NCBI GenBank assembly: GCA_035525455.1
Contig: DATLEF010000174.1
Span: forward strand, 7,254 to 71,253
Direction: 5' to 3'
Origin: Burkholderiales bacterium
GTDB taxonomy: Bacteria; Pseudomonadota; Gammaproteobacteria; Burkholderiales; SG8-41
DNA: 64,000 nucleotides
Shown: positions 1-64,000 of the stretch, piece by piece
Layout of the letters: the number at the start of each line of letters is the position of its first letter
Position numbering within the stretch: position 1 is the first letter of the stretch
The notes under the pieces: generated by a model
Told to the model about the DNA's origin: nothing
What the model saw: the letters and a program-made list of their open reading frames with translations, nothing else
Database searches by the model: none
Made by a program: the position numbers and the translations under genes

Positions 1-497
1 GCGCAGGGCCGCACAGGGCGCCGGCGGAGCCGCCTGCGGCAATGAAGCCGAAAAGCCGCTTCCCCTGTTCGCTCGCAAAGACGTCGGCCATGAACGACCA
101 GAAGACGGAAACCGCAAAGAGATTGAAGACGCTGATCCAAACGAAGAAAACACGGGCGACGTGGACTCGGCTCACGTCGAACACGAGCAGGATCCAGAAA
201 ATGACGATATTTGCGACGAAGAAATGGTAGACGAGTGGAATGAAGCGTCGACGTGGAAGGCGTGCGACGACCGCGCCGAAAAGCGGCACGGCGGCCAGCA
301 TCACGACGAAGGTTGCGCTGAAGAGCCAGTGAAGATTGCGTACTCCGCCGGCGATGCCCATTTCGTCGCGGAGCGGACGCAGCACGTAGTAGGCCGCCAG
401 CAGACAGAAGAAATAAGCGAACGACCAGGCGAGCGCGCGCACCTCGTCGGGACGCACCTGCACGAGGCGGTCGAGCCCGCGGCGCAGAACGTTCATG
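1..497 (-). CDS. MFS-type transporter of the ATP/ADP-translocase-like (TLC/Npt-like) family; 5' part only, continues beyond window start
   Basis: Absent from the ORF track because it runs off the edge. My reverse-strand translation from the ATG at 497-495 reads MNVLRRGLDRLVQVRPDEVRALAWSFAYFFCLLAAYYVLRPLRDEMGIAGG..., followed by hydrophobic TM segments. An in-frame TAG 42 nt upstream, with no alternative start between, fixes the start. Confidence 0.6.
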
Positions 498-543
498 CTT
501 TGACGGCTCGATGCGGACTTCTGCGGCCCACGGATCTACTCAG

Positions 544-568
544 AAAAAAGGGCGCTCGAGGCGCCCTT
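544..568 (-). terminator. Rho-independent terminator downstream of the 589-825 gene
   Basis: GC hairpin gggcgc-tcgag-gcgccc (550-566), followed on the minus strand by a T6 run (complement of A544-A549), about 20 nt after the stop codon. Confidence 0.75.
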
Positions 569-588
569 TGTGCTTAGTAAAGTCTCAC

Positions 589-825
589 TTAATTCTTTTC
601 GGCTCTGGCAGCCCGCTTCGCCTTCTTCGGTTCGTCCTTCGGCATATCGGCCTTCGCCTCAGCCTTTGCTTCGGCTTTCATTTCGGCTTTGGTCGGGGCC
701 TTCGGTGCATCTTTTTTCATTTCATCTTTTTTCATTTCGTCTTTCTTCATCGCGTCAGCGGCATATGCGCCGGCGAACGCTACGGACATGAACCCCGCAA
801 CGACTGCAATCAGCAGCTTCTTCAT
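589..825 (-). CDS. small secreted Lys/Glu/Ala-rich repeat protein (pentapeptide MXKDX-repeat type)
   Basis: 78-aa ORF. Signal peptide MKKLLIAVVAGFMSVAFAGAYA/AD, tandem (A/E)MKKD units and then AEAK repeats. It has its own intrinsic terminator. Confidence 0.75.
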   Translation of the reverse strand: MKKLLIAVVAGFMSVAFAGAYAADAMKKDEMKKDEMKKDAPKAPTKAEMKAEAKAEAKADMPKDEPKKAKRAARAEKN

Positions 826-932
826 TATGAAACCTCCCTGTAGGTTTAACGGCTTGACGCCGAGCGCAAGACTACCACCGGCGTCCGCGAAGCGCTATAC
901 CAAGTGCATATCCGGGGACACGGCCGAAGCAA

Positions 933-1691
933 TCAGGAGCCGCTGTACCAGTTGTATCCCTGGTCTTCCCAATAGCCGCCCGGATAGTCGTTGGTCACGA
1001 AGAGGGCCGTGATGTGCTTCGGGTTCTTGAAACCGAGCTTCGTGGGCATTCTGAGCTTCATCGGGAAGCCGTACTGCGGCGGCAGTATCGCATCGCCGAA
1101 GCGCAGCGTGAGCTGCGTCTGAGGATGCAGCGCCGTAGCCATGTCGATGCTGGTGGAATAGTCGTCCGCGCATTTGAAACCGACGTAGCGCGCCGTCGTA
1201 TCCGCGCCGATGCGCTCGAGGAAGTCACGGAAGCGCACGCCGCTCCACTTGCCGATCGCGCTCCAGCCTTCGACGCAGATGTGACGCGTGATCTGGGTCG
1301 TCTGCGGGAGCGCATAGAGCTCGGGCAGCGTCCACGGCTTTTTCTCCCGCACAAGGCCTGAAACTTCCAGACGGTACGAAGCGCCGTCGACTTTCCGCAC
1401 TTCCTCGATGCCGTAGTATGCGTTGAAAGGAAAAGGCCGCGTGATCTTGCTTTCAGGAAACTCGGGCGCGAGGCGATTGGGATCGAACAGCCAGTCCTGC
1501 GCCCGGTCATTCCAGCGCGACATCGTCCAAAGTACTTTCTGCACCGATTCCTGGTTCGTGACGTCGCATCCGGCGAGAAGCGTGAGCGCGCCGAGGCTCA
1601 GCCCCCGCTTGAGGAAAAGCCGCCGCTCGATGCGGGCGATCTGCGGCCGCGAAAAATCGTCGAGGCTCGATGCCATGGTTTTACGCTTCAT
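933..1691 (-). CDS. molybdopterin-dependent oxidoreductase (sulfite-oxidase fold, YedY/MsrP-like catalytic subunit), Tat-exported
   Basis: 252 aa. Twin-arginine leader (IERRLFLKRGLSLGALTLLAGC). Oxidoreductase molybdopterin-binding motifs (ITRHICVEGWS, YGFPMKLR). RBS GGGGGAAAG upstream. Located 32 nt downstream of a cytochrome b gene. Confidence 0.85.
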   Translation of the reverse strand: MKRKTMASSLDDFSRPQIARIERRLFLKRGLSLGALTLLAGCDVTNQESVQKVLWTMSRWNDRAQDWLFDPNRLAPEFPESKITRPFPFNAYYGIEEVRKVDGASYRLEVSGLVREKKPWTLPELYALPQTTQITRHICVEGWSAIGKWSGVRFRDFLERIGADTTARYVGFKCADDYSTSIDMATALHPQTQLTLRFGDAILPPQYGFPMKLRMPTKLGFKNPKHITALFVTNDYPGGYWEDQGYNWYSGS

Positions 1692-1723
1692 ACGGCTTTC
1701 CCCCGTTTGATCTCACGATGCAT

Positions 1724-2338
1724 TCAGTTGCCCGTCTTGATGCGGCCGGTGATCATCGACGGAAAAGTCCGCGGCACGAGCACGACCATCAGTACGTGAA
1801 CGAACACGAAAAATACGAGCGCAGCCATTGCGAAAAAATGCACGTAGCGCGCACCTTCGTAATCGCCCATCAGCATGCCCAGCGTATGGAACTGCACCGG
1901 CTTCCAGATCACGAGGCCGGAAAGCACGAGCACGACGAGCAGCACGATAACGCCAAGATAGGCCGCGCGCTGCGCCGCGTTGTAAACAGTGAGATCGGCA
2001 TGCGCGAGGCGCCCGCGGAACGCGCTCGCGATGTCGCGAAAAACCGCGCCCGGGGTAAGCGGCAGGAGCTTGCGCTTGAGATGGCCCGAGACGATGCCGT
2101 ACGCGAGGTAGGCGAGTCCGTTCAGCGCGAGCAGCCACATCGCTGCGAAGTGCCATTGCAGCGCGCCCGCAAGCCACCCTCCGAGCGTCCATCCGGCCGG
2201 AAACTTGAAAGCAAAAAGCGGATCCGCGTTATAGATGCGCCAGCCGGACACCACCATGATCAGGATTGCGAGCGCGTTGATCCAGTGCGTCAGCCGCACG
2301 ATGAGCGGGTGAACTTTCACGTACTGCGACACACGCAC
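1724..2338 (-). CDS. membrane cytochrome b subunit (Ni-hydrogenase-cytb/b561-like) partner of the Moco oxidoreductase
   Basis: 204 aa with multiple TM helices and conserved His residues (RLTHWINALAI, YVHFFAMAAL). GTG start at 2338. A second GTG at 2332 lies 5 nt after GGAGG and may be the true start. Confidence 0.8.
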   Translation of the reverse strand: MRVSQYVKVHPLIVRLTHWINALAILIMVVSGWRIYNADPLFAFKFPAGWTLGGWLAGALQWHFAAMWLLALNGLAYLAYGIVSGHLKRKLLPLTPGAVFRDIASAFRGRLAHADLTVYNAAQRAAYLGVIVLLVVLVLSGLVIWKPVQFHTLGMLMGDYEGARYVHFFAMAALVFFVFVHVLMVVLVPRTFPSMITGRIKTGN

Positions 2339-2474
2339 CTCCGGTGATCACTCTGCCTGGGGTAGTCGCCCCCGGCGGCGGAACCTTACACGCCGGGTCC
2401 CCGCGCGGAAACCACGCTGAAATCGGGCACGGCGCGTGCAGCGTACAGAGGAAGGACTCACAGTCTAACCCATC

Positions 2475-2798
2475 ATGAAAACTATTCTTCGTACCGGCGT
2501 GCTCGTCATGTGCATCGCGTTCAGCGCGTGTGCCGAAATGCGCTGGACCAAGCCGGGCGCGGACGTAAACCAGGCATCACGCGATCTCGATGCGTGCCGG
2601 GGCGCGGCGCTGCAGCGTTCAGGACCGCGCGGGGTGGGAGCAGCAGCAGGCGCGGAGATGCAAGGCACGATCGAGCGCGGGACCATCGCCCCGAGCACGC
2701 GAGCCGCCGGCACTTCCGACGATCGTTTCATCGCAGACCACGAAGAAGTCCGCACCTGTATGCTACAACGCGGTTATCAGCTGCGCCCTGCCGCCTGA
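2475..2798 (+). CDS. hypothetical lipoprotein
   Basis: 107 aa. Signal peptide with lipobox (LVMCIAFSAC). No recognisable domain. Confidence 0.55.
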   Translation: MKTILRTGVLVMCIAFSACAEMRWTKPGADVNQASRDLDACRGAALQRSGPRGVGAAAGAEMQGTIERGTIAPSTRAAGTSDDRFIADHEEVRTCMLQRGYQLRPAA

Positions 2799-2893
2799 TC
2801 TTCGCTGAAACTCGGACTGTGCCAAACTTCGGCGGCGGCCGATGATATGATCGTCAGTCGCGCTTTTACGCGCGATGATCCACGCGCGCTCCA

Positions 2894-3829
2894 ATGACTT
2901 TGCACTCGCTGCTATATACGCGCCGTGAGGCTTTGAAGACGCTTGCCTGCGCGCTCGCAATCGCAAGCCCTGCATTTTCGGCAGCACCTGTGAGGACCCA
3001 CGCCATGTCGACGCGACCAATTCCCCGCAGCGGCGAGCCGTTGCCCCTCGTCGGGGTCGGCACCTGGCAGACTTTCGACGTGAGCGCCACTGCGCCGGAA
3101 CGCGCCGAGCTGAAGGACGTGCTGCGTCTGCTCGTCGAGCGCGGCGGGAAGATCGTCGATTCGTCTCCGATGTACGGGCAGGCCGAACGCGTCGTCGGCG
3201 ACCTCACCTCCGAGCTCCGACTGCGCGACTCGCTTTTCTTTGCCACGAAAGTCTGGACGAGTGGACGCGACGCGGGGATACGCCAGATGGAACAGTCGTT
3301 CCGGCTCATGCGCACGGACCGCATGGACCTCATGCAGATCCACAATCTCGTCGACGTGGAGACGCATACGCAAACGTTGCGCGACTGGAAAAGCGCCGGG
3401 CGCATACGCTATCTCGGCATCACGCATTATCATGCGGGTGCCTACCGCGATCTCGAGCGGCTGGTGAAAAGCGGGCAGTACGACTTCGTGCAATTCAATT
3501 TCTCGATGGCCGAGCGGGACGCCGAGGCGGTGCTTCTGCCGGTCTGCGCGGACGCCGGCGTCGCGGTGATCATCAACCGGCCTTTCGGCGAAGGCCGCCT
3601 TTTCGGGCGCTCGAAAGGCAAGGATTTGCCGCCGTGGGCAGCGGACTTCGACTGCGCGAGCTGGGCTCAGTTTTTTCTGAAATGGATACTGGGGCATTCC
3701 GCAGTCACCTGCGTGATTCCGGGCACAAGCCGCCGCGCGCATCTGGAAGATAATGTGCAGGCGGGCATGGGCCGGTTGCCCGACGCAGCGCTGCGCCGGC
3801 GCATGCTCACCTACTTTCAGCAGTTATAA
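2894..3829 (+). CDS. aldo/keto reductase, probably periplasmic (Tat-like leader)
   Basis: 311 aa. Leader YTRREALKTLACALAIASPAFSA. AKR motifs (GVGTWQTF, DSSPMYG, IRYLGITHY, VIPGTSRRAHLEDN). Confidence 0.85.
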   Translation: MTLHSLLYTRREALKTLACALAIASPAFSAAPVRTHAMSTRPIPRSGEPLPLVGVGTWQTFDVSATAPERAELKDVLRLLVERGGKIVDSSPMYGQAERVVGDLTSELRLRDSLFFATKVWTSGRDAGIRQMEQSFRLMRTDRMDLMQIHNLVDVETHTQTLRDWKSAGRIRYLGITHYHAGAYRDLERLVKSGQYDFVQFNFSMAERDAEAVLLPVCADAGVAVIINRPFGEGRLFGRSKGKDLPPWAADFDCASWAQFFLKWILGHSAVTCVIPGTSRRAHLEDNVQAGMGRLPDAALRRRMLTYFQQL

Positions 3830-3840
3830 CTATTGCCACG

Positions 3841-4896
3841 ATGAGCTTTCTTTCCCCGCTACTGCTGTGGCTGCTCCTGGCGGCGCCGCTGCTCGTCGGC
3901 GTGTATGTGCTGCTCCTGAGACGCAAGAAGCTCGCGGCGCTGCGCTATCCGAGCCTGGGACTCATCCAGGCGGCGCTGGCGCCGGGGCATCGGCTGAAGC
4001 GGCACGTGCCGCCGCTGCTGCTGCTCCTCGCGGTCGTCGCGCTGCTCATTGCGACCGCGCGTCCCACCGCATCCATTACCCTGCCCTCCGAAGAGCGCAC
4101 GATCGTGCTTGCCATCGACGTGTCGCTCAGCATGCGTCTTACCGACGTCGAACCCAGTCGTATTGCAGCCGCTCAGGAAGCGGCCAAAGCGTTCGTCGAG
4201 GCGCAGCCGCCCGACGTGCGCATCGGGATCGTCTCCTTTGCCGGCACCGCGTTGCTCGTGCAATCGCCTACGCACAACCGCGACGACCTGATCGTGGCGA
4301 TCGAGCGCCTCGACCTGCAGCGTCACACGGCGATCGGCAGCGGTCTCATCATGGCGCTGGCGACGATATTTCCGGACGCCGGAATCGATCTGGAGTCGAT
4401 GATATTCGGAATACAGTCGCGCACCGCAAAGCGCGGAGTGCCGCTGGAAAGTGCAGGCAAGGCGGAGCCGAAACCCTTCACACCGGTGCCGCCCGGGTCC
4501 TACGCTTCAGCTGCGATCATTCTTCTGAGCGATGGACGCCGCACGACGGGGCCCGATCCGATCGATGCCGCCAAAATGGCCGCGGATCGCGGAGTACGCG
4601 TGTTCACTGTCGGTCTGGGCAGCACGCAGGGCAGCACGGCAGGCGGGTTCGAAGGCTGGTCCATCTACACGCGCTTCGATGAGGAGACGCTGAAGACGAT
4701 CGCGGAGATAACACGCGGCTTATATTTCTCGGCGGGATCGGCCGCCGAGCTGAAGAAAGTCTATCAGGAGCTCAATACGCGCTTCACGATGGAGAAAAAG
4801 CAGACCGAGGTCGGCGCATTCTTTGCCGCGGTCGCTGCCGTTTTCGCGCTTGCGGCTGCGGGATTTTCGCTCGTGTGGTTCAACCGGCTCGGCTGA
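3841..4896 (+). CDS. VWA domain-containing membrane protein (BatA-like)
   Basis: 351 aa. N- and C-terminal TM helices. MIDAS-type motif LAIDVSLSM. von Willebrand A fold motifs (ILLSDGRRTTG). Confidence 0.8.
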   Translation: MSFLSPLLLWLLLAAPLLVGVYVLLLRRKKLAALRYPSLGLIQAALAPGHRLKRHVPPLLLLLAVVALLIATARPTASITLPSEERTIVLAIDVSLSMRLTDVEPSRIAAAQEAAKAFVEAQPPDVRIGIVSFAGTALLVQSPTHNRDDLIVAIERLDLQRHTAIGSGLIMALATIFPDAGIDLESMIFGIQSRTAKRGVPLESAGKAEPKPFTPVPPGSYASAAIILLSDGRRTTGPDPIDAAKMAADRGVRVFTVGLGSTQGSTAGGFEGWSIYTRFDEETLKTIAEITRGLYFSAGSAAELKKVYQELNTRFTMEKKQTEVGAFFAAVAAVFALAAAGFSLVWFNRLG

Positions 4897-4910
4897 GCTT
4901 TGCGAGCGGA

Positions 4911-5633
4911 TCAGGCTCCCAGCTGATCGGCGAGATCGAGGAAATTTTCGGCATTCACCGTGAAGTCCGCTTCCGGCTCGAGATCCGGGTTCTTGTTGCG
5001 CCCATACTCGTGCGGGCGCTTGATGAACGCCGTTTTGAGACCATTCTGGGCAGCAGCCCGCAAGTCGTGCTTGTGTGATGCGACCATCATCACCTCACCC
5101 GGCTTGAGATTCAGCGCATCGGCCGCGCCGAGATACATCTCCGGGTCCGGTTTGAAATGGCGGAAGGTTTCCGACGAAAAGATACAGTCCCACGGCAACC
5201 CGCCCTGCTTGGCCATGTTCACGAGCAGGCCGGTATTGCCATTCGAAAGCGTCGTAATGATGTAGCGCTGCTTGAGGCGCTTCAGCCCGCGCGCCGCGTC
5301 CGGCCAGGGCTTCAGCCGATGCCACACGAGATTCAGATGAACTTTCTCGTCCTCGGTCAGGGCGTCCGCAATCTTGTACTGTGTGAGCAGCCCGTCGAGG
5401 ATCATCCGGTGCAGCACGTCGATTTTCGTCCAGGTTAATTCGCCGCTGCGCACGCGATCCATGGCTGGCCTGTAACCCGCGCGCCAGGCTTTGGTGAATT
5501 TGACGGCGTTCACGCGCAACCCTTTGGCTGCCGCCAGAGCGCGCACCTCGCGCGCGACGCTGCCGTGCCAATCGACGACGGTCCCGAATACGTCGAAGGC
5601 GAGCGCTTTGATATCGGCAGGTTCGTTGGGCAT
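4911..5633 (-). CDS. haloacid dehalogenase type II (HAD superfamily)
   Basis: The track ORF (315 aa) was trimmed to the internal ATG at 5633, which is preceded by GAGGAG. N-terminus MPNEPADIKALAFDVFGTVVDW carries the HAD nucleophile motif. The C-terminus matches the L-2-haloacid dehalogenase pattern (SSETFRHFKPDP, ASHKHDLRAA). Confidence 0.85.
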   Translation of the reverse strand: MPNEPADIKALAFDVFGTVVDWHGSVAREVRALAAAKGLRVNAVKFTKAWRAGYRPAMDRVRSGELTWTKIDVLHRMILDGLLTQYKIADALTEDEKVHLNLVWHRLKPWPDAARGLKRLKQRYIITTLSNGNTGLLVNMAKQGGLPWDCIFSSETFRHFKPDPEMYLGAADALNLKPGEVMMVASHKHDLRAAAQNGLKTAFIKRPHEYGRNKNPDLEPEADFTVNAENFLDLADQLGA

Positions 5634-5929
5634 GGCTAGCTCCTCGTTACGGCCGCTCTCGGACTTGGCGCCGGCGCGTTGCAGCGCACGCGAAGCATAG
5701 CGCGTAACGCGGTGCATTCGGGTGCAGACCTGGCGTAGCCCTTGCGGCATCACCCCGTTATACTGCTCGCCAGTACCTGGTGAGACGTGCACGGACTCTT
5801 CGAAAATAGTTCCCGAAAAGGTCGAAAAAACGCGCCGGTGAGCACGCAAAATTCCCACGCGAATCAGGAACTTTCAGGCCCTTGGGTTGCTCTGTGTTCT
5901 GTTGTCTGGCCCCCGAGGAGAATACAAAG

Positions 5930-6820
5930 ATGGTGAGGAGTTTGCGCGCTGCCCGTATAGGGGCGGCTTTCATACTGGTTGCGATGGTCGCAGCCTGCAG
6001 CTTTACGCGTTTCGGCTATAACCAGGCGGACACCATCGTGTCATGGATGGTGAACGATTATTTCGACCTGGATCCCCAGCAAAAGCAGGATTTCCAGAAG
6101 CGCTTCGACCGCCTGTACACCTGGCACCGCCAGGAGCAGCTGCCCGAATACGCCGCGTTCATGAATACCGCGCGCTCGCGTGTGCAGCAGGGGCTCACGC
6201 GGGAAGACGTGCTGTGGTTTGTCGACAATCTGAGAAGCCGCGTGCGCATGACGGCCCGCAAAGCAGGCCCTGACGCGGCGGCGTTGCTCGCGACGCTCAC
6301 ACCCGCGCAGATCGAGAACCTGCAGCGCAAGTGGGACAAGGACAACGCGAAGTACGTGAAGGAACACAAGGTCAAAGGCACGCCGGACGAGCGTAACGAC
6401 GCCGAAGCGCGCCGCGTCATTAAGCATTTCAAGGAATGGCTGACCCCGCTCAACAGTGACCAGGAGCAGCGTGTGGTCGCTCTGGTGCGCGGCCTGCCGC
6501 AGATCGAGCAGTTCCGTTACGCGGAGCGGCTGCGCCGCCAGAAAGAATTCATGAATGTGCTCGCCCAGCGCGGGGAAGACCGCGAGCGCTTCACTGCGCG
6601 CGTAACGGAATGGCTGGCGAATTGGGACAAAGGCCGCAGCGCCGACGATCAGAAGCGGCTCGACGCGTGGTGGGCGAAGCGCGCTGACGTGTTCGTAGCG
6701 ATGGAGCGCATGATGATGCCGGACCAGCGTATCGTTGCTCTGCAGCGCATGCAGAACTATATCGACGACTTTACCCAGCTGGCCGGCCGCGCAGACGGCG
6801 GCTATACCGCCGCGCGATAG
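5930..6820 (+). CDS. lipoprotein, DUF6279-like (family assignment from memory)
   Basis: ATG at 5930 preceded by GAGGAG. Signal peptide and lipobox (AFILVAMVAAC). Helical, Arg/Gln-rich body. Confidence 0.65.
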   Translation: MVRSLRAARIGAAFILVAMVAACSFTRFGYNQADTIVSWMVNDYFDLDPQQKQDFQKRFDRLYTWHRQEQLPEYAAFMNTARSRVQQGLTREDVLWFVDNLRSRVRMTARKAGPDAAALLATLTPAQIENLQRKWDKDNAKYVKEHKVKGTPDERNDAEARRVIKHFKEWLTPLNSDQEQRVVALVRGLPQIEQFRYAERLRRQKEFMNVLAQRGEDRERFTARVTEWLANWDKGRSADDQKRLDAWWAKRADVFVAMERMMMPDQRIVALQRMQNYIDDFTQLAGRADGGYTAAR

Positions 6821-6916
6821 CCCTACCACGACAGCCGCCCGCGCCTCTGACTTGGGGACCGGCGGCTAGCGGCGAGAGGCGCGGATTAGAATACGGCCGG
6901 CTCAAAGGCCTGCCGT

Positions 6917-8074
6917 ATGCCTCGTTATCCCGGACCCATACATTCGAAACTGCCTCACGTCGGCACGACGATTTTCACCGTCATGTCGCGGCTCGCTGCC
7001 GAGCACGGCGCGATCAATCTCTCGCAAGGCTTTCCAGATTTCGACTGTGCGCCCGAGCTGCGCGCCCTGGTTACGAAATATCTCAACGCCGGCCTCAATC
7101 AGTATCCGCCGATGGCCGGCATTGCGGGCCTGCGCGAAGCGATCGCCGCGAAAGCCGAAGCGCTCTACGGGGCCGTCTACGACCCCGAGCACGAAATCAC
7201 CGTCACGCCGGGCGCGACGTACGGAATCTACACCGCCGTCGCCGCGATGGTGCGTCCCGGCGACGAAGTCATACTGTTCGAGCCGGCGTACGACAGTTAC
7301 GCTCCTGCGGTCGAAGTGAGCGGCGGCACGCCCGTATATATCCAGCTCACCTATCCTGATTACGCGATTCCCTGGCAGGCCGTGCAGCAGGCGCTCACGC
7401 CGCGCACGCGCTTGATCATCCTCAACACGCCGAACAATCCCACGGCGAGTGTGCTCTCGGCCGAAGACCAGCGCATGCTCGAAGGTATGCTGCGCGACAC
7501 CAACGTCGTAGTCGTCAGCGACGAGGTTTACGAGCACATCGTGTTCGACGGGCACGTGCACCAGAGCGTCGCGCGCTTCCCCGGCCTTGCCGAACGCAGC
7601 TTCGTCGTGTCTTCGTTCGGCAAGACGTACCACGTGACCGGCTGGAAGATGGGCTACGCGCTGGCGCCGCGCGAGCTCATGACCGAGTTTCGTAAAGTGC
7701 ATCAGTTCAATGCGTTCGCTACGAACGGCCCTCTGCAGTACGCCTTCGCCGAATACATGCAGGACAAGGATGCCTACCTCGGCCTCGCGGAGTTCTACCA
7801 GCGTAAGCGTGATTACTTCCTGGAGGGCGTCAGCGGGTCGCGGTGGAAACCCCTGCGGTCACGCGGAACTTTTTTTCAGAATTTGTGCTACGACGCAATC
7901 AGCGACGAGCGCGATACCGATCTCGCAGTGCGCCTGATACGCGAGCACGGGATCGCCTCGATTCCGGTCTCGGTGTTTTATCGGGAAGCACCGGAGCACA
8001 AAGTGCTCCGGTTCTGTTTCGCGAAATCCGAAGCAACGCTCGCCAAAGGCACCGAAGTCCTCAGCCGCTTGTAA
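6917..8074 (+). CDS. PLP-dependent aminotransferase, class I/II (methionine aminotransferase YbdL-like)
   Basis: 385 aa. INLSQGFPDF, YPPMAGI, LNTPNNPT and SSFGKTYHVTGWKMGY (PLP-lysine region). Confidence 0.85.
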   Translation: MPRYPGPIHSKLPHVGTTIFTVMSRLAAEHGAINLSQGFPDFDCAPELRALVTKYLNAGLNQYPPMAGIAGLREAIAAKAEALYGAVYDPEHEITVTPGATYGIYTAVAAMVRPGDEVILFEPAYDSYAPAVEVSGGTPVYIQLTYPDYAIPWQAVQQALTPRTRLIILNTPNNPTASVLSAEDQRMLEGMLRDTNVVVVSDEVYEHIVFDGHVHQSVARFPGLAERSFVVSSFGKTYHVTGWKMGYALAPRELMTEFRKVHQFNAFATNGPLQYAFAEYMQDKDAYLGLAEFYQRKRDYFLEGVSGSRWKPLRSRGTFFQNLCYDAISDERDTDLAVRLIREHGIASIPVSVFYREAPEHKVLRFCFAKSEATLAKGTEVLSRL

Positions 8075-8100
8075 CGAGCGTCGAATCGACGCGTTCGGCT

Positions 8101-8535
8101 TTAGTGCACGATGGCTTTGCGCGCCGGCACATCAGCGCTCGTATGCATCCAGCCGAAGTACGCCGCCGCGATCGCCGTCAAAGCGTGCAGCCACACGTCA
8201 TGCCCGTGGATGGGGGCGAGTCCGAAGAGCGTGCCCATGCCGGGGATGAGGCCCATCACCGCAAGAACGCCATAAAGAATCGCGAGCGTTCTCGAATACA
8301 TGCGCGCCCCGGCCATCGATCGGGCCGCGGCGATACCCCACGCCCCGATCGCCAGATGCACGAGGTTGTGCGTGAGATTCACCGGGAAAAGCCCCAGCAG
8401 ATAGCCGTAGAACGCCGTGATCGTAAGGCCGGGCGCATCGCCGGGCGGTGCAAAGAGCAGCGGCGGAACGAACCCCAGAATGCCGGCAGCCAGATAGGCA
8501 ATCCCTGCGATCAGCGCAAAGTTGCGTGTCGTCAT
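8101..8535 (-). CDS. DUF4383 family membrane protein
   Basis: The track ORF was trimmed to the ATG at 8535, preceded by AAGGAG. 144 aa with 4 predicted TM helices (MTTRNFALIAGIAYLAAGILGFVPP...). Confidence 0.7.
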   Translation of the reverse strand: MTTRNFALIAGIAYLAAGILGFVPPLLFAPPGDAPGLTITAFYGYLLGLFPVNLTHNLVHLAIGAWGIAAARSMAGARMYSRTLAILYGVLAVMGLIPGMGTLFGLAPIHGHDVWLHALTAIAAAYFGWMHTSADVPARKAIVH

Positions 8536-8670
8536 GACAATCTCCTTGGAGGCGGGGCACCGAGCCCCGCTCATGCGGCCTTCTTTTGCATATCGCGTGC
8601 CGGAACCCAGCGAAAACCAATACCGGGAACGGGCATTGCATTGGAAAGGGAGTGCTCTATCGGAGACTGT

Positions 8671-8949
8671 ATGGCGGCAACCGCAATACCGCTCATCGCC
8701 GTTTCGGCCCTCGTTCTCGCAGCCTGCGATTTTTCGCAAACGAAGCCCGAAACGACGCTGATGCGTCCAGGCACCTCGGCATTACGGGAGGCGCCGGCGC
8801 ATCCGCTCGCGATGCGTGTAGCGCCAGGCGGCATGCAGGAACCGACAGATATGCAGGGCGGCACGCCGGGCGAGTCACGGCCAGGCGCTGAAAGAAGCAT
8901 CCGTCTCGACGGCCCCGGCGTCAGCAGCAAACTGCAGATCCGTATTTAA
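8671..8949 (+). CDS. putative small lipoprotein (hypothetical)
   Basis: This is the tail of a long spurious ORF. ATG at 8671 lies 5 nt after GGAG. Signal plus lipobox MAATAIPLIAVSALVLAAC. No homolog recognised. Confidence 0.4.
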   Translation: MAATAIPLIAVSALVLAACDFSQTKPETTLMRPGTSALREAPAHPLAMRVAPGGMQEPTDMQGGTPGESRPGAERSIRLDGPGVSSKLQIRI

Positions 8950-8970
8950 GCGAACTTCAAGGAGACCAGC

Positions 8971-9516
8971 ATGAACTTCAGAAATTGCATCAGCATAGGC
9001 GTTGCCGCGGCGGCCTTGGGGCTCGCCGCCTGCGCCGAGACGCCGTACACGCCTTCGAATTACCCGGTATCGCAATATCCACAATATCCGCAATATCCAG
9101 GCACGACTTATCCGGGCTTTCCGACGGCGCAGTACCCGAGCACGACCTACCCGCCCGTAGGCTATAACTTCGGCTACGTCGAATCGGTGGAAGTGGTCGC
9201 CGGTGCGCCCGCAGCGCGTTCAGGCCCCGGCATTGGCGCCATCGGCGGTGCGATCGCCGGCGGTGTACTGGGTAACCAGGTCGGGCACGGTCTTGGCCGC
9301 GGGGCAGCCACTGTCGGCGGCGCGGTCGCCGGTGGCGTGATAGGTAACGAGATCGAAAAACGCGTCGAGAACCGCGGTGCCATCGCGGGCAGCGCCTATC
9401 GCTTCCGCGTGCGCATGGACGACGGTTCGTACCAAACCGTCACCCAGGAAGACCACCAGAATATCCGCGTGGGCGACCGCGTCCGCATCGATAACGGCCG
9501 GGTCTATTCGTCATAA
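8971..9516 (+). CDS. glycine-zipper (2TM) outer-membrane lipoprotein, SlyB / 17-kDa-antigen-like
   Basis: 181 aa. Lipobox ALGLAAC. A Pro/Tyr/Gln-rich linker (YPQYPQYPGTTYP). Glycine zipper GIGAIGGAIAGGVLG...GGAVAGGVIG. C-terminal beta domain. Confidence 0.8.
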   Translation: MNFRNCISIGVAAAALGLAACAETPYTPSNYPVSQYPQYPQYPGTTYPGFPTAQYPSTTYPPVGYNFGYVESVEVVAGAPAARSGPGIGAIGGAIAGGVLGNQVGHGLGRGAATVGGAVAGGVIGNEIEKRVENRGAIAGSAYRFRVRMDDGSYQTVTQEDHQNIRVGDRVRIDNGRVYSS

Positions 9517-9528
9517 CCGGTGTTGCTT

Positions 9529-9584
9529 TGGCGCGCCGACGGCGCGCCAGCGAAAACGGCACGTGTGAGCGTGCCGTTTTTTTT
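9529..9584. terminator. bidirectional terminator region (two hairpins) between convergent genes
   Basis: Hairpin tggcgcgcc-gac-ggcgcgcca (9529-9549). Second hairpin aaaacggcacg-tgtgag-cgtgccgtttt, followed by T8 (to 9584). Confidence 0.7.
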
Positions 9585-9612
9585 GCGACTCCCGCTTGGC
9601 GCGGCGCCGCCC

Positions 9613-10386
9613 TTAGAGCACGCCCGAAAGACCACCGTCTACGTTGACGCAGCAGCCGGTCACATAGCTTGCCGCATTTGACGCGAGAAACACGATCACG
9701 TTGGCCACTTCTTCGGCCTCACCCATGCGGCCGAGAGGCACTGTTTTTCCAGTGCTCTCGTAGTGGTCGCGCACCGACATACCGGTGCGCGCCGCGCGCC
9801 GCTCCTGCTGCATCGATTTGATTTTTCCGACCGCCACGGCGTTCACCAGGATATTGTCGGCCGCATATTCTTTGGACAGCGCCTTTGTGAGCGCAAGGCC
9901 GGCCGCCCTGCTGACCGTGGTCGGGAAAGAGCTCGCAAAAGGCTGTTTTGCGCCCACCATGTTCAGATTGATGATGCGGCCGCCGCCGTGTTTCTTCATG
10001 TGCGGGACCGCGGCGCGCGCAGTGCGGATCTGCGCGAAAACCTTGATGTCGATATCGCGCTGCCACGCCGCATCCTCGACTTTCTCGAAAGGCTCCTGCC
10101 CGGTGCCACCCGCGTTGTTCACCACAATGTCGACGCGCCCGTACTTGCGCACCGTCTCCTCGATGAAGCGCTCCATGTCGCCCGCCTGAGATGCGTCCGC
10201 AACGATGGGCAGCACGTCGGCGCCCGCCTTCTTGAGCTCATCGGCAAATGCATTGAGCACTTCGGCACGACGCGCGCAGAACGCAACCTTGACGCCTTCT
10301 TCGACGAGCCGTTTGACCGTTGCCTTACCGATGCCTTCGCTGCCGCCCGTCACGGCTGCGACCTTGCCACGCAATCCCAGATCCAT
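9613..10386 (-). CDS. SDR family oxidoreductase
   Basis: Trimmed to the ATG at 10386, preceded by AGAGGA. TGGSEGIG Rossmann motif, NNAG, and a classical SDR core. Confidence 0.85.
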   Translation of the reverse strand: MDLGLRGKVAAVTGGSEGIGKATVKRLVEEGVKVAFCARRAEVLNAFADELKKAGADVLPIVADASQAGDMERFIEETVRKYGRVDIVVNNAGGTGQEPFEKVEDAAWQRDIDIKVFAQIRTARAAVPHMKKHGGGRIINLNMVGAKQPFASSFPTTVSRAAGLALTKALSKEYAADNILVNAVAVGKIKSMQQERRAARTGMSVRDHYESTGKTVPLGRMGEAEEVANVIVFLASNAASYVTGCCVNVDGGLSGVL

Positions 10387-10457
10387 CGTGATCCTCTTCG
10401 TGCTGACGATGCCGGGCATTGTGACACAATGGCTCCGACCCGTAAGCGACATGAACG

Positions 10458-11429
10458 ATGATCATCGCTATCCCCGACGACTACCACGGCGTCGTACCGC
10501 TGCTGGATTGTTTCGCAACGCTGCGCGGCCACGATGTGCGCGTGTTCCGCGACGCGGCGCCGACGTTCGACGTGCTCGTTAAACTACTGCGGGACGCCGA
10601 GATCATCGTGCCGGTGCGCGAGCGCACGCTCTTTTCGCGCGAGCTCATAGATGCCCTGCCGCGCCTCAAAATGTTCAGTCAGACCGGACGCAGCACGCAT
10701 CACATCGACGTCGAAGCCTGCACCGCGCGCGGCATCGCGATCGCGGCCGGCAGTCATGCTTCGCCCTATACGGTGGCCGAGCACACGTGGGCGCTGGTCC
10801 TCGCAGCGTTGCGCCCCGTTCATGAAGACGCCGCGCTGATGAAGCAAGGAGAGTGGCGGCGCTCGTTCAGCCTGGGTTTGCGTGGCCGCACCCTCGGCAT
10901 CTTCGGGCTGGGGAAGATCGGCGCGCTCGTCGCCGCGACCGGAGCATCGTTCGGCATGCGCGTGCTGGTCTGGGGACGTGACGCGACACGCTCAGCGGCG
11001 ACGCAGCTGGGTTACGAGGTCGCAGCCGATCAACGGGCGCTTTTCGCAGCCTCGGACGTGCTCAGCCTGCACCTGCGCCTCACACCCGAGACACGCGGGA
11101 TCGTGACTGCCGCACACCTCGCTGCCATGAAGTCCGATGCTCTCCTCGTGAATACCGCCCGTGCAGAGCTCATCGGGCATGGCGCGCTCGAGCATGCGCT
11201 CACGCAAGGCCATCCCGGGCTTGCGGCGGTGGACGTGTACGAAGAAGAGCCGGTGCTGGGCGGCAATCATTCCCTGCTGCATCTCGACAATGCGCTTTGC
11301 ACTCCGCACAGCGCGTGGCTCGAGAAAGCGACCTACGAGCTCTACTTCGGCGAAGCTTTCGCGAACGCAGCGGCGTTTGCAGCCGGCAAACCGGTGAAGC
11401 TCGTCAATCCGTCGGTCGTGCCGAGTTAA
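10458..11429 (+). CDS. D-isomer-specific 2-hydroxyacid dehydrogenase family protein
   Basis: 323 aa. NAD-binding GIFGLGKIG. Catalytic-region motifs (LVNTARAELI, PHSAW). Confidence 0.85.
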   Translation: MIIAIPDDYHGVVPLLDCFATLRGHDVRVFRDAAPTFDVLVKLLRDAEIIVPVRERTLFSRELIDALPRLKMFSQTGRSTHHIDVEACTARGIAIAAGSHASPYTVAEHTWALVLAALRPVHEDAALMKQGEWRRSFSLGLRGRTLGIFGLGKIGALVAATGASFGMRVLVWGRDATRSAATQLGYEVAADQRALFAASDVLSLHLRLTPETRGIVTAAHLAAMKSDALLVNTARAELIGHGALEHALTQGHPGLAAVDVYEEEPVLGGNHSLLHLDNALCTPHSAWLEKATYELYFGEAFANAAAFAAGKPVKLVNPSVVPS

Positions 11430-11555
11430 CCCGCGGCGATCCGGCATTCGCAGTGCGTTCCGGCTTCGGGAGCACCCGAGCACTCGCGGTGTGGCGCGGA
11501 GTCGGATCAAAGGCGTTTTGCGATAAAATCTCTTTCACTTTTCCGACGTACCGCG

Positions 11556-11804
11556 ATGACTCAATCCAAACTTTTTGACGACGAGCTGCAGGAAGCGATG
11601 CAACAGCTTTTCGACGAAACGATCGAAGCGATCCAGCTCGCCAAAGTCAGTCCGGACCTCGACGATCTAGCCGCCACATTCGCAGTGGCGCTTCTGAAGC
11701 TCGGCCTCGCCACAGGATTCGTCGAGCAGCGTCACCCGGGATTTGCGAAGGACGTCGAGGAAAAGCGGCAGCGCGTCATTGCTGCTTTGACTCAGAAACA
11801 CTGA
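11556..11804 (+). CDS. hypothetical small acidic protein
   Basis: 82-aa ORF. It ends 5 nt before the GTG of the cysteine desulfurase, so translational coupling is possible. No family recognised. Confidence 0.45.
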   Translation: MTQSKLFDDELQEAMQQLFDETIEAIQLAKVSPDLDDLAATFAVALLKLGLATGFVEQRHPGFAKDVEEKRQRVIAALTQKH

Positions 11805-11809
11805 CGGCC

Positions 11810-12973
11810 GTGGAAGTCCCCATCTACCTCGATAACTCTGCTACGACGCCGCTCGATCCGCGCGTGGTCGAGCGGATGCTGCCCTATCTCACGACCCATT
11901 TCGGCAATCCGGCGAGCACCACACACGAATTTGGCCGCATCGCCCTGCGCGCCGTCGAAGAAGCGCGCACCGAAGTCGCCGCGCTCCTCAACGCAGACGA
12001 ACGCGCGATCGTATGGACCTCGGGCGCAACCGAATCGAACAATCTGGCAATCAAAGGCGCAGCTTCGGCGCTGCGCGCACGGGGCCGCCACCTCGTGACC
12101 GTAGAGACCGAGCACAAAGCGGTCCTCGACACGATGAAAGAGCTCGAGCGTAGCGGTTACGAGGTCACTTACCTCGCGCCGGATCCAAACGGACTCGTCG
12201 ACGCCGCACAGTTCGAAGCCGCTCTGCGTCCGGACACCGTGCTGGCTTCGGTCATGCTCGTGAACAATGAAATCGGCGTCATACAGGACGTCGATGCGCT
12301 GGGCGCAGCATGCCGCGCTCACGGAGTCCTGTTCCACGTCGATGCAGCGCAGGCTACGGGCAAGGTCGCGATCGACGTGGCACGCACACCCATCGACCTG
12401 ATGTCGCTCACCGCCCACAAGACTTACGGCCCCAAAGGGATCGGCGCACTGTATGTCCGGCGCGAGCGGCACGTGAAGCTCGACGCACAGGTGCATGGCG
12501 GCGGACACGAACGCGGATTGCGCTCGGGCACACTCGCCACGCACCAGATCGTCGGCATGGGCGAGGCTTTCCGCCTCGCACGCGAGGAGATGGCCCGCGA
12601 AGTGCCGCGCATGCGCGCGCTGCGGGACCGCCTGTGGCAGGGCCTGCGCGACTATCCGGAGCTGCGCGTGAACGGGGACATGGAGCGCCGCATCGCCAAC
12701 AATCTGAATTTGAGCGTTGCAGTCGACAACTGTGACGCGCTGATCGCTTCCCTCACCGACATTGCGGTTTCGTCTACTTCGGCGTGCTCCTCGGGCAGTA
12801 CGATGCCTTCGCACGTGCTGCAGGCGCTGGGCGTCGACGGCTCGAACGCCATCCGTATCACCGTCGGGCGCTTCAATACCGAGCAAGAGATCGATTACGC
12901 CGTCGCCCATCTGCGGGAGAAGCTTCACGAATGCAGGGCGCGCCGCGACTCTCCCGTGATGCTGGGCCACTGA
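11810..12973 (+). CDS. cysteine desulfurase (NifS/IscS-like, class V aminotransferase)
   Basis: 387 aa, GTG start. IYLDNSATTP, SGATESNN, PLP-lysine motif SLTAHKTYGPKG, and active-site loop SSTSACSSG. Confidence 0.85.
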   Translation: MEVPIYLDNSATTPLDPRVVERMLPYLTTHFGNPASTTHEFGRIALRAVEEARTEVAALLNADERAIVWTSGATESNNLAIKGAASALRARGRHLVTVETEHKAVLDTMKELERSGYEVTYLAPDPNGLVDAAQFEAALRPDTVLASVMLVNNEIGVIQDVDALGAACRAHGVLFHVDAAQATGKVAIDVARTPIDLMSLTAHKTYGPKGIGALYVRRERHVKLDAQVHGGGHERGLRSGTLATHQIVGMGEAFRLAREEMAREVPRMRALRDRLWQGLRDYPELRVNGDMERRIANNLNLSVAVDNCDALIASLTDIAVSSTSACSSGSTMPSHVLQALGVDGSNAIRITVGRFNTEQEIDYAVAHLREKLHECRARRDSPVMLGH

Positions 12974-13013
12974 GTGGCTGGCATCCGGGCCGTCCCGGCA
13001 TTTAGTACGAACA

Positions 13014-13081
13014 GAGGGAAACCTAGTTTCCCCTCCGTAACCTCCCTCTCCTTCGGCGCTCTCTCGAGCGCTTCGGCGCCC
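13014..13081. repeat. REP-like intergenic element (ACGGAGG-core family), copy A
   Basis: gagggaaacctagtttcccctccgtaacctccctctccttcggcgctctctcgagcgcttcggcgccc. Its reverse complement aligns at about 85% by eye with 22171-22240. It contains two internal hairpins. Confidence 0.65.
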
Positions 13082-13143
13082 TACTCTTGTCTAACTTGCG
13101 TTCGTTGACACTGTGGCCGACGCTGGCTACCCTCAGCGCCTCC

Positions 13144-14424
13144 ATGGGAATGACCGCAGTAGAAAAAACACTGGCGCTGAAAAGCGGTGTACCAAGCGTC
13201 ATGCCGGGTGATGTGGTCTATCCCGACCCCGACTTCGTCATGATTCACGATGGCGTGGTGATGGCCGCCAAGCGCGAGCTCGACAGTCTCGGAATCAACA
13301 GGCTCGCGGCGCCGGAAAAAGTCGTGATGGTGACCGACCACGACGTCATTTACGGCAGCGCACGCGCCGCGGAACGCGGAGCGTTCAACCGCCGCGCGGC
13401 CCAAGCCTGGGGCGTCAGGAATTTCTTCGACGTGGGGCGCGGCGGCCACGGTCATATCTTCCCGATGGAAACCGGCATGCTCCTGCCGGGCATGTTCTAT
13501 TTCGACAACGATCGCCACAGTACCAACGCAGGCGCAATCGGCGCTTTCGGGTTCCGCATGGGTAGCGAGATCAGCCGGGTGCTCGCCACCGGCACGAACT
13601 GGGTGATGGTTCCTAAAAGCGTGCGCCTCAGGATCAAAGGCCATCTGAAACCCGGCGTCCATGCACGCGATGTGGGATTACGCATCGCGGCACTTCTCGC
13701 GTCCGGCGCGCTGGAGGCCGATCTCGACTATCGCGTGCTCGAGTATGCGGGCGATCTCGATCAGTTCGATCTCGCGGCGCGGACTGCGCTCTGCTCGAGT
13801 CCCACCGAAATGCGCGCGTACGGCGTCTTCGTTCCGCCGTCCGAGGCCGTACTCGAGCGCGCGCAAGCGAAAGCGCAGCGGCTGTTCCGACCGGTGTACG
13901 CTGACCCGGATGCGCGCTACGAGGCCGACCTCGAGCTCGAAGTGAGCACGCTCGAGCCGCAGATCGCGCTGCCCGGCGGTGTCGAACGCGCGGTGGATCT
14001 GAGCGAAGTCGCGGGCCGCAGAATCGACCACGTCTTCCTCGGCTCGTGCGGCTCGGGGATGTACGAAGACATGCAGGCCGCGGCCCGGATTCTCGAAGGC
14101 CGGCGGCTTGCTCCGCACGTGCGCATGTTCATCGCGCCGGGATCCGAAGCGTCGACGCAGCGCATGGCGCGCGAGGGCCTGCTGCAGATCTTTCTGGACG
14201 CCGGCGCAGTGATGCTTCCTGCGGGCTGCGGACCGTGCAATGACGCGGTGGTCGGCCCGGTGCATTCGGGCGAAGCGTCGATCTCCACCGCAGCCAACAA
14301 CAACTCCGGCCGCTTCGGCGCCAGGGACGCAGCGCTTTATCTTGGAAGTCCCATGACGGTTGCTGCATCGGCGGTCGTTGGTGCGATCACCGATGCCCGC
14401 ACGGTGATGACTGCTACGAGATGA
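13144..14424 (+). CDS. aconitase-superfamily hydro-lyase large subunit (LeuC/HacA-like, divergent)
   Basis: Fe-S ligand motifs LGSCGSG and PAGCGPCN. VTDHDV substrate motif. The start is uncertain (ATG at 13144 or 13150; the track starts at 13087). There is a 4-nt ATGA overlap with the small subunit. Confidence 0.75.
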   Translation: MGMTAVEKTLALKSGVPSVMPGDVVYPDPDFVMIHDGVVMAAKRELDSLGINRLAAPEKVVMVTDHDVIYGSARAAERGAFNRRAAQAWGVRNFFDVGRGGHGHIFPMETGMLLPGMFYFDNDRHSTNAGAIGAFGFRMGSEISRVLATGTNWVMVPKSVRLRIKGHLKPGVHARDVGLRIAALLASGALEADLDYRVLEYAGDLDQFDLAARTALCSSPTEMRAYGVFVPPSEAVLERAQAKAQRLFRPVYADPDARYEADLELEVSTLEPQIALPGGVERAVDLSEVAGRRIDHVFLGSCGSGMYEDMQAAARILEGRRLAPHVRMFIAPGSEASTQRMAREGLLQIFLDAGAVMLPAGCGPCNDAVVGPVHSGEASISTAANNNSGRFGARDAALYLGSPMTVAASAVVGAITDARTVMTATR

Positions 14425-14963
14425 ATCCTGAATTCGCATGGCGCCTCGAAGGTCGCTGCTACAAGCTCGGGCACGACGTCCCACACGCCGGCGGCGTCGT
14501 GCCCAACGCCGTCATCGCCGGACGCTATTTCGAAGCGAAAGACATCGTCCCGCATCTCTTTGCGGAGACCGATCCGGGATTTCACGAGCGCTGCCGGCCC
14601 GGCGATATCATCGTCGCCGGTCGCAACTTCGGCATGGGACCGAAGATGAACGGCTACATCGCGATGCAGGCGCTCGGCCTCGGACTCGTCTGCGAATCGA
14701 TGCCTTTTCTCGCCTACCGGGCCGCTGTCGGTTGTGGGCTCCGCGTGATGACCGACTGCATCAACGTCACGCAAATGTGCGAAACCGGCGACGAGCTCGA
14801 AATCGATTTCCGCAGCGGTTATTTCATGAATCACACGCGCGATCTGCGGCGCGAATATCCGCCGGTCCCCGACACGTTGCTCGCGCTGATCGAGCTCGGC
14901 GGCAACAGCGGCTGGCTCAAACAATGGTGGCAGTCGCAACAGCCCTCAAGCGCGTCGCGCTGA
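14421..14963 (+). CDS. aconitase-superfamily hydro-lyase small subunit (LeuD-like swivel domain)
   Basis: 180 aa. GDIIVAGRNFGMG motif typical of LeuD/HacB. Translationally coupled to the large subunit. Confidence 0.75.
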   Translation: MNPEFAWRLEGRCYKLGHDVPHAGGVVPNAVIAGRYFEAKDIVPHLFAETDPGFHERCRPGDIIVAGRNFGMGPKMNGYIAMQALGLGLVCESMPFLAYRAAVGCGLRVMTDCINVTQMCETGDELEIDFRSGYFMNHTRDLRREYPPVPDTLLALIELGGNSGWLKQWWQSQQPSSASR

Positions 14964-15868
14964 CGCTCGCGTTCGTAACCGCCGGCGCGTACGCCCAAGC
15001 GCCCGCGCCGGCGAACCAATGCGGCGGCGTCTATGCCGATCCTGCAGTCGCGATCGAGGCGTGTTCGCGGGTCATCGAATTCGGCAGCCTCGATAAGCCC
15101 GATCTTGCCAAAGCCTACTATTCACGCGGCACGGAATGGGCACGGCAGGCTTCGTACGAGCGAGCGCTCGCGGATTACGATCTCGCGATACAGCTCGATC
15201 CCGATTTTCCCCTGCCCTATTACAACCGCGCCCTCGTCCTCTCTAACAAGGGCGAGTCCGATCGTGCCATTGCGGACTATGACAGGGCGCTCAAGCTGAG
15301 GCCGAACGACTCCGACGGATACATTGCGCGTGCGGTCGAGTGGACGGTGAAAGGCGATTACAAGCGTGCCATCGCCGATTACGAAAACGTGGTACGCCTC
15401 GTTCCGGATTCGCTCGCGGGTTATTTCGGCCGTGGCCGCGCGCGCTTCTATGCCGGAGATTTCATGTCGGCGGCGTCGGACTTCTACCGCTCGCATCAGC
15501 TCGCGCCGTCGCTCTATACGGCAATCTGGCTTTTCCTCGCTCGCAAGCGCGCCGATATTCCGGGCGAGAAGACGCTCGCGGACGATGCCGGCACGAGCGG
15601 TTTCGGCGTGTGGCCCGCCCCTGTCGTGGGGCTATACCTCGGCAAATCTCAACCCGATGCGGTAATGCGCTCCGCAACCCATCCCGATGCGACGCGGCAG
15701 CGCGACCTGCGCTGCGAAGCAAGCTTCTACGTCGGGCACTGGCACGTGCTGCGCGGGTCGCCCGAGCCCGCGGCCCAGCTTCTGCGCGAGGCCGAAGCGA
15801 CGTGTCCGAGCACGTTCATCGAGCACGAAGGGGCAATCGCCGAGCTGCGCAGGCTCAGCCGTCGATAA
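14924..15868 (+). CDS. secreted tetratricopeptide-repeat protein (NlpI-like)
   Basis: Real start taken at ATG 14924, inside a longer out-of-context ORF. Signal peptide MVAVATALKRVALTLAFVTAGAYA/QA. Repeated TPR signatures (AIADYDRALKLRPND, AIADYENVVRLVPD). It overlaps the preceding gene by 40 nt. Confidence 0.7.
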   Translation: MVAVATALKRVALTLAFVTAGAYAQAPAPANQCGGVYADPAVAIEACSRVIEFGSLDKPDLAKAYYSRGTEWARQASYERALADYDLAIQLDPDFPLPYYNRALVLSNKGESDRAIADYDRALKLRPNDSDGYIARAVEWTVKGDYKRAIADYENVVRLVPDSLAGYFGRGRARFYAGDFMSAASDFYRSHQLAPSLYTAIWLFLARKRADIPGEKTLADDAGTSGFGVWPAPVVGLYLGKSQPDAVMRSATHPDATRQRDLRCEASFYVGHWHVLRGSPEPAAQLLREAEATCPSTFIEHEGAIAELRRLSRR

Positions 15869-17186
15869 CATCCCGCGCTGCGGCGCGCTGCGCCGCAGTC
15901 GCACGGTAATAGAGGACGGTCAGCGCGAAGCCGGCCAGAAAGAGCGCCGTAAGCTCCGGATTGAAGTACGCGATCACGCCGAAACTGATAACGCTCAAGC
16001 CGAGCGCGATGAGCGGCAGAACGGGATAGAGCGGCGCGCGAAATGTCCGCTCGAGATCGGGCTCCACGCGACGCAGTCGAAAGAGCGCAAGCATGCTGCA
16101 GATATACATCGCTATGGCGCCGAGCGCCGAGAGGATGATCAACTGGCTCGTCGCACCCGATGCGAGCGCGCCGACGCCGAAAATACCAGTGGCGACGAGC
16201 GCACGGTGCGGCGTGCTGCGCGTCGCATGCAGCGCGGCCAGCTTCTTCGGCAGATAACCCGCCCGGGCCAGCGCAAACATCTGGCGCGAGCACGACAGGA
16301 TAATGCCGTGGAATGACGCGAGGAGACCGAACAGGCCCACCGCGACCAGCATGTGTATCCACCCGCTCTGCCTGCCGACGACCATCGCCATCGCTTCCGG
16401 CAAAGGGTAATCGATGGCGCTCAAGGCGTGCCAGTCGCCTGCGCCGCCGGCCAATATCATCACGCCGAACGCGAGCACGACGAGCGTCAATATGCCTGAG
16501 ATGTAGCCGCGCGGAATCGTGTAGCGCGGATTCCTGACTTCCTCGGCCGCCATCGCGACGCCTTCGATTGCAAGAAAGAACCAGATCGCAAACGGTATGG
16601 CAGCGAGCACGCCCGCGAATCCCGACGGCATCGCATCGGTGAGAAAATTATCGACGCGAAATCCGGGCGCGACGACCAGCATGAATACAACCAGCTCCGC
16701 GACGGCGAGCACGGTGACGATCAGCTCGAAACGCACCGCCTGTTTCACCCCGAGGATGTTGAGGCCTACGAACAGGACGTAAGCGACGATGCCGACGACG
16801 AGCACTGGAACCGACTCGAACTGGAAATGCACGTAGGCGCCCAGAGCCGCAGCGATCGCTGGAGGCGCCAGCGCAAACTCGACCAGCGTCGCATACCCTG
16901 CAACGAGCCCTCCGAACGGGCCGAATGCGCGCCTTGCGTACTCGAAAGGTCCGCCCGCGTGCGGAATTGCAGTCGTGAGCTCGGTGAAGCTGAATATGAA
17001 GCTCACGTAGAGGACCGCCACGATCACCGTCGTGTACAGAAAACCGACCGTGCCTGCGGCAGCCCAGCCATAGCTCCAGCCGAAATACTCCCCGGAGATG
17101 ACGAGACCGACGGCGAGGCTCCACAAGCCGACCACGCCGATTTCCGCGCGCAGCCGAGGCTGGGGACTCGCAGCTGGAGCGCTCAT
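15855..17186 (-). CDS. APC-superfamily amino acid/amine permease (ethanolamine-permease-like)
   Basis: 443 aa with about 12 TM helices. The N-terminal motif VISGEYFGWSYGW resembles Eat-type permeases. Confidence 0.85.
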   Translation of the reverse strand: MSAPAASPQPRLRAEIGVVGLWSLAVGLVISGEYFGWSYGWAAAGTVGFLYTTVIVAVLYVSFIFSFTELTTAIPHAGGPFEYARRAFGPFGGLVAGYATLVEFALAPPAIAAALGAYVHFQFESVPVLVVGIVAYVLFVGLNILGVKQAVRFELIVTVLAVAELVVFMLVVAPGFRVDNFLTDAMPSGFAGVLAAIPFAIWFFLAIEGVAMAAEEVRNPRYTIPRGYISGILTLVVLAFGVMILAGGAGDWHALSAIDYPLPEAMAMVVGRQSGWIHMLVAVGLFGLLASFHGIILSCSRQMFALARAGYLPKKLAALHATRSTPHRALVATGIFGVGALASGATSQLIILSALGAIAMYICSMLALFRLRRVEPDLERTFRAPLYPVLPLIALGLSVISFGVIAYFNPELTALFLAGFALTVLYYRATAAQRAAARDVIDG

Positions 17187-17205
17187 GCGAAAAGTCGAAC
17201 TGACG

Positions 17206-18213
17206 CTAGTGCTCGCGCGTAAGCGCCGAGCGCACGATCGTGGAAATCAGATCGGCATAAGGCACGCCGGCGAAGCAGCGGTCGCGCCCGAAAGTATCGC
17301 GCGTGAGATCGGGATTCGGGTTCGCTTCGAGAAAGACGAGCTTCCCGTCGGCCGTGAGGCGATAGTCGATGCGCGCGTAATCGCGGAGCTTCAGTGCGTG
17401 GAAAATGCGGCGGCTCGCGTCAGCCACCTGCGCTCGAAGCGCCTCTGACAGCTTCGCCTCGCGGTAACTGATCCGCCATTTCGTGCGATAGCGCGCATCG
17501 TTTTTCACCCGCGAGGTGGAGAACGACGGCGCGCTTCGGCCGCGCCGGCCCACCACCAGCTCGAGCGGCGGCATCACCTCCGGCGTATTGCCCAGAAGCG
17601 CCACGAAAAGGTCCCGACCCGGCACGTACTGCTCGCACATGAGCGCATCGTGCCCGCGCCGATGCAGCACCTGCAGCCGCCGCGTGAGCGCGCGTTCGCC
17701 GCGTACCAGCGCGCCACTGCTGATTTCGTCGGAACCGTCTCCGAATTGAGGCTTCACGATGAGCGGAAAGCTGAGCGCGTCGAGCGACGGTCGATGGCCA
17801 TTCACGAGGCTGTGGGGCGCGACCGCAATGCCGAGCTCGCCCACGACCTGCTTCGCGAGCGCTTTGTCGCGGGCGATCTGCATGCCGTGCGGGCCCGCGC
17901 CGGTGTAGCGTAGCCGCATCATTTCGAGCATGCCGGCAATGGAGGAATCGAGCCGGCGATCCCCGGCGATCCATTCGGTGAGATTGAAGACGAGGCGCGG
18001 TTTAAGCGCGCGCAGCGCCTCGATCGTCGGCGTAATCGCGGGATCGAACGGCACGATGCTCACCCCGCGGTCCTGTCGCCGCAGCGCTTCGCACACGTGC
18101 CACTCCATGGTGCCGCGCTCGAGAACGAACTCGCCCGCTTTGTCGACGTCGCCGACTTCCTCATCGACAAGCACGGCGATGTCGCAGCCCTCGCAGCCGT
18201 CGTCGCGAGTCAT
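17206..18213 (-). CDS. ATP-grasp enzyme, D-alanine--D-alanine-ligase-like family
   Basis: 335 aa. ATP-grasp motifs (FPLIVKPQFGDGSDEIS, EQYVPGRDLFV, ARIDYRL...FLEANPNP). Lies 19 nt upstream of the permease. Confidence 0.75.
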   Translation of the reverse strand: MTRDDGCEGCDIAVLVDEEVGDVDKAGEFVLERGTMEWHVCEALRRQDRGVSIVPFDPAITPTIEALRALKPRLVFNLTEWIAGDRRLDSSIAGMLEMMRLRYTGAGPHGMQIARDKALAKQVVGELGIAVAPHSLVNGHRPSLDALSFPLIVKPQFGDGSDEISSGALVRGERALTRRLQVLHRRGHDALMCEQYVPGRDLFVALLGNTPEVMPPLELVVGRRGRSAPSFSTSRVKNDARYRTKWRISYREAKLSEALRAQVADASRRIFHALKLRDYARIDYRLTADGKLVFLEANPNPDLTRDTFGRDRCFAGVPYADLISTIVRSALTREH

Positions 18214-18258
18214 CCGGAGATTCTAACCCGGGCGCTTTCTTTGTACAACTGTGCCGCG

Positions 18259-20511
18259 TCAGGATATGCGCGTAGTGCCTTCGCGCAATGCCTGCAGCAC
18301 CCGCGCCGAGAGCATCGGCTGCTGCCGCAGACGCACGCCGGTCAGCTGATACACGGCGTTTGAAATCGCCGGCGCGACGAGCGGGGTCGTCATCTGACCC
18401 GCGCCCGTCGGATGGTTCGGCGTGGGGATCAGCTTGATGTGGATGGGCGGCAGGTCCTTCATGCGCGGCACGTGATAGTCGTAGAAGTTCGACTGCTGCA
18501 CGACACCATCCTCGATCGTGATGCGCTCCATCAGCGCAAGGCCGAGGCCGTAGACGAGCGAGCTTTCGCTTTGCGCAATGACGTTGTCCGGATGCACCGG
18601 CACGCCGACGTCGATCGTGCACCAGAAGTTGTGGACGTTGATCGCCCCGCTCGCGCGCTCCACCGAGACCTCGGCTATGCCGGCGAGCTGCGTGCCCGAA
18701 TAGTCCAGATACGCGATTCCCAGCCCGCGCCCTTCCCGCTTGCGTCCCCAGTCCGCCATGCGCGCCACTTCCTCGATCACGTGACGCGCGCGCGGCACCT
18801 TAGCGAGGTGCTGGAGCCTGAACTGGATCGGATCGATGCCGCGCTTCGCTGCAACCTCGTCCATGAAAACTTCGTTGGCGAATGCGTTCTGGCCGACGCC
18901 AATCGCGCGCAGCGGTGCGGTACGCATACCGGTATCCTGCTGCAGGCCTTCGGCAAGGCGGTCCGCGATCTCGTAGGTGGGGAGCTCGGTGCCGCGCATG
19001 GCGATGTTGTCGCGGCCTTTCATGACTTTCCATCTCACCGGATCCATGAACGCGAGCACCCGGTCCGAAACCACTCGATGGTGCCACGCGATCAACTGAC
19101 CGTTCGCGTCCATGCCGGCGCTGATGCGGTTCACGTACAGCGGCCTGAAGCGCCCGTTGTGAACGTCGTCTTCGCGCGTCCACAGCACTTTCACCGGACG
19201 TCCCGCCGCTTTCGACATGAGCGCGGAGTCGACGATGAATTCGACGTCGCGATTACCCCGCCGCCCGAAGCCGCCGCCGAGCAGCATGCCGTTGAACTTC
19301 ACGCGGCTTTCGGGTATTCCGAGCGCGTTGGCGACTGCCGTCACGGCGATCGTCTGGCTTTGCGTTCCGCACCAGATCTCGCAGGCATCGCCCGCGGGAC
19401 TGACCGCGGCAACCGAATTGAGCGGCTCCATCTGGGCGTGATACGCATAATCGGCGCGGTATTCGCCTTCGAACACCGTCGCGGCGCGCTTCATGGCAGC
19501 GTGAACGTCCCCTTTCTCTTCCCACGCGACGCCCTTACGCGACGGGTCGCGCGCCACGGCTGAAAATTGCTCGAGGGCCTTCGCGCTCGAGTGGCCCCAG
19601 CCGGTCGCTTTGCGGCTCCAGCTTACCTTGAGCGCGTTTTTTGCCTTGAATGCGGCCCAGGGCGTGTCGGCAAGTACGCCGACGCCGTACTTCAGCGGCA
19701 CGATCTGCATCACGCCTTCGATCGCGCGCGCTGCTGCTTCGTCGATGCGCTCCGGCGCTGCGCCTTCGACCGGCTGGCGCAGGATCGCCCCGTAAATCAT
19801 TCCGGGTACCTGGACATCGATGCTGTACTGCGCCGAGCCGTTGACCTTCAGCGGCACGTCGATGCGCCCGATGTCGTGCCCGATCAGACGGAAGCGCGCT
19901 CGGTCGAGCGGCTCGAGCGCAACCTCCGGCGCTTCACCTGGAATTTTTGCGAAAGCTGCGATGTCGCCATAGCTCAACTTGCGTCCCGAATTCGCGTGCA
20001 CCACGGTGCCCGGTGCCGTGGTGAGCTCCGAAATCGGCACGTTCCAGTGCCGCGCGGCGTTTTCCATGAGCACGTAGCGCACTTGCGCGCCGAACTGGCG
20101 CAGCGGCGTGAAGTAGCCGGTCACCGTCGCGCTGCCCGCCGTGTACTGCAAACGGCCGAATAGCGGATTGCCATAAAGCTTGTCGTTCGGCGGCGCGGGC
20201 ACGATCGTGACGCGGCTCCAGTCGGCGTCCATCTCGTCGGCGACGATGCGCGGCAGCGACGTGAGCGATCCCTGACCCATTTCGGCCGCCGGCGACATGA
20301 TGTATACCGCGCCGTCGGTTGCAAGCGTGACGTACGGATTCAGGACTTTCTGGTTTGCCGCCGCTGCGAATGCGCTGAGATCCGGTACACCCACTGCCGT
20401 GGCAAAAGTGAACCCGCCCGCGCCGAGCATGAAGCGCCGCCGTGACCGGTTGACGCGCAAAGACGTGTCGGGCGCAGGAGAACGCACGAATTTCTGCTTG
20501 TCGGTGCGCAT
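18259..20511 (-). CDS. xanthine-dehydrogenase-family molybdopterin-binding subunit (IorB / membrane aldehyde-dehydrogenase-like), Tat leader
   Basis: 750 aa. Twin-arginine leader NRSRRRFMLGAGGFTFATAV. Aldehyde oxidase/XDH a/b hammerhead and Moco-binding motifs. Confidence 0.85.
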   Translation of the reverse strand: MRTDKQKFVRSPAPDTSLRVNRSRRRFMLGAGGFTFATAVGVPDLSAFAAAANQKVLNPYVTLATDGAVYIMSPAAEMGQGSLTSLPRIVADEMDADWSRVTIVPAPPNDKLYGNPLFGRLQYTAGSATVTGYFTPLRQFGAQVRYVLMENAARHWNVPISELTTAPGTVVHANSGRKLSYGDIAAFAKIPGEAPEVALEPLDRARFRLIGHDIGRIDVPLKVNGSAQYSIDVQVPGMIYGAILRQPVEGAAPERIDEAAARAIEGVMQIVPLKYGVGVLADTPWAAFKAKNALKVSWSRKATGWGHSSAKALEQFSAVARDPSRKGVAWEEKGDVHAAMKRAATVFEGEYRADYAYHAQMEPLNSVAAVSPAGDACEIWCGTQSQTIAVTAVANALGIPESRVKFNGMLLGGGFGRRGNRDVEFIVDSALMSKAAGRPVKVLWTREDDVHNGRFRPLYVNRISAGMDANGQLIAWHHRVVSDRVLAFMDPVRWKVMKGRDNIAMRGTELPTYEIADRLAEGLQQDTGMRTAPLRAIGVGQNAFANEVFMDEVAAKRGIDPIQFRLQHLAKVPRARHVIEEVARMADWGRKREGRGLGIAYLDYSGTQLAGIAEVSVERASGAINVHNFWCTIDVGVPVHPDNVIAQSESSLVYGLGLALMERITIEDGVVQQSNFYDYHVPRMKDLPPIHIKLIPTPNHPTGAGQMTTPLVAPAISNAVYQLTGVRLRQQPMLSARVLQALREGTTRIS

Positions 20512-20513
20512 GA

Positions 20514-20981
20514 TTACACCTCCTTCGCCGCACGTTCGATCGCGCGCACGATACGCACATACGTCCCGCAGCGGCAGATGTTCGGGCTCATGTACTCGAC
20601 GATCTCATCGCGCGAGGGCCGCGGCTTCTCCTTGAGCAGGCCCGCCGCGCGCATGATCTGGCCCGACTGGCAGTAGCCGCACTGAGGCACCTGCTCGGCT
20701 ATCCACGCTTTTTGCAGCGGGTGCTGGCCGCCGGGTGCAAGTCCTTCGATCGTGGTGATTCGGCGCCCGGCGATATCCTTGAATGCGTGCAGGCACGATT
20801 GCGTCGGCTTGCCGTCGAGATGCACGGTGCACGCGCCGCATTGTCCGACTCCGCAGCCGTACTTCGTGCCGGTCAACTTGAGATGCTCGCGCAACACCCA
20901 TAAGAGCGGTGTGTCTTCGTGCGCGGTGATGGTATGGCGCTGACCATTGACCGTCAGCGGTGCGGTGATTTTCTGGGTCAT
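20514..20981 (-). CDS. (2Fe-2S)-binding small subunit (IorA/CoxS-like)
   Basis: Trimmed to the ATG at 20981, preceded by AAGGAGG. Motifs [12 protein letters not shown] and CGYCQSG...CRCGTY. Confidence 0.85.
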
Positions 20982-21118
20982 GACCCCTCCTTGAGCACTG
21001 CTGAGCGCTCTCCTCGCCACTGCGGCGCCTGATCGGCGTCGTTATAATATGTTCTTCGTGCGCCGCGCTTCACCGTACGGAAGCGCAGCGGAAATTCTAG
21101 CGTATTGAAGGAACCTTC

Positions 21119-22024
21119 ATGCAGATCGAATCCACCGGGCAGATACTCGGCGCGACCGTCACGGGCATCGATTTGAGCCAGCCGCTGAGCGACGCGAATT
21201 TTGCGCAGATCATCGCCTCGCTCGGTCGCCATGGGGTCCTGCGCTTTCCCGCGCAGCGCCTGGACGCGCCCCAGCTCAGGGATTTTTCACGGCGCTTTGG
21301 GCGCATCCAGACTTCGGTCAGCGACAAATACGCCGTGCCCGGCGTCCCGGAAGTCGGCATCCTTTCGAACGTCATCGAGAACGGCGAGCCGATCGGACTG
21401 GCGGACGCGGGGCAGGACTGGCACACCGACATGACGTACAACGCGACGGTCGGTTTTTGCAACGTGCTTTACGCCGTGAAAGTGCCGTGGCGCGACGGCA
21501 AGGCGCTGGGCGCGACGCAATTCGCGAACATGCACGCGGCGTACGACGATCTCGCGCCGGAATGGAAGGAAAAGCTCGAGCATGCCACCGCGACGCACGA
21601 CTTCAACAAGTTCTGGGAAGAGATGCGGCGTCGGCCCGGCAGCATACGGCCTGCACTGACGCCCGAGCAGCGCGCCAAACGCCCGCCGTCGGTGCACCCG
21701 GTCTTTCTGACACACCCGATCACGGGCCGCCAGGTGCTCTATTGCAACCCCGGTTATGCGATCCGCATCAATGAGCTCGACGAAGCCGAAAGCGCACGTG
21801 TGCTCAAAATGCTATTCGAGCATCAGCTCCAGCTCCAATACATCTACGAGCATCGGTGGACCGAAGGCGACGTGCTGATGTGGGACCATATCGGCACGCT
21901 GCACAACGCGGTGCCGGATTATCGGCCCGACGAGCTGCGCCTGATGATGCGCTGCCAGGTGATGGCGGATCGGATATTCGACGAGCAGTTCGTGCGCAAG
22001 GCGCTGGAACCGATTGCGGCCTAG
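21119..22024 (+). CDS. TauD/TfdA-family Fe(II)/2-oxoglutarate dioxygenase
   Basis: 301 aa. His-x-Asp facial triad context (WHTDMTY). C-terminal WDHIGTLHNA and R-containing 2OG site. Confidence 0.85.
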   Translation: MQIESTGQILGATVTGIDLSQPLSDANFAQIIASLGRHGVLRFPAQRLDAPQLRDFSRRFGRIQTSVSDKYAVPGVPEVGILSNVIENGEPIGLADAGQDWHTDMTYNATVGFCNVLYAVKVPWRDGKALGATQFANMHAAYDDLAPEWKEKLEHATATHDFNKFWEEMRRRPGSIRPALTPEQRAKRPPSVHPVFLTHPITGRQVLYCNPGYAIRINELDEAESARVLKMLFEHQLQLQYIYEHRWTEGDVLMWDHIGTLHNAVPDYRPDELRLMMRCQVMADRIFDEQFVRKALEPIAA

Positions 22025-22067
22025 CAGGCTGTCGGACTTGTCCGATCGCGCTGGCAGCGTCAATGGC

Positions 22068-22240
22068 GAAAGGGAGGTTACGGAGGGCGGCCTTCGGCGC
22101 CCTCACGGAGGCGGTGAATGAACAGGAGGAACCGGAGGTTCCTCCCGTAACCCACTTCCTACGGTTTAAGAGCGACGAAGCGCTCGCCACGAGCGCCCGA
22201 AGGATGGAAGGTTACGGAGGGAAACCCCGGTTTCCTCTGA
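22068..22240. repeat. composite REP-like element cluster (ACGGAGG-core family), copies B1-B3
   Basis: Contains gggaggttacggaggg..., aggaggaaccggaggttcctcccgtaaccc, and at 22171-22240 an inverted copy of element A (13014-13081). It is followed by a perfect hairpin gggctgcc-gaat-ggcagccc (22258-22277). Confidence 0.65.
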
Positions 22241-22301
22241 ATCGTTCACCGGCCTGAGGGCTGCCGAATGGCAGCCCGAGCCTTCAGGCGAGCGCCGCCC
22301 C

Positions 22302-22481
22302 TTACGCCGGAGCGACGCCCGAAATCACTTTGCCCGCGCCGTCGCAGTGCTGACACGGCTTGCCGTCATCCAGCATGCCGCTGCCGCTGCATTTCGGACA
22401 CGCGGTATCCGCGGTTCCAGCCATGCCGGGCGGCGTTTCGGCAGCCGGATTCATTTCAGGTTCGATGGGACTGGTCGACAT
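22302..22481 (-). CDS. 59-aa protein with a DnaJ-type CXXCXGXG zinc-finger pair
   Basis: ATG at 22481 preceded by AGGAG. MSTSPIEPEMNPAAETPPGMAGTADTACPKCSGSGMLDDGKPCQHCDGAGKVISGVAPA. Two CXXCXGXG motifs, enough for one Zn site. Confidence 0.55.
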   Translation of the reverse strand: MSTSPIEPEMNPAAETPPGMAGTADTACPKCSGSGMLDDGKPCQHCDGAGKVISGVAPA

Positions 22482-22591
22482 AAGCAGGCTCCTGGCTAGC
22501 GTCGGGCCTCTTGCGGCTTTTGTCACGTGCTGCGCCACAGGAGTGGTTCCTGTGGATGCAAGTTATGCTCCTGTCGCCGCTTCAGTCGTTC

Positions 22592-23770
22592 TTACGCGAC
22601 GCGAAAAAGCGCGCGCGGTGCTTTATGCAGCCGCTCGAAGCCGTGCGCGGTGATATGTACCAGTTCGCCAACCTGCACACCCGCGAGCTGATCGGTCGTA
22701 ATGACATTGGGCTGCACCACGATCGTCATGCCCGCGCGTAACGTCATCGCGGGCAGTGGACCCGCCGGCCTGCTCTTACTCCCCAGCACCGGCGGAAAAT
22801 AACCGCCGCCAAAACCGTGCACGAGATCGTCGCACGTCGTAAAACCGGCTTTCTCGATCACACCTGATACGTCCACGATCTGCTCCATCGTAGTGCCGGG
22901 TCTCAGCACTGCGGCAATCGCGTCGAAAGCTGCTTCGGCCGTCGCGTACAACTCCCGATAAAGCGGCGTCGGATCCGCTGCCACCGTGAACGTACGCAAT
23001 ATCTGGCCGGGATAGTCCCAGAAGCTGCCGCTGATCTCGGCGAACACAACGTCGCCGGCCGCGACCGTGCGATTCTCCGGAAACTGCCGCGGCACGCGGC
23101 AATCCGGATCGTTCATCGCCGTGACGCCGAAGTAATGAATGTAGGTGGAGCCGCCGTGCCGCGTGTACGCACGCTCGGTGATGTCCCACAGCTCGCGCTC
23201 CGTCGCGCCGGGGCGCAACTCTTCGCGCAACGCCTCGATAGCGGCGTCGCTGAATGCGGCGCCGATGCGCAGCCAGTCGATCTCTTCGTCCGACTTGATG
23301 AGCCGCAGCTCGACGTACTCGCGATTCATGTCGACGAACGTCGCGAAAGCGCTTTCGAGCATTTTGCATTTTCGATACGCGAGCGGCCCGAGGAAACCCA
23401 CACGCTGTGCGCCGCGGCGCTTCAACTCCGCGATCACCTTGTCGATGCCCCCATGCTCGCCCCACTTCACCTCGGTATTGCGCGCAATGCGGCGGGCGAG
23501 AGGAACGTGGTTGAACCACTCCATGTACATGAGGTTGTGCTCGCTCGGCGAAACGATCACGTACGCTTCGATCGTCGCCGGCCAGCCGGTGAGCCATACC
23601 ACGCCGGAGCCTGCGCGCTGCTCGCCGCATACCACCAGATGATCGACCTGATTCTTTTGCATTGCCTCGAGCAGCGCACCGCGCCGGCGATCGATCTCGC
23701 CCTCGGAAAAACGCGGGTAGGGTTGTTGCCCGACGATCGCCGCGAGGCGCGGCTCGAGGTGCAAAGGCAT
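22592..23770 (-). CDS. M24-family metallohydrolase (creatinase/Xaa-Pro-aminopeptidase fold)
   Basis: The track ORF (629 aa) has an Arg-rich spurious extension. It was trimmed to the ATG at 23770 (GGAAAGGA upstream), giving 392 aa. It has a creatinase-type N domain plus a pita-bread C domain (VFAEISGSFWDYPGQILRTF, VHGFGGG, IVVQPNV). Confidence 0.8.
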   Translation of the reverse strand: MPLHLEPRLAAIVGQQPYPRFSEGEIDRRRGALLEAMQKNQVDHLVVCGEQRAGSGVVWLTGWPATIEAYVIVSPSEHNLMYMEWFNHVPLARRIARNTEVKWGEHGGIDKVIAELKRRGAQRVGFLGPLAYRKCKMLESAFATFVDMNREYVELRLIKSDEEIDWLRIGAAFSDAAIEALREELRPGATERELWDITERAYTRHGGSTYIHYFGVTAMNDPDCRVPRQFPENRTVAAGDVVFAEISGSFWDYPGQILRTFTVAADPTPLYRELYATAEAAFDAIAAVLRPGTTMEQIVDVSGVIEKAGFTTCDDLVHGFGGGYFPPVLGSKSRPAGPLPAMTLRAGMTIVVQPNVITTDQLAGVQVGELVHITAHGFERLHKAPRALFRVA

Positions 23771-23826
23771 GTGATCCTTTCCTGACGGGCAGCGACGTGA
23801 GAGGCCGGCAAACGCCGCAGCGGCTC

Positions 23827-24942
23827 CTATCCTTGTGCCTCGTACCATGGGTACGCGCTGGTCGCGCTGACCGGCCCCGCAACGCGCGCAGGCCGCACCC
23901 AGGACGGATTCAGCTGCGCGATCGACGCGACGCCCATCAACCCGAGCGCGGTGCGGATTTCGATCTCGAGGAGCTCGAGCATGCGCTCGATGCCGGCCTG
24001 CCCGCCGGCCGCGAGCGACCAACCGAGCAGCTTGCCGACGCCGACTGCGCGCGCACCGAGCGCGAGCGCTTTGATGACGTCGGTTCCCCGCAACACGCCG
24101 CCGTCGAAAAGGATTTCGGCGCGCCCGGCCACGGCATCGACCACTGCAGGCAACACTTCGATACTGCCTTCTGCGTGATCGAGCTGACGGCCGCCGTGGT
24201 TGGACACGTAGACCGCGTCCGCGCCGTGCTCGACTGCGAGAGACGCGTCTTCGGCTGTGGCGATTCCTTTGACGATGAGCGGGCGCTGCATGCGCTCTTT
24301 CATCCAGACGAGATCGCTCCAGACGATGCTCGCCTGGTAACGCGGATCGCCGAAGCCTTCTCGCACATTGGCGCGGCCGATAAGATCGCGCTCGCGCCGC
24401 CCATACCACGCACGATCGGCGGTGACGCACAGCGCGCGATAACCCGCGGCGCGCGCGCGATCGAGGATCTCTTCGATCCACTCCCGGCCGGAGCGCACGT
24501 ACAGCTGGAATATGAGCGGCTCGCTCACAGCCGCCTGCGCGGCCTCTATGCTCGGTTTGGCGGCGGTACTGATGAATGCGGTCGTGCCTCGCGCGAGAGC
24601 CGCTCGTGCGACGGGTATCGCGCCTTCAGGATGCGCCATGCCGAGAAAGCCGCCGACCGGCGCGAGAAATACCGGACTTGCAAGTGTCTGACCGAGCAGT
24701 GTCGTCGTGATATCGATGTCGGCGACGTTCACAAGCACGCGCTGGCGCAATGCGAGTGAATCGAGCGCGAGGCGATTGCGCCGCAAAGTCGTCTCGGAAT
24801 CCGCACCACCGGAAAGATGGTCCCATAGGGCCTGCGGCAATTTCTGACGCGCCGTGTGTACGATCTCCTGCAGCGACACGAACTCTTCGCGCTGCTCACC
24901 CGGTACTGCTGCGCTTTTCGGCGATTGCGGCATCACTTTCAC
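23827..24942 (-). CDS. FMN-dependent alpha-hydroxy acid dehydrogenase/oxidase (LldD / glycolate-oxidase family)
   Basis: 371 aa. Motifs PVFLAPVGG, LIVKGI, VYVSNHGGRQLD and GVLRGTDVIKALALGA. Confidence 0.85.
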   Translation of the reverse strand: MKVMPQSPKSAAVPGEQREEFVSLQEIVHTARQKLPQALWDHLSGGADSETTLRRNRLALDSLALRQRVLVNVADIDITTTLLGQTLASPVFLAPVGGFLGMAHPEGAIPVARAALARGTTAFISTAAKPSIEAAQAAVSEPLIFQLYVRSGREWIEEILDRARAAGYRALCVTADRAWYGRRERDLIGRANVREGFGDPRYQASIVWSDLVWMKERMQRPLIVKGIATAEDASLAVEHGADAVYVSNHGGRQLDHAEGSIEVLPAVVDAVAGRAEILFDGGVLRGTDVIKALALGARAVGVGKLLGWSLAAGGQAGIERMLELLEIEIRTALGLMGVASIAQLNPSWVRPARVAGPVSATSAYPWYEAQG

Positions 24943-24946
24943 GAGC

Positions 24947-25948
24947 TCACTTTCGGGAAGTCGTTCTGCCGCTCATCGGCTTTTTCAAGCTCGCGAGGTC
25001 GGGCGCGGCCGGCAAATCCTTACGCCCGCGCGCGAGCTCGTAAAATCGCGAGGCAAGCGCGAGATCCTGCAGCGCGGTGCCGACTGATTTGAACACGACG
25101 AGCCCCGTATCGGGCAAATGTGCCGTGCCCGCGGCGACGTCCGCAAGTGTCACCTGGCGATCCGGCGTCAATGCGCCTTCCTTCACTGCCAGCTGCAGAT
25201 CACCTGCTTCTTCGGCGGCACGCAGCGTATCGACGACGACAACGCTCGCATTGGCGAATGCGCGAGTATCCACTTCGATCGATTCCGGACGCGTGCTGCC
25301 GACGGCGCAAAGCAGACGACAGGATTCGAGCCAGTCTGCGCTCAGTACCGGTTCGCTACTGCGCGAGCTGGTCGCCGCCACGACGATCGTCTGGCCGCGC
25401 GTGGCCGCCTGCGCACTGGGCTCGGCCCGCACCGGCAGGCCGAGCTTCGAGCCCATCTGGCGCGCGAACAGCTCGCGATTGGCGAGCGTCGGGCTATATA
25501 CGCGAGCGGATGCTACCGTATACACGCTCGCCAGCGCTTCGAGCTGCATGCGCGACTGGTGCCCCGCCCCGATCAAGCCAACGGTGACCGGGCCCTCGAC
25601 GCGGAGCTTGCGCGCAACGACGCCGCTCGCCGCACCCGTACGTAAATCGGTAATGAGCCGCCCGTCCAGCACTGCCAGGAGCTCTCCGTCGGCGAGCCGA
25701 TAGAGCGACACCACATAGCGCACGCCCTCACCCCGAATCATGTGAAACGCTTTGGTCGCGGCATAGCCGTTCGCATAGTCGGCGGCGAACATCATCCGCA
25801 TCCAGCCGCCTTCGAACATGGAGTTCAAGCGCGGGGAAATGAAGGTCTTGCCGGCGGCTTCGTGCTGAGACGTTTGTTCCAGCAGATCGACGGCCTCGCG
25901 CATGTCGAGCACGCTCTCGAGCGCTTCGGCCCCCAGGATTAACGCCAT
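24947..25948 (-). CDS. ornithine cyclodeaminase / mu-crystallin family protein
   Basis: 333 aa. NAD-binding GLIGAGHQSR. Family motifs (TDLRTGAAS, KSVGTALQD). Confidence 0.85.
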   Translation of the reverse strand: MALILGAEALESVLDMREAVDLLEQTSQHEAAGKTFISPRLNSMFEGGWMRMMFAADYANGYAATKAFHMIRGEGVRYVVSLYRLADGELLAVLDGRLITDLRTGAASGVVARKLRVEGPVTVGLIGAGHQSRMQLEALASVYTVASARVYSPTLANRELFARQMGSKLGLPVRAEPSAQAATRGQTIVVAATSSRSSEPVLSADWLESCRLLCAVGSTRPESIEVDTRAFANASVVVVDTLRAAEEAGDLQLAVKEGALTPDRQVTLADVAAGTAHLPDTGLVVFKSVGTALQDLALASRFYELARGRKDLPAAPDLASLKKPMSGRTTSRK

Positions 25949-26045
25949 AAAGGTCCACGTTGCTTCCTGCTTCGCAGGGCATTCAGAACGGTGCTTAGGC
26001 GGCTCGCGCCGCTATATGTACTCATGCCTGAGTCGCGCCGCGCAC

Positions 26046-26978
26046 TTACGAGCTCAAACCGTCGCCGACTTCGACGTTCTCGGGCTTGAGCTCGATTCCG
26101 GATGCCTTGGCCTGCAACAGGAGCAGCGTCGAAAAGTCTTCCTCGGTGTAACCGTGACCGATCAGCGTCTGCACGATGTCTCGTGTGAGCGAGGTGAGGG
26201 GCATCGGCACACCGTACGTTCTGCCTGCGCTCAAGCCGAGATCGATGTCCTTGCGCAGAAGCTCAGGCGTGAAAGTCACGTGAAAGTCGAGGTTCGTCAG
26301 CGCGGGCGCCTTGTAGCGCGTGAACGTCGAACCCATCACGCTCTTGTTCAGAAAATCGAGAAATGCATGGCGCTTCATGCCCGCCTTTTCCGCAAGCAGC
26401 GTGATTTCGCAGAGGTTCTGGATGACCACGCCCAGCATGACGTTGTGACAGATTTTTGCGATGCGCGAGAGCTCGCCGTCGCCGACGTACGAAACCCCCT
26501 GGCCAATCGCGGACAGATAAGGGGCAACCGCATCGAACGCGTCCTGCGGCCCCGAAGCGACGACCGTCAGCTTGCCCGCCTTGATCACTTTGGCGTTCCC
26601 CGAAACGGGTGCCGCGAGGAGCTTCACGTTCTGTTTCGCGAGCTTGTCGCGGATCTCCGCCGATTCCTCGAGCGAGATCGACGTGCTGTCGACGACGATC
26701 CGCGGCGCTCTGCCTTTGGACGTGACGCCATTCGGTCCGAACAGAACTTCCTTCACGTCTTTGCCAGTTGAAACCATTGTGAAGACGATGTCGCAGTCGG
26801 CGAGATCGGTCAGCGCGTTCACGACTTTCGCGCCGGATTTCGCGAGCGGCTCGGCTTTGGAGCGCGTGCGGTTCCAGACCGAGATGTCGCAGCCCGATTT
26901 GGCGAGACGCTCGGCCATCGCGTAACCCATGCGGCCGATGCCGATCCAGCCGAGCTTGTGCTGCTTCATGTTCGCCAT
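26046..26978 (-). CDS. NAD(P)-dependent beta-hydroxyacid dehydrogenase (3-hydroxyisobutyrate-dehydrogenase family)
   Basis: 310 aa. N-terminal GWIGIGRMGYAMA Rossmann motif, a 6PGDH-type NAD-binding domain, and the catalytic-Lys region LLRKDIDLG. Confidence 0.85.
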   Translation of the reverse strand: MANMKQHKLGWIGIGRMGYAMAERLAKSGCDISVWNRTRSKAEPLAKSGAKVVNALTDLADCDIVFTMVSTGKDVKEVLFGPNGVTSKGRAPRIVVDSTSISLEESAEIRDKLAKQNVKLLAAPVSGNAKVIKAGKLTVVASGPQDAFDAVAPYLSAIGQGVSYVGDGELSRIAKICHNVMLGVVIQNLCEITLLAEKAGMKRHAFLDFLNKSVMGSTFTRYKAPALTNLDFHVTFTPELLRKDIDLGLSAGRTYGVPMPLTSLTRDIVQTLIGHGYTEEDFSTLLLLQAKASGIELKPENVEVGDGLSS

Positions 26979-26993
26979 TGTTTTCCTTTCAGG

Positions 26994-27050
26994 AAAAAAG
27001 GGGGGACAAGATAGCCCCTCCCCCTACCCCTCCCCAACGCCGGGGAGGGG
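26994..27050 (-). terminator. hairpin pair / possible intrinsic terminator between E2 and the dehydrogenase gene
   Basis: On the minus strand there is a perfect 9-bp hairpin cccctcccc-N6-ggggagggg (27027-27050). It is followed by a G/C stem (27000-27024) and a T6 run (complement of A26994-26999). Confidence 0.4.
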
Positions 27051-27110
27051 AGTAACCGATCGATATGGTCAACGTATCGCTAAAGTACCTAGGCCCCTCT
27101 GCACTTGGGC

Positions 27111-28436
27111 TCACGCCGATAAGTCCTGCGCCCAATGCCGCGTCTCGATGATGAGCTTCAGCTCGCGCAGAAATGCCGCCGCGTACGCGCCGTCGACGGC
27201 GCGGTGGTCGAAGCTCTGCGCGAGCACTCCGACGGGCCGTATCGCGATGCTGTCGCCGTCGGGCGTTTCGATCACAATGGGTTTCTTGCGCACGGCGTCG
27301 GTCGACAGGATCGCGACCTGCGGCTGATTGATGATCGGCGCGGTGATCACGGTCCCGTACGCACCGTTGTTGGTGATCGTATAACTGCCTTCGGTGAGCT
27401 CGTCGGGTTTCAACTTACCCGCTCGGGCGCGTGCGGCAAGATCGGCGATCTCGCGCGCGATCTGCGGCAGCGATTTATTCGGCACGTCCTTCACGACCGG
27501 CACCATCAGACCCTCGAAGTTCAGATCGACGGCGATGCCGATATTGACGCGGCGCTGCAGTGTGACCACCTCGCCGCTGAAAAGCGCGTTGAGCCTCGGA
27601 TACCGCCCCAGGGCGATGGAAACAGCGCGCATGACGAATGGCAGATAGGTGAGGCTGTGCCCTTCGCGCTCTTTCCATTGAACCGCGACTTCTCCGCGCG
27701 CGTGCTCGACGCGATGGAAATCGGCTTCGACCACCTGCAGCACGTGCGGCACGCTGGTCCACGATTTCGGCATGTTTTCCGCAACGCGCTTGCGAACTGC
27801 GCTGAGCGGGAGCGCCTGCCCCAAAGGCGCGGACGCGGCTGGCCGGGCGGTCGCAGGCGCGGTCGGCTCGATGCGTTCGACAGACGTATCGGGTGCGCGG
27901 GATGTCGATGGCGCTGTGCCAGGGCGCTTCGTCTCCGAGCTCGAAATGTGCGCGGTCACGTCTTCGCGCGTGATCCGGCCGTCGCGACCCGTGCCACGTA
28001 TGCGCTCCGGCTCGAGCCCGTGTTCCGCGATGAGCTTGCGCACGACGGGCGAGAGCTGCGCCTGCCCGCCCGCCTTCGGCACACTGGGCGGTTTGGCGAT
28101 TTCGGCAGCGTGCTCCGCAGTCGGACTGATGCGCTGCGCGCCAGTGCCATCGATCGTCACTGAGGATGAGAGCGGTCCACTCCCGGGCACCGCCGCGGCG
28201 CTCCCGCTTTCGCGTATGACGGCAAGCTTCGCGCCGACCTTGGCGGTGACGCCTTCCTGAACCAGGATCTCAGCGACGATGCCATTCGCCTGCGCGGGTA
28301 TCTCGGTGCTGACTTTGTCGGTTTCGACGTCGAACAGGACTTCGTCGGCTTTCACGCTATCGCCGACTTTCTTGTACCACTTGGTGACGACACCCTCGGC
28401 GACCGTTTCGCCGAGCTGCGGCATGATTACATCCAT
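27111..28436 (-). CDS. 2-oxoacid dehydrogenase E2 component (dihydrolipoamide acyltransferase)
   Basis: 441 aa. Lipoyl domain with DVETDKV, an E3/E1-binding domain (SPVVRKLIAEHGLE), and a catalytic domain with DHRAVDG. Confidence 0.9.
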   Translation of the reverse strand: MDVIMPQLGETVAEGVVTKWYKKVGDSVKADEVLFDVETDKVSTEIPAQANGIVAEILVQEGVTAKVGAKLAVIRESGSAAAVPGSGPLSSSVTIDGTGAQRISPTAEHAAEIAKPPSVPKAGGQAQLSPVVRKLIAEHGLEPERIRGTGRDGRITREDVTAHISSSETKRPGTAPSTSRAPDTSVERIEPTAPATARPAASAPLGQALPLSAVRKRVAENMPKSWTSVPHVLQVVEADFHRVEHARGEVAVQWKEREGHSLTYLPFVMRAVSIALGRYPRLNALFSGEVVTLQRRVNIGIAVDLNFEGLMVPVVKDVPNKSLPQIAREIADLAARARAGKLKPDELTEGSYTITNNGAYGTVITAPIINQPQVAILSTDAVRKKPIVIETPDGDSIAIRPVGVLAQSFDHRAVDGAYAAAFLRELKLIIETRHWAQDLSA

Positions 28437-28443
28437 CGGTGAC

Positions 28444-30111
28444 TCACTTCCCGCTCTCGTAAACGACTTTCCCGCCGACCATCGTCATCAGCGGCCGGAT
28501 ATCCTTGATCTGATCCGCGGGCACGGTGAGGTAGTCGCGGTCGAGCACGAGCAGGTCGGCGTACTTGCCGGGCTGCAGCGAGCCCAGATTCGATTCCTGG
28601 AACACGATGTAGGCGTTGCTGCGCGTGTGCGCGATCAGCGCCTGCTCGCGCGTAATTGTTTGCCGGTTGACCTCGCGCCCGCCCACCATCTTGCCGGTGA
28701 CAGCGAACCAGAGGTTATAAAAAGGATTGGAGGTCGTAACGGCGGTCGCGTCCGAACCCAGTCCCCACACGATGCCACTCTCCTGCACCAGACGGATCGG
28801 CGGCATGCTCCACGCTTTTTCGCCGTGGAACCTGTGCATGAGCGCACCCTGGATGAGCGGACGCGTGTGGATCTGCGCGCTCATGCCCAGACGCTTCATG
28901 CGCTCGATCTGCGAAGGATTGACCTGGTCGATATGGGAGAACGCCCAGCGCAGTCCTTTGATGGGTTTTTCCTTGTTGATGGCCTCGTATAGCGTCAGGA
29001 ACGCATCGATCGAGCTCTCCATCTCGACGTGGGAATTGACGTAAATGCCCTGTTGCGCGAGCGCGCGCGTGATGCGCCCCCACTGCGCCATGTCCTCGGC
29101 GCGCGTATTGGTTTTGGGGCTGAGCAGCTGAGTGTTGAGCGGGTTGTAGACCGATTCGCCATAGCCGACGTTGTCGAAGTAATCGGTGCCCTGAAACGGT
29201 TTCATTGCGGGTATTTCAGCGAGCACTTTGTCGACGTCCTGCGGCGTTCCCGGCTGGCGCACGATCTGCCAGAAGACGCGCGCGTTCAGCTCGCCTCGCG
29301 AGGCAAGCTCGCGATACGGTTCGTAATGCGCTTCGCTCATGCCGCGGCCGCCCGCGTCCATCCACGTCGTCATGCCGACCGAGTTGAGAAATGCGACGAC
29401 GTTGCGTGCGTTCTGCAGCCACTGGGGATTTTCGGCGAGCGGGACTGTCGCCGCGACGAAAGCGACGCCGCCCGCGCCTGTAATAAGACCCGTGGGTTTA
29501 CCGGCCGCATCCTTTTCGATCTGCCCGCCGGGCGGGTTCTGAGATTTGTCGTCGATTCCGATTGCCTTCAGCGCAGCCGTGTTGAGATACGTCTGGCGAT
29601 AGATAGCCTGCAGCGCGACAGGATTCGCCGGCGCGAGCTGATCGAGCTCGGCAAGTGGAAAGCCGCGCGGATCGTCGGTGAATTGCTCTTCTGACCAGCC
29701 GCCGAGCGCCACGACCCACTCTCCCGGACGCGCCGCCCGCACGCGCTCCTGCAGCATGCGGATGGACTGAGCGCGCGAAGTGACGCCGTCGAGACGCATC
29801 TCCGAGTGCCATTTCTCCGCGACGCGCACGAAATGGGCATGATTGTCGATGAGGCCCGGAATGACAGTACGGCCGCGAAGGTCGATGACCTTGGTGCCCG
29901 GCCCTGCACTCTTGCGAATGTCAGCGCTGTTGCCGACCGCCACGATCCGCGCGCCTTTGATCGCGACCGCCTGAGCAATCGTGAATCGGTCGTCGACCGT
30001 GACGATCTTGCCGTTGACGAGCACGAGGTCTGCGGTGTCGGCTGCAACAGTGGGCGCCGCCAGTACGGCGAAAAACAGGATCAGCGCCAGCCGATGGAAG
30101 CTATGCAACAT
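28444..30111 (-). CDS. secreted amidohydrolase-family metallohydrolase (Amidohydro_3-like)
   Basis: Trimmed to the ATG at 30111, giving 555 aa. Signal peptide MLHSFHRLALILFFAVLAAPTVAA/DT. Metal motif GLIDNHAHF. C-terminal GSDA and a beta-sandwich (LMTMVGGKVVY). Confidence 0.8.
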   Translation of the reverse strand: MLHSFHRLALILFFAVLAAPTVAADTADLVLVNGKIVTVDDRFTIAQAVAIKGARIVAVGNSADIRKSAGPGTKVIDLRGRTVIPGLIDNHAHFVRVAEKWHSEMRLDGVTSRAQSIRMLQERVRAARPGEWVVALGGWSEEQFTDDPRGFPLAELDQLAPANPVALQAIYRQTYLNTAALKAIGIDDKSQNPPGGQIEKDAAGKPTGLITGAGGVAFVAATVPLAENPQWLQNARNVVAFLNSVGMTTWMDAGGRGMSEAHYEPYRELASRGELNARVFWQIVRQPGTPQDVDKVLAEIPAMKPFQGTDYFDNVGYGESVYNPLNTQLLSPKTNTRAEDMAQWGRITRALAQQGIYVNSHVEMESSIDAFLTLYEAINKEKPIKGLRWAFSHIDQVNPSQIERMKRLGMSAQIHTRPLIQGALMHRFHGEKAWSMPPIRLVQESGIVWGLGSDATAVTTSNPFYNLWFAVTGKMVGGREVNRQTITREQALIAHTRSNAYIVFQESNLGSLQPGKYADLLVLDRDYLTVPADQIKDIRPLMTMVGGKVVYESGK

Positions 30112-30137
30112 GATCTCGACGCCTCGTTTGTTCGCAC

Positions 30138-31115
30138 TCAATCGATTCTCTCCCGAATCTCCCGCACGATGCGCTCGACCGAGGGTATGGTCGCGTCCTC
30201 GAGCCGGTCCGCGGAGGGCAGCGGAATATGCGGAGTCGTGATGCGCACGATCGGCCCGTCGAGACTCCAGAAACATTCGTCGGCGACGATCGACGCGATT
30301 TCGGCACCCCACCCGCAGAGCCGTGGGTTTTCTTCCACCGTGACGAGCCGCCCCGTCTTCGCCACTTCGGCGAGGATGGTCTGAGTATCGAGCGGCACGA
30401 GCGAGCGCAGATCGACGACGGCGCATGAGATGCCGTGCTCCTTCTCTAGGATCGCTGCAGCCTCGAGCGACTTGTGCACCATCAGAGCAAGCGCCACGAT
30501 CGTGCAATCTTTGCCTTCGCGCAGCACGCGGGCCTTACCGAGCTCGTCGACGTGCTCGCCGTCGGGCACTTCGCCTTTCATCGCATACAGCGACTTCTGC
30601 TCGAAAAACAGCACTGGATCGGGATCGCGCACCGCGGCGGCGAGCAGGCCTTTCACGTCGGCGGGAAAGGCAGGCGCGACGACTTTGAGCCCCGGCACCG
30701 CCATCGCCCAGTTTTCCACGGCCTGCGAATGTTGCGCGCCGAAGCGCGAACCTGCGCCGTTTGCAGTGCGTATGACCAGAGGCAGCGCGATCTGGCCGTT
30801 CGTCATGTAACGTGTCTTCGCGATTTCGTTGGCGACGATGTCCCAGCACACCGCGAGAAAGTCCGAGAACATGATTTCGGCGATCGGCCGCAAGCCGGTC
30901 ATCGCCGCGCCCATGGCGGCGCCGAGTATCGCCTGCTCCGAAATCGGGCAATCTCGCACGCGTTTCGGCCCGAATTTTTCGAGCAGGCCCACCGTGGCTT
31001 TGAACACGCCGCCCGCGGCTGCGACGTCTTCGCCGAGGAAAACAACGCTCTCGTCACGCGCCATTTCCTGCGCAATGCCGGCCGCGACGGCGTCGCGATA
31101 GGTCAGTTCCGCCAT
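30138..31115 (-). CDS. 2-oxoacid (acetoin/pyruvate-type) dehydrogenase E1 component beta subunit
   Basis: Trimmed to the ATG at 31115, giving 325 aa. MAELTYRDAVAAGIAQEM..., GEDV..GGVFK.T.GL, PISEQA. Overlaps the E1alpha stop by 13 nt. Confidence 0.9.
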   Translation of the reverse strand: MAELTYRDAVAAGIAQEMARDESVVFLGEDVAAAGGVFKATVGLLEKFGPKRVRDCPISEQAILGAAMGAAMTGLRPIAEIMFSDFLAVCWDIVANEIAKTRYMTNGQIALPLVIRTANGAGSRFGAQHSQAVENWAMAVPGLKVVAPAFPADVKGLLAAAVRDPDPVLFFEQKSLYAMKGEVPDGEHVDELGKARVLREGKDCTIVALALMVHKSLEAAAILEKEHGISCAVVDLRSLVPLDTQTILAEVAKTGRLVTVEENPRLCGWGAEIASIVADECFWSLDGPIVRITTPHIPLPSADRLEDATIPSVERIVREIRERID

Positions 31116-32131
31116 GCGGCACCTCCATCGGCCCAGACATCCTTTTCGATGACATCGAGCGAAGGCAGTGGCGACGCTTTTGCGGTCGCGGTGGCCTCCT
31201 CGACCCGCTTCATGGCCTCGGCTTCCATGTCTTTCAGCGTGGCGTCCGCAAAGCCGAGCTCGAGCAGCCGGTTGCGGTACCGGTCTATAGGATCGCGCTG
31301 GAGCCACTTGTCGAGCTCGCCTTCCGGACGGTATTGGCCCGGATCGGCACGCGAGTGGCCGCTGTGGCGATACGTCATCGCTTCGATCAACGCCGGTCCA
31401 CCGCCTTTGCGTGCGCGGTCCATGTACTTCACCGCGGTTTTGTAGACTTCGTCGGCGTCGTTGCCGTCGATCACGATTTTTTCGAGCCCGTAAGCCGAAG
31501 CACGATCGGCTGCGGGATGCTCGACCGCCGTCACGTGGCTGATCGGCGTGTATTCCATGTACAGGTTGTTCTCGCACACGAAGATGACCGGCAGCTTCCA
31601 GACCGCTGACATGTTCAGCGCTTCGTGGAAAGCGCCGATGTTGGTCGTGCCATCGCCGAAGAAGCACACCGCGACCTGCTCGGTGCCGCGGTATTGCGCA
31701 CTCCAAGCAGCCCCTGCCGCGACCGGCAGATGCGCACCGATGATCGCGTACGAACCCATCGCGCCTTTGGAGACGTCGGTCAGGTGCATCGACCCGCCTT
31801 TACCGCCGAGCAGTCCGCACTCGCGCCCCATGAGCTCGCCGAGCACACCCGCCATCGAAGCGCCGCGTGCGAGCGTGTGGGCGTGACCACGGTAGGTGCA
31901 GAACGTCCAGTCGTCGGGCCGCATCGCGACGCCGAACGCGGCCGCGATCGCCTCCTGCCCGAGCGAGAGATGGCTCGTGCCCTTGACGAGGTTCTGAAGG
32001 AACAAGTCGTAGGCGCGCTTCTCGCAGTAGCGCAGCTCGAGCTGCAGCCGGTAGAGCTCCATGCGCGTTTCGCGTCCGATGTCGATCTCTGCCGGTGTAG
32101 CGGATTTCTTACGTTTTACCGATGTGTCCAC
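31103..32131 (-). CDS. TPP-dependent 2-oxoacid dehydrogenase E1 component alpha subunit (AcoA/PdhA-like)
   Basis: 342 aa. TPP-binding motif GDGTTNIGAFHEALNMSAVWKLPVIFVCENN. YRGHAH and GGKGGSMH. Confidence 0.9.
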   Translation of the reverse strand: MDTSVKRKKSATPAEIDIGRETRMELYRLQLELRYCEKRAYDLFLQNLVKGTSHLSLGQEAIAAAFGVAMRPDDWTFCTYRGHAHTLARGASMAGVLGELMGRECGLLGGKGGSMHLTDVSKGAMGSYAIIGAHLPVAAGAAWSAQYRGTEQVAVCFFGDGTTNIGAFHEALNMSAVWKLPVIFVCENNLYMEYTPISHVTAVEHPAADRASAYGLEKIVIDGNDADEVYKTAVKYMDRARKGGGPALIEAMTYRHSGHSRADPGQYRPEGELDKWLQRDPIDRYRNRLLELGFADATLKDMEAEAMKRVEEATATAKASPLPSLDVIEKDVWADGGAAWRN

Positions 32132-32157
32132 TGGTGACCTCTAAAAGCAAAGCATTT

Positions 32158-32270
32158 AACACGGAGGACACAAAGGTCACGGAGGAAAAGCATTGAACAA
32201 ATAAAGCATGTCATGCTCTTTGTCGAAAATGCCCTTTGACTTTCTCCGTGTCCTCCGTGTCCTTCGTGTT
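32158..32270. repeat. 113-bp palindromic (MITE/REP-like) intergenic element built from CACGGAGGA units
   Basis: The left arm aacacggaggacacaaaggtcacggaggaaaag (32158-32190) pairs with the right arm ctttctccgtgtcctccgtgtccttcgtgtt (32240-32270), about 27 of 32 positions by eye. The AT-rich centre contains the palindrome agcatg-t-catgct (32205-32217). Confidence 0.65.
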
Positions 32271-32284
32271 GAAAGCTGTGGCAG

Positions 32285-33643
32285 TTAATACTTATTAGCG
32301 ATGGGCAGCTGCTGCGCCGGGAAAAGCGTAATCACCTTAGCGCCGTCGGGCGTCAGGACCACTTCTTCCTCGATGCGCGCTGCGGATACACCGTCGGTCG
32401 CAGGACAGAATGTCTCGACCGCGAAGACCATCCCCGCTTTGAGCTCGTACGGGTCCTTGAGCGAATTCAGGCGCGAGATGAGCGGCCGCTCGTGCAGGCC
32501 GAGCCCGAGGCCGTGACAGAAGTTGAGGCCGAAAGCGGACATCTCCGTTTCGAAACCGATCTCCGTGCTCTTCGGGAACGCCTTCGCCACCTTGTCCGTA
32601 GAAACGCCGGGCTTCAGCATCGCGATCGCCCCGTCCATCCATCCCCGCGCTTTCTTGTACGCATCGTGCTGGGCCTTCGTAGCGGAGCCCACGGTGAACG
32701 TGCGGTAATAGCACGTGCGATAGCCCATATACGACTGGATGATGTCGAAATACGCCTGGTCTCCCGGACGGATCATGCGGTCGGTGAAGTTATGCGGGTG
32801 CGGGCTGCAGCGCTCACCGGCGATCGCATTGATCGCTTCCACGCAGTCCGAGCCCATCTCGTAGAGACGCTTGGTCGCCATTGCGACGATCTCGTTTTCG
32901 CGCACGCCCGGCTTGAGCGCTTCGAATATGTCCTGGTAGACGCCGTCGCCCATCGCTGCCGCCATATTGAGCAGCGTGATCTCGTCGTGGCTTTTGATCT
33001 CGCGCGCGTCGAGCATCACCTGCTGGCCGTCCCGCACTTCGATCCCGAGCTTCTGCAGCGCGAATAGAAAAGGCGGCTCGACGACGTCGATACCGAGCGG
33101 CATGTCGGCCACGCCTTCCTGCTGAAGCACGTCTTTGACTTCCTGCGCCATCTGCTCGAAGAGCCCCACGCGCGGCGACACGGCGCCGCGCAATCCGGTG
33201 AGTCCGGCAAGGCAATGGTTCTTCGGAAGCCAGGGCGCATAGATCTTGTGGTGCCGCGCGGCCGAACCGAAATCCCACACCCACGGCTCGCCGTTGCCGG
33301 TCAGCAGACACCAGCGCGTCAACTTGTCACGCGCCCATTCGCCTATGACCGTGCTAGAGATGTAGCGGATGTTGTACTGATCGAACGTGAGGAGCGCCCC
33401 GAGCTCCGAATTCGCCAGCGCATTGCGCGTGCGTGCGAGCCGGTATTCGTGCAGCCGCCGGAAATCGACGCGCTCTTCGAAAGCGACCTGCATGCGGCCG
33501 GGCGCCTGCAGCGGCCGCTCCCAGCGGTGGCCGGGATCGGCCGGATCGAACAGCACGTCGGGCGCTTCGGGAACGCGGCGCTTGCGATCGACATCGGTGG
33601 CCGCAATCCGCTTCGGCTCGCTTTTTCTACTCTTCGTCGCCAT
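32285..33643 (-). CDS. M24-family metallohydrolase, long creatinase/DddP-like subgroup
   Basis: 452 aa. N-domain FRRLHEYRLARTRNAL...LLTFDQYNIRYISST. Pita-bread domain with putative metal ligands (YFDIIQSYMGYRTCYYRTF, CHGLGLGLHE, FAVETF, IEEEVVLT). Confidence 0.8.
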   Translation of the reverse strand: MATKSRKSEPKRIAATDVDRKRRVPEAPDVLFDPADPGHRWERPLQAPGRMQVAFEERVDFRRLHEYRLARTRNALANSELGALLTFDQYNIRYISSTVIGEWARDKLTRWCLLTGNGEPWVWDFGSAARHHKIYAPWLPKNHCLAGLTGLRGAVSPRVGLFEQMAQEVKDVLQQEGVADMPLGIDVVEPPFLFALQKLGIEVRDGQQVMLDAREIKSHDEITLLNMAAAMGDGVYQDIFEALKPGVRENEIVAMATKRLYEMGSDCVEAINAIAGERCSPHPHNFTDRMIRPGDQAYFDIIQSYMGYRTCYYRTFTVGSATKAQHDAYKKARGWMDGAIAMLKPGVSTDKVAKAFPKSTEIGFETEMSAFGLNFCHGLGLGLHERPLISRLNSLKDPYELKAGMVFAVETFCPATDGVSAARIEEEVVLTPDGAKVITLFPAQQLPIANKY

Positions 33644-33654
33644 GGCGAATCTCT

Positions 33655-34743
33655 CTAGGTGCGTGAAGCGGCGAGCTGTGTCGCCATCCAGTCAGCGGTC
33701 TGATCGCGATAGCGGTACCAGAGGTTGTTGACGACGTGGTTACCGCCTTCGATGACCGAGAGCACGCAGGGGCCGGACACTTCGGCAGCGAGCTTGCGCG
33801 CTTCGTCGGGCGAAGTCAGGCGATCCTTCGTGCCGGCCACGATGTAGATCGGACACGTGATGTTCTTCGCGTGGCCGCGCAGCGTCATGCGCGCTGCCGT
33901 GCGGCTCGCTTCCTCGAGATTCGCGCTGTGCGAGCGCACGCGGAATGCTTCGACGTTGAGTATGGGGCGGCCTTCGAAAGTCGGCTTGCGCTCGTATGCG
34001 CCGGAAAGCGCGACGCACGCTTTGATGCGCTTGTCGAAAGCCGCAGCGCGCGGCGCGTAGTAGCCGCCGAGGGAAACACCCCACACGCCGACCCGCGAGA
34101 CGTCGACGTCCGTGCGCTTTTCGAGAAAATCGATCACGGCACCTACCGGTTTCTCGTACTCGGGGCAGATGGGCAAGTCGTATTCGGCCTCCCCCTGACC
34201 CGGTCCGTCGAAAGCCAATGTGGCTACTCCGCGTTTGAGAAAGCGGCTTTCGTAGTCCTCCATCTCTTCTTTCGCCGAGTCGAGGCCCATGCACATGACG
34301 ACGACAGGAGGCCGGTCGCTGCCCGCGGGTTTGCGCAGATTGCCGTACAGCGTCGTGCCTTCGTACGGAATCGCCACTCGCTCGCCTGGCGGACGCAAGA
34401 GCGGCAATGCCCGGTTGCGGCATTCGACCGCATTCATGTGCGCTTGTTTGAGCTGCGCCATATCGTTCACGAACAAAAACTTGCCGAAGTGATAGCAGAC
34501 CGCCGCGCGCGTCCAGTGCTCGCCGGCCGAAAGCTTGAATCCTTCAGCATGCGCTTTGTTGCCGAGCTCTTCATGAACGGCGGCACGAGCGCTCCACGCG
34601 CTGCACCAGTCTTCCCAACGCTCGATGGCACCGGTCACTTCCTGAAAATCAGTCAGAGGCACGCCGTTCACCACGAAACGCGGCGCCCAGTGCGAAATCG
34701 CGGACTGAACGCGCTCGTCTTTGTTACGTTGTGGCGTATCCAT
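33655..34743 (-). CDS. alpha/beta hydrolase, 2,6-dihydropseudooxynicotine-hydrolase-like (C-C hydrolase family), copy 1
   Basis: Start moved to the ATG at 34743 (GAAAGG upstream), which matches the paralog's N-terminus. Nucleophile elbow GVSLGGY. Motifs HWAPRFVVNGVP and MCMGLDSAKEE. Confidence 0.8.
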   Translation of the reverse strand: MDTPQRNKDERVQSAISHWAPRFVVNGVPLTDFQEVTGAIERWEDWCSAWSARAAVHEELGNKAHAEGFKLSAGEHWTRAAVCYHFGKFLFVNDMAQLKQAHMNAVECRNRALPLLRPPGERVAIPYEGTTLYGNLRKPAGSDRPPVVVMCMGLDSAKEEMEDYESRFLKRGVATLAFDGPGQGEAEYDLPICPEYEKPVGAVIDFLEKRTDVDVSRVGVWGVSLGGYYAPRAAAFDKRIKACVALSGAYERKPTFEGRPILNVEAFRVRSHSANLEEASRTAARMTLRGHAKNITCPIYIVAGTKDRLTSPDEARKLAAEVSGPCVLSVIEGGNHVVNNLWYRYRDQTADWMATQLAASRT

Positions 34744-34782
34744 TCGTGTACCTTTCTCAAACACCATGCTGAATCGAGAGAC

Positions 34783-35754
34783 TCATTGCGCCGTGATCCC
34801 CGCCGCCTTTATGACTGGCGTCCACTTCGCCAGCTCGGCCTTGATGAAGGCGCGCATCTCTTCGGGTGTCGTAGGCGCAGCGATCGCTCCGAGCTTGAGT
34901 AGCGCCTCCTTCACGTCGGGCCGGTTGAAGCTGTCGTTGATTTCCTTGTTGAGCCTCGTGATGATGATCTGCGGCGTTTTCGCGGGCGCCATGATTCCAA
35001 ACCAGAGGAGCGCATCGAGTCCGGGAACGCCGGCTTCGGTCGCGCTCGGAATATCGGGCGTACCTGGAAAGCGTTGCAGGCTCGTGACTGTGAGCGCTTT
35101 TACCTTCTTCGCCTGAAGCTGCACGTGAGCCGTCACGGGAGAAAGGAACGCGAACTGCGTTTCGCCACTCAGCAGGCCCGTCAGCGCCGGCCCGGCGCCC
35201 TTGTACGGCACGTGCAGAAACTTGACGCCGCTCACGTTCATGAAAAGCTCGCCGGCGAGATGGCTGATCGTGCCGGCGCCCGCAGAACCCCACGGCACCG
35301 CATTGCCGCCTTTGGCCTTGCCGAGTGCGATCAGCTCCTGCACGGAATTCACGGGCACCGACGGATGCGTCACCAGCACGGTGACCCCTTTCATGAGCAG
35401 CGAGATCGGCGCGAAATCCCGTACCGGGTCGTAAGGCAGGTTCTTGAAGAGCGACACGGCCGAGACGTGTGTGCCCGCATGCGCGATCGTCAGCGTATAC
35501 CCATCGGGGACCGATTTCGCGACGATATCGGTGCCGATCGTGCCACCCGCACCGGCGCGGTTATCGACGATGAACTGCTGCCCGAGTCGCTCGGTCAGTT
35601 TTTGCGCGGTGAAGCGGGCGATCTGGTCGGATGTGCTTCCTGCCGACCCGGTGATCACGCGCACGGGGCGGGTTGGGTACTTGTCGGCGTCGGCTGCCAG
35701 GGCACTTGCCGCGGCCAACATGGTTCCGAGTACGGCCGCGATTTTCAATATCAT
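34783..35754 (-). CDS. Bug/TctC-family tripartite tricarboxylate transporter substrate-binding protein
   Basis: 323 aa. Signal peptide. Family motifs (DNRAGAGGTIG, PDGYTL, LPYDPVRDFAPIS, VPYKGAGPAL). Confidence 0.85.
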   Translation of the reverse strand: MILKIAAVLGTMLAAASALAADADKYPTRPVRVITGSAGSTSDQIARFTAQKLTERLGQQFIVDNRAGAGGTIGTDIVAKSVPDGYTLTIAHAGTHVSAVSLFKNLPYDPVRDFAPISLLMKGVTVLVTHPSVPVNSVQELIALGKAKGGNAVPWGSAGAGTISHLAGELFMNVSGVKFLHVPYKGAGPALTGLLSGETQFAFLSPVTAHVQLQAKKVKALTVTSLQRFPGTPDIPSATEAGVPGLDALLWFGIMAPAKTPQIIITRLNKEINDSFNRPDVKEALLKLGAIAAPTTPEEMRAFIKAELAKWTPVIKAAGITAQ

Positions 35755-35807
35755 TTGTCCTCCTCGTTATGTCAGCTCTTTGGGCGCGCTCGACTGGCGC
35801 GCTTGCG

Positions 35808-36769
35808 TCACTCCGCTTTCGCGCCGGACTCCTTCACGACCTTGCCGAGCTTGACCACTTCTGACCGTATGTATCTGTCGTATTCCTCCGGCGTCATCGG
35901 CATCGGATCCGCACCCTGGTTCTGGAGCTGCCCTGCGACGTCCGGCAGGCGCAGGATCTTGACCACCGCGCCATTCAGCTTGTCGATGATCGGCTTGGGC
36001 GTACCGGCGACCGTGATCAGACCGAACCAGCCGTCGAATACGCAGTCGCGCACTCCCGCTTCGACCATGGTCGGCAGTTGCGGAAACGCCGACGAGCGTT
36101 TGCTGCTGCTCACCGCCAGGGCACGCACTCTACCGGCTTTAATGTGAGAGGACGCGAGTATCGCCGGCGCGAAGGTCATCTCGAGCCGGCCCGCGACGAT
36201 CTCCGTGATCGCCTCGGCGAATCCCTTGAACGGCACGTGCACGATACTGATTCCTGCAGTGCTGCGGAAGATCTCACCGTTGATGTGTGAATTGGAGCCG
36301 ATGCCCGCAGACGTATAGTTGAATGTCCCCGGTTTGGATTTGGCCAGAGCCACCAGCTCCTTCACGTTTTTTGCCGGCAGCGACGGGTGCACGATCAGGA
36401 TATTCGGTATCAGCGCGAGCGGCGTGATCCCCGCGAAATCCTCACCGGATCGAACGGCAGCTTGGTGTACAGCGTTGCGTTGATCGCGTGACTGGCCGAT
36501 ACGACGAGCAGCGTATATCCGTCTGGCGGGGCTTTCGCTACGACCGAGGTGCCGACGACACTGCCGGCGCCCGGCCGATTTTCAACGAGGACCTGCTGCC
36601 CCCACATTTCGGTGAGCTTCGGGCCGATCACGCGTGCGAGCGCGTCGGTTGCGCTTCCCGCGCCGAAAGGCACGACGATGCGGATGGGCTTCACCGGATA
36701 TTCCTGCGCATGCACCGCACCGGCCATGACGAGCGCGAGCGCCATAAGTTGGATTGCGAGACGAGTCAT
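35808..36769 (-). pseudogene. Bug/TctC-family substrate-binding protein, disrupted by a -1 frameshift near 36440
   Basis: Two consecutive ORFs (36410-36769 and 35808-36392) together make one Bug protein. Frame 1 reads ...LPFDPVR then ISRGSRRSR*. Shifting by one base after gtgagg restores ...DPVRDFAGITPLALIPNILIVHPSLPAKNV..., matching the family motif DPVRDFAP seen in the neighbour. This is consistent with one missing G. Confidence 0.7.
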
Positions 36770-36781
36770 GCTTGATCCTCC

Positions 36782-37861
36782 TCAAGATTCCAGACACCGC
36801 CCCATCCAGTCGGCGGATTGCGTGCGGTAGCGGTAGGCGCGGTTGTTCGCGACGTGGTTGCCGTCCTCGATCACCAGCAGCTCGACGGGGCCGCGCGCTT
36901 CGCGTGCGAGTTTTTCGGCGTCCTGCCACGGCACGATCCGGTCGAGCTTGCCCGCGACGATGTAGAGCGGGCACGTGATGTTCGAGGCGACGCCCTTCAG
37001 CGTCAAGCTCGCGCCGTATTCGCGCGCGTCTTCCAGCGTCGCGGACTTCGAGCGCACGCGAAAAGCTTCCTGCGTGAGCGGGTTCATCCCGGGCCAGATT
37101 TCGGCCCAGTCGTAAGGGCCCGAGAGCGCGATGCACGCACGAACGCGTTTTTCAAAAGCCGCGGCGCGCGGCGCGTAATAGCCGCCCAGCGATACGCCCC
37201 ACAGACCGGTGCGTGACGCGTCGAGATCCGCGCGCCTGTCCACCCAGTCGAGAACGCTTTTCACGGCCACTTCGTAGTCACCGCGAAGGGGAAGCTCGTA
37301 TTCGGCTTCGCCCTGGCCCGGACCGTCGAAGGCTAGAGTGGCCATGCCGCGCGCAAGAAAAATCGATTCGTAGGCATCCATCTCTTCTTTTGCCGAATCG
37401 AGCCCCATGCACATCACCACGATTGGCGGACGCTCCACGCCGCGGGGCTTACGCAGGATTCCGTAGAGGCGCGTGCCGGCGTGCGGTATTTCCACCCGCT
37501 CGCCCGGCGGGTCGAGATGGGGCAAAGCAGCGCGGCGGCAATCGACTGCTTTCATGTGCGCCCCGCGCATCTGCGCATAATCGTGCACAAATACGAACTT
37601 GGCAAAGTGATAGCACACGGCTGCCCGCGTGTAGTGTTCGCCCCCCGAAAACCCGTTGCCTGCTGCGAGCGCGTCGGCGCCGAGCGCTTCGTGAACGGCT
37701 GCGCGCCGCGACCACGCTGCACACCAGTCGTCCCAGCGCTCGATTGCAGCAGTCACTTCCTGAAAATCGGTGAGGGGTACGCCGTTCGCGACAAAACGCG
37801 GCGCCCAATGAGCAATCGCGGCGTGGACGCGCGCATCGACGTTTTTCGCCGCCGGTTCCAT
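36782..37861 (-). CDS. alpha/beta hydrolase, 2,6-dihydropseudooxynicotine-hydrolase-like (C-C hydrolase family), copy 2
   Basis: 359 aa. Collinear with and roughly two-thirds identical (by eye) to copy 1. GVSLGGY nucleophile elbow. GAAGG RBS. Confidence 0.8.
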   Translation of the reverse strand: MEPAAKNVDARVHAAIAHWAPRFVANGVPLTDFQEVTAAIERWDDWCAAWSRRAAVHEALGADALAAGNGFSGGEHYTRAAVCYHFAKFVFVHDYAQMRGAHMKAVDCRRAALPHLDPPGERVEIPHAGTRLYGILRKPRGVERPPIVVMCMGLDSAKEEMDAYESIFLARGMATLAFDGPGQGEAEYELPLRGDYEVAVKSVLDWVDRRADLDASRTGLWGVSLGGYYAPRAAAFEKRVRACIALSGPYDWAEIWPGMNPLTQEAFRVRSKSATLEDAREYGASLTLKGVASNITCPLYIVAGKLDRIVPWQDAEKLAREARGPVELLVIEDGNHVANNRAYRYRTQSADWMGRCLES

Positions 37862-37871
37862 TCGAGTACCT

Positions 37872-38768
37872 TCAAGCCGCCTGCGCGGGCAGTGCTCGCT
37901 GCATGTAGCTCAAGTCCATGTACTTCTCGGGTGCGCCTTTGGCCTGCGTATAGCCTTCCGCTTGCCACACGGTATCGATGACTTCGCGCAGCCCCGTTGC
38001 GCTGATCACGGGACGGCGACGTTGCGCAAAGCTTTTCAAACCCGCAAGCGCGGCGGTGGGTGCGAGCTTGAGGCGGGCCGGCAGCGCCTGTAGCGCCTCG
38101 TCGGCGTGCGCCGGATCCGAGAGCCATTCGTACGCGCTATCGTACGCGCGTATGAAGGCGAGCAGATCCTGCTCGTGATCGCGCGCCCAGCTGCGCCGTG
38201 CAGCCATGACGGGGCCGGGATACGTAGGAAAGCGCTCGCTCATGCGCGCGAGCATCGTGTAGCCGTCGGCGAGAAGCTGCGCATCGAAAGGTGCATTGAG
38301 CAGGCTGGCAACCGCGGCGCCGCTTTTCAGCGCGTCATAGCGCTCGACGGACCCGCCGAACTCCTTGAAAACGATTTCGCTTTCGGCGAGTTTTTCCTGC
38401 AACAAGCGCCGCAGAAGCAGCGCGTAACCCGTGCGTGCGCCGTCCACCGCTATAGTGCGCCCGCGTAGATCGCCGATCGCGCGTATGTGCGCGGCTGCGA
38501 CCAGCGTCAGTTCCGGCGCGTGGCCGTGAGGCATGAAGACGAAAAGGTCGGCGCCGCGTTCGACTGCGCGCACGACATGATCCGATTGCTGAAAGCCGAT
38601 ATCGAAACCGCCGCGGATCAATTCTTCCTGCTGCTCGACCGAGGAGCCTGTGAGAGTCACCTCAACTTCGGTGCCCTCGCGCTCGAATAACCTCAGCGCC
38701 TGGGCGACATACAGGGGCCAGGTATTGGTGCCCTCTGAAATGAGCCCGAGCTTGACCAGGCGTGACAT
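37872..38768 (-). CDS. NMT1/THI5-like (ABC-type periplasmic-binding-fold) protein without a signal peptide
   Basis: Trimmed to the ATG at 38768, preceded by GGAGGAG, giving 298 aa. It starts directly with MSRLVKLGLISEGTNTWPLYVA and has no hydrophobic leader in either candidate N-terminus. Confidence 0.7.
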   Translation of the reverse strand: MSRLVKLGLISEGTNTWPLYVAQALRLFEREGTEVEVTLTGSSVEQQEELIRGGFDIGFQQSDHVVRAVERGADLFVFMPHGHAPELTLVAAAHIRAIGDLRGRTIAVDGARTGYALLLRRLLQEKLAESEIVFKEFGGSVERYDALKSGAAVASLLNAPFDAQLLADGYTMLARMSERFPTYPGPVMAARRSWARDHEQDLLAFIRAYDSAYEWLSDPAHADEALQALPARLKLAPTAALAGLKSFAQRRRPVISATGLREVIDTVWQAEGYTQAKGAPEKYMDLSYMQRALPAQAA

Positions 38769-38839
38769 GCTCCTCCGGGAGTTTTGCGGAAAGGATTGCG
38801 GATGCGGACGCGGTTTTGAGCAGGATGCTAGGGACGCAT

Positions 38840-38882
38840 GAACCAATTGTCAACGATTTGAACCAATTGACCGAATTGGTTC
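38840..38882. promoter_or_regulatory. candidate operator: three GAACCAATTG half-sites in the divergent promoter region
   Basis: gaaccaattg at 38840-38849 and 38860-38869, and an inverted copy gaattggttc at 38873-38882. The last two form aaccaatt-N5-aattggtt. Lies between the cluster's first gene (start 38768) and the GntR gene (start 38921). Confidence 0.45.
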
Positions 38883-38920
38883 GCCCGCTCACAATACTTC
38901 TCAAACAGGAGTCGAGGCTC

Positions 38921-39595
38921 GTGAATCGTGAAGCATCGCTCGCCGGCGCGAGACGCATACGCGATTACATTTTGAATGCGGCGCGGGAGCATCACGCGCC
39001 GGGCTCGCAACTTCCCACCGAGCGCGAGCTTGCGCGGCGCTTCAGCATGCCGCGCAATGCCGTGCGCAGGACGCTTGCGCAGCTCGAAGCAGAAGGCTCC
39101 ATTACGCGTCACGTGGGCCGAGGTACCTTTCTCGCCGGACGTATGGCGGTGGGCGCACCGGCTGCCGACGTCGCCGATGCGAGCCCGGCCGAGCTCATCG
39201 AAGCACGGCTGCGTATCGAGCCTGCGCTCGCCGAGCTCATCGTGACGAATGCGACCGCTGCCGATTTTCAGCGCATGGAAAGCTGCCTCGACAAAGCCGA
39301 GCGTGCGACGACGCTGGACGAGTTCGAAATGTGGGATGCGGCGCTCCATCAGGCGCTGGCAACGGCGACGCACAACCGCTTCGTCATTCGGGTCCTCGAT
39401 ATGGTGGCCGCCGTGCGCGAACAGGCTGAGTGGGGCAAGCTCAAGGACCGCATCGTCACGCCCGAGCGGCGCCTCAAGTATCAGGAGGAGCATCGCGCCA
39501 TTGTGCGGGCACTCAAAGAACGTGACGCCGAACGCGCGCGGGAGCGCCTGCTTGCACACTTGCAGCACGCCCGCCGCAATCTCTTCGAATACTAG
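38921..39595 (+). CDS. GntR-family transcriptional regulator, FadR subfamily (FCD domain)
   Basis: GTG at 38921, 9 nt after AGGAG, gives 224 aa, typical for the family (the track ORF starts at 38762). wHTH LPTERELARRFSMPRNAVRRTLAQLEAEGSI. All-helical C-terminal FCD-like domain. Confidence 0.8.
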   Translation: MNREASLAGARRIRDYILNAAREHHAPGSQLPTERELARRFSMPRNAVRRTLAQLEAEGSITRHVGRGTFLAGRMAVGAPAADVADASPAELIEARLRIEPALAELIVTNATAADFQRMESCLDKAERATTLDEFEMWDAALHQALATATHNRFVIRVLDMVAAVREQAEWGKLKDRIVTPERRLKYQEEHRAIVRALKERDAERARERLLAHLQHARRNLFEY

Positions 39596-39680
39596 CTCGC
39601 GACACGCTGGACTCGCCCGGGCAGACCCACTCCAAGTACAAGATTGAATTAAGTTATTCCCACTGCCCGGCGCTTCGCAT

Positions 39681-39703
39681 TCATCCACAATTTTTGTGGA
39701 TAA
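39681..39703. other. convergent pair of DnaA-box-like 9-mers
   Basis: tcatccaca (39681-39689, 8/9 match to TTATCCACA) and tgtggataa (39695-39703, a perfect box on the minus strand), separated by 5 nt. They lie inside an AT-rich patch of a convergent intergenic region. Confidence 0.35.
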
Positions 39704-39861
39704 CGCTGTGAGTAAATCACCCACCGCGGAGCTTTTCCGTCGTTGTCGCCGCGCGTTGGCGGACTGCACAAGATTTATGCATGCAAAGCTTCCGACGGTT
39801 TCGCGGAGTCGAGCTGCGCGCGCGAGAAGCGCGCCCGGCTGCTTCAGCGCGCCGCCGTGAG

Positions 39862-41883
39862 TTATCGCTTGAGGACGTGGAACAGATTGTAGAAATCATC
39901 CGTCCAGACGCGGAAATCCGGACGCGGCTTGAGCGCGATGGCCGCTGCCCGCACCGGCTTCGCCGCGAGCAGCGCGGCGTTGCGCGTGACGATGATCTGG
40001 TCGGTTTGCGACGTCCAGTACTCGAGGCCGTTACCCCCCACCGCGTCCTGAGGATCAGAGATCAGCACAGCTTGGAGACCGAATTCCGCGGCGAGGCGCT
40101 CCACGACCGGAGCGATGTCGACGAAGCGATTGGTCGCCTGAAAAACGATGACGCCTTCCGGCTTGAGGTGGCGCAGGTACCCGGCCATCGCCTCCCGCGT
40201 AATGAGGTGCATCGGTATCGAGTCGCCCGAGAATGCGTCGATCGCGAGCAGATCGTAATTCTGCGGCACTTCCCGCTCAAGTGACAGCCGGCCGTCGCCC
40301 AGCACGATATCGACTTTCGCCGGCGTGTCGCGCAGATAGCTGAATTCCGTCACCGCCACGGCCGCCACCTGCGGATCGATTTCGTAGAACCGAAAAAAAT
40401 CGCCGCTTCGGCCGTACGCCGCCAGCGCGCCCGCGCCGAGCCCGAGGATGCCGATTTTCCTCGGCGTTTGCGGCAGGCTTTCGAACACGCGGCCATAGGC
40501 GCTCGTGCGACTGAAATAAGTCGTCGGCAGACGCCGGTATGCCGGGTCGAGAAACTGGCCGCCGTGGTTGATGGCGCCGTGATACATGGCCCTGAAGGCA
40601 ACGGGTTGCGCAAAGTCGCGCGTGCGCACCACGCCGTAGAAATTCCGCACCATGACGCGCATATCGGTGCGGTAATCCCGCAAGCTGTAAAGAGCGCATG
40701 CGAAGGTTGCGACGCACACCGCGACAGCGCTTGAAGTCACCCACCACCGCGCCCCGCGCGCACGCCACGCAAAAAGCCACGCGCACAGCACGAGCGTGAT
40801 GGCGAGCTCGTAATAGCCGCGCAACAAAGTCGGCGCACCAATGCCGATTGCGAGGGCGCCCAACGCGCCGCCGACTGCGATCATCAGGTAGAAGGTGGTT
40901 AGATGCCGCGGGCCCGGGCGCAGCCGGTAAAGCTCGCCATGGCACACCATGCAACACACGAATAGACCCGCCGCATAAAGCGGCGCGGCGACCCACAGAT
41001 TGAGAGAGTCGCTGAACCACGCCATGGCAGGAAGCATCCCTGCCGCAAGCACGAGAAAAAGCGGCCTCACGTACCAGCGCGGGTGATCGAAACAAAAGAT
41101 GAAACTGATGAGATAGAGGCTGAGCGGCACGATCCAGAGAAACGGAATCGACGGTACGTTCTGCGTAAGGTGGTTGGTCACCGCGAGCAGTAGGCACGAG
41201 CCCATGGCCGCGAGGGCTACCCAAAGCAGGCGCTGCCGAAATGTCGGTTCCGCCGCAAGCGGTGCGGCGGATTCAGCGTTTTCTATTACGTTGCTCGAGT
41301 GGCGTAAGGTCGCCAGCGCAGTCGCACCGCACAGTAAGGCAAACGCCGCATAGGCAGCGGACCACCATACCGACTGGCGCACCAGCGTAAAGACCGGCTC
41401 GATCAGAACCGGATACGACAGCAGCGCGATCAGGGACGCCAGGTTGGACAGCGCGAAAAGCCGATACGGCACTTCATGATGATAGCGGCGCCAGAACCAC
41501 GCCTGCACCAGCGGGCTCGTCGCAGAGAGCAGAAAGTACTGAAGCCCTATGGTTGCTCCCAGAAGCGCGAGGATCGATAACGCGGGCCCGGTCGCTGCGT
41601 CCGCGCCCGGGCGCCAGCGCAGCTCCGGAATGATCGGCAATAGAGCGAGACTCACCGCGAGTAGAGTCACGTGCAGGGCGGCCGCGGTGCGCGGTTTTAG
41701 CGCGCGCGTGCTCCAGTCCGCGTAAGCGTAGCCGAACAGGAGCATGGTCTGAAAAAAAACGAGACATGTCGCCCACACCGACCCCGATCCGCCGAACCAC
41801 GGAAGGATCTGCTTGGCGATGATCGGTTGAACCAGGAAGAGCAGGAAGGCGCTGAGGAATATCGTCGCGGCGTACAGATGCAT
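39862..41883 (-). CDS. fused polytopic membrane domain / spermidine-synthase-like (class I SAM-MTase fold) protein
   Basis: 673 aa. About 12 N-terminal TM helices, then an aminopropyltransferase-like C domain (ILGLGAGALAAY, YEIDP, DLLAIDAFSGDSIPMHL). Confidence 0.8.
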   Translation of the reverse strand: MHLYAATIFLSAFLLFLVQPIIAKQILPWFGGSGSVWATCLVFFQTMLLFGYAYADWSTRALKPRTAAALHVTLLAVSLALLPIIPELRWRPGADAATGPALSILALLGATIGLQYFLLSATSPLVQAWFWRRYHHEVPYRLFALSNLASLIALLSYPVLIEPVFTLVRQSVWWSAAYAAFALLCGATALATLRHSSNVIENAESAAPLAAEPTFRQRLLWVALAAMGSCLLLAVTNHLTQNVPSIPFLWIVPLSLYLISFIFCFDHPRWYVRPLFLVLAAGMLPAMAWFSDSLNLWVAAPLYAAGLFVCCMVCHGELYRLRPGPRHLTTFYLMIAVGGALGALAIGIGAPTLLRGYYELAITLVLCAWLFAWRARGARWWVTSSAVAVCVATFACALYSLRDYRTDMRVMVRNFYGVVRTRDFAQPVAFRAMYHGAINHGGQFLDPAYRRLPTTYFSRTSAYGRVFESLPQTPRKIGILGLGAGALAAYGRSGDFFRFYEIDPQVAAVAVTEFSYLRDTPAKVDIVLGDGRLSLEREVPQNYDLLAIDAFSGDSIPMHLITREAMAGYLRHLKPEGVIVFQATNRFVDIAPVVERLAAEFGLQAVLISDPQDAVGGNGLEYWTSQTDQIIVTRNAALLAAKPVRAAAIALKPRPDFRVWTDDFYNLFHVLKR

Positions 41884-41940
41884 CTCGCGTTCAGTGAGAC
41901 GAGGGAAGCGGGGATTGCGGACACAGCTGCGAGTGCATCG

Positions 41941-42921
41941 TCAGAGCAGCTGCGCGAGGTGCTTGAAGTCGGCGTTGCCGCCGGAGAGGATCACGCCGAT
42001 TCGTTTGCCGCGCCTCTCGAGCTTGCCTTCGAGCAGCGCGGCCGCTCCCAGCGCGCCGGTCGGTTCCACGATGATTTTCAGGCGCTCCCAGAGATACCAC
42101 ATCGTTCGCAAAAGCTCCGCATCGTCGACGGTGAGCATATCGGATACATAGCGCATGATCAGTGGAAAAGTGATATCGCCGGGGGCCGACGTCCGCGCGC
42201 CGTCGGCGATTGTATCCGGGTTGGGCACGCTCTGAATCACACCCGACCGGAACGAGCGCGTAACGTCGTCGCCGGCCGCAGGCTCCACGCCGATCACCTG
42301 GATCTCAGGCGCAAGCGCGTGCGCAGCAATCGCGCAGCCGGAGAGCAGACCACCGCCACCACACGGCACCAGGAGCAAGTCAAGCGGACCGGTTTCTTCG
42401 AGAAGCTCCATTGCGGCCGTGCCTTGTCCGGCGATGATGTGAGGATGGTTGAAAGGCGGAATAGGCGTGAGGCCTCGCTCGCGCACGAGTTGGGCCGTGA
42501 TGGCCTCGCGATCGTCAACGGCGCGTTCGTACAGAACCACCTCTGCCCCGTAACCTCGCGTTGCGTCGACTTTCACCTGCGGCGCATCCGCCGGCATGAC
42601 GATCGTCGTGCGAATACCCAACAGCGTTCCCGCGAGCGCAATCGCCTGCGCATGATTGCCCGAGGAGTAGGCCACCACGCCGCCGAGTTTACCTTCGGCG
42701 CCCAAGCTCGCGAGCGCGTGGTAAGCGCCGCGAAACTTGAACGCGCCTCCTCGCTGCAAATTCTCGCACTTGAAAAAAACGCGAGCCCCTGTGCGCGCAT
42801 CGACCGTGCGAGAAGTGAGCACCGGGGTGCGATGCGCTACGCCGTCGAGTGCCCGCGCCGCTGCCTCGACATCGGCGTAAACGGGGAAGGTGCCTTTATT
42901 CGCGCTCTCAAGAGCCGTCAT
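41941..42921 (-). CDS. PLP-dependent threonine/serine dehydratase family (threo-3-hydroxyaspartate ammonia-lyase / serine-racemase-like)
   Basis: 326 aa. PLP-lysine motif GGAFKFRGA. SSGNHAQA. Glycine loop PCGGGGLLSG. Confidence 0.85.
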   Translation of the reverse strand: MTALESANKGTFPVYADVEAAARALDGVAHRTPVLTSRTVDARTGARVFFKCENLQRGGAFKFRGAYHALASLGAEGKLGGVVAYSSGNHAQAIALAGTLLGIRTTIVMPADAPQVKVDATRGYGAEVVLYERAVDDREAITAQLVRERGLTPIPPFNHPHIIAGQGTAAMELLEETGPLDLLLVPCGGGGLLSGCAIAAHALAPEIQVIGVEPAAGDDVTRSFRSGVIQSVPNPDTIADGARTSAPGDITFPLIMRYVSDMLTVDDAELLRTMWYLWERLKIIVEPTGALGAAALLEGKLERRGKRIGVILSGGNADFKHLAQLL

Positions 42922-43073
42922 GAATATGCCTTTGGTCTATCAATCGCCCACGGTACATCTCAATTCGCCCTGATTTCGTGACTAATGACCTGTAATCCCC
43001 CTCCCCGCGCGGATCACAATCATTGCGTCTCGCTCGAACGCACGTTCGACGAGCAGTGCCGGGAGGAAGGACG

Positions 43074-43286
43074 ATGACCAAGCGTAACGACAAGAACGAG
43101 CCTGGAAGCGGCCGTGACAGCCGTTACGACGACGCGCTGCTGTGCGCCAACTGGAATCCGGCACTCGAGTTGCTCGCATGGGCCGGCGCCAGAACAGCAG
43201 ACAATGCGAGCCAATCGAGCGTGCAGCGTCCTGCCGAAGAAGATCCCGCTGCTTTCCTCCATCGCGTCTATCTGCTCGGCGCCTAA
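43074..43286 (+). CDS. hypothetical small protein
   Basis: ATG at 43074 preceded by GGAGGAAGGA, giving 70 aa (MTKRNDKNEPGSGRDSRYDDALLCANWNPALE...). No family recognised. Confidence 0.4.
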   Translation: MTKRNDKNEPGSGRDSRYDDALLCANWNPALELLAWAGARTADNASQSSVQRPAEEDPAAFLHRVYLLGA

Positions 43287-43313
43287 AGCCGGCGCGAAAT
43301 TCGACCCAACGTT

Positions 43314-45434
43314 TCACACGAGCGCCGAGATGAGGCGCTCGCGCGTGAAGGGCATATCCCGCAATCGCACTTTCAGCGCGTTGTAACACGCGTTGCCGAT
43401 CGCTGCTGCCGTGGGTCCCTGCATGCCCTCTCCCGCGCCTAGCGGCGGAAGCTCCGGGCGATCGATGAATGCAACCTCGATGTTGGGCACTTCCGGAAAT
43501 GTGAGTATCGGATATGTATCCCAATTGCGCGTCGTTACGGAATGTCGGTCGTAATCGATACGCTCCTTCAGCGTCCAGCTTATCGTCTGCACGATGCCGC
43601 CTTCGATCTGATTGACCACACCGTCTGAATTGATCACCTGGCCCACGTCTACCGCTGCCCAAGCGCGCGTGACTCGTACCATTTCCGCGACGGCGACTTC
43701 GACGATCACAGCGGCATAGCAGCCGAGATTCTTGTAACGCGCAAAGCCGATCCCGCGGCCGTGTTCGCCGTCCCCGTGCTCGCGCGGCCGCCAATCGGCC
43801 ATTGCTGCCGCCTTCTCGATCACTGCTCGCGCCCGGGCATCCTTGAGGTGGCGCAGGCGGAATTCGACGGGATCGGCGTCCGCAGCCTGCGCGAGCTCAT
43901 CCATGAACGACTCGATCGCGAACACGTTCACGTGACCGCCCAGCGATCGCAATGCCGAAGTGCGAAGCGGCGCGGCGCGTACAAGATGGTTGGTCACACG
44001 TTGCTGCGGAAAATCGTAAAGCGGCGCGGCATTGCGATGGCTGCCGCCGGCCGGCAATGGCGGATTAGCTGGACGCGCAGCGGTGACGGGCTTGGCAAGA
44101 TGCCAAGCCGCGAGCAGATTCACGCCGCCTTTGCCTCCCGGACGCGTGCTGTGGGCGTGGCTCCACAATTCATGCGCCCATGTCGCAACGCCACCGTCGG
44201 CGCCGAGTGTGGCCTGCATGCGCACCACCATCGGCGAGCCGAACGGTTCCCAGGCGAACTCGTCTTCGCGCATCCACTGTACGCGCACGGGCCGCTCCGG
44301 CAACGCACGCGCGAACAGCACTGCGTCGCACGCCACGTCGTCCGCGGCGTTGTGACCATAGCATCCCGCGCCTTCCATATGCACGACATCAAATGCGTTT
44401 TCTGAAATGCCGAGCGCTGAAGCAAGATCCGCCCGCAACGGAAATATTCCCTGGCTGTGGGTCCACAGCGTATATCGAGCCTGACTGAATTGCGCCACCG
44501 CGCACGAGGGGCCAAGCGAAGCATGAGCAATATGAGGACGCGTGAACTCGGCGGTGAAAACGCGCGCATCCGGCGCTGCGCCGCCGGCGCCTTTTTCGCT
44601 CACCACTTCCTCTTCGCTTACGCACTCGAGCAAATAACGCGGGTCGCTCGCCGGTAACGCGCCGCCGCCGTGCCAGCGCGCAACGCGCTCGAGCCGGCGG
44701 GCCGCACGGATCGCCTGCTCTTCGCGCTCGGCGATGACGCCGAGGAACGAGCCGTCGCGCACGATTTTGATCACGCCCTGCATCGTCTCGACTTCGTGCA
44801 CTTCGACGCTGTCGAGCTGCATACCCGGGCCCGGCGGCCGCACGACGCGCGCGTGCACCATGCGCGGCAAATCGAGATCGTGCACATACACCGGATCTCC
44901 ACGCACTTTGGCGGGAATATCGATGCGGTCGAGTCGCCGGCCAACCAGCCAATAGTCCTCAGCGGGTTTCGGCTGAGTGGCGGTGCTTGCGTCGCGCCTG
45001 AGCAGCGATTCGTCGGCGAGCTCCCAGTAGGTGACGCTTCCGCCGGCGCGCGCCGTGATTACGCCGTCTTTGACCGAGAGCTGCTCCACCGACACGTCGA
45101 GCTTTGCCGCTGCACGCGCAAGCAGGAGCTCGCGCGCTTCAGCAGCCGCAAAACGCAGCGCAATACCGCTTTCCTGGATCGAGCGGCTGCCGGAGGTGAT
45201 ACCTTCGTTGGGACTCAACGGAGTCGCCGCGCCGACGAGCCGGATACGCTCGGGACCGATATCGAGCTCTTCGGCCACGATCTGCACCAGCGCAGTCAGT
45301 ATTCCTTGTCCGATCTCGACTTTGCCCGGCCGAACCGTGACCGTGCCATCGGCGTTGATTGCGAGCCACAGATCGAGCGCCGGATTCGTCTCGAGGCTGC
45401 CGGGCAGTTTGCGCGGGGCTGGAGCGACGCTCAT
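43314..45434 (-). CDS. xanthine-dehydrogenase-family molybdopterin-binding subunit (IorB-like, no Tat leader)
   Basis: 706 aa. N-terminus ...INADGTVTVRPGKVEIGQGILTAL.... Moco-binding domain motifs. ATGA overlap with the upstream 2Fe-2S gene. Confidence 0.85.
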   Translation of the reverse strand: MSVAPAPRKLPGSLETNPALDLWLAINADGTVTVRPGKVEIGQGILTALVQIVAEELDIGPERIRLVGAATPLSPNEGITSGSRSIQESGIALRFAAAEARELLLARAAAKLDVSVEQLSVKDGVITARAGGSVTYWELADESLLRRDASTATQPKPAEDYWLVGRRLDRIDIPAKVRGDPVYVHDLDLPRMVHARVVRPPGPGMQLDSVEVHEVETMQGVIKIVRDGSFLGVIAEREEQAIRAARRLERVARWHGGGALPASDPRYLLECVSEEEVVSEKGAGGAAPDARVFTAEFTRPHIAHASLGPSCAVAQFSQARYTLWTHSQGIFPLRADLASALGISENAFDVVHMEGAGCYGHNAADDVACDAVLFARALPERPVRVQWMREDEFAWEPFGSPMVVRMQATLGADGGVATWAHELWSHAHSTRPGGKGGVNLLAAWHLAKPVTAARPANPPLPAGGSHRNAAPLYDFPQQRVTNHLVRAAPLRTSALRSLGGHVNVFAIESFMDELAQAADADPVEFRLRHLKDARARAVIEKAAAMADWRPREHGDGEHGRGIGFARYKNLGCYAAVIVEVAVAEMVRVTRAWAAVDVGQVINSDGVVNQIEGGIVQTISWTLKERIDYDRHSVTTRNWDTYPILTFPEVPNIEVAFIDRPELPPLGAGEGMQGPTAAAIGNACYNALKVRLRDMPFTRERLISALV

Positions 45435-45895
45435 GTCGGCGCTCCTTCACCGGCAGAACGGATCGCGCGCAACATACGCGTATGCGTGCCGCACCGGCAG
45501 AGGTTTCCCGCAAGCGCGGCGCGGATCTCGTCCTCGCGCGGATGCGGGTTTACGTCGAGCAACGCTTTTGCCGTCATGATGATGCCGCTTACGCAATAGC
45601 CGCATTGCGCGGCCTGCTCGGCTATGAACGCGCGCTGCAGCGGGTGCGGCCGATCCGGCGTTCCTATGCCTTCGATCGTCGTGATCGACTTTCCCGCGAC
45701 GGCGCTCACCGGTACATCGCATGACTGCACCGCTTTGCCATCGACGATGACCATGCACGCGCCGCACAAACCCTGTCCGCAGCCAAAGCGCGAGCCTTTC
45801 AGCCTGAGGTCGTTGCGCAGCACATAGAGAAGCGGCGTTTCCGGTTCGGCCGCGACCGTATGGGCCGCCCCGTTCACATGGATTACGAGCGACAT
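45431..45895 (-). CDS. (2Fe-2S)-binding small subunit
   Basis: 154 aa. GCGQGLCGACMV and CGYCVSG...CRCGTH motifs. Confidence 0.85.
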   Translation of the reverse strand: MSLVIHVNGAAHTVAAEPETPLLYVLRNDLRLKGSRFGCGQGLCGACMVIVDGKAVQSCDVPVSAVAGKSITTIEGIGTPDRPHPLQRAFIAEQAAQCGYCVSGIIMTAKALLDVNPHPREDEIRAALAGNLCRCGTHTRMLRAIRSAGEGAPT

Positions 45896-46065
45896 GCCTT
45901 ACCTCCGGATGACTCCCGCCGCGGGCGGGCTGCATTGAATTCGCGAAAAAACAGGGCCTTAAATCGAGAGCGCCCAACCGCTGCCGGCGGCCTTCGCGCG
46001 GCCTCGTTTTTTGTTTTTTTTAGGTCTATACTGGACGCGTCAAGTCGGTATGGAGGAACACGCCC

Positions 46066-46275
46066 ATGATACATACCACCGACGGTGAAGTGCTCCGCAG
46101 CCGGATCGATCAACTGCACCTGGAGCACCGAGACCTCGATGACGTCATTTCCCGCCTTTCGCAAAGCCCAGTACAAGATCAGATACAGCTGCAACGGCTC
46201 AAGAAACGCAAGCTTTACCTCAAAGACCAGATCGCCCACCTCGAACGCCAGTTGACGCCGGATATTTCGGCGTAG
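46066..46275 (+). CDS. DUF465 (YdcH-like) small coiled-coil protein
   Basis: 69 aa. LHLEHRDLDDVI...LQRLKKRKLYLKDQI matches the DUF465 signature. Confidence 0.75.
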   Translation: MIHTTDGEVLRSRIDQLHLEHRDLDDVISRLSQSPVQDQIQLQRLKKRKLYLKDQIAHLERQLTPDISA

Positions 46276-46326
46276 CTCACCAGCACGTCAGTCCGCAGGT
46301 ACCACGCGGGCGGCGTGCTGCATATC

Positions 46327-46851
46327 CTACGACTCTTCGCGCAACGCTTCAGGCGCTGCCGGCTTGCGCGCGCGCAATGCCACGGCCAGCGCGAAGAGCG
46401 CGATCGCGATGAGCCACAGCAAAGACCATTCTGCGATACTCAGGCCGAGGAAACGCCAGCCGACTTCGGCGCATTCGCCCGATCCTGCGAAGACCTTCTG
46501 CAGCGCCTGACCGAGCGGGAAGCGCTCCAGCAAATATTCCAGACCCGGACCGCAGGCAGGCACCTTATGCGCCGGCAGGTGCTGCAGCCATACCTGACGG
46601 CCGGCAACTGCCGCGCCAATTCCGGCAACGACCACGATAACGGCACTGTAAAAGATAGTGCCGCGACGGGCAGGACCGTGCAGCGCGCCGGCCAGAAACA
46701 CCACCATGATGCCGATGAATGCAATGCGCTGAAGCATACACAGCGGACACGGCTCCTGATGCTCCACATACTGCAGATAGAGCGCAAACGCGAGCAACGC
46801 CGCACACGTCACAAATCCTAACGCGTAAGCCACACGCGGGGTCACGGGCAA
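46327..46851 (-). CDS. dsbB: disulfide bond formation protein B
   Basis: The C-terminal part of a longer track ORF. CPLC redox pair (QEPCPLCMLQRIAF), a second Cys pair (PACGPG...GECAEV) and 4 TM helices. The start is uncertain (TTG at 46851 or GTG at 46845) and was chosen for homolog-like length. Confidence 0.75.
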   Translation of the reverse strand: MPVTPRVAYALGFVTCAALLAFALYLQYVEHQEPCPLCMLQRIAFIGIMVVFLAGALHGPARRGTIFYSAVIVVVAGIGAAVAGRQVWLQHLPAHKVPACGPGLEYLLERFPLGQALQKVFAGSGECAEVGWRFLGLSIAEWSLLWLIAIALFALAVALRARKPAAPEALREES

Positions 46852-47008
46852 AATCTCAAGCGCATCGGCGGGATCAGAATAGCAGACCGGTCCATCGCTA
46901 CATTGCGAGCGGGTAGTCCTGATAACATCGTTTATTCTAACCGATGGGCGATAAACAGCAGGGCGCTCCATGACGCGGTACCGTATGCACGTGACCGAAG
47001 CGTGATCG

Positions 47009-47434
47009 ATGATAAAGGTGAACGACCAGATCGCGATCGACGAATCGGAGATCGAGGAGCGGTTCGTGCGCGCGTCGGGGCCCGGCGGCCAGAATGTCAA
47101 CAAGGTCGCGACCGCAGTGCAGCTGCGCTTCGACGCAGCTAATTCAACCTCGCTGCCTGCTGGAATACGCACGCGCGTATTGCGTCTCGCCGGAACGCGT
47201 GCGACGGCGAGCGGTCAGATCGTGATCACCGCCGATCGCTTTCGCTCCCAGAGCCGCAATCGTGCCGATGCGCTCGCACGCCTGGTCGAGCTCGTGCGCA
47301 AAGCAGCGCGCCCAGTCAAGCCGCGCCGCGCTACGGCACCCACGCGCGCGTCACGCGAGCGCCGGCTCGAAGAAAAAAAACGTAGGGGCAGTCTCAAGCA
47401 AGCGCGGCGCGGGCGCTCTACGCTCAGCGATTAA
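47009..47434 (+). CDS. arfB: alternative ribosome-rescue factor ArfB (peptidyl-tRNA hydrolase, YaeJ)
   Basis: 141 aa. GGQ motif in RASGPGGQNVNKV. Basic C-terminal tail (RERRLEEKKRRGSLKQARR). Confidence 0.85.
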   Translation: MIKVNDQIAIDESEIEERFVRASGPGGQNVNKVATAVQLRFDAANSTSLPAGIRTRVLRLAGTRATASGQIVITADRFRSQSRNRADALARLVELVRKAARPVKPRRATAPTRASRERRLEEKKRRGSLKQARRGRSTLSD

Positions 47435-47524
47435 AACTTGCATGGCAGTGGCTCTCACGCTTTCGTGCGTACCGCGCCTGATAACATCGGTCGCGTCCAT
47501 CCGACGCCGGTGATTGACGTATCG

Positions 47525-48085
47525 ATGCAGCAGCCCCATCCCGCCTATACCCCCACCGCGATCGGCCTGCACTGGATCATCTTTTTTCTGATTGCGTGCG
47601 CGTGGCCGCTCGGTCAGTTCGTGTCCGGCCTGCCGTTTTCGCCGCAGAAGCTGCGCTTAATCGCATGGCACAAATGGATAGGCGTCACCGTTTTCATGCT
47701 GGCACTCCTGCGGCTCGCGTGGCGCCTTTATCGCCCGCCGCCACCGCTCCCGTTGAGCGATCTGCAGCGGCGCGCGGCAGGCGCCGTACATGCGTTGCTG
47801 TACGCGTTGATAATCCTGATCCCGATCAGCGGCTGGCTTTTCAGCTCGGCAGCGGGTGTGCCCACCGTCTACCTCGGCTTGATTCAATTGCCCGATCTTC
47901 TGCACAAAGACAAGGCGCTCGCGCAAACGCTCAACCAGGTACACGCGACGCTGAACTGGACGTTACTGGTGCTCGTATGCGGACATGCCGGGTTTGCGCT
48001 GAAGCATCACCTGGTCGATCGAGACGGCGTGCTCGTGCGCATGATCCCGCGACTCAAGGTCCGAAAATCAGAGAGTCCGTCATGA
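47525..48085 (+). CDS. cytochrome b561 family protein
   Basis: Trimmed to the ATG at 47525, giving 186 aa. TAIGLHWIIFFLI, HKWIGV and H...H heme-ligand spacing. ATGA overlap with yceI. Confidence 0.8.
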   Translation: MQQPHPAYTPTAIGLHWIIFFLIACAWPLGQFVSGLPFSPQKLRLIAWHKWIGVTVFMLALLRLAWRLYRPPPPLPLSDLQRRAAGAVHALLYALIILIPISGWLFSSAAGVPTVYLGLIQLPDLLHKDKALAQTLNQVHATLNWTLLVLVCGHAGFALKHHLVDRDGVLVRMIPRLKVRKSESPS

Positions 48086-48651
48086 AATGCAGCTCACTCG
48101 CCCTGATCGTTTTGTTTGGCTTCAATCCGCAAACAGTCCTGGCCCAGGCGATCGATTACGCGCGCAGCCAGATCACCGTCCAGTCGCGCCAGATGAATGT
48201 TCCTGTCGAAGCGCCGTTCACGAAATTCAACGCACAAATCGTGTTCGACCCGTTACGGCTGGAAGCATCCTCGGCACGCGTGGATATCGATCTTGCGAGC
48301 TTCGATATCGGCGATGCCGACGTGAACGAAAACGTCCGGGATCGCAACTGGTTCGACACGAAAAATCACCCGATTGCACGCTTTGTTTCCTCTTCGATAC
48401 GTTCTCTCGGAGGAGGCCGCTTTGAGGTGCGCGGACCGCTCACGATCAAAGGCAAGACACAGGAAGTCGCAGGACCGTTCACACTCAAGACGAATGGCGC
48501 CGACCGTGTTTTCGAAGGCGCTTTTGCAATACGCCGCCTGCAGTACAGCGTGGGCGACGGCGTGTGGCGCGATACGAGCGTCGTGGCCGACGAAGTGCAG
48601 GTCAAGTTCCGGCTATATCAGCTCGGGCAGAAGCCTGCGTCGAAGAAATGA
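48082..48651 (+). CDS. yceI: YceI-family periplasmic polyisoprenoid-binding protein
   Basis: ATG at 48082, giving 189 aa. Signal peptide MKCSSLALIVLFGFNPQTVLA/QA. YceI motifs (HPIARF, LTIKGKTQEV). The pairing with cytochrome b561 is classical. Confidence 0.85.
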   Translation: MKCSSLALIVLFGFNPQTVLAQAIDYARSQITVQSRQMNVPVEAPFTKFNAQIVFDPLRLEASSARVDIDLASFDIGDADVNENVRDRNWFDTKNHPIARFVSSSIRSLGGGRFEVRGPLTIKGKTQEVAGPFTLKTNGADRVFEGAFAIRRLQYSVGDGVWRDTSVVADEVQVKFRLYQLGQKPASKK

Positions 48652-48677
48652 GAACTTGGAGGTCGTAGGCGAAGCGC

Positions 48678-50879
48678 TCAAGCGCTCCGGATGGTCATTC
48701 GGTTCAACGTCACATAATCGGTTTTGCCGCTGCCGAGCAGGGGCAGCGACGCTACTTTCACGATGCGCCGGGCGACCGCCAGATCCTGTGCGCCGATCTG
48801 GCGCGCAGCTTCCACGAGCATCAGTCGATCGAGACGCGGATCGGTCGTAAAGAGAACCGTGCTTTCACCCCTACCGCTGATCTGCTCGACGGTGGCGGCG
48901 TGCTTGTGCTCGGACGATGCCGCATAGGCAATGCGCTCTACGAGCTCGAGCGATACCATTTCACCGGCTATTTTCGCGAAGCGCTTCACCCGTCCGAGTA
49001 TCGTCAAGTAACCGTCCTCGTCCACTTCGACCACGTCGCCGGTGTTGTACCAGCCTGTTCCCACTTCGGAGCGTGGCGGATGCAACACGCCCGGCTGCTC
49101 GTAGAAATAGTACCCGGTCATCAGATGGGGACTGCGGACGTGAAGCGCGCCGCCGCGCGCGATGCCGGCCACGGGGACGAGCCGCCACTCGACGCGCGGG
49201 AGGAACCGCCCAACGCTGCCTTCACGGTACGCGAGCGGCGTGTTCAGCGCGATCGTGGGTCCGCACTCGGTCGCGCCATATCCCTCCATGATGCGCAGCC
49301 CGAACTTCGTCGCCCACAACCTCTCGACCTCCGGATTGAGCTTTTCTCCGCCGGACACGACAACCCGCACGCGATAGAAATCGTACTCGTGCGCCTGGCG
49401 CGCATAGTGGCCGAGAAAAGTGCTGGTACCGAAGACATACGTGCAGTCCCGGGTGTACGCGAATTCGGGTATGAGACGATAGTGGAGCGGCGTCGTGTAC
49501 AAAAAAAGCCGCGTGCCGCTGAGTATCGGCATCAGGGTGCAGGCCGTGAGGCCGTAGGTGTGATACATCGGCAGCGCATTGAGGTACTTGTCGTTCGCGC
49601 CAAAGTCGATCACCGCGCGCATCTGCGCCATGTTCGCAAGCATGGAATCGTGTGAAATCGCGACTCCTTTGGAACGTGCCTCCGATCCGGACGTGAACAG
49701 TATGACCGCGACCGCAGCGGGATCCTGCTGCGGAAAAGACGAGCGCGGACGCAGCATTGCGCGCAGGATCCATAGCTTGTCGCGCGTGCGCAAGCTCATC
49801 CGCAAGTCTTCGAGATACACGAGATTCACGGACTGCAGGGCCCGCACGCTGGCCTCGAGGCGCGCGACCTGCACGAAACGGCGCGAGGTGATGACTGTTC
49901 GCACGCCCGCGGCGACGCACGCAGCGCTCATTGCCTCAGGCCCGGCGCTATAGTTGAGCATTGCAGCGACGCGGCGCATCGCCGTGAGCCCGAAAACGAG
50001 CGCAACGGTGGTCGAAAGATTCGGCAGCATGACGCCGACAATTTCGCCTTCTGCGCTCACGCGCGAGGTCAATCGCGCAAGCGCAAGCGCGGTTTTCAGC
50101 AGTGTTCCGTACGTCTCCGGCTGCTGCCGCGCGTCTTCGATGATCGGCGTCGAACGGCCATGCAGGGTTGCGGCGTCCAGCAAGGCCTCGAACAATGTCT
50201 GTTTGCGTCTCGCGTCGACCATCATCCGCTGCAGGATGGACAGCATTTCGTCCGCAAGAGCGCGCCGCCGCTGGCGGCCGCTGAGACCCGGTTTCATGGT
50301 TATTTCGACCGGAGCCTGCACGTGCAGCGTGACGCGCGGGAACCACCGCTTCGGTGCCGCGCCCCCGACTGCGGACCCATGCGAATACAGCGTTCCGCCG
50401 ATGTGCACCGGGACGATACGCGCGTCGCTGCGCGCCGCGATGAGCCCCGCTGAGTCGTAGATTTTCATCACGGTGCCGGTAGTCGAAACGCGACCCTGAG
50501 GAAAGATCGCCACCGTCTCGCCTCGCTGCACTTGCCGAACCAGACGCTTGAGGGCGAGTGGCCGCGAGGGATCGAGCACTACGAAATTCAGCGTGCGCCC
50601 GAACAGTCGCACGAGGGGGTTTCGCACCGCTTCCGGCGTGACCACGACGGTAGTCACTCGCGTGAGGAACAAACCGAGCAGCACCCCGTCGAATAGCGAG
50701 TCGTGATTCGCGACCACGAGTGTCCGACCCGCACCCAAGGCCCCGAGGTCGCCCTCCACCCGCACCCGCAGCAGCGCGCGCAAGCTTGAGCGCAAAAGCG
50801 TGCGTATCACTTTAACAATCGCTTTTAAGTATCTGAGTTTGTGCAGATAGCTTTTACTTTGTCTCGTTTCTGCCGTCAA
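48678..50879 (-). CDS. aas: bifunctional 2-acylglycerophosphoethanolamine acyltransferase / acyl-ACP synthetase (Aas)
   Basis: 733 aa, collinear with E. coli Aas as I remember it. HX4D acyltransferase motif NHDSLFD. IFPQGRVSTTG. AMP-binding ILFTSGSEARSKGV. YGATECGP. C-terminal PLLGSGKTDY. The track start is a TTG at 50879. A GTG at 50810 gives an N-terminus that matches the E. coli protein's length before RVRV(E/T)GD. Confidence 0.85.
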   Translation of the reverse strand: MTAETRQSKSYLHKLRYLKAIVKVIRTLLRSSLRALLRVRVEGDLGALGAGRTLVVANHDSLFDGVLLGLFLTRVTTVVVTPEAVRNPLVRLFGRTLNFVVLDPSRPLALKRLVRQVQRGETVAIFPQGRVSTTGTVMKIYDSAGLIAARSDARIVPVHIGGTLYSHGSAVGGAAPKRWFPRVTLHVQAPVEITMKPGLSGRQRRRALADEMLSILQRMMVDARRKQTLFEALLDAATLHGRSTPIIEDARQQPETYGTLLKTALALARLTSRVSAEGEIVGVMLPNLSTTVALVFGLTAMRRVAAMLNYSAGPEAMSAACVAAGVRTVITSRRFVQVARLEASVRALQSVNLVYLEDLRMSLRTRDKLWILRAMLRPRSSFPQQDPAAVAVILFTSGSEARSKGVAISHDSMLANMAQMRAVIDFGANDKYLNALPMYHTYGLTACTLMPILSGTRLFLYTTPLHYRLIPEFAYTRDCTYVFGTSTFLGHYARQAHEYDFYRVRVVVSGGEKLNPEVERLWATKFGLRIMEGYGATECGPTIALNTPLAYREGSVGRFLPRVEWRLVPVAGIARGGALHVRSPHLMTGYYFYEQPGVLHPPRSEVGTGWYNTGDVVEVDEDGYLTILGRVKRFAKIAGEMVSLELVERIAYAASSEHKHAATVEQISGRGESTVLFTTDPRLDRLMLVEAARQIGAQDLAVARRIVKVASLPLLGSGKTDYVTLNRMTIRSA

Positions 50880-51098
50880 ACCCGCGTACTAGAGTGTGTT
50901 GGTAACCCGCCACACCCACAGTTTGTGCATACAAAGTCCTTTAGCGCGAAGGACCACCATAGGTAGTGTTAGAGGCTATTCCTCAAGAAGAAAAGAGAAA
51001 TCTATCAATTTGTTAGATTTGCTTTTTAAGCAGTGCTGTCCTTTAATCTTCAACGAATAGTGTGAACTTATTCCTATAAAAGCCCGGAGATTACTCAC

Positions 51099-52028
51099 AT
51101 GGAAATGCGCATCCCTGCCGCCCTGCTCGATCCGCGCCAGCAGCCCGCCAGCACCCCCATTCCACGCGGTATCGAATTCTCGATATCTCCACAGCTGACG
51201 GCTCACTTCGATAAAGAGCAGCGCGCGATGTGGTCTCACTGGAGCGCCGAGCCGAGGCCTTGTTTCAATCCGAGCCTGTTGGCGGACATCCGCTCGTACT
51301 ACGAATTTCTTTCGCAAACGGACGGTCACGTCATGTGCGACGGAGAAGAGCATCCGCTCGAATACGTCGTGCTGGCCTCGGGCATGCAGGGCGTGTTCAA
51401 TCTCGGCGGCGATCTGGACCTCTTCAAACAACTCATCGGTGCGCACGACCGGTCGGGGCTGCAGCGCTACGGGCGCGCCTGCATCGACGTGCTGTTTCGC
51501 AATTACATCGCACATGAGCTGCCCGGCGTGACCACCATATCGCTCGTTCAGGGTGAATGCCTTGGAGGGGGCTTCGAGGCAGCGCTTTCGTCGGACGTGA
51601 TCGTGGCGGAAAAAAGCTCGCGATTCGGCTTCCCCGAGATCCTCTTCAATCTTTTTCCCGGCATGGGCGCGTATTCATTCCTCGACCGCAAGGTCGGACA
51701 AAAGGCCGCGGAGGCGATCATCACCAGCGGAAAGATCTACACCGCCGAGGAAATGCACGCACTGGGTGTCGTCGACGTCGTCGCCGAGGACGGCCAGGGT
51801 GAGGCGGAAGTCGCGGCGCTCATCAAGAAGCGCGCACGCATGCGCAATGGACTTTCAGCGCTCGCCGCGACCCGCCGTCGCGTGCATTCGATCACATTCG
51901 AAGAATTGCTAGACGTGGTCCAGATCTGGGTCGACGCGGCGCTGCGAGTGAACTTGAGGGATCTCAAGCTGATGCAGCGGCTGGTGTCGCGCCAGAACGG
52001 CATGAACGATCCGCAGCAGATGCATTAG
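51099..52028 (+). CDS. rpfF: crotonase-superfamily DSF-family signal synthase (RpfF / DfsA-like)
   Basis: 309 aa. EPRPCFN, FNLGGDL, GGGFEAAL (Glu160) and GFPEILFNLFPGMGAYS (Glu180). The two catalytic Glu are 20 residues apart, as in characterised RpfF. C-terminal DLKLMQRLVSRQN. Confidence 0.8.
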   Translation: MEMRIPAALLDPRQQPASTPIPRGIEFSISPQLTAHFDKEQRAMWSHWSAEPRPCFNPSLLADIRSYYEFLSQTDGHVMCDGEEHPLEYVVLASGMQGVFNLGGDLDLFKQLIGAHDRSGLQRYGRACIDVLFRNYIAHELPGVTTISLVQGECLGGGFEAALSSDVIVAEKSSRFGFPEILFNLFPGMGAYSFLDRKVGQKAAEAIITSGKIYTAEEMHALGVVDVVAEDGQGEAEVAALIKKRARMRNGLSALAATRRRVHSITFEELLDVVQIWVDAALRVNLRDLKLMQRLVSRQNGMNDPQQMH

Positions 52029-52161
52029 AGGAGATCGGTCCGGACGCCAAATCCGCAGTCGCCCGCGCGCCGAGGCTTTGATACACTCCCGCGCGAATCA
52101 GGCCCTATATTATGAGAGGCCGCTGACGCTGCAGTAAGGGCTCCGCTTATCTACGCAAGAT

Positions 52162-54093
52162 ATGGAATACAGCATACAGGACGTGTCCGGTCTTCTGGGT
52201 ATACCGATCCAGAAGCTGCGCCGTTGGGACGAACAGGGCGTCCTGGTCGCTCTGCGGACGTCCGGCGGGCATCGCCGCTATTCGAAGGAGCTCATCGACC
52301 GGCTCGCCGCATCGGGTTTGAGCGCAAGCGCGGAAAAAACATCGCAGGAGCTCGCGACCGTGAAGCGCGCTCTCGCCGAGAAACGCCGCATCATTCAGCT
52401 GCTGCTCGAAAGCGAGAACCGCTACCGCGATCTGGTCGAGACCTCGCACGATCTCATCTGGGCCACCGACTCGCAGGGCCGTTTCACGTACCTCAATACC
52501 GCCGCGCAGGACATTTTCGGGCTCGCGCCCAAAGACCTCATAGGGCGCTGCTTCTTTAATTTCGAGGCCGGCGCGGCGCACATCGCCAACCGCCGTTTTC
52601 TCGCAACGCTGCGCAAGGGCGGAGAGGTCAAGAACTATGTGACGCACGTGTTGACCGCAGGCGGCGAAAACCGCTGGATCGGCATCAACGCCCGTCTCAC
52701 GCACGACGAAAATGGCGACGTGCTCGGCATACGCGGCACGGCCCGCGACATTACCGAGCAGCACCTCGCCACGCAGCGCATCGAACATCTCGCGCTTCAC
52801 GACCCGCTCACCGACCTCCCCAACCGTCACGCGCTGCAGATCCGCATCGAGCAGGCGCTCGGTGAGGACGCAGTCGGCGCACTCATCTTTTTCGACATCG
52901 ATCACTTCAAGTACGTCAACGACAACTTTGGTCATCGCTCCGGCGATCAGCTGATCGTGGGCGTTGGCAGCGTCTTGCGCGACATCACCCGCCCCTGCCA
53001 CGGCGAGCTTTACCGGCTGGGCGGGGATGAATTTGCAATCCATCTGCCGGACGCCCTGCGCAAGCACGCGAAGGAAACTGCCGAAAGCGCGCTCGACGCC
53101 GTCCGGCACTACCGTTTTCACGCGAGCGACCAGCGCATCGTGTCCAATCTCTCGGTCTCCGCCGGTATTGCGCTCTATCCGTTCCACGGCAGCGATGTGC
53201 CGGGCCTTTTCTCCAACGTCGACATTTCGATGTATCAGGCGAAAGAGCTGGGCCGCAATCGTTACGTGCTGTTCGATCAGGCATCCGATAACCTGCGCAG
53301 CACGCATAAGCGCATCCATTGGGCCAAGCGTCTGCGCGATGCGCTCGACGAGGACCGCATCACGCTTTTTGCGCAGCCGGTCGTGCGCTTGAGCGATCAG
53401 AAAACGGTGCATCACGAAGTCCTCGTGCGGCTGCGTGACGATGCGGGCGGCCTCATCATGCCGTCGACCTTCATCGAGCTGGCCGAGTCGCTCTCACTGA
53501 TCCAGGAAATCGATTATCAGGTGGTCGACAAGCTGCTCGCATTCATGCGCGAGCACGATCAGATCGGCCGCAAGGTGCGTTACTTCGTGAACCTGTCGCG
53601 GGTCTCGATTTCGGACCAACGCTGGATCAGGCGCTTCGTGTCGCTGCTGAAGACGAGCAGCATCGATCCGAGCCAGCTCGTTTTCGAGATCACGGAAACG
53701 GCGGCGATGTCCGAAATCGACGTGACGCTCACGTTCATCAACAAGCTGAAGGACATGGGTTGCCGTTTCGCTCTCGACGATTTCGGCGCCGGTTTCAGCT
53801 CCTTCTACTATCTCAAGCGCTTCGAAGTCGATTACCTCAAGATCGACGGGAGCTTCATCCGCGACCTGGCGACGGACGAAGGAAGCCGTCTATTCGTGCG
53901 CGCGTTGAACGACGTGGCGCAGGGGCTTTCGAAGCAGGTCGTCGCGGAATGGATCGAATCGCCGGAGGTGCTGAAGCTGCTCGTGCAAATGGGCGTGCAG
54001 TTCGGCCAGGGTTATCTCTTCCGCAAGCCCGTGCCCATCGAAGAGACGCTCGTGCTTCCCGCTTCTCGCGTATTGCAGGCTCGCATCGGCTGA
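52162..54093 (+). CDS. MerR/BldC-type HTH - PAS - GGDEF - EAL multidomain protein (RpfR/PdeR-like with fused DNA-binding domain)
   Basis: 643 aa. aa 1-48 read MEYSIQDVSGLLGIPIQKLRRWDEQGVLVALRTSGGHRRYSKELIDRL (HTH). PAS spans about aa 86-205. GGDEF is intact (nt 53020-53034). EAL domain motifs EVLVR, FEITE, DDFGAG, LKID, EWIE and GQGY are present. Confidence 0.85.
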   Translation: MEYSIQDVSGLLGIPIQKLRRWDEQGVLVALRTSGGHRRYSKELIDRLAASGLSASAEKTSQELATVKRALAEKRRIIQLLLESENRYRDLVETSHDLIWATDSQGRFTYLNTAAQDIFGLAPKDLIGRCFFNFEAGAAHIANRRFLATLRKGGEVKNYVTHVLTAGGENRWIGINARLTHDENGDVLGIRGTARDITEQHLATQRIEHLALHDPLTDLPNRHALQIRIEQALGEDAVGALIFFDIDHFKYVNDNFGHRSGDQLIVGVGSVLRDITRPCHGELYRLGGDEFAIHLPDALRKHAKETAESALDAVRHYRFHASDQRIVSNLSVSAGIALYPFHGSDVPGLFSNVDISMYQAKELGRNRYVLFDQASDNLRSTHKRIHWAKRLRDALDEDRITLFAQPVVRLSDQKTVHHEVLVRLRDDAGGLIMPSTFIELAESLSLIQEIDYQVVDKLLAFMREHDQIGRKVRYFVNLSRVSISDQRWIRRFVSLLKTSSIDPSQLVFEITETAAMSEIDVTLTFINKLKDMGCRFALDDFGAGFSSFYYLKRFEVDYLKIDGSFIRDLATDEGSRLFVRALNDVAQGLSKQVVAEWIESPEVLKLLVQMGVQFGQGYLFRKPVPIEETLVLPASRVLQARIG

Positions 54094-54153
54094 TATCGTC
54101 GGTCGCCGGCGCGCGCCCCTCCAGGCGCGGATGTCGCATGCGAGCGTAGGCGC

Positions 54154-54723
54154 TCACGGCGCAGTCCATTCCCCCCGTACGATTTTTTCGGCCCAGAAAA
54201 GGCCCGTGATCGCCTTGGGTTCGGTGATTCGCCCCTGCCTCACCCACTCGACCGCTTCATCGATCGTAAGCTCGAAGACTTCGAGGAACTCATCGTCGTC
54301 CAGGGCGTGCCCGACGTGCGTGAGGTTGCGCGCGAGGTAAATCTCGATGTGCTCGTCCGCGAATCCGATGCAGGGATGAAGCGTCCCGAGGTGGTGCCAC
54401 TCTCCGGCTTCGTAGCCGCACTCCTCCTTCAGCTCGCGCTGCGCCGTGCGGAGCGGCTCTTCTCCCGGATCGATCTTGCCTGCAGGCAGCTCGATGAAAT
54501 GGCGCCGCAGCGGATAACGGAACTGGCGCTCGAAGAGGAGAGTGCGCTCGTCCACGAAGGCGAGCACGGTTACAGCGCCGGGGTGCTCTATGTACTCGCG
54601 CGTCGCCAGGCGGCCGTTGGGCAGGCGGACCGTATCGACACGCACGTGCAGCAGGTTGCCGTCGAAGACACCGCGCGAAGAGACCGTGGATTCGGTGAAA
54701 TCTTCCGGCTGCGATTTACTCAT
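54154..54723 (-). CDS. NUDIX hydrolase (ADP-ribose pyrophosphatase-like)
   Basis: Trimmed to the ATG at 54723 (GGAG upstream), giving 189 aa. Nudix box GKIDPGEEPLRTAQRELKEECGY. Confidence 0.8.
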   Translation of the reverse strand: MSKSQPEDFTESTVSSRGVFDGNLLHVRVDTVRLPNGRLATREYIEHPGAVTVLAFVDERTLLFERQFRYPLRRHFIELPAGKIDPGEEPLRTAQRELKEECGYEAGEWHHLGTLHPCIGFADEHIEIYLARNLTHVGHALDDDEFLEVFELTIDEAVEWVRQGRITEPKAITGLFWAEKIVRGEWTAP

Positions 54724-54785
54724 GCCTGGACTCCGTTCGTCGGCATCACCGAACAAACTCTAAGCTGATCGAAGAGATTCACTGA

Positions 54786-54892
54786 ATGTGCTTATAGCGG
54801 CGGTAGCCGTTTAAGGGTGACTTATCATCGTGGTTCTTATGTGCATATAGCGGCGGTAGCCGCTTAAGGGGTGACTTATCATCGTGGTTCTT
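54786..54892. repeat. tandem direct repeat, 2 units of 53/54 bp, immediately 3' of nuoN
   Basis: Unit 1 is 54786-54838 and unit 2 is 54839-54892 (atgtgc(t/a)tatagcggcggtagccg(t/c)ttaagg(g)gtgacttatcatcgtggttctt). Each carries the hairpin agcggc-ggta-gccg(c/t)t. The repeat abuts the nuoN stop codon (54892-54894). Confidence 0.85.
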
Positions 54893-56346
54893 CACAGTGA
54901 CGCCTGGATCGAGTACAGGCAGAGCGCCATCAGCGGCTGCGGCACGATGCCGAACAGGAGCACCGCAGCCCCGTTCAGACTCATCAGCACCTTGACGTCG
55001 CCGTCTGGGGTGATCGGTGCCGTATCCTGCGGCGCATCGAAGTACATGAGCTTGACCAGGCGCAGGTAGTAGAAGGCCCCCACCACGGAGAACAACACGG
55101 CAACGACGGCGACGCCGATAAAACCAACGCTCAGCACTGACTGCAGGACGGCGAGCTTCGCATAGAACCCGACGGTAGGTGGAATGCCGGTCATCGAGAA
55201 CATGATGAGAAGCATGATGAAGGCGTACCAGGGACTGCGCTGGTTGAGGCCCTTGAAGTCGTCCAGCCTGTCGGCCTCGAAGCCGCTGCGCGAGAGCAGG
55301 AGCAGCATGCCGAACGCGCCGAGGTTCGTCAGGACATAGACCACCATATAGAACATCGCAGCGCTGAAGCCGTTGGCGTCGCCGGCGAGCGCGCCCAGAA
55401 GAACGAACCCCATGTGCGAGATCGTGGAATAGGCGAGCATGCGTTTGAGATTGGTCTGCACGATCGCCGTCACGTTGCCGATGACGAGGGACAGGACGGC
55501 CATCACGGTCAGCATTTGCTGCCACTCGATGACGAGCACATCCGCGCCCAGCGCCTGAGCGAGCAGCCTTACCAGGAGCGCGAACCCCGCGAGCTTGGGC
55601 GCGGTGCTCACGAACAGCGTGACGGCGCTCGGCGCACCATGGTAGACGTCGGGGACCCACATGTGAAACGGCACGACACCCAGCTCGAAGCCGATACCCG
55701 CGACGATGAAGACGAGGCCAAAAATGAGCACCGCATTGCGTGGACCGACCGCGCCTTCGCCGATGATTTGCGCGAGCTCCGTGATCTCGAGCGTGCCTGT
55801 GGCGCCGTAAATCATCGACATGCCGTAAAGCAGCATGCCGGACGCCAGGGCGCCGAGGACGAAGTACTTCATTGCAGCCTCGGTCGCAACGGCCGAATCG
55901 CGCTGCAGCGCTACCATAGCGTAGGTCGAAAGCATCATGAGCTCGAGTCCGAGATACAGGACGAGCAGATGATTGGCCGAGACCATGACCATCATGCCGA
56001 GCGTTGCGAAAAGCACGAGCGCGAAGAACTCGCCCCGGAATAGGCCGCGCGCCGCGGCATAGGGCCGCGCGTAGGCGAGCACCAGCATGATCGTGAGGCA
56101 GATGAAGAGCTTCAGCACGCCCGACATGAGGTCGCCTACGAACATGCCGCTGAACGTATAGACCGGCTCGGGGCGCGACCAGGCCAAGATGAGGAACACG
56201 CAGCCGATGAGCGACGCCTGAGTGAGCCCGTAGGTGACGATCCGGTTCTCATCGCTCACGAAAAGATCCGCGATCAGCACGACGCACACTGCGAGCAGTA
56301 GAAAAAGCTCGGGAAACGCGGGCCACAGAGGCTGAATGAACTGCAT
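54892..56346 (-). CDS. nuoN: NADH-quinone oxidoreductase subunit N
   Basis: 484 aa polytopic antiporter-like subunit. Last gene of the nuo order G-H-I-J-K-L-M-N. Confidence 0.95.
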
Positions 56347-56359
56347 GTTCGTGGTTTCC

Positions 56360-57850
56360 TCAGGGGGCCGACAGCTTGCCTTGCATCACGTGTGCGATGA
56401 GATCGTCGACGGCAACGTGCAGCACTTCCGCAAAAGGCGCGGGATAGAGACCCATCCACAAGACGACAATCGCAAGCAGGCCCAGCACCAGAAACTCCCG
56501 CAGATTGATGTCCTGTAAATGGGCGACGTGCGTATTCGCCACCGCTCCGAAGATGACCCGCTTGTACATCCAGAGCGTGTAGGCGGCACCAAAAACCAGT
56601 GTGGTTGCAGCCGCGAACGCGTACCAGAAGTTGGCCTTGACCGAGCCCAGCACCACCAGGAACTCACCGACGAAACCGCTCGTCCCCGGCAAGCCCGAAT
56701 TCGCCATCGCGAAGAGCATGAAAAGGGCCGCAAACACGGGCATGCGGTTGACGACGCCGCCATAGTCCGAGATCTGCCTCGAATGCAGGCGATCGTAGAG
56801 CACGCCCACGCACAGGAACAGCGCGCCCGACACGAAGCCGTGGGAGATCATCTGTATGACCGCACCTTCGATCCCCTGCGCGTTGAATATGAAAATTCCC
56901 AGCGTCACAAACCCCATGTGCGAAATCGACGAGTACGCGATCAGCTTCTTCATGTCGGATTGCACGAGCGCCACAAGTCCGATGTACACCACTGCGATCA
57001 GCGATAGTGCGATCACGAATCCCGCCATGTACTGGCTGCCGTCGGGAACGATAGGCAGTGACAGACGCAGGAAACCGTAGCCGCCGAGCTTCAGCATGAT
57101 CGCGGCCAGCACGACCGAACCGCCGGTCGGGGCCTCGACGTGCGCATCCGGCAGCCAGGTGTGAACCGGCCACATCGGCACTTTCACCGCAAACGCCGCA
57201 AAGAACGCGATGAAGATCAGGATTTGCGCATCGAGCGGCAGCGGAAGCGCGTACCAGTCCGCGAGCGCGAAGCTGCCGCCGGAAACGTTGTACAGGTAAA
57301 TCAGCGCGATCAGCGCGAGCACCGACCCGAGGAACGTATACAGGAAGAACTTGACCGCAGCGTAAACGCGGTTCGGCCCGCCCCAGATACCGATGATCAC
57401 GAACATCGGTATGAGGGTCGCCTCGAAGAATACATAGAACAGCAGCCCGTCAAGCGCGGAGAACACACCGTTCATGAACCCGGAGAGGAACAGAAATGCC
57501 GCCATGTACTGCGCGACCCGCTCCTGGATGACCTGCCATCCCGCGATCACGACGAGTACGGTGGTGAAGCTGTTCAGCAGGATCAAAAGGAGCGAAATGC
57601 CGTCGATGCCGAGGTGATAGTGCACATTGAACGCTTCGATCCACGGCTTCAGCTGGACGAACTGAAAGCCGCTCAAGCGAGGATCGAAGCCGGCGTATAG
57701 CGGTAGCGTAACCACGAAACCGAGTAGCGCTCCGACGAGCGCCACCACGCGTGCGACCGTGGCGTGACGATCCGAACCCGTCGTCAGCACGGCGAAGCCC
57801 GCTACGATCGGCACCCAGATCGCGAGAGAGAGAAACGACGTACCCTGCAT
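56360..57850 (-). CDS. nuoM: NADH-quinone oxidoreductase subunit M
   Basis: 496 aa antiporter-like subunit. Motifs [11 protein letters not shown] and SHMGF. Confidence 0.95.
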
Positions 57851-57871
57851 GTTCTTTTCCGGATTCTTTTT

Positions 57872-59929
57872 CTAGCGCCAGTCGATGAAGACCAGCGTGA
57901 GCAGCACCAGAATGCCGACGATCATCGTGAATGCGTAGTGATAAATGTAACCGGACTGGAAATAGCGGATGACCGACGCAAACCAGCCCACGAGACGGGC
58001 CGAGCCGTTCACCAACATGCCGTCGATCACACCGACGTCGCCGCCTTTCCATAAGCCGGTTCCGAGCGCACGCGCACCGCCCGCAAAGAGCCACGAGTAC
58101 AGCTCGTCGAACCCGTATTTGCGGTCGAGTATCGTGTAGAGCACGCCGAATCTCTGCTTGATGCGCGCAGGAAGATCGGGCCGCAGCAGATACAGGTACA
58201 CGGCGGTCGCAATGCCGCCGATCGCGAGCCAGAATGGCAACGTGGACAGCGCATGAACGGTCATGTCGAGCACGCCATGGAACTCGCGCGCCATTGCCGC
58301 AAGCACATCGTGCTCCGGGGCCACCACGATCGAATTGCCAAAATAACCGCCGTAGAGCACCGGCCCGATCAGCCACCCCGCGCATATCGACGGTATTGCG
58401 AGCGCGATCAGCGGCATCGTGACCACCGCCGGCGTCTCGTGCGGCTCGTGCCCATGCGCGTCGTGGGCGTGCTCGTGGGCGGCGTGCGCGGCTTCATCGT
58501 GCTCGGTCAGCGCGTGCTCGCCGTGGCCGTGCTCGCCGCGCGCGTCGGGGACCGGCGGCTCCCTGAAACGCTCCGGCCCGTGAAAAGTCATGAACAGCAG
58601 CCTGAAAGTGTAGAGCGCGGTCACGAACACCGTGCTCAGCACGCAGAAGTACGCGAACGTCGACCCCGGCAGCCGCGAGAAATGCGCGGCCTCGATGATC
58701 GATTCCTTCGAGAAGAAACCGGCGAAGCCCGGAATGCCCGCGCTGGCGAGCGCGCCGATGAGCATCGTTGCGTAAGTAATCGGCATGTATTTGCGCAAGC
58801 CCCCCATGCGGCGCATGTCCTGTTCGTGATGCATCGCGATGATCACCGAGCCCGCGCCGAGGAACAGCACCGCCTTGAAGAAAGCATGCGTGGCAAGATG
58901 AAAGATACCGGCTGCATACGCCGAGGCGCCCAGCGCGACCGTCATGTATCCGAGCTGGGAGAGTGTCGAGTACGCGACCACCCTTTTGATGTCGTTCTGC
59001 ACGATCGCCACGAGCGCCATGAAGAGCGTCGTGATCGCGCCAATGACGATGACAACGCTCAACGCCGTCTCCGATAGCTCGTAAAGCGGCGACATGCGTG
59101 CGACCATGAATATACCGGCGGTCACCATGGTCGCCGCGTGGATCAGCGCCGAGATCGGCGTCGGCCCTTCCATCGAGTCGGGAAGCCAGACGTGCAGAGG
59201 GAACTGCGCGGATTTCCCCATTGCCCCGATGAAAAGCAGTATGCAGATGACCGTCATCAGCGACCAGGCCGCTCCGGGGAAAAGCTCGATCGTGTTCCCG
59301 GCGAGCCGGCGCGCGTTTGCAAAGACTTCCGCGTAATCGAGCGTGCCGAAATACATGAGCACGAGCGCGATGCCGAGCAGAAATCCGAAGTCGCCGACGC
59401 GATTGACGAGGAACGCCTTGAGGTTCGCGTAAATCGCGGTCGGACGCGTGTACCAGAAACCGATCAGCAGATACGACACCAGCCCGACGGCTTCCCAGCC
59501 GAAAAAGAGCTGCAGAAAATTGTTGCTCATGACGAGCATGAGCATCGAGAACGTGAAGAGCGAGATGTACGAGAAGAAGCGCTGATAGCCGGGATCGTCC
59601 GCCATATAGCCTATGGTGTAGACGTGCACCATCAGCGAGACGAACGACACGACCACCATCATCGTTGCGGAGAGACGATCGATAAGAAAACCGATCTGGA
59701 AATTCGTGTTGCCCGACGAGAGCCACGTATAGATCGTGCCGTTGTAGAGATTTCCCTGCAGCACGTCGTAAAAAACAACGCACGAGGCGGCCGTACAGAC
59801 GACCATGCCGAGGATCGTCACGAGGTGCGACCCGCGACGTCCGATCGCCCAGCCGAAAAGCCCGGCGATGAGCGCGCCGGCGAGCGGTGCGAGCGGCACC
59901 ACCAGATAAAGCTTCTGCATGAAAGGCAT
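57872..59929 (-). CDS. nuoL: NADH-quinone oxidoreductase subunit L
   Basis: 685 aa. Antiporter-like core plus the C-terminal lateral-helix region. Contains a His/Glu/Ala-rich loop (nt about 58435-58560). Confidence 0.95.
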   Translation of the reverse strand: MPFMQKLYLVVPLAPLAGALIAGLFGWAIGRRGSHLVTILGMVVCTAASCVVFYDVLQGNLYNGTIYTWLSSGNTNFQIGFLIDRLSATMMVVVSFVSLMVHVYTIGYMADDPGYQRFFSYISLFTFSMLMLVMSNNFLQLFFGWEAVGLVSYLLIGFWYTRPTAIYANLKAFLVNRVGDFGFLLGIALVLMYFGTLDYAEVFANARRLAGNTIELFPGAAWSLMTVICILLFIGAMGKSAQFPLHVWLPDSMEGPTPISALIHAATMVTAGIFMVARMSPLYELSETALSVVIVIGAITTLFMALVAIVQNDIKRVVAYSTLSQLGYMTVALGASAYAAGIFHLATHAFFKAVLFLGAGSVIIAMHHEQDMRRMGGLRKYMPITYATMLIGALASAGIPGFAGFFSKESIIEAAHFSRLPGSTFAYFCVLSTVFVTALYTFRLLFMTFHGPERFREPPVPDARGEHGHGEHALTEHDEAAHAAHEHAHDAHGHEPHETPAVVTMPLIALAIPSICAGWLIGPVLYGGYFGNSIVVAPEHDVLAAMAREFHGVLDMTVHALSTLPFWLAIGGIATAVYLYLLRPDLPARIKQRFGVLYTILDRKYGFDELYSWLFAGGARALGTGLWKGGDVGVIDGMLVNGSARLVGWFASVIRYFQSGYIYHYAFTMIVGILVLLTLVFIDWR

Positions 59930-59936
59930 GTCCGCG

Positions 59937-60242
59937 CTACCCCTTCAGACTGTCGAGGTCTTCGACATGGATCGTGTTGAGGTTGCGGAAGAGCACGACG
60001 AGTATGGCAAGTCCGATCGCCGATTCGGCTGCGGCGACGGTCAGGATGAAGAACACGAAAATCTGTCCGGCCGTGTCGCCGAGGAAATGCGCGAACGCGA
60101 CGAAATTCATGTTCACGGCGAGCAGCATGAGCTCGATCGCCATCAGCAGGATGATCACGTTCTTGCGGTTCAGAAAAATGCCGATGATCGCGATCGCAAA
60201 AAGACCCGCGGCCAACGCAAGATAGTGAGAGAGGGGTATCAC
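59937..60242 (-). CDS. nuoK: NADH-quinone oxidoreductase subunit K
   Basis: 101 aa, 3 TM helices. Motifs [12 protein letters not shown] and [15 protein letters not shown]. Confidence 0.95.
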
Positions 60243-60246
60243 GCGA

Positions 60247-60858
60247 TCACCCTTGCGGGTCCCTGTCGACGGGCATCGATACGATGCGCACCCGGTCTTC
60301 GCGCCGGATGTTGATCTGCGCCGCAGGATCGATGTATTTGCTGGTTTTGCGCCGGCGCAGGGTCAGCGCAATCGCCGCCACGATGGCCACCAGCAGGATG
60401 ACCGCCGCGATCTCGAAGGGATACACGTATTCCGTATAGAGCAGGCGTCCCAGCTCTTTCGTGTTGCTGTAACCCTGAGGGAGCGCTTCCGGCGCGGGCG
60501 AGCCTTCACTACCGAAATAGCTGCGCGTGACGATAAAGCCCATTTCCAGCACCAGCAGCAACGCGACGGCGCCACCCACGGGCAGATAGCTCCAGAATCC
60601 CGCGCGCAGCCGCGCGATGTTGATATCGAGCATCATGACGACGAATAGAAACAGCACCATGACCGCGCCCACGTACACGAGCACGAGCGCAATCGCCAGA
60701 AACTCCGCTTGCAGCTGTATCCAGATCGCTGCTGAAGTGAAGAATGCGAGCACGAGGAAAAGCGCGGCGTGCACCGGGTTGCGCGCGGTGATCACGCAGA
60801 GCGCCGATCCGAGCAGGACCGACGCGAAAAACCAGAAGATGAAAGTTTGAAAAGTCAT
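60247..60858 (-). CDS. nuoJ: NADH-quinone oxidoreductase subunit J
   Basis: 203 aa. [19 protein letters not shown] signature. Confidence 0.95.
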
Positions 60859-60897
60859 GTGAACGGTTTGCCGCCTAGAACTTACCGCTTATTAAAC

Positions 60898-61389
60898 TTA
60901 CCGGTATGCAGCATCGGCGGCGCGGTCTTTTGCAATCTGCTCTTCATACAGATCGCCGATCGCGAGCAGCATGGGTTTGGTGTAAATCAGATCGCCGCGA
61001 TTCTCGCCGTGATATTCGAGTATCCGTGTTTCCACGATCGAATCCACCGGGCACGATTCTTCGCAGAAGCCGCAGAAAATACATTTGGTGAGATCGATGT
61101 CGTAGCGCGTAGTGCGCCGGCTGCCGTCGGCGCGCTCTTCGGACTCGATCGTGATCGCGAGCGCGGGACATACTGCTTCGCACAACTTGCACGCGATGCA
61201 CCGCTCCTCGCCGTTCGGATATCGACGCAGAGCGTGCAATCCGCGGAAGCGCGGACTCTGCGGCGTCTTTTCCTCGGGGAAGAGCACGGTGATCTTGCGG
61301 TGAAATAGATGCCGCCCGGTGAGAAACATGCCTTTCACCAGCTCGAGCAGCAGAAACGTACGGAAGAAATCGCGGACGCGCTTCATCAT
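60898..61389 (-). CDS. nuoI: NADH-quinone oxidoreductase subunit I (2x[4Fe-4S] ferredoxin-type)
   Basis: The track ORF was trimmed to the ATG at 61389, which forms an ATGA overlap with the nuoH stop, giving 163 aa. [12 protein letters not shown] and [12 protein letters not shown]. Confidence 0.95.
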
Positions 61390-62444
61390 TCGAAAGTCCC
61401 CCACCAGATCCAGAGTGGAGTCTGCATCCAGGCGCCGAGAACTACGATCCACACGAGTGTCACCGGAATGAAAACCTTCCAGCCCAGACGCATGATCTGG
61501 TCGTAACGGTAGCGCGGAAAGGTCGCGCGGAACCAGAGGAAGCTCGACACCACCAGGAACATCTTTAATAGGAGCCAGCCGATGCTGGGCGCTCCGAGCA
61601 CCGGGATCGGCGCGGGGAAAGGCGACAACCAGCCCCCGAGGAACATGATGGCGCACAGCGTGGAAATAAGGATCATGTTGGCGTATTCGGCGAGGAAGAA
61701 CACCGCGAACGCCATTCCCGAGTATTCGACGTGGAATCCAGCGACGATTTCCGATTCGCCTTCGGCGACATCGAACGGCGCACGATTGGTCTCTGCGACT
61801 CCGGAAATGAGGTAGGTGAGAAAGAGCGGGAAAAGCGGAATGACGAACCAGTTGAGGAGGCCGAAGTCGCCGCGCTGCGCGCGCACGATTTCGCCGAGAT
61901 TCAAGCTTTGCGCCGCCATCAGCACGCCGACCAGCGCAAAGCCCATCGCGATCTCGTACGACACGATCTGCGCGGCCGATCGCATCGCACCCAGGAAGGC
62001 GTACTTGGAGTTCGATGCCCAGCCGGCAATGATGACGCCATAAACGCCCATCGACGTGATCGCGAGGATATAAAGAAGGGACGCGTCGATGTTCGAAAGT
62101 ACGAGCTCGGGTGAAAACGGCACGACCGCCCAGGCCGCAAGCGCCGGCATTATTGCCATCACCGGCGCCAGCACGAAGAGAAACTTGTTGGCACCACTCG
62201 GGACGATGATTTCTTTCAGCAGGAGCTTGAGGCCGTCCGCAATGGGCTGCAGCAGACCCCTGGGTCCGACACGGTTCGGCCCGATACGCACCTGGATCCA
62301 GCCGATCAGCTTGCGCTCCCAGAGCGTGAGGTACGCCACTGCAAGCATGAGCGGAGCCACGATCGCCACGATTTTCGCGACCGTCCACACCGCCGGCCAG
62401 GTCGGCCCGAAGAACTGCTGAATCGTGCCTATGAACTCGGTCAT
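61386..62444 (-). CDS. nuoH: NADH-quinone oxidoreductase subunit H
   Basis: 352 aa. [19 protein letters not shown] and [11 protein letters not shown] motifs. Confidence 0.95.
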
Positions 62445-64000
62445 CAGACGGCAACCTTCTGCTGACCTGCGACGCGTTCGACCGTGACGCTGCCGAACAT
62501 CTCACCCAGCTGTGCCGTCTCGGGACGCGCCGCTGCGAGGCGGATGCATCCGTGCGGCAAGCGCTCGTCTATCGCGACCGGCACGACGGCCTCGCCGCCA
62601 TCCTGCCGCACACGCAGGGCGTCACCCGCGCGCAGCCCCAGCCGCTCATAAAGCACACCGCTTACCCCCGCGACCGGTGGCGCTGCCTCTCGCGTCATCT
62701 GCAAAGAGGGCGCGCGCCTCACGAGCGGATCCGCGCTATAGATTGGCACTTCGCCGATACGCTCCAGCATTTCCGCCGGAGGCGCTCCGATCACGTCAAG
62801 AGCGGTCGCCTCGATGCGGTTTCCGAGCTTCGTCGAGACTTCGGCAGTGCCCAAGGCGTCGCGTTTCACTTCGTCCGCGCTGTCATAGTCGAAACCGGCA
62901 AGCCCGAGCAGGTTGCCGAGCACGCGCAACACTTTCCATGCCGGGCGTGCTTCTCCAATCGGCTGCACGCAGCCGGCAAAGCTCTGCACCCGGCCTTCCA
63001 TACTGATGAACGTTCCGGCAGTTTCGGTGAAGGGCCCGATCGGCAGTATCACGTGCGCGTAGTCGAGGGCGCCGTGCTCGAATGCGCTCATTGCGACAAC
63101 GAGCTCGGCCTGTCTCAGTGCCGCGATCGCGCGCACCGGATCGTGCGTGTCGAGGTCCGGTTCCACACCGAGCAGCAGGTACGCCTTGAGCGGATCGCGC
63201 ACCATTTCTCGCGCATTCTTGCCCGCAGGTGCGCCAAGCGGTACCGCCCCCGCGATGTAGCCGCCGACACTATTCGCCGCTTCTCCGAGAAATCCCAGCC
63301 GGGCCCCGGTCAGATCGGCAAGCGCCTGCGCAAGCGCGTGGAGAGCCGCCGCTGACGGGTGATGCTGCGCGAGATTGCCGAGAAAGATGCCCGCGTTGGA
63401 AGCGGAAGCCAGGCTCTCCGCGACTCTGCGCGCGGTGTCGCTGATCTGCACATCTTCGAGCGCGCCGCGGATGCTCTCCGGAATTGCAGCACCTTTGGAG
63501 CCGGCCACAGCTTTGATGATTTCGGCGAGAGCCTGTGTCATCGCACTCGGTGCGACGATCGCTTTGTGCGCGACGCGCATGAGCAGATCGTCGTCTACGG
63601 GGTTGACGATCGAGAGCTCCAGGCCTTTTTTTGTCGCTTGCCGCAATCGGTGAGCGATGAGCGGGTGCTCCTTGCGAAGCGTGCTTCCGATCACCAGCAC
63701 GCGGTCGAGTTGCGGCAGCTCCGCAATGCTCATGCCGAGCCACGGAACCCCTCCGCGCTTGCCGTCGTGGCTGAAGTCGGTCTGCCGTAAGCGAAAGTCG
63801 ACGTTCCCGGAACCCAGGCCGCGCACGAGCTTCTGCAGGAGATACAGCTCTTCGAGCGTCTGCTGGGGCAGCGCGAGCGCGCCGACTGCCGCCGGGCCGT
63901 GCTGCTCGGCGATTTTCTTCAGTTTGGCTGCGACGAAATCGAGTGCGACCTGCCATTCCATCGGCTGCCACACACCTCCGCGCTTCAACATCGGACGGGC
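62444..64000 (-). CDS. nuoG: NADH-quinone oxidoreductase subunit G, C-terminal two-thirds (5' end beyond window)
   Basis: The reading frame is open to the window end. The molybdopterin-oxidoreductase-like domain of NuoG is present. The stop overlaps the nuoH start by 1 nt. Confidence 0.9.

Follow-up and report, generated by a model that had tools for sequence, protein, structure and literature searches.

The question raised by the 64,000-nucleotide stretch of Burkholderiales DNA analysed here (hereafter the window) is whether a ~16.5 kb row of 15 consecutive minus-strand genes, running in a single direction (22302-38768), encodes one pathway and, if so, for what kind of substrate. The host of the row is an uncultured soil or freshwater betaproteobacterium.

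22302-22481, minus: CxxC Zn-finger protein, 59 aa, last gene of the row (weak Pfam DnaJ_CXXCXGXG match)
22592-23770, minus: M24b, creatinase/prolidase-type M24 protein, 392 aa (Pfam Creatinase_N, Peptidase_M24)
23827-24933, minus: FMN-dependent alpha-hydroxyacid dehydrogenase/oxidase (Pfam FMN_dh, 360 bits)
24947-25948, minus: OCD/mu-crystallin family enzyme, imine/amine oxidoreductase type (Pfam OCD_Mu_crystall)
26046-26978, minus: HIBADH-family beta-hydroxyacid dehydrogenase/semialdehyde reductase, core (Pfam NAD_binding_2, NAD_binding_11)
27111-28436, minus: E2 dihydrolipoyl acyltransferase, core (Pfam lipoyl, E3-binding and catalytic domains)
28444-30111, minus: Amidohydro_3 metal-dependent hydrolase (Pfam Amidohydro_3, 285 bits)
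30138-31115, minus: E1beta, thiamine-diphosphate dehydrogenase subunit, core (Pfam Transket_pyr, Transketolase_C)
31103-32131, minus: E1alpha, core (Pfam E1_dh)
32285-33643, minus: M24L, 452-aa M24 'pita-bread' enzyme, core anchor (Pfam Peptidase_M24)
33655-34743, minus: Hyd2, FrsA-like alpha/beta hydrolase (Pfam FrsA-like)
34783-35754, minus: intact TctC/Bug periplasmic solute-binding protein with signal peptide (Pfam TctC, 211 bits)
35808-36769, minus: second TctC/Bug gene, broken (Pfam TctC on both pieces)
36782-37861, minus: Hyd1, paralog of Hyd2 (Pfam FrsA-like)
37872-38768, minus: NMT1/THI5-like protein, first gene of the row (Pfam NMT1/NMT1_2)
38769-38920, no strand: divergent control region (sequence, promoter scan)
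38921-39595, plus: GntR-family regulator, FadR (FCD) subfamily, 224 aa (Pfam GntR, FCD; GTG start at 38921 with RBS)

The gene row and its control region

Pfam matches agreed with the families that the first-pass annotation had given to all 15 genes and to the divergent GntR/FCD gene, and direct reading of the sequence bore out that one TctC gene is broken. Start codons were reset by ribosome-binding sites and the lengths of relatives, as the listed ORFs overshoot the M24b, Amidohydro_3, E1beta, NMT1 and GntR starts; the ORF of the CxxC protein, which harbours two CxxCxGxG motifs (CPKCSGSG...CQHCDGAG), reaches 22538, and an exact database match (P0121) bears out the start of the NMT1-like gene. 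Intergenic gaps span -13 to 153 bp. The row is not a chance juxtaposition: under random orientation, 15 genes on the same strand have a probability of ~6e-5, and the conservation of the row in other genomes (see below) is stronger evidence than the strand run. The row may be read as one transcript, but a weak hairpin with a T-run (27003-27018) between the E2 and HIBADH genes, together with the wider gaps (97-153 bp), allows more than one, and promoter and terminator scans overall did not rise above chance. Two neighbouring genes were also seen: a TauD-family dioxygenase gene adjoins the cluster (21119-22024), and a PALP dehydratase gene (41941-42921) lies, together with the M24 and OCD-like genes, inside 20 kb.

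A tblastn search with Phaeobacter LpdA as query gave no E3 match within the 64-kb window, and no Pfam match to Pyr_redox, TctA or TctB was found among the scanned window ORFs, as the first-pass annotation had stated. Its claim that the cluster fits no assigned pathway likewise held: the NCBIfam equivalog scores of the row genes are all far under cut-off, the sole model passed being a generic E1beta subfamily, and the cluster is therefore unassigned to any known pathway.

Between the GntR and NMT1-like genes lies a palindrome, ACCAATTGACCGAATTGGT (38862-38880), of the form ACCAAT-N7-ATTGGT; positions 38841-38849 hold a further half-site, AACCAATTG. The palindrome occurs nowhere else in the window and is found in 30 of 31 intergenic regions between GntR gene and operon in relatives, and the promoter scan placed promoter-like sites on both strands of 38769-38920, with -35 boxes overlapping the repeats. 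This conserved palindrome in the shared promoter region upholds the earlier proposal that the divergent FadR-type regulator, which has the same divergent placement, within 6 kb, in 27/48 relatives, governs the cluster.

An invariant core within a facultative shell

Comparison with 80 related species-level genomes, all from uncultured Betaproteobacteria, revealed that M24L (84-94% identity across the 80 species) is followed by E1alpha in 68/68, E1beta in 62/62, E2 in 47/47 and the HIBADH-like gene in 46/47 relatives, with median identities of 90% for E1beta and 86% for the HIBADH-like enzyme. These five genes thus form an invariant core, and the remaining genes a facultative shell: at least one TctC gene is found in 43/48 relatives, the NMT1-like gene in 35/48, the C-C hydrolases (FrsA-like) in 29/48, Amidohydro_3 in 23/47, M24b in 19/45 (within reach of the flank), the FMN dehydrogenase in 9/45, PALP in 6/48, OCD in 3/45 and the Zn-finger gene in 1/45, behind M24b solely in L006. 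The minimal order is <GntR NMT Tct M24L E1a E1b E2 HIB Tct AKR M24b; a two-domain rhodanese gene sits between E2 and HIBADH in 13 relatives, CN_hydrolase, RidA, TauD, amidase and MoCo hydroxylase genes adjoin or join the unit, and NitT/TauT-type ABC sets are seen in some relatives. Of the 15-gene supercluster first proposed, the core therefore stands, but the whole is not one fixed unit. Nor do the genes sort into separately conserved operons of assigned function, the outcome that the first-pass annotation had set against its own reading.

That shell genes come and go among relatives is in line with a mosaic, in which an ancient core serving a nitrogen-free substrate (hydroxy acid, sugar acid or polyol) later received unrelated hydrolase and binding-protein genes behind the same promoter. 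We regard this as unlikely: the shell genes lie within the operon, without exception on its strand and downstream of the same conserved operator, which argues for functional linkage, and genes for two M24 proteins, CN_hydrolase, amidase, RidA, OCD and Amidohydro_3 turn up again, within the unit or next to it, in several lineages.

The M24L/E1/E2 core is also shared by lineages that range from marine bacteria to salt-loving archaea: Roseobacter, Stappiaceae, Streptomyces and haloarchaea have it together with genes for an aldehyde dehydrogenase and a HIBADH-like protein. The order M24L-E1a-E1b-lipoyl-ALDH-E2cat, with a HIBADH-like gene close by, was found in Phaeobacter, SC52, Pacificitalea, Roseibium, Salinarimonas and Acuticoccus; in 6/6 alphaproteobacterial loci the aldehyde dehydrogenase gene separates the lipoyl carrier gene from that of the E2 catalytic part. 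Streptomyces has HIBADH-like (50% identity)-M24L-SSADH-E1ab-E2, Haloferax and Natrialba have M24L adjoining E1b/E1a, along with SSADH, and M24L is present without E1/E2 in Paenarthrobacter and Rhodococcus. In Actinobacteria and Natrialba, a flavin reductase and an LLM oxidoreductase lie near the unit, an arrangement that recalls ring-opening Rut/Tgn logic.

Several observations speak for the mosaic, some of them also for a single regulon (see the candidate pathway). A ribose-type (RbsB-like) sugar ABC transporter, ThuA and SDRs beside the unit in Roseobacter relatives point to a nitrogen-free polyol or sugar-acid substrate; the embedded aldehyde dehydrogenase and the acetoin-reductase-like SDR genes flanking M24L in alphaproteobacterial loci are as expected for acyloin cleavage; LacI regulators accompany the unit in Streptomyces, Roseibium and Acuticoccus; and the window's GntR/FCD protein has weak NCBIfam similarity to UxuR, LldR and PdhR, which are hydroxy-acid or sugar-acid sensors. 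The mosaic pathway would be acetoin/2,3-butanediol-like, with a dehydrogenase yielding an acyloin that E1/E2 would convert to acyl-CoA and aldehyde, and M24L would then be a lyase, dehydratase or isomerase and would hydrolyse no amide.

The core and shell enzymes

The ligand residues of M24L (D300, C311, H377, E410 and E425) place it in an undescribed M24 subfamily with Cys instead of the second metal-binding Asp. Its nearest characterised relative is DddP (best NCBIfam match, 118 bits versus a cut-off of 600; ~75 bits against DddP structures in the PDB), which is a lyase, not a hydrolase, and thus an M24 fold able to carry out elimination on a carboxylate, as the mosaic would have it. The second Asp of DddP and its residue at the D377N mutant position are both replaced in M24L, which with Cys in place of Asp could follow another chemistry; the prolidase-type HGLGLxxHE motif, which speaks against the mosaic, is retained. 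In M24b, most metal ligands are absent (ligand columns E,Q,H,Q,E).

Since the DMSP lyase DddP is the best NCBIfam and PDB relative of M24L, we also considered an organosulfur pathway. Here a sulfonium or sulfonate carboxylate would be attacked by M24L, as a lyase or hydrolase akin to DddP; a sulfo- or carboxy-aldehyde would pass to the HIBADH-like and SSADH-type enzymes (cf. sulfolactaldehyde metabolism), and the released sulfur to the rhodanese. The two-domain rhodanese of the 13 relatives, TauD-family dioxygenases within some clusters and next to that of the window, NitT/TauT-type ABC sets together with the NMT1/SsuA-like first gene, and the LLM oxidoreductase and flavin reductase of Streptomyces and Natrialba all speak for it. 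Nevertheless, this pathway is quite improbable, given the low DddP score and the replaced DddP residues, the minority status of the rhodanese, in-cluster TauD and NitT/TauT genes (none of which is inside the window's cluster) and the absence of a sulfite exporter/dehydrogenase, Xsc, SuyAB and a desulfonating enzyme from the Pfam-scanned window ORFs.

E1alpha, whose TPP motif GDG...NN is intact, is predicted to be of PDH/acetoin rather than branched-chain type, scoring 197 bits with human PDH E1alpha and 115-155 bits with BCKDH. The E1alpha and E1beta genes overlap by 13 nt at the E1alpha stop. E1beta scores above the cut-off of NF006667, a generic subfamily model for PDH E1beta (371 bits versus 321), and E2 carries the TDKV (lipoyl-Lys) and DHRAVDG motifs. 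The passed E1beta model, human PDH as the closest match of E1alpha and the very strong conservation of the core genes would also fit an additional housekeeping dehydrogenase, for pyruvate or branched-chain 2-oxoacids, with unrelated neighbours. Such a role is very improbable, as M24L-E1 adjacency holds in 68/68 betaproteobacterial loci and extends to Alphaproteobacteria, Streptomyces and haloarchaea, E1alpha scores under the PDH equivalog cut-off (322 versus 394), the M24L/E1/E2 genes are carried on accessory plasmids in roseobacters, and a dedicated GntR/FCD regulator governs the operon. The aco operons of B. subtilis, Pelobacter and Klebsiella include an E3 gene, so the earlier statement that acetoin complexes typically have E1/E2 without E3 holds only in part. 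The HIBADH-like enzyme has the catalytic Lys motif AKICHN and resembles GHB dehydrogenase (3pef), Hgd (3cky) and TSAR (1vpd) most among PDB entries.

Among the shell proteins, Hyd1 and Hyd2 (65% identity by blastp) both have GxSxG, with a GVSLGG nucleophile elbow in Hyd2, which was assigned to the DHPON-hydrolase/AntI/Ayg1 C-C hydrolase clade; the closest match of the paralogs is DHPON hydrolase (2jbw, E 1e-46), in support of the C-C-hydrolase likeness first noted. The Amidohydro_3 enzyme is probably periplasmic, judging from its hydrophobic, signal-like N-terminus (MLHSFHRLALILFFAVLAAPTVAAD), and the PDB comparison found no close solved structure for it. The best PDB matches of the OCD protein are archaeal alanine dehydrogenase and Pyr2C reductase, and the NCBIfam LldD-like matches of the FMN_dh protein are under cut-off. 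A single 1-nt deletion near 36440 (GTGAAGGAT to GTGAGGAT), read directly from the sequence, splits the broken TctC gene into ORFs of 119 aa and 194 aa; there is no other damage, and the break is therefore very recent or a sequencing error. The NMT1-like protein is modelled with a class II binding-protein fold (AF2 pLDDT 92.6; Foldseek matches ThiY, TauA, SsuA, Thi5, PqqT and the CmpC regulatory domain) and is predicted to be cytoplasmic; no signal peptide was seen on inspection of its N-terminus.

A candidate pathway

A divergent ectoine/hydroxyectoine (Eut/Doe) cluster, with the M24 proteins as ectoine hydrolases, OCD as EutC and the PLP neighbour as EutB, could be read from the M24, OCD-like and PALP genes inside 20 kb and from weak matches to the DoeA, EutC and EutB models. 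It is barely credible: these matches are all under cut-off (DoeA 43-58 bits versus 575-613, EutC 115 versus 472, EutB 230-251 versus 413), the model that the PALP protein does pass is that for threo-3-hydroxy-L-aspartate ammonia-lyase (505 bits versus 452), DoeB/EutE deacetylase, DoeD transaminase, EnuR and the Ueh/Ehu transporter were not found, and both OCD and PALP are rare among relatives (3/45 and 6/48). The ectoine resemblance seen by the first-pass annotation, already disfavoured by these scores, rests on OCD, which is among the least conserved genes.

An N-containing cyclic or amidated carboxylate converted to a 2-oxoacid or diketone appears the most plausible reading and stays preferred; gene contexts in other genomes lend it indirect support. 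We give about even odds (roughly 0.5) to a single GntR/FCD-controlled catabolic regulon, in which such a carboxylate would be imported and hydrolysed to a semialdehyde and to a 2-oxoacid or acyloin, the latter going on to acyl-CoA; the substrate class, step order and E1 reaction type are what we infer. Besides the families, motifs and conservation of the core, this regulon is favoured by the N-related genes in or near the unit (CN_hydrolase, RidA, TauD, amidase and MoCo hydroxylases in relatives, flavin reductase and LLM oxidoreductase in Actinobacteria and Natrialba), the embedded aldehyde dehydrogenase and flanking SDR genes, the PDH likeness of E1alpha, the likeness of the regulator to UxuR, LldR and PdhR, and the conserved palindrome. 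Against it count the kinship of M24L with a lyase, the occurrence of M24L without E1/E2 in Paenarthrobacter and Rhodococcus, the sugar-transport context in Roseobacter relatives and the signs of more than one transcript. The TctC proteins would capture a carboxylate with a C-N bond of amide, amidine or lactam type, which would enter via a TTT transporter with membrane components encoded at another locus, and the periplasmic Amidohydro_3 enzyme, where its gene is present, may first trim a precursor. Cleavage of the molecule in the cytoplasm would fall to the DHPON-hydrolase-like C-C hydrolases, to creatinase-type M24b and to Cys-type M24L, and the OCD-like, FMN-dependent and HIBADH-family dehydrogenases would adjust its oxidation state. 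One fragment, a (carboxy)aldehyde/hydroxyacid pair, would go to the HIBADH-like enzyme and, in other phyla, also to the SSADH-type aldehyde dehydrogenase; the other, a small 2-oxoacid or acyloin, would be converted to acyl-CoA by the PDH/acetoin-type E1 and lipoyl-E2 with a housekeeping E3. The regulator would bind the palindrome overlapping both divergent promoters, from which the pathway carboxylate presumably releases it.

Gene row and control region

The window has a G+C content of ~63% throughout and carries fifteen consecutive minus-strand genes at 22302-38768. Pfam and reading of the sequence confirmed the row, the gene families and the divergent regulator as listed in the first-pass annotation, together with the one Bug-type gene that it had described as broken.

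Features of the row, in transcription order from the divergent regulator
38921-39595 (+): divergent GntR/FCD regulator
37872-38768 (-): cytoplasmic NMT1/SsuA-fold (NMT1-like) protein
36782-37861 (-): Hyd1, FrsA-like hydrolase
between Hyd1 and Hyd2 (-): two TctC (Bug-type) binding proteins, one frameshifted
33655-34743 (-): Hyd2, FrsA-like hydrolase, paralog of Hyd1
32285-33643 (-): M24L, long M24 protein of 452 aa
between M24L and the next entry (-): E1alpha, E1beta, amidohydrolase (Amidohydro_3) and E2
26046-26978 (-): HIBADH-like beta-hydroxyacid dehydrogenase
between HIBADH-like and M24b (-): ornithine-cyclodeaminase-like enzyme (OCD) and FMN dehydrogenase
22592-23770 (-): M24b, second M24 protein
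row end at 22302 (-): Zn-finger protein

After gene starts had been reset from ribosome-binding sites and the lengths of relatives, intergenic gaps ranged from a 13-nt overlap (E1alpha/E1beta) to 153 bp, and the NMT1-like start at 38768 was confirmed by an identical database protein (P0121). The catalytic motifs are intact, namely DHRAVDG and the lipoyl-lysine in E2, the TPP motif in E1alpha, the catalytic lysine of the HIBADH-like enzyme and the GVSLGG elbow of the hydrolases. The cluster is real and intact, it is conserved, and no pathway is assigned to it. What had been called a broken Bug gene proved to be a single TctC gene lacking one A near 36440 (GTGAAGGAT read as GTGAGGAT), and since it is otherwise intact the lesion is either very recent or a sequencing error. 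In the related loci L001 and L011 (MAG contig_15695, 5883-7405 and 20746-21359), TctC, FMN_dh and hydrolase genes are split or truncated in a manner that looks like long-read indel error, a warning that the single frameshift in the window may be an artefact too.

The amidohydrolase starts with a hydrophobic, signal-like peptide, and no signal peptide was found at the N-terminus of the NMT1-like protein. Some relatives (L033, L035, L039 and L013) carry an additional complete NitT/TauT-type ABC importer at the opposite end of the cluster, including a signal-bearing NMT1 binding protein. The two TctC genes of the window, which come without TctA/TctB, encode orphan Bug-type binding proteins. E3, TctA and TctB had already been reported missing from the window, and our searches agree, as tblastn with Phaeobacter LpdA returned no E3 in the window and Pfam no Pyr_redox, TctA or TctB domain among its ORFs. 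With the whole cluster as query, megablast against plasmids gave a 120-bp chance match only, and an exact-sequence look-up with M24L matched no contig.

The regulator, starting from GTG at 38921, combines a GntR helix-turn-helix with an FCD domain by Pfam, which bears out its earlier designation as a divergent FadR-type regulator at the top of the row. In the 152-bp divergent region lie a perfect palindrome (ACCAATTGACCGAATTGGT, 38862-38880) and, at 38841, a further half-site. The palindrome pattern, ACCAAT-N7-ATTGGT, is found a single time in the 64 kb of the window and at the same intergenic position in 30 of 31 relatives, and on each strand the -35 box of the best promoter-like site is overlapped by the palindrome, in a scan that was overall no better than chance. 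This conservation and the overlap support a model in which the FCD regulator would control itself and the row via this candidate operator. A weak hairpin followed by a T-run lies between the E2 and HIBADH-like genes (27003-27018).

Conservation of the row in Betaproteobacteria and distant lineages

M24L has >8000 database homologs, the best 120 of which are 86-94% identical and derive from soil, groundwater and lake metagenomes. Scanning one genome per GTDB species, we found M24L relatives in 299 genomes; the best 80 of these 299 are without exception uncultured Betaproteobacteria/Burkholderiales MAGs of soil, groundwater or lake origin that carry M24L, E1alpha, E1beta, E2 and the HIBADH-like gene (hereafter the core), and their M24L proteins are 84-94% identical across the 80 species. 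Some MAGs with near-identical clusters (L009, L037, L043, L029, L024 and others) bear the names Streptomyces, Chitinophaga pinensis and Bordetella parapertussis and are probably mis-binned or mis-named assemblies. Presence of each gene was counted only on contigs reaching far enough, the denominators being loci with enough flank, and neighbourhood ORFs were GC3-filtered against long antisense ORFs in GC-rich DNA. The counts for M24b, FMN dehydrogenase, OCD and Zn-finger protein are lower bounds because the flank ends at 10 kb.

Presence of row genes in related loci, with median identity
E1alpha: 68/68, 84%
E1beta: 62/62, 90%
E2: 47/47, 62%
HIBADH-like: 46/47, 86%
At least one TctC: 43/48, 56%
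NMT1-like: 35/48, 57%
C-C hydrolases: 29/48, 63-72%
Divergent GntR: 27/48, 72%
Amidohydro_3: 23/47, 67%
M24b: at least 19/45, 58%
FMN dehydrogenase: at least 9/45, 72%
OCD: at least 3/45, 62%
Zn-finger: at least 1/45, 55%

These counts, together with the gene orders, describe the row as an invariant five-gene core in a variable, always co-oriented shell. The minimal order is <GntR NMT1 TctC M24L E1a E1b E2 HIBADH TctC AKR M24b, and expanded, window-like orders also occur among the relatives. An aldo-keto reductase, a two-domain rhodanese, a CN_hydrolase and a TAT-exported LVIVD propeller recur in relatives and are missing from the window, as RidA, TauD, OsmC and a NitT/TauT ABC set are from its cluster. 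The first-pass annotation had proposed a single fifteen-gene supercluster. Its core is indeed co-conserved (46/47 to 68/68) and the genes do not fall into several separately assigned operons, but a fixed fifteen-gene unit does not hold, since shell genes come and go. The description of the row stands; the interpretation, reasonable in itself, was built around shell genes.

Thirteen relatives (among L004-L083), likewise without an E3 gene, carry a two-domain rhodanese (active-site CRMSHR) between E2 and the HIBADH-like gene. Rhodanese can take dihydrolipoate as acceptor, and by analogy a link to lipoyl-E2 is conceivable. TauD-family genes lie in-cluster between the rhodanese and HIBADH-like genes in L004, L005 and L050.

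Distant cores were found by tblastn against plasmids and by neighbourhood look-ups. Six alphaproteobacterial loci (Phaeobacter, SC52, Pacificitalea, Roseibium, Salinarimonas and Acuticoccus) encode an M24L ~60% identical to that of the window, in the order M24L, E1alpha, E1beta, lipoyl protein, SSADH-type aldehyde dehydrogenase, E2 catalytic domain and sometimes LpdA, with a HIBADH-like gene <8 kb away. In the alphaproteobacterial loci L084, L089, L090 and L092-L094, E2 is divided between two genes, one for a lipoyl carrier of 340-440 aa with up to two lipoyl domains and one for a catalytic domain of 300 aa, and the aldehyde dehydrogenase gene sits between the two in 6/6 alphaproteobacterial loci. 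Acetoin-reductase-like SDRs flank M24L in these loci; the Roseibium locus has an extra amidase and a 2Fe-2S/MoCo oxidoreductase pair (Fer2/MoCoBD) directly 3' of the E2 catalytic gene, and the Acuticoccus locus a FrsA-like hydrolase nearby. Streptomyces sp. YIM 121038 encodes, in this order, a HIBADH-like protein (50% identity with that of the window), M24L, SSADH, VOC, a fused E1alpha-beta, E2, a flavin reductase and an LLM oxidoreductase. In Haloferax mediterranei and Natrialba magadii, M24L (36% identical) is encoded near E1beta/E1alpha and a TPP-binding protein, with SSADH as a neighbour in Haloferax and an LLM oxidoreductase in Natrialba, and Paenarthrobacter and Rhodococcus have M24L without E1.

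The finding to follow is this cross-domain unit of a Cys-type M24 protein (see below), E1/E2 and a hydroxyacid dehydrogenase. The core also gives an orphan 2-oxoacid/acetoin-type dehydrogenase complex a genomic partner. The 84-94% identity of the M24L proteins and the recurrence of the unit in marine Alphaproteobacteria, Streptomyces and haloarchaea suggest that the substrate of the core may be common and strongly selected, and missed by current annotation. Literature searches turned up no paper on the M24L/E1/E2 unit. The Phaeobacter gallaeciensis genome paper lists the plasmid genes merely as pyruvate dehydrogenase E1/E2, and the orphan E1alpha/beta complexes of Haloferax volcanii are still without substrate (PMC8305020). 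The role of the core is directly testable because cultured, partly genetically tractable carriers exist, including Phaeobacter gallaeciensis DSM 26640 (plasmid pGal_E78), Tritonibacter mobilis, Pacificitalea manganoxidans, Roseibium marinum, Salinarimonas rosea, Streptomyces sp. YIM 121038 and Haloferax mediterranei.

The M24 proteins and comparison with known systems

Alignments with DddP and with orthologs revealed in M24L a strictly conserved Cys (...GYRTCYYRTF...) in place of the second metal-binding Asp of M24 enzymes, whereas the other four ligands (D300, H377, E410 and E425) and the prolidase-type HGLGL..HE are retained, giving the set D, C, H, E, E versus D, D, H, E, E in canonical M24 proteins (prolidase / aminopeptidase P). 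The Cys pattern is kept in bacteria and haloarchaea alike. When 1.84 billion cluster representatives were searched exhaustively with HMMER, 550 clusters were found at E <= 1e-30, and among the 36 full-length representatives from the best 150, ~27 have D-C-H-x-E-E, down to 32% identity, and one has the canonical D-D; the remaining ones look truncated or chimeric. We found no paper on a Cys-type M24 subfamily in literature searches. By these alignments, M24L of the core represents an M24 subfamily, so far uncharacterised, whose predicted metal site includes a Cys. The ligand columns of M24b read E, Q, H, Q, E, and with most ligands missing and a Creatinase_N domain present, M24b resembles enzymes of the creatinase type, which work independently of metal.

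The best structure and sequence relative of M24L is the DMSP lyase DddP (PDB 4s01, 4rzy, 4b28), matched over the full length including the long N-terminal domain, but at ~75 bits, and the DddP model NF043017 gives 118 bits versus a cut-off of 600. M24L has the Cys at the second metal Asp of DddP (DISRT motif), misses the extra Asp of the FDTD motif, has His where PDB 4s01 carries D377N and lies in a wholly different genomic context. By the NF043017 score and the replaced metal and catalytic residues, M24L does not classify as DddP.

No cluster gene reached an NCBIfam equivalog cut-off, and E1beta alone passes a subfamily model, the generic PDH E1beta model NF006667 (371 vs 321 bits). With PDH models, E1alpha scored 322 versus a cut-off of 394 and E2 332 versus 722, E3 being absent from the window. 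The nearest relative of E1alpha is human PDH E1alpha (197 bits; BCKDH 115-155 bits); those of the HIBADH-like protein are gamma-hydroxybutyrate, 2-hydroxymethylglutarate and tartronate-semialdehyde dehydrogenases, and those of OCD archaeal alanine dehydrogenase and pyrroline-2-carboxylate reductase. Searching PDB sequences with the amidohydrolase and the NMT1-like protein brought up no specific match, and the AF2 model of the latter, which may be a binder, a sensor or an enzyme, matches the generic NitT/TauT binding-protein fold only.

By analogy, the core would work most like an acetoin/2-oxoacid dehydrogenase operon. The acetoin system (AcoA/AcoB/AcoC, with or without AcoL) likewise joins heterotetramer-type E1alpha/E1beta to a lipoyl E2 in a substrate-specific catabolic operon, and E1_dh, Transket_pyr/Transketolase_C, Biotin_lipoyl and 2-oxoacid_dh are all present in the row by Pfam. 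Acetoin operons do not always include E3. Butanediol/acetoin dehydrogenases and acetaldehyde dehydrogenase go with the acetoin system, and the row has companion NAD(P) dehydrogenases as well, joined in its distant relatives by the aldehyde dehydrogenase and the acetoin-reductase-like SDRs. In contrast to the acetoin system, the M24 gene is always 5' of E1alpha in the row, E2 has a canonical 2-oxoacid_dh domain and meets the acetoin E2 model NF011457 in its lipoyl domain only (82 vs 307 bits), the regulator is GntR/FCD with neither an AcoR/sigma-54 regulator nor AcoX, and TctC binding proteins and several amide hydrolases are encoded.

Hyd1 and Hyd2 had been likened to the C-C-cleaving DHPON hydrolase of Arthrobacter nicotine catabolism, a likeness that our searches uphold. 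This enzyme (2jbw) is their nearest relative (E 1e-46, full-length alignment of residues 22-368), followed by AntI and Ayg1, which shorten polyketides, all three being C-C hydrolases, with a shared FrsA-like fold and the Ser elbow present as GVSLGG; similarity to the three is moderate only, and C-C cleavage is predicted. In the nicotine pathway a MoCo hydroxylase precedes DHPON hydrolase. MoCo/2Fe-2S two-subunit oxidoreductases flank the row too, but outside the operon; no other nicotine genes occur at the row, and the hydrolases are facultative (29/48).

Ectoine catabolism (DoeA/EutD, EutC, EutB), to which the first-pass annotation had drawn a parallel, shares the co-occurrence of an M24 hydrolase, an OCD-family enzyme and a PLP dehydratase, but the parallel did not survive. 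Both M24 proteins score 43-58 bits with the DoeA/EutD models TIGR02993 and NF038259 (cut-offs 613 and 575), OCD 115 versus 472 bits with the EutC model, and the PLP enzyme PALP, encoded two genes upstream, 230-251 versus 413 bits with the EutB models (TIGR02991, NF005680); PALP passes threo-3-hydroxy-L-aspartate ammonia-lyase (505 vs 452 bits). No DoeB/EutE deacetylase or DoeD (DABA) transaminase was assigned among the window ORFs (Pfam, NCBIfam), EnuR is absent too, and OCD (at least 3/45) and PALP are seldom conserved with the core.

Trigonelline tgn and pyrimidine Rut are ring-opening pathways for N-heterocycles that use a hydrolase and a semialdehyde dehydrogenase. M24L recalls such systems where it occurs with a flavin reductase and/or LLM oxidoreductase, in Streptomyces, Paenarthrobacter and Natrialba, and no FAD-binding, LLM or other oxygenase or aldehyde dehydrogenase gene was found in the window cluster. 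With these pathways the unit shares the combination of a peptidase/amidohydrolase and an aldehyde dehydrogenase or semialdehyde reductase under a dedicated regulator. The homarine operon homABCDER shows this combination too, but as described in PMC13236597 it is a different gene set: homA (FAD protein) and homB are adjacent and come with homC and homD, the FAD protein it needs is absent here, and it has no E1/E2. By the features tested, the core does not belong to the Aco, Eut/Doe, nicotine, DddP or hom systems, and probably not to PDH either. Model scores and conservation led us to reject or down-weight the ectoine, nicotine, DddP/DMSP, beta-hydroxyaspartate-cycle and plain-PDH candidates.

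Candidate pathway, substrate and flanking genes

In the pathway that we propose, the TctC proteins would supply a carboxylate to a TTT transporter whose genes lie elsewhere, the periplasmic amidohydrolase, where present, may shorten a precursor, and Hyd1/Hyd2 (acting on a beta-dicarbonyl), M24b and M24L would dismantle the molecule. One product would enter a hydroxyacid/semialdehyde couple handled by the HIBADH-like enzyme, and in other phyla by the SSADH-type dehydrogenase too, and the other, a small 2-oxoacid or acyloin, would be converted by E1/E2 to an acyl-CoA with the help of housekeeping E3. Gene content, conservation, motifs and the candidate operator are directly observed; the steps and their order we infer. 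The aldehyde dehydrogenase inside the E1/E2 unit of all six alphaproteobacterial loci and the flanking SDRs are a hint that makes us lean, by analogy, towards an acyloin-type, acetoin-dehydrogenase-like E1 reaction.

Involvement of nitrogen would follow from the two M24 proteins, Amidohydro_3 and OCD, from the recurrent CN_hydrolase, amidase, RidA and MoCo hydroxylase genes, and from the flavin reductase/LLM genes of Actinobacteria and Natrialba, which recall ring opening of the Rut/Tgn/hom type. The sugar-type transporters and LacI regulators found in other phyla speak for a nitrogen-free hydroxy acid instead, which is a live alternative. Tentatively, and with a probability of roughly three in ten, we read the core, with the aldehyde dehydrogenase outside Betaproteobacteria, as an ancient bacterial-archaeal pathway for a ubiquitous small metabolite lacking assigned catabolic genes, in which the Cys-substituted M24 protein would perform a new C-N (or C-S) cleavage and an acetoin-dehydrogenase-like complex would then cleave the oxo compound. 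Pantothenate is a speculative candidate substrate: its classical pathway runs through an amide hydrolase, an alcohol dehydrogenase, an aldehyde dehydrogenase and a 2-oxoacid dehydrogenase, and the idea is weakened by E1alpha being PDH-like, not BCKDH-like. As of 2023, the protein behind pantothenase activity had yet to be identified (PMC10393543).

Features flanking the row
13087-14963 (+), 15855-17186 (-), 17206-18213 (-): aconitase-like large/small subunits, amino-acid permease, D-Ala-D-Ala-ligase-like ATP-grasp
18259-21020 (-) and 43314-45895 (-): two pairs of 2Fe-2S small and MoCo-binding large subunits (IorAB / aldehyde-oxidase type)
21119-22024 (+): TauD/TfdA-family dioxygenase, convergent to the row end
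39862-41883 (-): 673-aa membrane protein
41941-42921 (-): PALP
54892-64000 (-): large hydrophobic ORFs

The large hydrophobic ORFs resemble NADH dehydrogenase (nuo) subunits by N-terminal sequence only, which would mean a chromosome rather than a plasmid. ATP-grasp and small-subunit-like genes keep their synteny downstream of M24b in many relatives. The 673-aa membrane protein passes the NCBIfam model 'fused MFS/spermidine synthase' (51 vs 40 bits) and lies upstream of GntR in 16/48 relatives, as PALP does in 6/48, and in several relatives a homologous MoCo gene precedes PALP, the membrane protein and GntR.

Follow-up and report, generated by a model that had tools for sequence, protein, structure and literature searches.

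The window, that is, the whole 64-kb stretch of DNA analysed here, carries a candidate synthase gene of the RpfF/DfsA family between a divergent gene for an Aas-like enzyme and a co-directional gene for a protein composed of MerR-type HTH, PAS, GGDEF and EAL domains (hereafter the fusion protein), with a palindrome and a putative promoter in the divergent promoter region (Table 1). That both flanking genes are relevant was overlooked in the original prediction. A scan of the window with Rfam gave no family at threshold.

Table 1. Features of the synthase locus and their positions in the window
Feature	Position	Strand	Basis or remark
Aas-like bifunctional acyltransferase and acyl-ACP/AMP-forming ligase, ~733 aa	48678..50879	-	Pfam, NF005959; start uncertain
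23-bp palindrome AAATCTATCAATTTGTTAGATTT (10-N3-10), candidate operator	50998..51020	.	divergent promoter region
Putative sigma-70 promoter of the synthase operon	51019..51047	+	prediction only, read from sequence and locus alignment
RBS GGAG	51086-51089	+	upstream of the synthase ATG
Synthase candidate (RpfF/DfsA family, 309 aa)	51099..52028	+	ATG start, motifs, NCBIfam, structures, bootstraps
Pocket residues of the synthase candidate: G103, G104, L155, G156, G157, G188, M189, W277, L295			
Synthase-receptor spacer, 133 bp	52029..52161	+	without terminator-like site
One-component protein of MerR-type winged HTH, coiled-coil helix, PAS, GGDEF and EAL, 643 aa	52162..54093	+	candidate sensor/output
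MerR-type HTH, residues 3-49	52168..52308	+	MerR_1, TipA/CarH alignments, NCBIfam
PAS domain, residues 87-197	52420..52752	+	most conserved domain of the fusion protein
GGDEF domain, residues 211-367	52792..53262	+	motif 287-291
EAL domain, residues 389-623	53326..54030	+	catalytic residues essentially invariant

The open reading frame of the synthase candidate was found as originally described, with an ATG start and a product of crotonase fold, and the quoted motifs lie at exact positions, namely EPRPCFN at residues 51-57, FNLGGDL at 100-106, GGGFEAAL at 156-163 and FPEILFNLFPGMG at 178-190. Glu160 and Glu180 are indeed 20 residues apart, a spacing also present in the reconstructed sequences of 5fus (DfsA), 7zq7 and 3m6m (Xcc RpfF), and they align with the Glu pairs of these three structures, corresponding to Glu141 and Glu161 of Xanthomonas RpfF (positions 157 and 177 of the 3m6m chain minus a 16-residue tag). 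Both were invariant in all 30 clade members. Pfam ECH_1 was matched at 7.7e-22 and ECH_2 was matched as well. Homologues have already been named "DSF synthase" by JGI, and the NCBI label on them is the generic "crotonase/enoyl-CoA hydratase family protein"; calling 51099-52028 a synthase is routine by itself, since automatic pipelines already say "DSF synthase".

The product very probably belongs to the RpfF/DfsA family. The original reading as an RpfF/DfsA-like synthase held in all the proposed checks that were run (homology, phylogeny and acyl pocket), and none of them pointed to an ordinary enoyl-CoA hydratase or isomerase. Four RpfF/DfsA structures were the best solved relatives (E 7e-51 to 4e-49), with DfsA as the best match (E 7e-51, 36% identity; Xcc RpfF 39%), while the next crotonase structure followed at E 6e-15, which leaves some 35 orders of magnitude between them. 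The identity of 36-39% to DfsA and Xcc RpfF is the same as that between these two enzymes. NCBIfam model NF006452 was passed with 349.6 bits (cut-off 177), for which the controls were Xcc RpfF (408.5 bits), DfsA (400.5 bits) and rpfC/G-linked homologues (367-411 bits). The "RpfF" equivalog NF053515 was not passed (205.9 bits against a cut-off of 550), and since DfsA, a proven synthase, also stays below this cut-off with 184 bits, the failure rules out the Xanthomonas subtype only and not the function. The crotonase-fold protein DspI (PA0745) of Pseudomonas aeruginosa is a proposed cis-2-enoic acid signal synthase. A DspI type was rejected for the candidate, to which the cis-2-decenoic acid synthase DspI (PDB 5wyb) was a distant match of E 1.3e-11, comparable to generic enoyl-CoA hydratases.

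In neighbour-joining (NJ) trees, the candidate was grouped with Xcc RpfF and DfsA apart from E. coli PaaF, PaaG and CaiD in 100 of 100 bootstraps. Monophyly of the synthase clade was recovered in 75 of 100 replicates and the branching order inside the family was poorly supported; a specific sister link to rpfFCG-type synthases, with a bootstrap of 26/100, was not retained. By distance, the nearest relatives outside the clade include synthases linked to rpfC/rpfG. The acyl pocket was compared using the published residue list of Xcc RpfF (PMC9864630): Gly85, Leu136, Gly137, Gly138, Met170, Trp258 and Leu276 are all identical in the candidate, where they correspond to G103, L155, G156, G157, M189, W277 and L295. 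Altogether 11 of 11 mapped residues were kept, nine of them published pocket or catalytic residues and the others Gly86 and Gly169, and E. coli PaaF, PaaG and CaiD have other residues at the Met, Trp and Gly86/Gly138 positions.

The N-terminal extension of about 30 residues which had been claimed for the candidate was overstated, because alignment leaves 9-17 extra residues: about 9 relative to DfsA (alignment from residue 16, DfsA residue 7) and about 17 relative to Xcc RpfF (from residue 37, native residue 20). The query N-terminus is MEMRIPAALLD, and the start motif M-[ED]-M-x-[IV]-P is kept throughout the clade; therefore 51099 marks the true ATG start, with an N-terminus peculiar to the clade. 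The motif M-E/D-M-x-I/V-P-x-A-x-L could stand in for the contact with the synthase that is made by REC of RpfC or FI of RpfR.

The fusion protein begins with a HTH which passed both Pfam MerR_1 (39.9 bits, cut-off 21.6) and MerR (38.1 bits, cut-off 28.2), is nearest to the HspR/BldC/CarH/TipA branch and could be aligned to TipA and CarH. A homology specific to MlrA, which would have allowed a "Rosetta-stone" argument, was rejected, as HspR, BldC and CarH matched best and MlrA reached only E 0.004. The AF2 model (pLDDT 83.6) places the winged HTH at residues 1-50 and a long helix at 53-93, followed by PAS; the MerR-family layout of an N-terminal winged HTH and a dimerisation-type helix is thus seen in both Pfam and the model. 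Throughout the clade the recognition region QKLRRWD...GGHRRY does not vary, and together with PAS the HTH belongs to the most conserved domains among orthologues. The GGDEF motif is intact, as it is in 22 of 26 orthologues, and a RxxD I-site is absent from the GGDEF domain. Because the EAL catalytic set (E419, N477, E509, E512, D539, D540, K560, E599, Q616) is essentially invariant, the EAL domain is predicted to be an active c-di-GMP phosphodiesterase. A search with the receptor N-terminus yielded for the most part truncated sequences from the clade itself. No description of a MerR-fused PAS-GGDEF-EAL receptor for DSF was found in the literature searched, that is, in the searchable library, and within this literature a DNA-binding cyclic-di-GMP enzyme of the HTH-PAS-GGDEF-EAL type is previously undescribed.

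The original prediction spoke of a non-canonical context without rpfC/rpfG. Neither gene turned up in the window, whether its other genes were surveyed with Pfam or tblastn was run over all 64 kb with bona fide proteins of RpfC/RpfG type taken from related loci, including locus L044, whose pair is HisKA-HATPase-REC-Hpt plus REC-HD_5/HD-GYP by Pfam (RpfC/RpfG type). In this respect the context is non-canonical as claimed, but the synthase gene is not an orphan, for the PAS-GGDEF-EAL gene comes next. Since the spacer between the two is short and without a terminator-like site, they are likely co-transcribed as a two-gene operon with the synthase first; in orthologous loci the spacer measures 16-262 bp. 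The module of Aas-like gene (-), synthase (+) and fusion gene (+) was present in about 40 genome loci, with synthases 54-83% identical, and on dozens of metagenome contigs. Every genome locus with a synthase at least 54% identical has it wherever the contig reaches. Among relatives at about 50% identity, some 30 of 39 carry instead a convergent gene for an RpfC-type kinase (BLAST cluster), so that the module sits where, in most of the nearest relatives outside the clade, rpfC/rpfG adjoin the synthase gene. Gene order is preserved in the clade over the whole region from aas to nuoN; therefore conservation of the neighbours may reflect descent and not functional coupling. In three loci (L005, L007, L008) IS200-like or other genes lie between the synthase and the fusion gene, and both genes were retained.

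The palindrome, with one copy in the window against 0 expected by chance, is situated some 100 bp before the synthase gene. Each module locus has one palindrome, at 101-178 bp from the synthase ATG on its upstream side, and 55 more metagenomic copies occupy the same position; the arms are conserved and the centre is variable across loci. It was absent from the rpfFCG-type loci examined. In metagenomes it also precedes other signalling genes, including that of a Crp-like regulator, and a Crp-like protein could be its true binder. For the synthase, a -35 element TTGCTT (51019-51024) and a -10 element TTTAAT (51042-51047) with a 17-nt spacer were predicted, both positionally conserved across loci; a consensus promoter scan of the region found nothing, the predicted promoter being below its stringency. 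Of the predicted -35, the palindrome covers just the first two bases; its centre is near -45. Classical MerR promoter geometry, with the operator inside a 19-20-bp spacer, was sought and not found on either strand, the predicted spacer being 17 nt. Members of the MerR family of HspR and CarH type are not known to use this geometry. A CRP-like GTGA-N6-TCAC element downstream of the predicted -10 was rejected as a core part, as it occurs in 10 of 38 loci and is degenerate in the window. In one subgroup (L011, L013, L014, L016 and L017) the receptor has diverged in sequence and the left arm is degenerate; a comparison for co-variation of HTH and operator showed recognition helix and right arm to be both invariant.

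The fusion protein is a conceivable cognate sensor and output of the synthase product, with a chance that we put a little short of even. The PAS-GGDEF-EAL core with a competent-looking EAL is common to RpfR and the fusion protein (Pfam, invariant EAL residues). The fatty-acid-binding PAS residues of RpfR_Ct (Ser169, Asn172, Tyr183, Arg187 and Asn202) were mapped by hhalign to the PdeR PAS (probability 91%), and two of the five are kept: Tyr as Y159 and Asn202 as N176, the latter aligning with the Asn which contacts C3 of BDSF. In place of Ser, Asn and Arg stand Ala139, Ala142 and Val163; conserved H140, N143 and R144 are each one position off from RpfR ligand positions. Foldseek with the AF2 model brought LOV, NifL and FixL-type domains to the top, and the best 50 matches were all generic LOV, FAD and haem PAS, with no RpfR PAS among them; the generic fold therefore cannot name a ligand. 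Similarity to RpfR PAS/FI by sequence was rejected too, as phmmer of residues 1-207 against PDB returned no RpfR fragment at E up to 10. With PdeR, the RpfR homologue, the fusion protein shares 31% identity, only from PAS onward and no more closely than with RbdA, and the FI domain (RpfR residues 1-95) was not found in the fusion protein, whose N-terminus is a MerR-type HTH, unlike that of PdeR.

In the Aas-like protein both Pfam Acyltransferase and AMP-binding are present, and the score on NF005959 (Aas) was 814.1 bits against the equivalog cut-off of 886. The gene is always divergent from the synthase, and the promoter region with the palindrome is common to both. In Xanthomonas, the fatty-acid-activating enzyme RpfB is encoded beside rpfF, re-activates freed fatty acids and coexists with signalling. 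By analogy, the Aas-like enzyme is possibly a functional analogue of RpfB.

An explanation joining synthase, fusion sensor/output and operator feedback is, as a whole, somewhat more probable than not. From homology we infer that the 51099-52028 product makes a cis-2-enoic acid: as a bifunctional crotonase acting through Glu160 and Glu180, it would dehydrate 3-hydroxyacyl-ACP and then hydrolyse the thioester, so that a DSF-family fatty acid with cis-2 unsaturation is set free, with chemistry and chain length presumed from the family. PAS would sense this fatty acid or a linked cue, and EAL would degrade c-di-GMP, an output parallel to those of both known DSF pathways, through the HD-GYP protein RpfG and the EAL protein RpfR. 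Through the fused HTH, sensing would act on transcription without an intermediary, as in the trigger phosphodiesterases PdeL and PdeR-MlrA, and the palindrome near -45 of the predicted promoter, as candidate operator, would close a feedback loop. Fatty acids freed by the synthase thioesterase may be re-activated by the divergent Aas-like enzyme, as by RpfB. A bolder and still doubtful proposal is a third architecture of DSF quorum sensing, where, in a lineage of uncultured Burkholderiales, RpfC/RpfG would be replaced by one MerR-HTH/PAS/GGDEF/EAL protein, co-transcribed with the synthase, which senses, hydrolyses c-di-GMP and binds operators. It would then bind the 23-bp operator of the synthase operon and that of a small putative regulon comprising a haem-oxygenase-like iron enzyme, the Crp-like regulator and a hybrid kinase.

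Other explanations have to be weighed. The gene could encode a true DSF synthase whose neighbour is unrelated and senses redox, oxygen or light, with the receptor (RpfC/RpfG, RpfR or other) encoded elsewhere. We regard this as possible, if on balance unlikely. It would agree with the structural nearness of the PAS to LOV, FAD and haem PAS domains and with the two RpfR ligand residues kept out of five; adjacency alone is weak where the region to nuoN is syntenic clade-wide, and neither gene was lost in the three loci with insertions between them. Against an unrelated neighbour stand the co-directional genes with their short, terminator-free spacer, and the fact that the closest non-clade relatives mostly have rpfC/rpfG exactly at the place of the fusion protein. 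Its predicted c-di-GMP hydrolysis is, moreover, the output chemistry of both known DSF pathways (PMC6361424).

It is quite improbable that the synthase and the Aas-like enzyme are a lipid-remodelling pair, in which freed fatty acids are re-esterified into phospholipid and a diffusible signal is not the selected function. The invariably divergent Aas-like gene and the shared, operator-bearing promoter region are in its favour, whereas all the signal-synthase pocket residues are kept, the synthase family is otherwise tied to dedicated receptors, and RpfB beside rpfF in Xanthomonas coexists with signalling. The promiscuous cleavage of acyl-ACPs by RpfF enzymes would also suit such a pair (PMC6361424). 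An ordinary enoyl-CoA hydratase/isomerase of beta-oxidation, to which the ECH_1/ECH_2 matches and the generic NCBI label would correspond, is very improbable: the E-value gap and the bootstrap separation contradict it, the RpfF-specific Met189, Trp277, Gly104 and Gly157 are present here and missing from PaaF/PaaG/CaiD, and the Pfam survey of neighbouring genes found no beta-oxidation genes adjoining the synthase.

Two receptor solutions for DSF are known, RpfR of Burkholderia and Cronobacter and the RpfC/RpfG pair of Xanthomonas and its relatives, and both end in c-di-GMP hydrolysis. If true, a third solution would show that c-di-GMP phosphodiesterases of different kinds have been taken up as partners again and again by this synthase family. 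One polypeptide would unite the receptor with the second-messenger enzyme and the transcription factor, giving a compact one-protein circuit from signal through second messenger to promoter, and DSF-type communication would reach well past pathogens, into abundant uncultured Burkholderiales of soil and groundwater. Reporter construction would, moreover, have a defined operator and regulon to work with.

Compared with known systems, the locus resembles the Xanthomonas campestris RpfF/RpfC/RpfG system with RpfB in the synthase family and in an activating enzyme encoded beside the synthase. Xanthomonas has the hybrid kinase RpfC and the HD-GYP protein RpfG, whereas the window is without either, and RpfB is a FadD-type CoA ligase whereas an Aas-type acyltransferase/acyl-ACP ligase fusion is encoded here. 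The RpfF/RpfR (BDSF) system is known from Burkholderia cenocepacia and Cronobacter turicensis (PMC6361424). As in that system, an RpfF-family synthase gene adjoins that of a single cytoplasmic PAS-GGDEF-EAL protein with intact EAL. RpfR starts with the PAS-like FI domain, which binds and inhibits RpfF, in contrast to the MerR-type HTH and coiled coil of the fusion protein, and three of the five ligand residues differ; rpfF and rpfR are convergent (PMC6361424), while the genes here are co-directional. A direct tie of c-di-GMP phosphodiesterase to DNA binding is also known from PdeL, a HTH-EAL trigger phosphodiesterase, and from PdeR-DgcM-MlrA, where PdeR, the E. coli RpfR homologue, acts through the MerR-like MlrA (PMC5052742); here the HTH is fused, and it is of the HspR/BldC/CarH type and marginally MlrA-like. 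PdeL consists of LuxR-HTH and EAL without PAS or GGDEF, both of which the fusion protein has, and PdeL and PdeR are without a described link to a DSF synthase, whereas the fusion gene adjoins one.

The open reading frame and the motifs quoted in the original prediction of an RpfF/DfsA-like synthase were all present (table), Pfam ECH_1 was assigned to the product (7.7e-22), and the two glutamates were located at Glu160 and Glu180, exactly 20 residues apart. When all solved structures were searched, the top matches were four RpfF/DfsA structures: 5fus ('Putative enoyl CoA hydratase' to its depositors, E 6.8e-51), which we take to be B. cenocepacia DfsA, 6dgn (named RpfF by its depositors, 9.2e-51), 7zq7 ('Crotonase family protein', 82% identical to RpfF of Xanthomonas campestris (Xcc), 3.8e-50) and 3m6m (Xcc RpfF, 3.7e-49); the next crotonase was EchA1 (3qxi, 6e-15). 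Identity to DfsA and Xcc RpfF, two proven synthases, was 36-39%, and these two are as far from each other (37%) as the synthase is from either. Glu160/Glu180 aligned with the Glu pair in all RpfF/DfsA structures compared, Glu141/Glu161 of Xcc RpfF being 3m6m chain positions 157/177 minus a 16-residue tag. The Xcc pocket residues Gly85, Leu136, Gly137, Gly138, Met170, Trp258 and Leu276 (PMC9864630), whose counterparts the original prediction required, were all identical in the synthase (G103, L155, G156, G157, M189, W277, L295), and the adjoining Gly86 and Gly169 corresponded to G104 and G188. All of these were invariant or nearly so among 30 members of the clade of uncultured Burkholderiales loci described below. 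The Met, the Trp, Gly86 and Gly138 were not shared by E. coli PaaF, PaaG and CaiD.

Two NCBIfam models were applied, the 'RpfF' equivalog NF053515 (cut-off 550 bits) and NF006452 (177 bits). The respective scores were 205.9 and 349.6 for the synthase, 184 and 400 for DfsA, 562 and 408 for Xcc RpfF, and 238-257 and 367-411 for two rpfC/G-linked homologues. Because of these calibration scores NF006452 was read as the family-wide model and NF053515 as covering the Xanthomonas type only, so that the synthase, like DfsA, passes the former and falls below the latter. A neighbour-joining tree combined 212 sequences, comprising references, homologues encoded at the loci, a diverse set of 50%-cluster representatives, and outgroups from E. 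coli. The synthase, Xcc RpfF and DfsA formed one group that excluded generic crotonases in 100/100 bootstraps, with no supported branching order within the family. Close homologues were labelled 'DSF synthase' by JGI and generic crotonase by NCBI. Structure matches, NF006452, pocket residues and tree thus support the predicted identity, and the protein is very probably a DSF-synthase family member, for which homology would suggest the product and its chain length.

Extra N-terminal residues do exist, but the extension is about 9-17 residues rather than the 30 first estimated, since alignments begin at synthase residue 16 and DfsA residue 7, and at synthase residue 37 and native residue 20 of Xcc RpfF. 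Relatives of about 50% identity aligned from residue ~32 only. The N-terminal motif M-[ED]-M-x-[IV]-P-x-A-x-L, which is clade-specific, was kept clade-wide and followed by a variable linker of ~12 residues; the true start is therefore the ATG at 51099.

Coordinates of the features discussed (nucleotides of the window or contig, residues for proteins)
Feature	Sequence	Position	Strand	Remark
Synthase ORF	window	51099-52028	+	ATG start, 309 aa
EPRPCFN	synthase	51-57
FNLGGDL	synthase	100-106
GGGFEAAL	synthase	156-163
FPEILFNLFPGMG	synthase	178-190
HTH-PAS-GGDEF-EAL gene	window	52162-54093	+	643 aa, directly downstream of synthase
MerR-type HTH	its product	3-49
PAS	its product	87-197
GGDEF	its product	211-367
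EAL	its product	389-623
Aas-like gene	window	48678-50879	-	divergent upstream of synthase; acyltransferase + AMP-binding fusion (Pfam)
Palindrome AAATCTATCAATTTGTTAGATTT	window	50998-51020		23 bp, in divergent region
CRP-like repeat	window	51059-51074		degenerate, TGTGA half-site alone left
Palindrome, Haem_oxygenas_2-linked	L087	834-857
Same	L091	5542-5565
Same	L120	7347-7370
Same	L121	4917-4940
Same	L124	1170-1193
Same	L140	650-673
Palindrome, Crp-linked	L162	1277-1300
Same	L163	6842-6865
Palindrome, kinase-linked	L126	2576-2599
Same	L150	2112-2135
Palindrome, two copies	L130	3632-3655	-
		5770-5793	+
Haem_oxygenas_2 gene (Pfam)	L065	5150-5791
IS200-like Y1 transposase	L007	3738-4505
262-aa ORF	L008	3921-4709
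549-aa protein gene	L005	5646-7295
Pfam-less ORF	window	39862-41883	-	672 aa
Pfam-less ORF	window	38828-39769	-	312 aa
Pfam-less ORF	window	35074-36147	+	357 aa
Pfam-less ORF	window	11792-12970	-	391 aa
Molybdopterin cluster	window	43314-45895	-	MoCoBD large + 2Fe-2S small subunit
Molybdopterin cluster	window	18259-21020	-	second MoCoBD protein, 18259-20511
Cytochrome b561 (Ni_hydr_CYTB) + YceI	window	47438-48651		adjoins Aas-like gene

The synthase and HTH-PAS-GGDEF-EAL genes lie on the same strand, and the 133-bp gap between them held no terminator-like site. The Aas-like protein scored 814 bits on the Aas equivalog model, close to the cut-off of 886, and NUDIX and nuoN/M/L genes were found further downstream. 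When window proteins were compared by tblastn with 80 related genome loci, the order Aas-like(-), synthase(+), HTH-PAS-GGDEF-EAL(+), NUDIX(-), nuoN(-) was kept, contig reach permitting, in all loci with a full-length synthase of >=54% identity (L001-L038, L040, L049 and L058, all uncultured Burkholderiales/Betaproteobacteria MAGs, one Pelomicrobium among them). By the same search the ~50% relatives, in Thiobacillus, Sulfuriferula, Sideroxydans, Methylophilaceae, Thioalkalivibrio, Chromatiaceae and others, had neither Aas-like nor HTH-PAS-GGDEF-EAL partners. In ~30 of 39 of them the gene after the synthase was convergent and belonged to the RpfC-type kinase cluster, and in most cases an RpfG-size gene came next; in L044 Pfam identified the pair as HisKA-HATPase-REC-Hpt and REC-HD_5/HD-GYP, the canonical rpfC/rpfG. 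As first noted, neither gene type occurred in the entire 64-kb window, and the remaining window genes were metabolic. Gene order is collinear over this whole region throughout the clade, and the conserved adjacency could stem from descent, not functional coupling.

Insertions separated intact synthase and receptor-candidate genes in three loci: the transposase in L007, a homologous-looking ORF in the corresponding place in L008, and in L005 a gene whose product had no Pfam match. L004, L009 and L038 are titled 'uncultured Streptomycetaceae bacterium' and carry the betaproteobacterial-type module with nuoN at 72-76% identity; these bins are probably mislabelled or contaminated. In addition, the window held two separate molybdopterin-binding oxidoreductase clusters, a cytochrome b561/YceI pair, and four sizeable ORFs of coding-like GC3 for which Pfam gave no match up to E 1e-5.

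The N-terminus of the HTH-PAS-GGDEF-EAL protein could be aligned with the wHTH of TipA and CarH; its nearest NCBIfam models were HspR, BldC, CarH and excisionase-type HTHs, with a weak match to MlrA (E 0.004). AF2 modelling of residues 1-207 (pLDDT 83.6) gave a winged HTH (1-50) that is joined by a long helix (53-93) to a PAS fold (98-196). For the latter Foldseek returned only generic LOV, NifL and FixL-type PAS domains. Among 26 orthologues PAS (0.80) and HTH (0.78) were best conserved, EAL catalytic residues were essentially invariant, the RxxD I-site was absent and the GGDEF motif was intact in 22. The other four had a degenerate GGDEF (G-E-D-Q-F type) with EAL residues intact; some of the clade may do without cyclase activity. 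A search of 5.8 billion proteins with the N-terminal HTH+PAS combination returned clade members only, and no description of a MerR-HTH/PAS/GGDEF/EAL protein as DSF receptor was found in the literature searched.

From the PAS domain onward only, the protein was 31% identical to E. coli PdeR, an rpfR homologue (PMC6361424), and it was as close to RbdA as to PdeR, or closer. RpfR carries an RpfF-binding FI domain (1-95) and a PAS for BDSF with Ser169, Asn172, Tyr183, Arg187 and Asn202, and its gene is convergent with rpfF (PMC6361424). In contrast, the protein here has no FI domain and its gene is co-directional with the synthase, and the PAS profile alignment (probability 91%) matched only the Tyr (Y159) and Asn202 (N176, invariant). 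On these grounds it is not an RpfR orthologue.

The 219-bp divergent region had a GC content of 42% against 62% for the window. Its palindrome was the only copy in the window, where none is expected by chance; essentially all module loci had one copy, 101-178 bp (mostly 101-147 bp) upstream of the synthase ATG, with conserved arms and a variable centre, and none was found in rpfFCG-type loci. Its right edge overlapped a conserved TTG(C/A)TT, and 17 nucleotides on stood a conserved TTTAAT/TCTAAT/TAGAGT; together they could plausibly form a predicted promoter, which would put the centre of the palindrome near -45. A promoter consensus scan detected none at this region. In 10 of 38 loci (L001, L003, L006, L007, L009, L012, L019, L034, L037, L038) a CRP-like inverted repeat (T/C)GTGA-N6-TCAC(A/G) lay 48-90 nt upstream of the ATG, in the stretch that separates it from the predicted -10.

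When metagenome contigs were scanned for the exact pattern, at least 120 matches were obtained, of which 80 loci (82 sites) were analysed. The synthase gene followed 75-137 nt downstream at 55 sites, the contig was too short at 6, and the palindrome lay elsewhere at 21. In six contigs, a gene for a Haem_oxygenas_2/TENA-like 'iron-containing redox enzyme' (~295-312 aa) lay 66-126 nt downstream, the 23 bp being identical and oriented as at the synthase, and in five of the six a PAS-PAS-GGDEF-EAL gene (~850-1000 aa) stood just upstream of the palindrome. Haem-oxygenase-like iron enzymes are able to act on fatty acids, and this gene is a possible regulon member. Herbaspirillum (L065) has a Haem_oxygenas_2 gene immediately 5' of an RpfF-like gene on the same strand, and the BLAST cluster of this gene also includes the gene at -1 in Noviherbaspirillum (L053), an independent association of the enzyme family with DSF-type synthases. 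In two further contigs a Crp-like regulator gene (236 aa) followed 87 nt after the palindrome, and in another two the palindrome adjoined a PAS-GAF-HisKA-HATPase-REC gene, close to a REC-Fis-HTH gene. The two copies in L130 (9424 bp) occupied mirror-image positions, equally far from the contig ends and flanked by the same matches; this contig looks like a self-inverted (hairpin) assembly artefact.

Since it also precedes other signalling genes, the palindrome behaves as the candidate operator of a small signalling regulon. As to what binds it, the fused MerR-type HTH was the sole DNA-binding domain among Pfam-surveyed genes; the Crp-like protein is formally an equal candidate. HTH and palindrome are both invariant, so that co-variation favours neither binder. 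A pairing of the HTH with the palindrome is rather less likely than not.

The Aas-like enzyme would recycle free fatty acids, a role that RpfB has in Xanthomonas. The synthase would release a cis-2-enoic acid, and the HTH-PAS-GGDEF-EAL protein, tentatively its receptor, would sense this product, lower c-di-GMP and regulate transcription directly, with the operator giving feedback on the synthase operon. The enzyme alone is a routine addition to a known family; the gain lies in its context, a lineage-specific and directly testable module with a defined candidate operator, in which the synthase is accompanied not by RpfC/RpfG or RpfR but by a DNA-binding PAS-GGDEF-EAL protein, whose proposed action would be analogous to that of the trigger phosphodiesterases PdeL and PdeR-MlrA (PMC5052742).

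What the first reader, a model, noticed from the sequence alone, without database searches (positions are those of the whole stretch)
52162..54093. DNA-binding HTH fused to an RpfR/PdeR-like PAS-GGDEF-EAL protein next to a DSF synthase: possible one-component fatty-acid-signal / c-di-GMP / transcription device
Seen: a single 643-aa ORF. Residues 1-48 carry a MerR/excisionase/BldC-type helix-turn-helix signature (IQDVSGLLGIPIQKLRRWDEQGVL...TSGGHRRYSKELIDRL). A short helical linker follows, then PAS (about aa 86-205), then GGDEF with an intact GGDEF (nt 53020-53034) and no RxxD I-site five residues upstream. The EAL domain keeps the catalytic-looking motifs (EVLVR, FEITE, DDFGAG, KID, EWIE, QGY). 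Established: in Burkholderia cenocepacia the PAS-GGDEF-EAL protein RpfR is encoded next to the DSF synthase RpfF(Bc). It binds cis-2-dodecenoic acid through PAS, has an N-terminal RpfF-interaction domain, and reaches promoters only via a separate regulator (GtrR). Its E. coli relative PdeR (YciR) acts through the MerR-like regulator MlrA. Inference: here a MerR-type DNA-binding module occupies the N-terminal position in cis. That would be a Rosetta-stone fusion of the sensor and the DNA-binding partner, collapsing signal sensing, c-di-GMP turnover and promoter binding into one polypeptide. Caveat seen in the sequence: an internal GTG at 52360, 9 nt after AGGAG (52346-52350), could also give an HTH-less isoform.
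Basis: partly seen in the sequence, partly recalled or inferred. Interest (0 to 1): 0.8.

Follow-up and report, generated by a model that had tools for sequence, protein, structure and literature searches.

The report
DNA-binding c-di-GMP enzyme beside DSF synthase
A soil betaproteobacterium encodes one protein that joins a MerR-type DNA-binding head to a PAS sensor and c-di-GMP-making and -breaking domains; it always sits beside a fatty-acid-signal (DSF-type) synthase gene whose promoter carries a conserved palindrome, so it is probably a self-contained signal-to-transcription switch that nobody has studied.

Summary
ORF 52162-54093 encodes a 643-aa MerR-HTH / long helix / PAS / GGDEF / EAL protein with all catalytic motifs intact and no I-site. 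The HTH is translated and constrained: Pfam scores are above threshold, dN/dS is 0.06, and most orthologues have an SD and start codon just upstream. The proposed internal start is not conserved (4 of 84 loci). The upstream crotonase falls in the same curated family (PRK08788) as B. cenocepacia RpfF. The protein is not an RpfR/PdeR orthologue. It has no FI domain, it keeps at most 1 of 5 BDSF-contact residues, its score is far below the family cut-off, and the genes lie in tandem rather than convergently. The family occurs in at least 243 GTDB species; the 80 examined are all uncultured Burkholderiales, always in the same module. New here is a dyad, AAATCTAWC-N5-GWTAGATTT (window 50998-51020), found upstream of the crotonase gene in 72 of 72 loci. 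It is the obvious candidate operator. A 14-species subclade has lost its catalytic residues but keeps the HTH and the dyad, so DNA binding looks like the core function. The best reading is a trigger-enzyme-type transcription factor (like PdeL) embedded in a DSF-type module (like RpfR). DNA binding, the PAS ligand and enzyme activity are all untested. This is a new variant of known kinds and is moderately interesting.

The parts
52162..54093 (+). Gene for the 643-aa HTH / helix / PAS / GGDEF / EAL protein
   Evidence: ORF; Pfam domains; identical protein already deposited from a Burkholderiales MAG
52168..52308 (+). MerR-type winged HTH (aa 3-49), with invariant QKLRRW and GGHRRY
   Evidence: Pfam MerR_1 39.9 and MerR 38.1 bits, both above gathering scores. 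PDB profile hits to TipA, a CarH-like protein and BldC. hhalign to MlrA at 94% probability. dN/dS 0.057. Motifs invariant in 84 of 84 orthologues.
52327..52443 (+). Predicted continuous helix aa 56-94; its conserved part (aa 63-90) is the most conserved segment of the protein. Probably a dimerisation or signal helix leading into the PAS.
   Evidence: AF2 secondary structure H56-94, pLDDT up to 92; 85% mean pairwise identity; dN/dS 0.007
52420..52752 (+). PAS sensor domain (aa 87-197); ligand unknown
   Evidence: Pfam PAS 60.1 bits. Foldseek finds generic PAS/LOV/heme/FAD PAS domains and RpfR's PAS is not in the top 50. hhalign to RpfR PAS has 6.9% probability.
52792..53262 (+). GGDEF domain (aa 211-367) with an intact GGDEF at 53020-53034, the D/K/ND substrate and metal residues, and no RxxD I-site
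   Evidence: Pfam 128 bits; motif table
53326..54030 (+). EAL domain (aa 389-623) with all catalytic motifs
   Evidence: Pfam 231 bits; motifs EVLVR, VNLS, EITE, DDFGAG, KID, EWIE, QGY
51099..52028 (+). RpfF(Bc)-family crotonase, the candidate DSF-family synthase, with the catalytic Glu pair E160 and E180
   Evidence: NCBIfam PRK08788 349.6 bits (cut-off 177). B. cenocepacia RpfF gives the same pattern, 400.5 and 184.3 bits. Top PDB hits are RpfF proteins at about 1e-50, against 1e-15 for ordinary hydratases. Glu positions.
50998..51020 (.). Conserved dyad AAATCTAtcaatttgtTAGATTT (family consensus AAATCTAWC-N5-GWTAGATTT); candidate operator
   Evidence: Unique in the 64-kb window at up to 3 mismatches, with 0 expected by chance. 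Upstream of the crotonase gene in 72 of 72 loci, 46 of them perfect, including loci without Aas. Never found elsewhere within 8 kb on either side.
51019..51047 (+). Putative crotonase promoter: TTGCTT, 17 nt, TTTAAT. The 'TWAATC' box keeps a fixed distance of 20 +/- 1 nt from the dyad in all loci.
   Evidence: Read from the aligned loci. It does NOT pass the consensus promoter scan, so the assignment is an inference.
52079..52087 (+). Extended -10-like element TGATACACT upstream of the HTH gene, probably its own promoter
   Evidence: T[GC]NTANA[AC]T present in 58 of 73 loci, at a median of 94 nt upstream of the start
48678..50879 (-). Divergent Aas-like gene (lysophospholipid acyltransferase plus acyl-ACP synthetase); a candidate RpfB-like fatty-acid salvage partner. 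The true start is probably 13-24 codons inside the listed ORF.
   Evidence: Pfam Acyltransferase plus AMP-binding. NCBIfam PRK08043 814 bits against a cut-off of 886. Conserved divergent position in nearly all loci.

Best explanation
The gene encodes a cytoplasmic one-component regulator of the trigger-enzyme type. A MerR-type winged HTH (the TipA/CarH/BldC/MlrA subgroup) is joined by a roughly 40-residue helix to one PAS sensor domain and a GGDEF-EAL pair with complete catalytic motifs.

It is the fixed partner of an RpfF(Bc)-family crotonase, a probable synthase of a cis-2-unsaturated fatty-acid signal. In most genomes the module also includes a divergent Aas-like acyl-ACP synthetase/acyltransferase, which would re-esterify the free fatty acids that an RpfF-type thioesterase releases.

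Most likely the protein dimerises through the long helix and PAS. It then binds the 23-bp dyad AAATCTAWC-N5-GWTAGATTT at the -35 edge of the crotonase promoter, in the shared Aas/crotonase control region. In that way it would set transcription of the signal-synthesis and salvage genes.

Its PAS domain would tune DNA binding and c-di-GMP turnover together, as would the c-di-GMP or GTP occupancy of the EAL and GGDEF domains. The PAS ligand is unknown; the crotonase product is the obvious candidate.

Shown: the domain architecture, selection on the HTH, family membership of the crotonase, the conserved synteny, and the existence and conservation of the dyad. Inferred: that this HTH binds that dyad, the sign of regulation, the PAS ligand, and which enzymatic activity dominates.
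For: HTH above Pfam thresholds. It is as conserved as the PAS (77% pairwise identity), with dN/dS 0.057. In 65 of 84 orthologues an SD plus start codon lies five codons upstream of the HTH.

The crotonase is in the same NCBIfam family as characterised RpfF(Bc) and keeps both catalytic Glu residues.

The Aas / crotonase / HTH-gene order is kept in essentially all 84 loci, down to 54% protein identity.

The dyad is upstream of the crotonase gene in 72 of 72 loci and nowhere else in the loci or the window. It persists where Aas is absent (L081, L082).

No other DNA-binding protein is encoded in the conserved module; the inserts seen in some loci are an IS200-like transposase or an unannotated ORF.

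A 14-species subclade has lost GGDEF and two catalytic EAL residues but keeps an invariant HTH, the dyad and the synteny.

The HTH gene has its own conserved extended -10-like element.

Precedents: PdeL binds a palindrome in its own promoter under c-di-GMP control (PMC5052742). RpfB counteracts the RpfF thioesterase (PMC4504480).
Against: Nothing here shows DNA binding, and the link between the dyad and this HTH is guilt by association within one syntenic lineage. Because the Nudix and nuo genes are syntenic too, adjacency alone is weak evidence.

The putative promoter fails a consensus scan, so the position of the dyad relative to the transcription start is uncertain.

The centre of the dyad fits the IHF consensus in 27 of 65 loci.

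The PAS shows no specific resemblance to RpfR's fatty-acid pocket.

In the window itself the family-typical start codon is TTA, and the ATG has no well-spaced SD.

The AF2 model of the HTH is unreliable and found no structural neighbours.

No cultured organism carrying the gene was found.
Confidence: 0.5

Rival explanations
1. The protein is a DNA-binding c-di-GMP enzyme, but the module is about membrane-lipid or fatty-acid homeostasis rather than cell-cell signalling. The crotonase would act mainly as an acyl-ACP thioesterase/dehydratase and Aas would recycle its products. The PAS would sense an unrelated cue such as redox state, oxygen or a metabolite.
For: The PAS resembles generic LOV, heme and FAD PAS domains and not RpfR's, and the BDSF-contact residues are not kept. 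The Aas chemistry is lipid salvage. RpfF enzymes are broad thioesterases (PMC4504480). The locus sits among respiratory genes: nuo, cytochrome b561 and cytochromes c.
Against: The crotonase is in the curated family of a proven signal synthase. In both known DSF core pathways a sensor linked to c-di-GMP is encoded next to rpfF (PMC4504480). No cofactor-binding signature was found in the PAS.
Confidence: 0.25
2. The dyad is the site of a different factor (IHF, a global fatty-acid regulator, or simply back-to-back promoter elements). The HTH protein would then bind elsewhere in the genome, and its adjacency to the crotonase would reflect inherited synteny only.
For: The centre matches WATCAANNNNTTR in 27 of 65 loci. 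The reverse strand contains TTGATA, a possible -35 for the Aas gene. The whole neighbourhood, including nuo, is syntenic. No second copy of the dyad, for example upstream of the HTH gene itself, was found.
Against: The symmetric arms are the conserved part, and the IHF-like centre is lost in the divergent subclade while the arms persist. The dyad stays with the crotonase/HTH pair when Aas is replaced. No other regulator is encoded in the module.
Confidence: 0.2
3. The N-terminal HTH is not a DNA-binding module in this protein. It could be vestigial or a protein-interaction surface, or, in this particular genome, poorly translated or untranslated, leaving an ordinary PAS-GGDEF-EAL enzyme.
For: In the window the family-typical start is TTA and the ATG at 52162 lacks a well-spaced SD. 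An SD-like AGGAG precedes GTG 52360. The HTH covers only profile positions 1-47 of 69 in MerR_1.
Against: dN/dS is 0.057 between the window and its 10 closest relatives, including those with the same ATG start. The recognition helix and wing are invariant in 84 of 84 orthologues. The internal GTG is conserved in only 4 of 84. Short MerR-type HTHs such as BldC are bona fide DNA binders, and BldC is a PDB hit.
Confidence: 0.05

Closest known systems
RpfR (B. cenocepacia, Cronobacter) and PdeR (E. coli): FI-PAS-GGDEF-EAL receptors of BDSF
   Same: A PAS-GGDEF-EAL core with intact motifs. It is encoded next to a PRK08788-family RpfF crotonase and links a fatty-acid-signal locus to c-di-GMP. RpfR also affects transcription and is a c-di-GMP sensor (PMC12838280).
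   Different: There is no FI (RpfF-interaction) domain; a MerR-type HTH occupies the N-terminus. It is 31% identical to PdeR and far below the family cut-off. The BDSF-contact residues are not conserved. The genes are in tandem rather than convergent. RpfR needs GtrR to reach DNA, whereas here the DNA-binding domain is in cis.
PdeL (YahA) of E. coli: LuxR-HTH plus EAL 'trigger phosphodiesterase'
   Same: An HTH and an active EAL domain in one polypeptide. PdeL binds an imperfect palindrome in a promoter, and its transcriptional activity depends on c-di-GMP (PMC5052742). This is the best mechanistic analogue.
   Different: PdeL has a LuxR-type rather than a MerR-type HTH, and it has no PAS and no GGDEF. 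It autoregulates its own gene, whereas here the candidate operator is at the neighbouring synthase gene. It has no link to DSF.
VieA of Vibrio cholerae: REC-EAL-HTH
   Same: A c-di-GMP phosphodiesterase carrying an HTH domain (PMC4352251).
   Different: The HTH is C-terminal and the input is a phosphorylated receiver. DNA binding has never been shown.
MlrA, TipA, CarH/LitR and BldC: MerR-type HTHs with an 'RT.GGHR(R/L)(Y/F)' wing
   Same: The same HTH subtype. One profile gives 29.3 bits for TipA, 28.1 for a CarH-like protein, 25 for BldC and 22 for MlrA. hhalign to MlrA gives 94% probability. MlrA is the transcription factor that PdeR controls in trans.
   Different: Those proteins carry their own C-terminal effector domains, or none in the case of BldC. 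None carries c-di-GMP enzymes. The HTH is not specifically closest to MlrA.
DsfR (BCAM2136): a BDSF-binding acyl-CoA ligase that binds promoters directly
   Same: A one-component route from a DSF-family signal to promoters, including the promoter of the synthase gene rpfF(Bc) (PMC12838280).
   Different: It is an entirely different protein, an adenylate-forming enzyme with a leucine zipper, and it has no c-di-GMP domains.

Membership tests
RpfR/PdeR (FI-PAS-GGDEF-EAL BDSF receptor) | N-terminal RpfF-interaction (FI) domain, residues 1-95 | tested here: not met
   The N-terminus is a MerR-type HTH. A PDB search with aa 1-214 at E<=1 finds no RpfR FI chain (6dga/6dgn), whereas PdeR finds it at 2.7e-19.
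RpfR/PdeR (FI-PAS-GGDEF-EAL BDSF receptor) | PAS pocket residues that bind BDSF (S169, N172, Y183, R187, N202 in RpfR-Ct) | tested here: not met
   BLASTP gives A139, A142, K157, T161 and N176 at these positions; hhalign gives N143 and F146 for the first two. At most N202 is kept. The alignments are weak (hhalign probability 6.9%).
RpfR/PdeR (FI-PAS-GGDEF-EAL BDSF receptor) | Score above the curated NCBIfam cut-off for PdeR (PRK10060) | tested here: not met
   295.9 bits against a cut-off of 782
RpfR/PdeR (FI-PAS-GGDEF-EAL BDSF receptor) | Encoded next to rpfF | tested here: met
   Adjacent in all loci with flank, but co-directional rather than convergent as in Burkholderia (PMC6361424)
MerR-family DNA-binding domain | N-terminal winged HTH matching Pfam MerR / MerR_1 above the gathering score | tested here: met
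   38.1 bits (28.2) and 39.9 bits (21.6). Only profile positions 1-47 of 69 are matched, so this is a short form like BldC.
MerR-family DNA-binding domain | Long dimerisation helix after the HTH, followed by a C-terminal effector-binding domain | tested here: inconclusive
   AF2 predicts one helix at aa 56-94, but only a monomer was modelled. What follows is PAS-GGDEF-EAL, not a MerR effector domain.
MerR-family DNA-binding domain | Operator inside an over-long (19-20 bp) -35/-10 spacer | tested here: not met
   The candidate dyad lies upstream of and overlapping a putative -35, with a 17-nt spacer. The promoter assignment itself is unconfirmed.
RpfF / DSF-family synthase (neighbouring gene) | Crotonase fold, the two catalytic Glu residues, and membership of the curated family that holds a characterised synthase | tested here: met
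   ECH_1. E160 and E180 align with GGGFE and FPEI of 5fus. PRK08788 scores 349.6 bits; RpfF(Bc) scores 400.5 on the same model.
RpfF / DSF-family synthase (neighbouring gene) | Xanthomonas-type RpfF equivalog (NF053515) | tested here: not met
   205.9 bits against 550. RpfF(Bc) also fails this model with 184.3 bits.
RpfF / DSF-family synthase (neighbouring gene) | Produces a cis-2-unsaturated fatty acid from 3-hydroxyacyl-ACP | not testable with these tools
   Needs expression plus a bioassay or GC-MS
Trigger phosphodiesterase / transcription factor (PdeL type) | HTH and a catalytically competent EAL in one polypeptide | tested here: met
   The HTH is MerR-type rather than LuxR-type.
Trigger phosphodiesterase / transcription factor (PdeL type) | Binds promoter DNA, with output modulated by c-di-GMP binding and hydrolysis | not testable with these tools
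   Only a candidate operator was found. Indirect support: the catalytically dead subclade keeps the HTH.
Active diguanylate cyclase (GGDEF) | GG(D/E)EF plus the substrate and metal residues; an RxxD I-site for product inhibition | tested here: inconclusive
   GGDEF and DxDxFKxxND are intact in the window and in 70 of 84 orthologues. The I-site is absent. Activity is untested; in the closest solved relative, PA0861, the architecture is the same.

The most novel reading that the evidence does not exclude
One polypeptide closes a complete quorum-sensing loop. Its PAS domain binds the cis-2 fatty acid made by the adjacent RpfF-family enzyme. Ligand binding switches its EAL and GGDEF activities and also its occupancy of the dyad at the synthase/Aas promoter. 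Signal sensing, second-messenger turnover and autoinduction of the synthase are then carried out by a single protein, without RpfC/RpfG, GtrR or MlrA-like partners. A sister subclade has turned the same scaffold into an enzymatically dead c-di-GMP-receptor transcription factor. This would be a third, one-component core pathway of DSF signalling, widespread in uncultured soil and groundwater Burkholderiales.
Probability: 0.25. Interest if true: 0.75.

Novelty: new variant of a known kind. Interest (0 to 1): 0.55.

Why it matters
Two core DSF pathways are known, RpfC/RpfG and RpfR. Both end in c-di-GMP turnover and need separate factors to reach promoters. Separately, the trigger-enzyme concept (PdeR, PdeL) rests on two E. 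coli proteins.

This family would join the two ideas in a single protein, and a specific, conserved 23-bp candidate operator is in hand. That makes the question of how a c-di-GMP enzyme couples catalysis to DNA binding directly testable by EMSA, footprinting and reporter assays.

The naturally inactivated subclade offers a ready-made comparison between the enzyme form and the receptor form of the same scaffold.

The family also indicates DSF-type signalling in a large uncultured Burkholderiales lineage from soil and groundwater, where nothing is known about cell-cell signalling.

Tried and rejected
1. The exhaustive representative search with aa 1-210 was swamped by giant multi-PAS proteins. 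It showed only that few 50%-identity clusters share the N-terminus, so it was a poor use of the single job.

2. The AF2 model of aa 1-95 and a Foldseek search of the PDB gave no hit better than E = 0.6. The shallow alignment mis-models helix 2 as a strand, so the HTH could not be classified structurally.

3. Foldseek of the aa 1-214 model returned only generic PAS neighbours, which gives no clue to the ligand.

4. tblastn against 72,556 plasmids and chromids found no N-terminal HTH-PAS fusion. The two hits that seemed to start at residue 2 or 8 (Deinococcus, Mycolicibacterium) lie inside longer proteins.

5. Rfam on 50600-52400 found nothing. The roughly 70-nt leader of the HTH gene is not structured (z = -0.09), and its consensus fold across 13 loci is negligible.

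6. The consensus promoter and terminator scan found no sigma-70 match, so the promoter assignments remain inferences. It also found no terminator on the + strand between the crotonase and the HTH gene.

7. An IHF site at the centre of the dyad was considered. The consensus is present in only 27 of 65 loci and is lost where the arms persist.

8. A LOV-like cysteine (GRCFF) was considered and rejected, because C130 is not invariant across cluster representatives.

9. Extra dyad copies, which would indicate a regulon, were not found in the window or within 8 kb either side in 84 loci. Whole genomes could not be scanned.

10. Literature searches for this architecture found no description. 'MerR' hits in the Burkholderia papers were the author name Merritt.
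Full report

Yes. ORF 52162..54093 (+) encodes 643 aa.

Pfam finds MerR_1 at aa 3-49 (39.9 bits, gathering score 21.6) and MerR (38.1 bits, 28.2). HTH_17 scores 25.8 bits, just under its threshold of 27. Pfam also finds PAS (87-197), GGDEF (211-367, 128 bits) and EAL (389-623, 231 bits).

GGDEF is at nt 53020-53034. There is no RxxD five residues upstream. The EAL motifs (EVLVR, VNLS, EITE, DDFGAG, KID, EWIE, QGY) are complete.

The identical protein is already in NCBI from a Burkholderiales MAG, annotated only as an 'EAL domain-containing protein'. More than 120 clusters at 75% identity or above carry the same Pfam set.

**2. Is the HTH part of the protein?**

Four lines of evidence say yes.

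- Across 84 orthologous loci the HTH is as conserved as the PAS (77% against 76% mean pairwise identity) and more conserved than GGDEF or EAL (68% and 67%). The helix that follows (aa 63-90) is the most conserved segment, at 85%.
- dN/dS against the ten closest loci is 0.057 for the HTH and 0.007 for the helix, compared with 0.079 for PAS and 0.125 for GGDEF.
- In 65 of 84 loci a GTG, TTG or ATG preceded by AGGGGG or GGGAGG lies five codons upstream of the window's M1.
- The codon at 52360 is a start codon in only 4 of 84 loci (ATC in 43, GTC in 29). The HTH-less isoform is therefore not a conserved feature.

One caveat applies to this window. The family-typical start is TTA here and a stop lies nine codons upstream, so ATG 52162 is the only start that includes the HTH, and it has no well-spaced SD. 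The closest relatives (L001-L003, L013) share this arrangement and still show purifying selection.

**3. What kind of HTH is it?**

A profile of the N-terminus hits the HTHs of TipA (29.3 bits), a CarH-like B12 protein (28.1), BldC (25) and TtCarH (22.5) in the PDB. The same profile scores E. coli MlrA at 22.0 bits. hhalign to MlrA gives 94% probability and 38% identity over 50 columns, with the same 'RT.GGHR' wing.

So the HTH belongs to the MerR subgroup that contains MlrA, the factor PdeR controls in trans (PMC5052742). It is not specifically closest to MlrA, and it lacks any MerR-type C-terminal domain.

AF2 (pLDDT 74) predicts helix 1, helix 2, a beta-hairpin wing, helix 3, one continuous helix at aa 56-94, and then a canonical PAS. 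The HTH-only model found no structural neighbours, so the classification rests on sequence profiles.

**4. Is it RpfR/PdeR-like?**

Only in domain order.

- No equivalog model is passed. PdeR (PRK10060) scores 295.9 bits against a cut-off of 782, and DibA scores 322.7 against 980.
- The best solved relative is PA0861 (2e-83). Identity to PdeR is 31%.
- RpfR's FI domain is absent.
- Of the BDSF-contacting residues S169, N172, Y183, R187 and N202 (PMC6361424), at most N202 is retained.
- hhalign to the RpfR PAS construct gives 6.9% probability.
- RpfR's PAS is not among the top 50 Foldseek matches, which are LOV, DosP, FixL, NifL and Rv1364c PAS domains.
- rpfF and rpfR are convergent in Burkholderia (PMC6361424), whereas here the genes are in tandem.

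The PAS ligand is therefore unknown.

**5. The neighbours**

The crotonase (51099..52028) groups with the solved RpfF proteins at about 1e-50, against 1e-15 for ordinary hydratases. It keeps both catalytic Glu residues, E160 and E180.

It passes NCBIfam PRK08788 (349.6 bits, cut-off 177) and fails the Xanthomonas-type RpfF model (205.9 bits, cut-off 550). The characterised BDSF synthase RpfF(Bc) behaves the same way, with 400.5 and 184.3 bits. So the crotonase is a member of the RpfF(Bc) family.

The divergent gene (48678..50879) is Aas-like, with acyltransferase and acyl-ACP synthetase domains. In xanthomonads the ligase RpfB, encoded beside rpfF, counteracts RpfF's thioesterase by re-activating free fatty acids for phospholipid synthesis. 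An acyl-ACP synthetase reverses that reaction in vitro (PMC4504480). The Aas-like enzyme would do the same thing. By inference it is a functional analogue of RpfB.

**6. Distribution and synteny**

A scan of GTDB species representatives with the N-terminal alignment found relatives in 243 species. The best 80 are all uncultured Burkholderiales or Betaproteobacteria MAGs from soil and groundwater; a few carry evidently wrong taxon labels.

In essentially every locus with enough flank the order is Aas (-), crotonase (+), HTH gene (+), Nudix (-), nuoN (-). This holds down to 54% identity of the HTH protein.

Because the whole neighbourhood is syntenic, adjacency alone is weak evidence of functional linkage. 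In L081 and L082, however, Aas is replaced by an ABC-transporter operon while the crotonase/HTH pair stays together. Some loci carry an IS200-like transposase or an unannotated ORF between the two genes.

No counterpart was found on plasmids or chromids of cultured bacteria. No paper describing the architecture was found.

**7. A candidate operator (new in this analysis)**

The Aas/crotonase intergenic region is AT-rich, at 46% GC against 62% for the next intergenic region. It contains a dyad, AAATCTAtcaatttgtTAGATTT, at window 50998-51020. The family consensus is AAATCTAWC-N5-GWTAGATTT.

- The dyad is unique in the 64-kb window even at 3 mismatches, with 0 expected by chance.
- It lies upstream of the crotonase gene in 72 of 72 loci, 46 of them perfect.
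- It never occurs elsewhere in the 84 loci.
- Its right arm overlaps a possible -35 (TTGCTT). Seventeen nt downstream lies a 'TWAATC' box whose distance from the dyad is fixed at 20 +/- 1 nt.

This promoter does not pass a consensus scan, so the dyad's position at roughly -45 is an inference. On the other strand, TTGATA inside the dyad could serve the Aas promoter. The centre fits the IHF consensus in only 27 of 65 loci and decays in the divergent subclade, while the arms persist.

The HTH gene itself has a conserved extended -10-like element, TGnTAnACT, in 58 of 73 loci (window 52079-52087) at a median of 94 nt upstream of its start. Its leader is unstructured and has no Rfam match.

The HTH protein is the only DNA-binding protein encoded in the conserved module. 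It is therefore the prime candidate to bind the dyad. That assignment is an inference and has not been shown.

**8. A natural experiment**

Fourteen species, with proteins 54-62% identical to the window's, have GEDQF instead of GGDEF. In the EAL domain the general-base Glu of E-x-x-E is K or R, and the Asp of K-x-D is N, H, S or G. Yet QKLRRW and GGHRRY are invariant, and the dyad and synteny are kept.

DNA binding thus looks like the conserved core function. In that subclade the GGDEF-EAL part could plausibly serve as a c-di-GMP-sensing regulatory module, as in trigger enzymes and degenerate receptors (PMC5052742). This is an inference from motifs alone. The window's own protein keeps every catalytic motif.

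**9. Most likely mechanism and rivals**

The best reading (confidence about 0.5) is a dimeric, MerR-HTH-bearing, trigger-type c-di-GMP enzyme that binds the dyad. It would control the RpfF-family synthase and Aas genes, with PAS ligand and nucleotide occupancy tuning DNA binding and catalysis together.

The rivals are:

- The same protein acting in a lipid-homeostasis module, with an unrelated PAS signal (0.25).
- The dyad belongs to another factor and the HTH protein acts elsewhere (0.2).
- The HTH is non-functional (0.05).

**10. Comparison and verdict**

The protein works most like PdeL, an HTH plus EAL that binds a promoter palindrome in a c-di-GMP-dependent way. It sits in a genomic setting like RpfR's. 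It is a member of neither family. VieA and DsfR are further precedents for an EAL plus HTH protein and for a one-component route from DSF to promoters (PMC4352251, PMC12838280).

It is an uncharacterised, widespread variant that merges two known ideas, so it is not categorically new. Interest is moderate (0.55). Domain fusions in c-di-GMP proteins are common and precedents for DNA binding exist. On the other hand, the conserved operator candidate and the inactivated subclade make a clear, testable system.

Noticed in passing
window 52135-52164: The family-typical start codon (GTG/TTG/ATG with a strong SD, five codons upstream of M1) is TTA in this window, and a TAA stop lies nine codons upstream. 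ATG 52162 has no well-spaced SD; the nearest SD-like AAGGG is about 22 nt away. The closest relatives (L001-L003, L013) share this arrangement.
   Followed up: partly
L064, L066, L067, L070, L071, L073-L080, L083 (HTH gene starts near 8001 in loci with full flank): A 14-species subclade has GEDQF instead of GGDEF. Its EAL has lost the general-base Glu (KGVE/RGVE) and, in most members, the Asp of KxD. The HTH, the dyad and the synteny are intact. These are probably enzymatically dead c-di-GMP-sensing transcription factors.
   Followed up: partly
L029 3714-4522; similarly L034, L035, L036, L037, L042: An IS200-like (Y1_Tnp, REP-associated type) transposase ORF is inserted between the crotonase and the HTH gene. 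In L025 and L043 a 400-550-aa ORF with no Pfam hit in its first 120 residues sits at the same place.
   Followed up: partly
L021, L024, L028, L045: The crotonase (59-62% identical to the window's) and Aas (49-51%) are much more diverged than the HTH protein (74-78%) in the same loci. The synthase/salvage pair either evolves faster or was replaced.
   Followed up: no
window 51042-51048 and the equivalent position in all loci: A conserved 'TWAATC' box lies exactly 20 +/- 1 nt after the dyad. As a -10 element it lacks the canonical A at position 2. Alternatively its AATC core could be a third half-site.
   Followed up: no
L007, L023, L038, L040, L044, L046-L048, L052, L054, L063, L066, L067, L073, L075: MAG records labelled 'uncultured Streptomycetaceae', 'Streptomyces sp.', 'Gemmatimonadaceae', 'Bordetella sp.' or 'Bordetella parapertussis' carry this typically betaproteobacterial locus with nuo synteny. 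These are probably taxonomic mislabels or binning errors in the source records.
   Followed up: no
window 47438-48651: Between the ArfB-like RF-1-domain gene and Aas the window has cytochrome b561 (47438-48085) and a YceI-like gene (about 48088-48651). Relatives L001 and L003 have cytochrome c and cytochrome c' genes there instead. This is a variable slot next to the conserved module.
   Followed up: partly
window 52147-53415 (- strand): A 422-aa ORF runs antisense across the 5' half of the HTH gene. It has the amino-acid bias typical of spurious antisense ORFs in GC-rich DNA and was not treated as a gene.
   Followed up: no
L081 and L082, upstream of the crotonase gene: The Aas gene is absent and an ABC-transporter operon (periplasmic binding protein, permease, ATPase) ends just upstream. 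The dyad and the crotonase/HTH pair are retained.
   Followed up: partly
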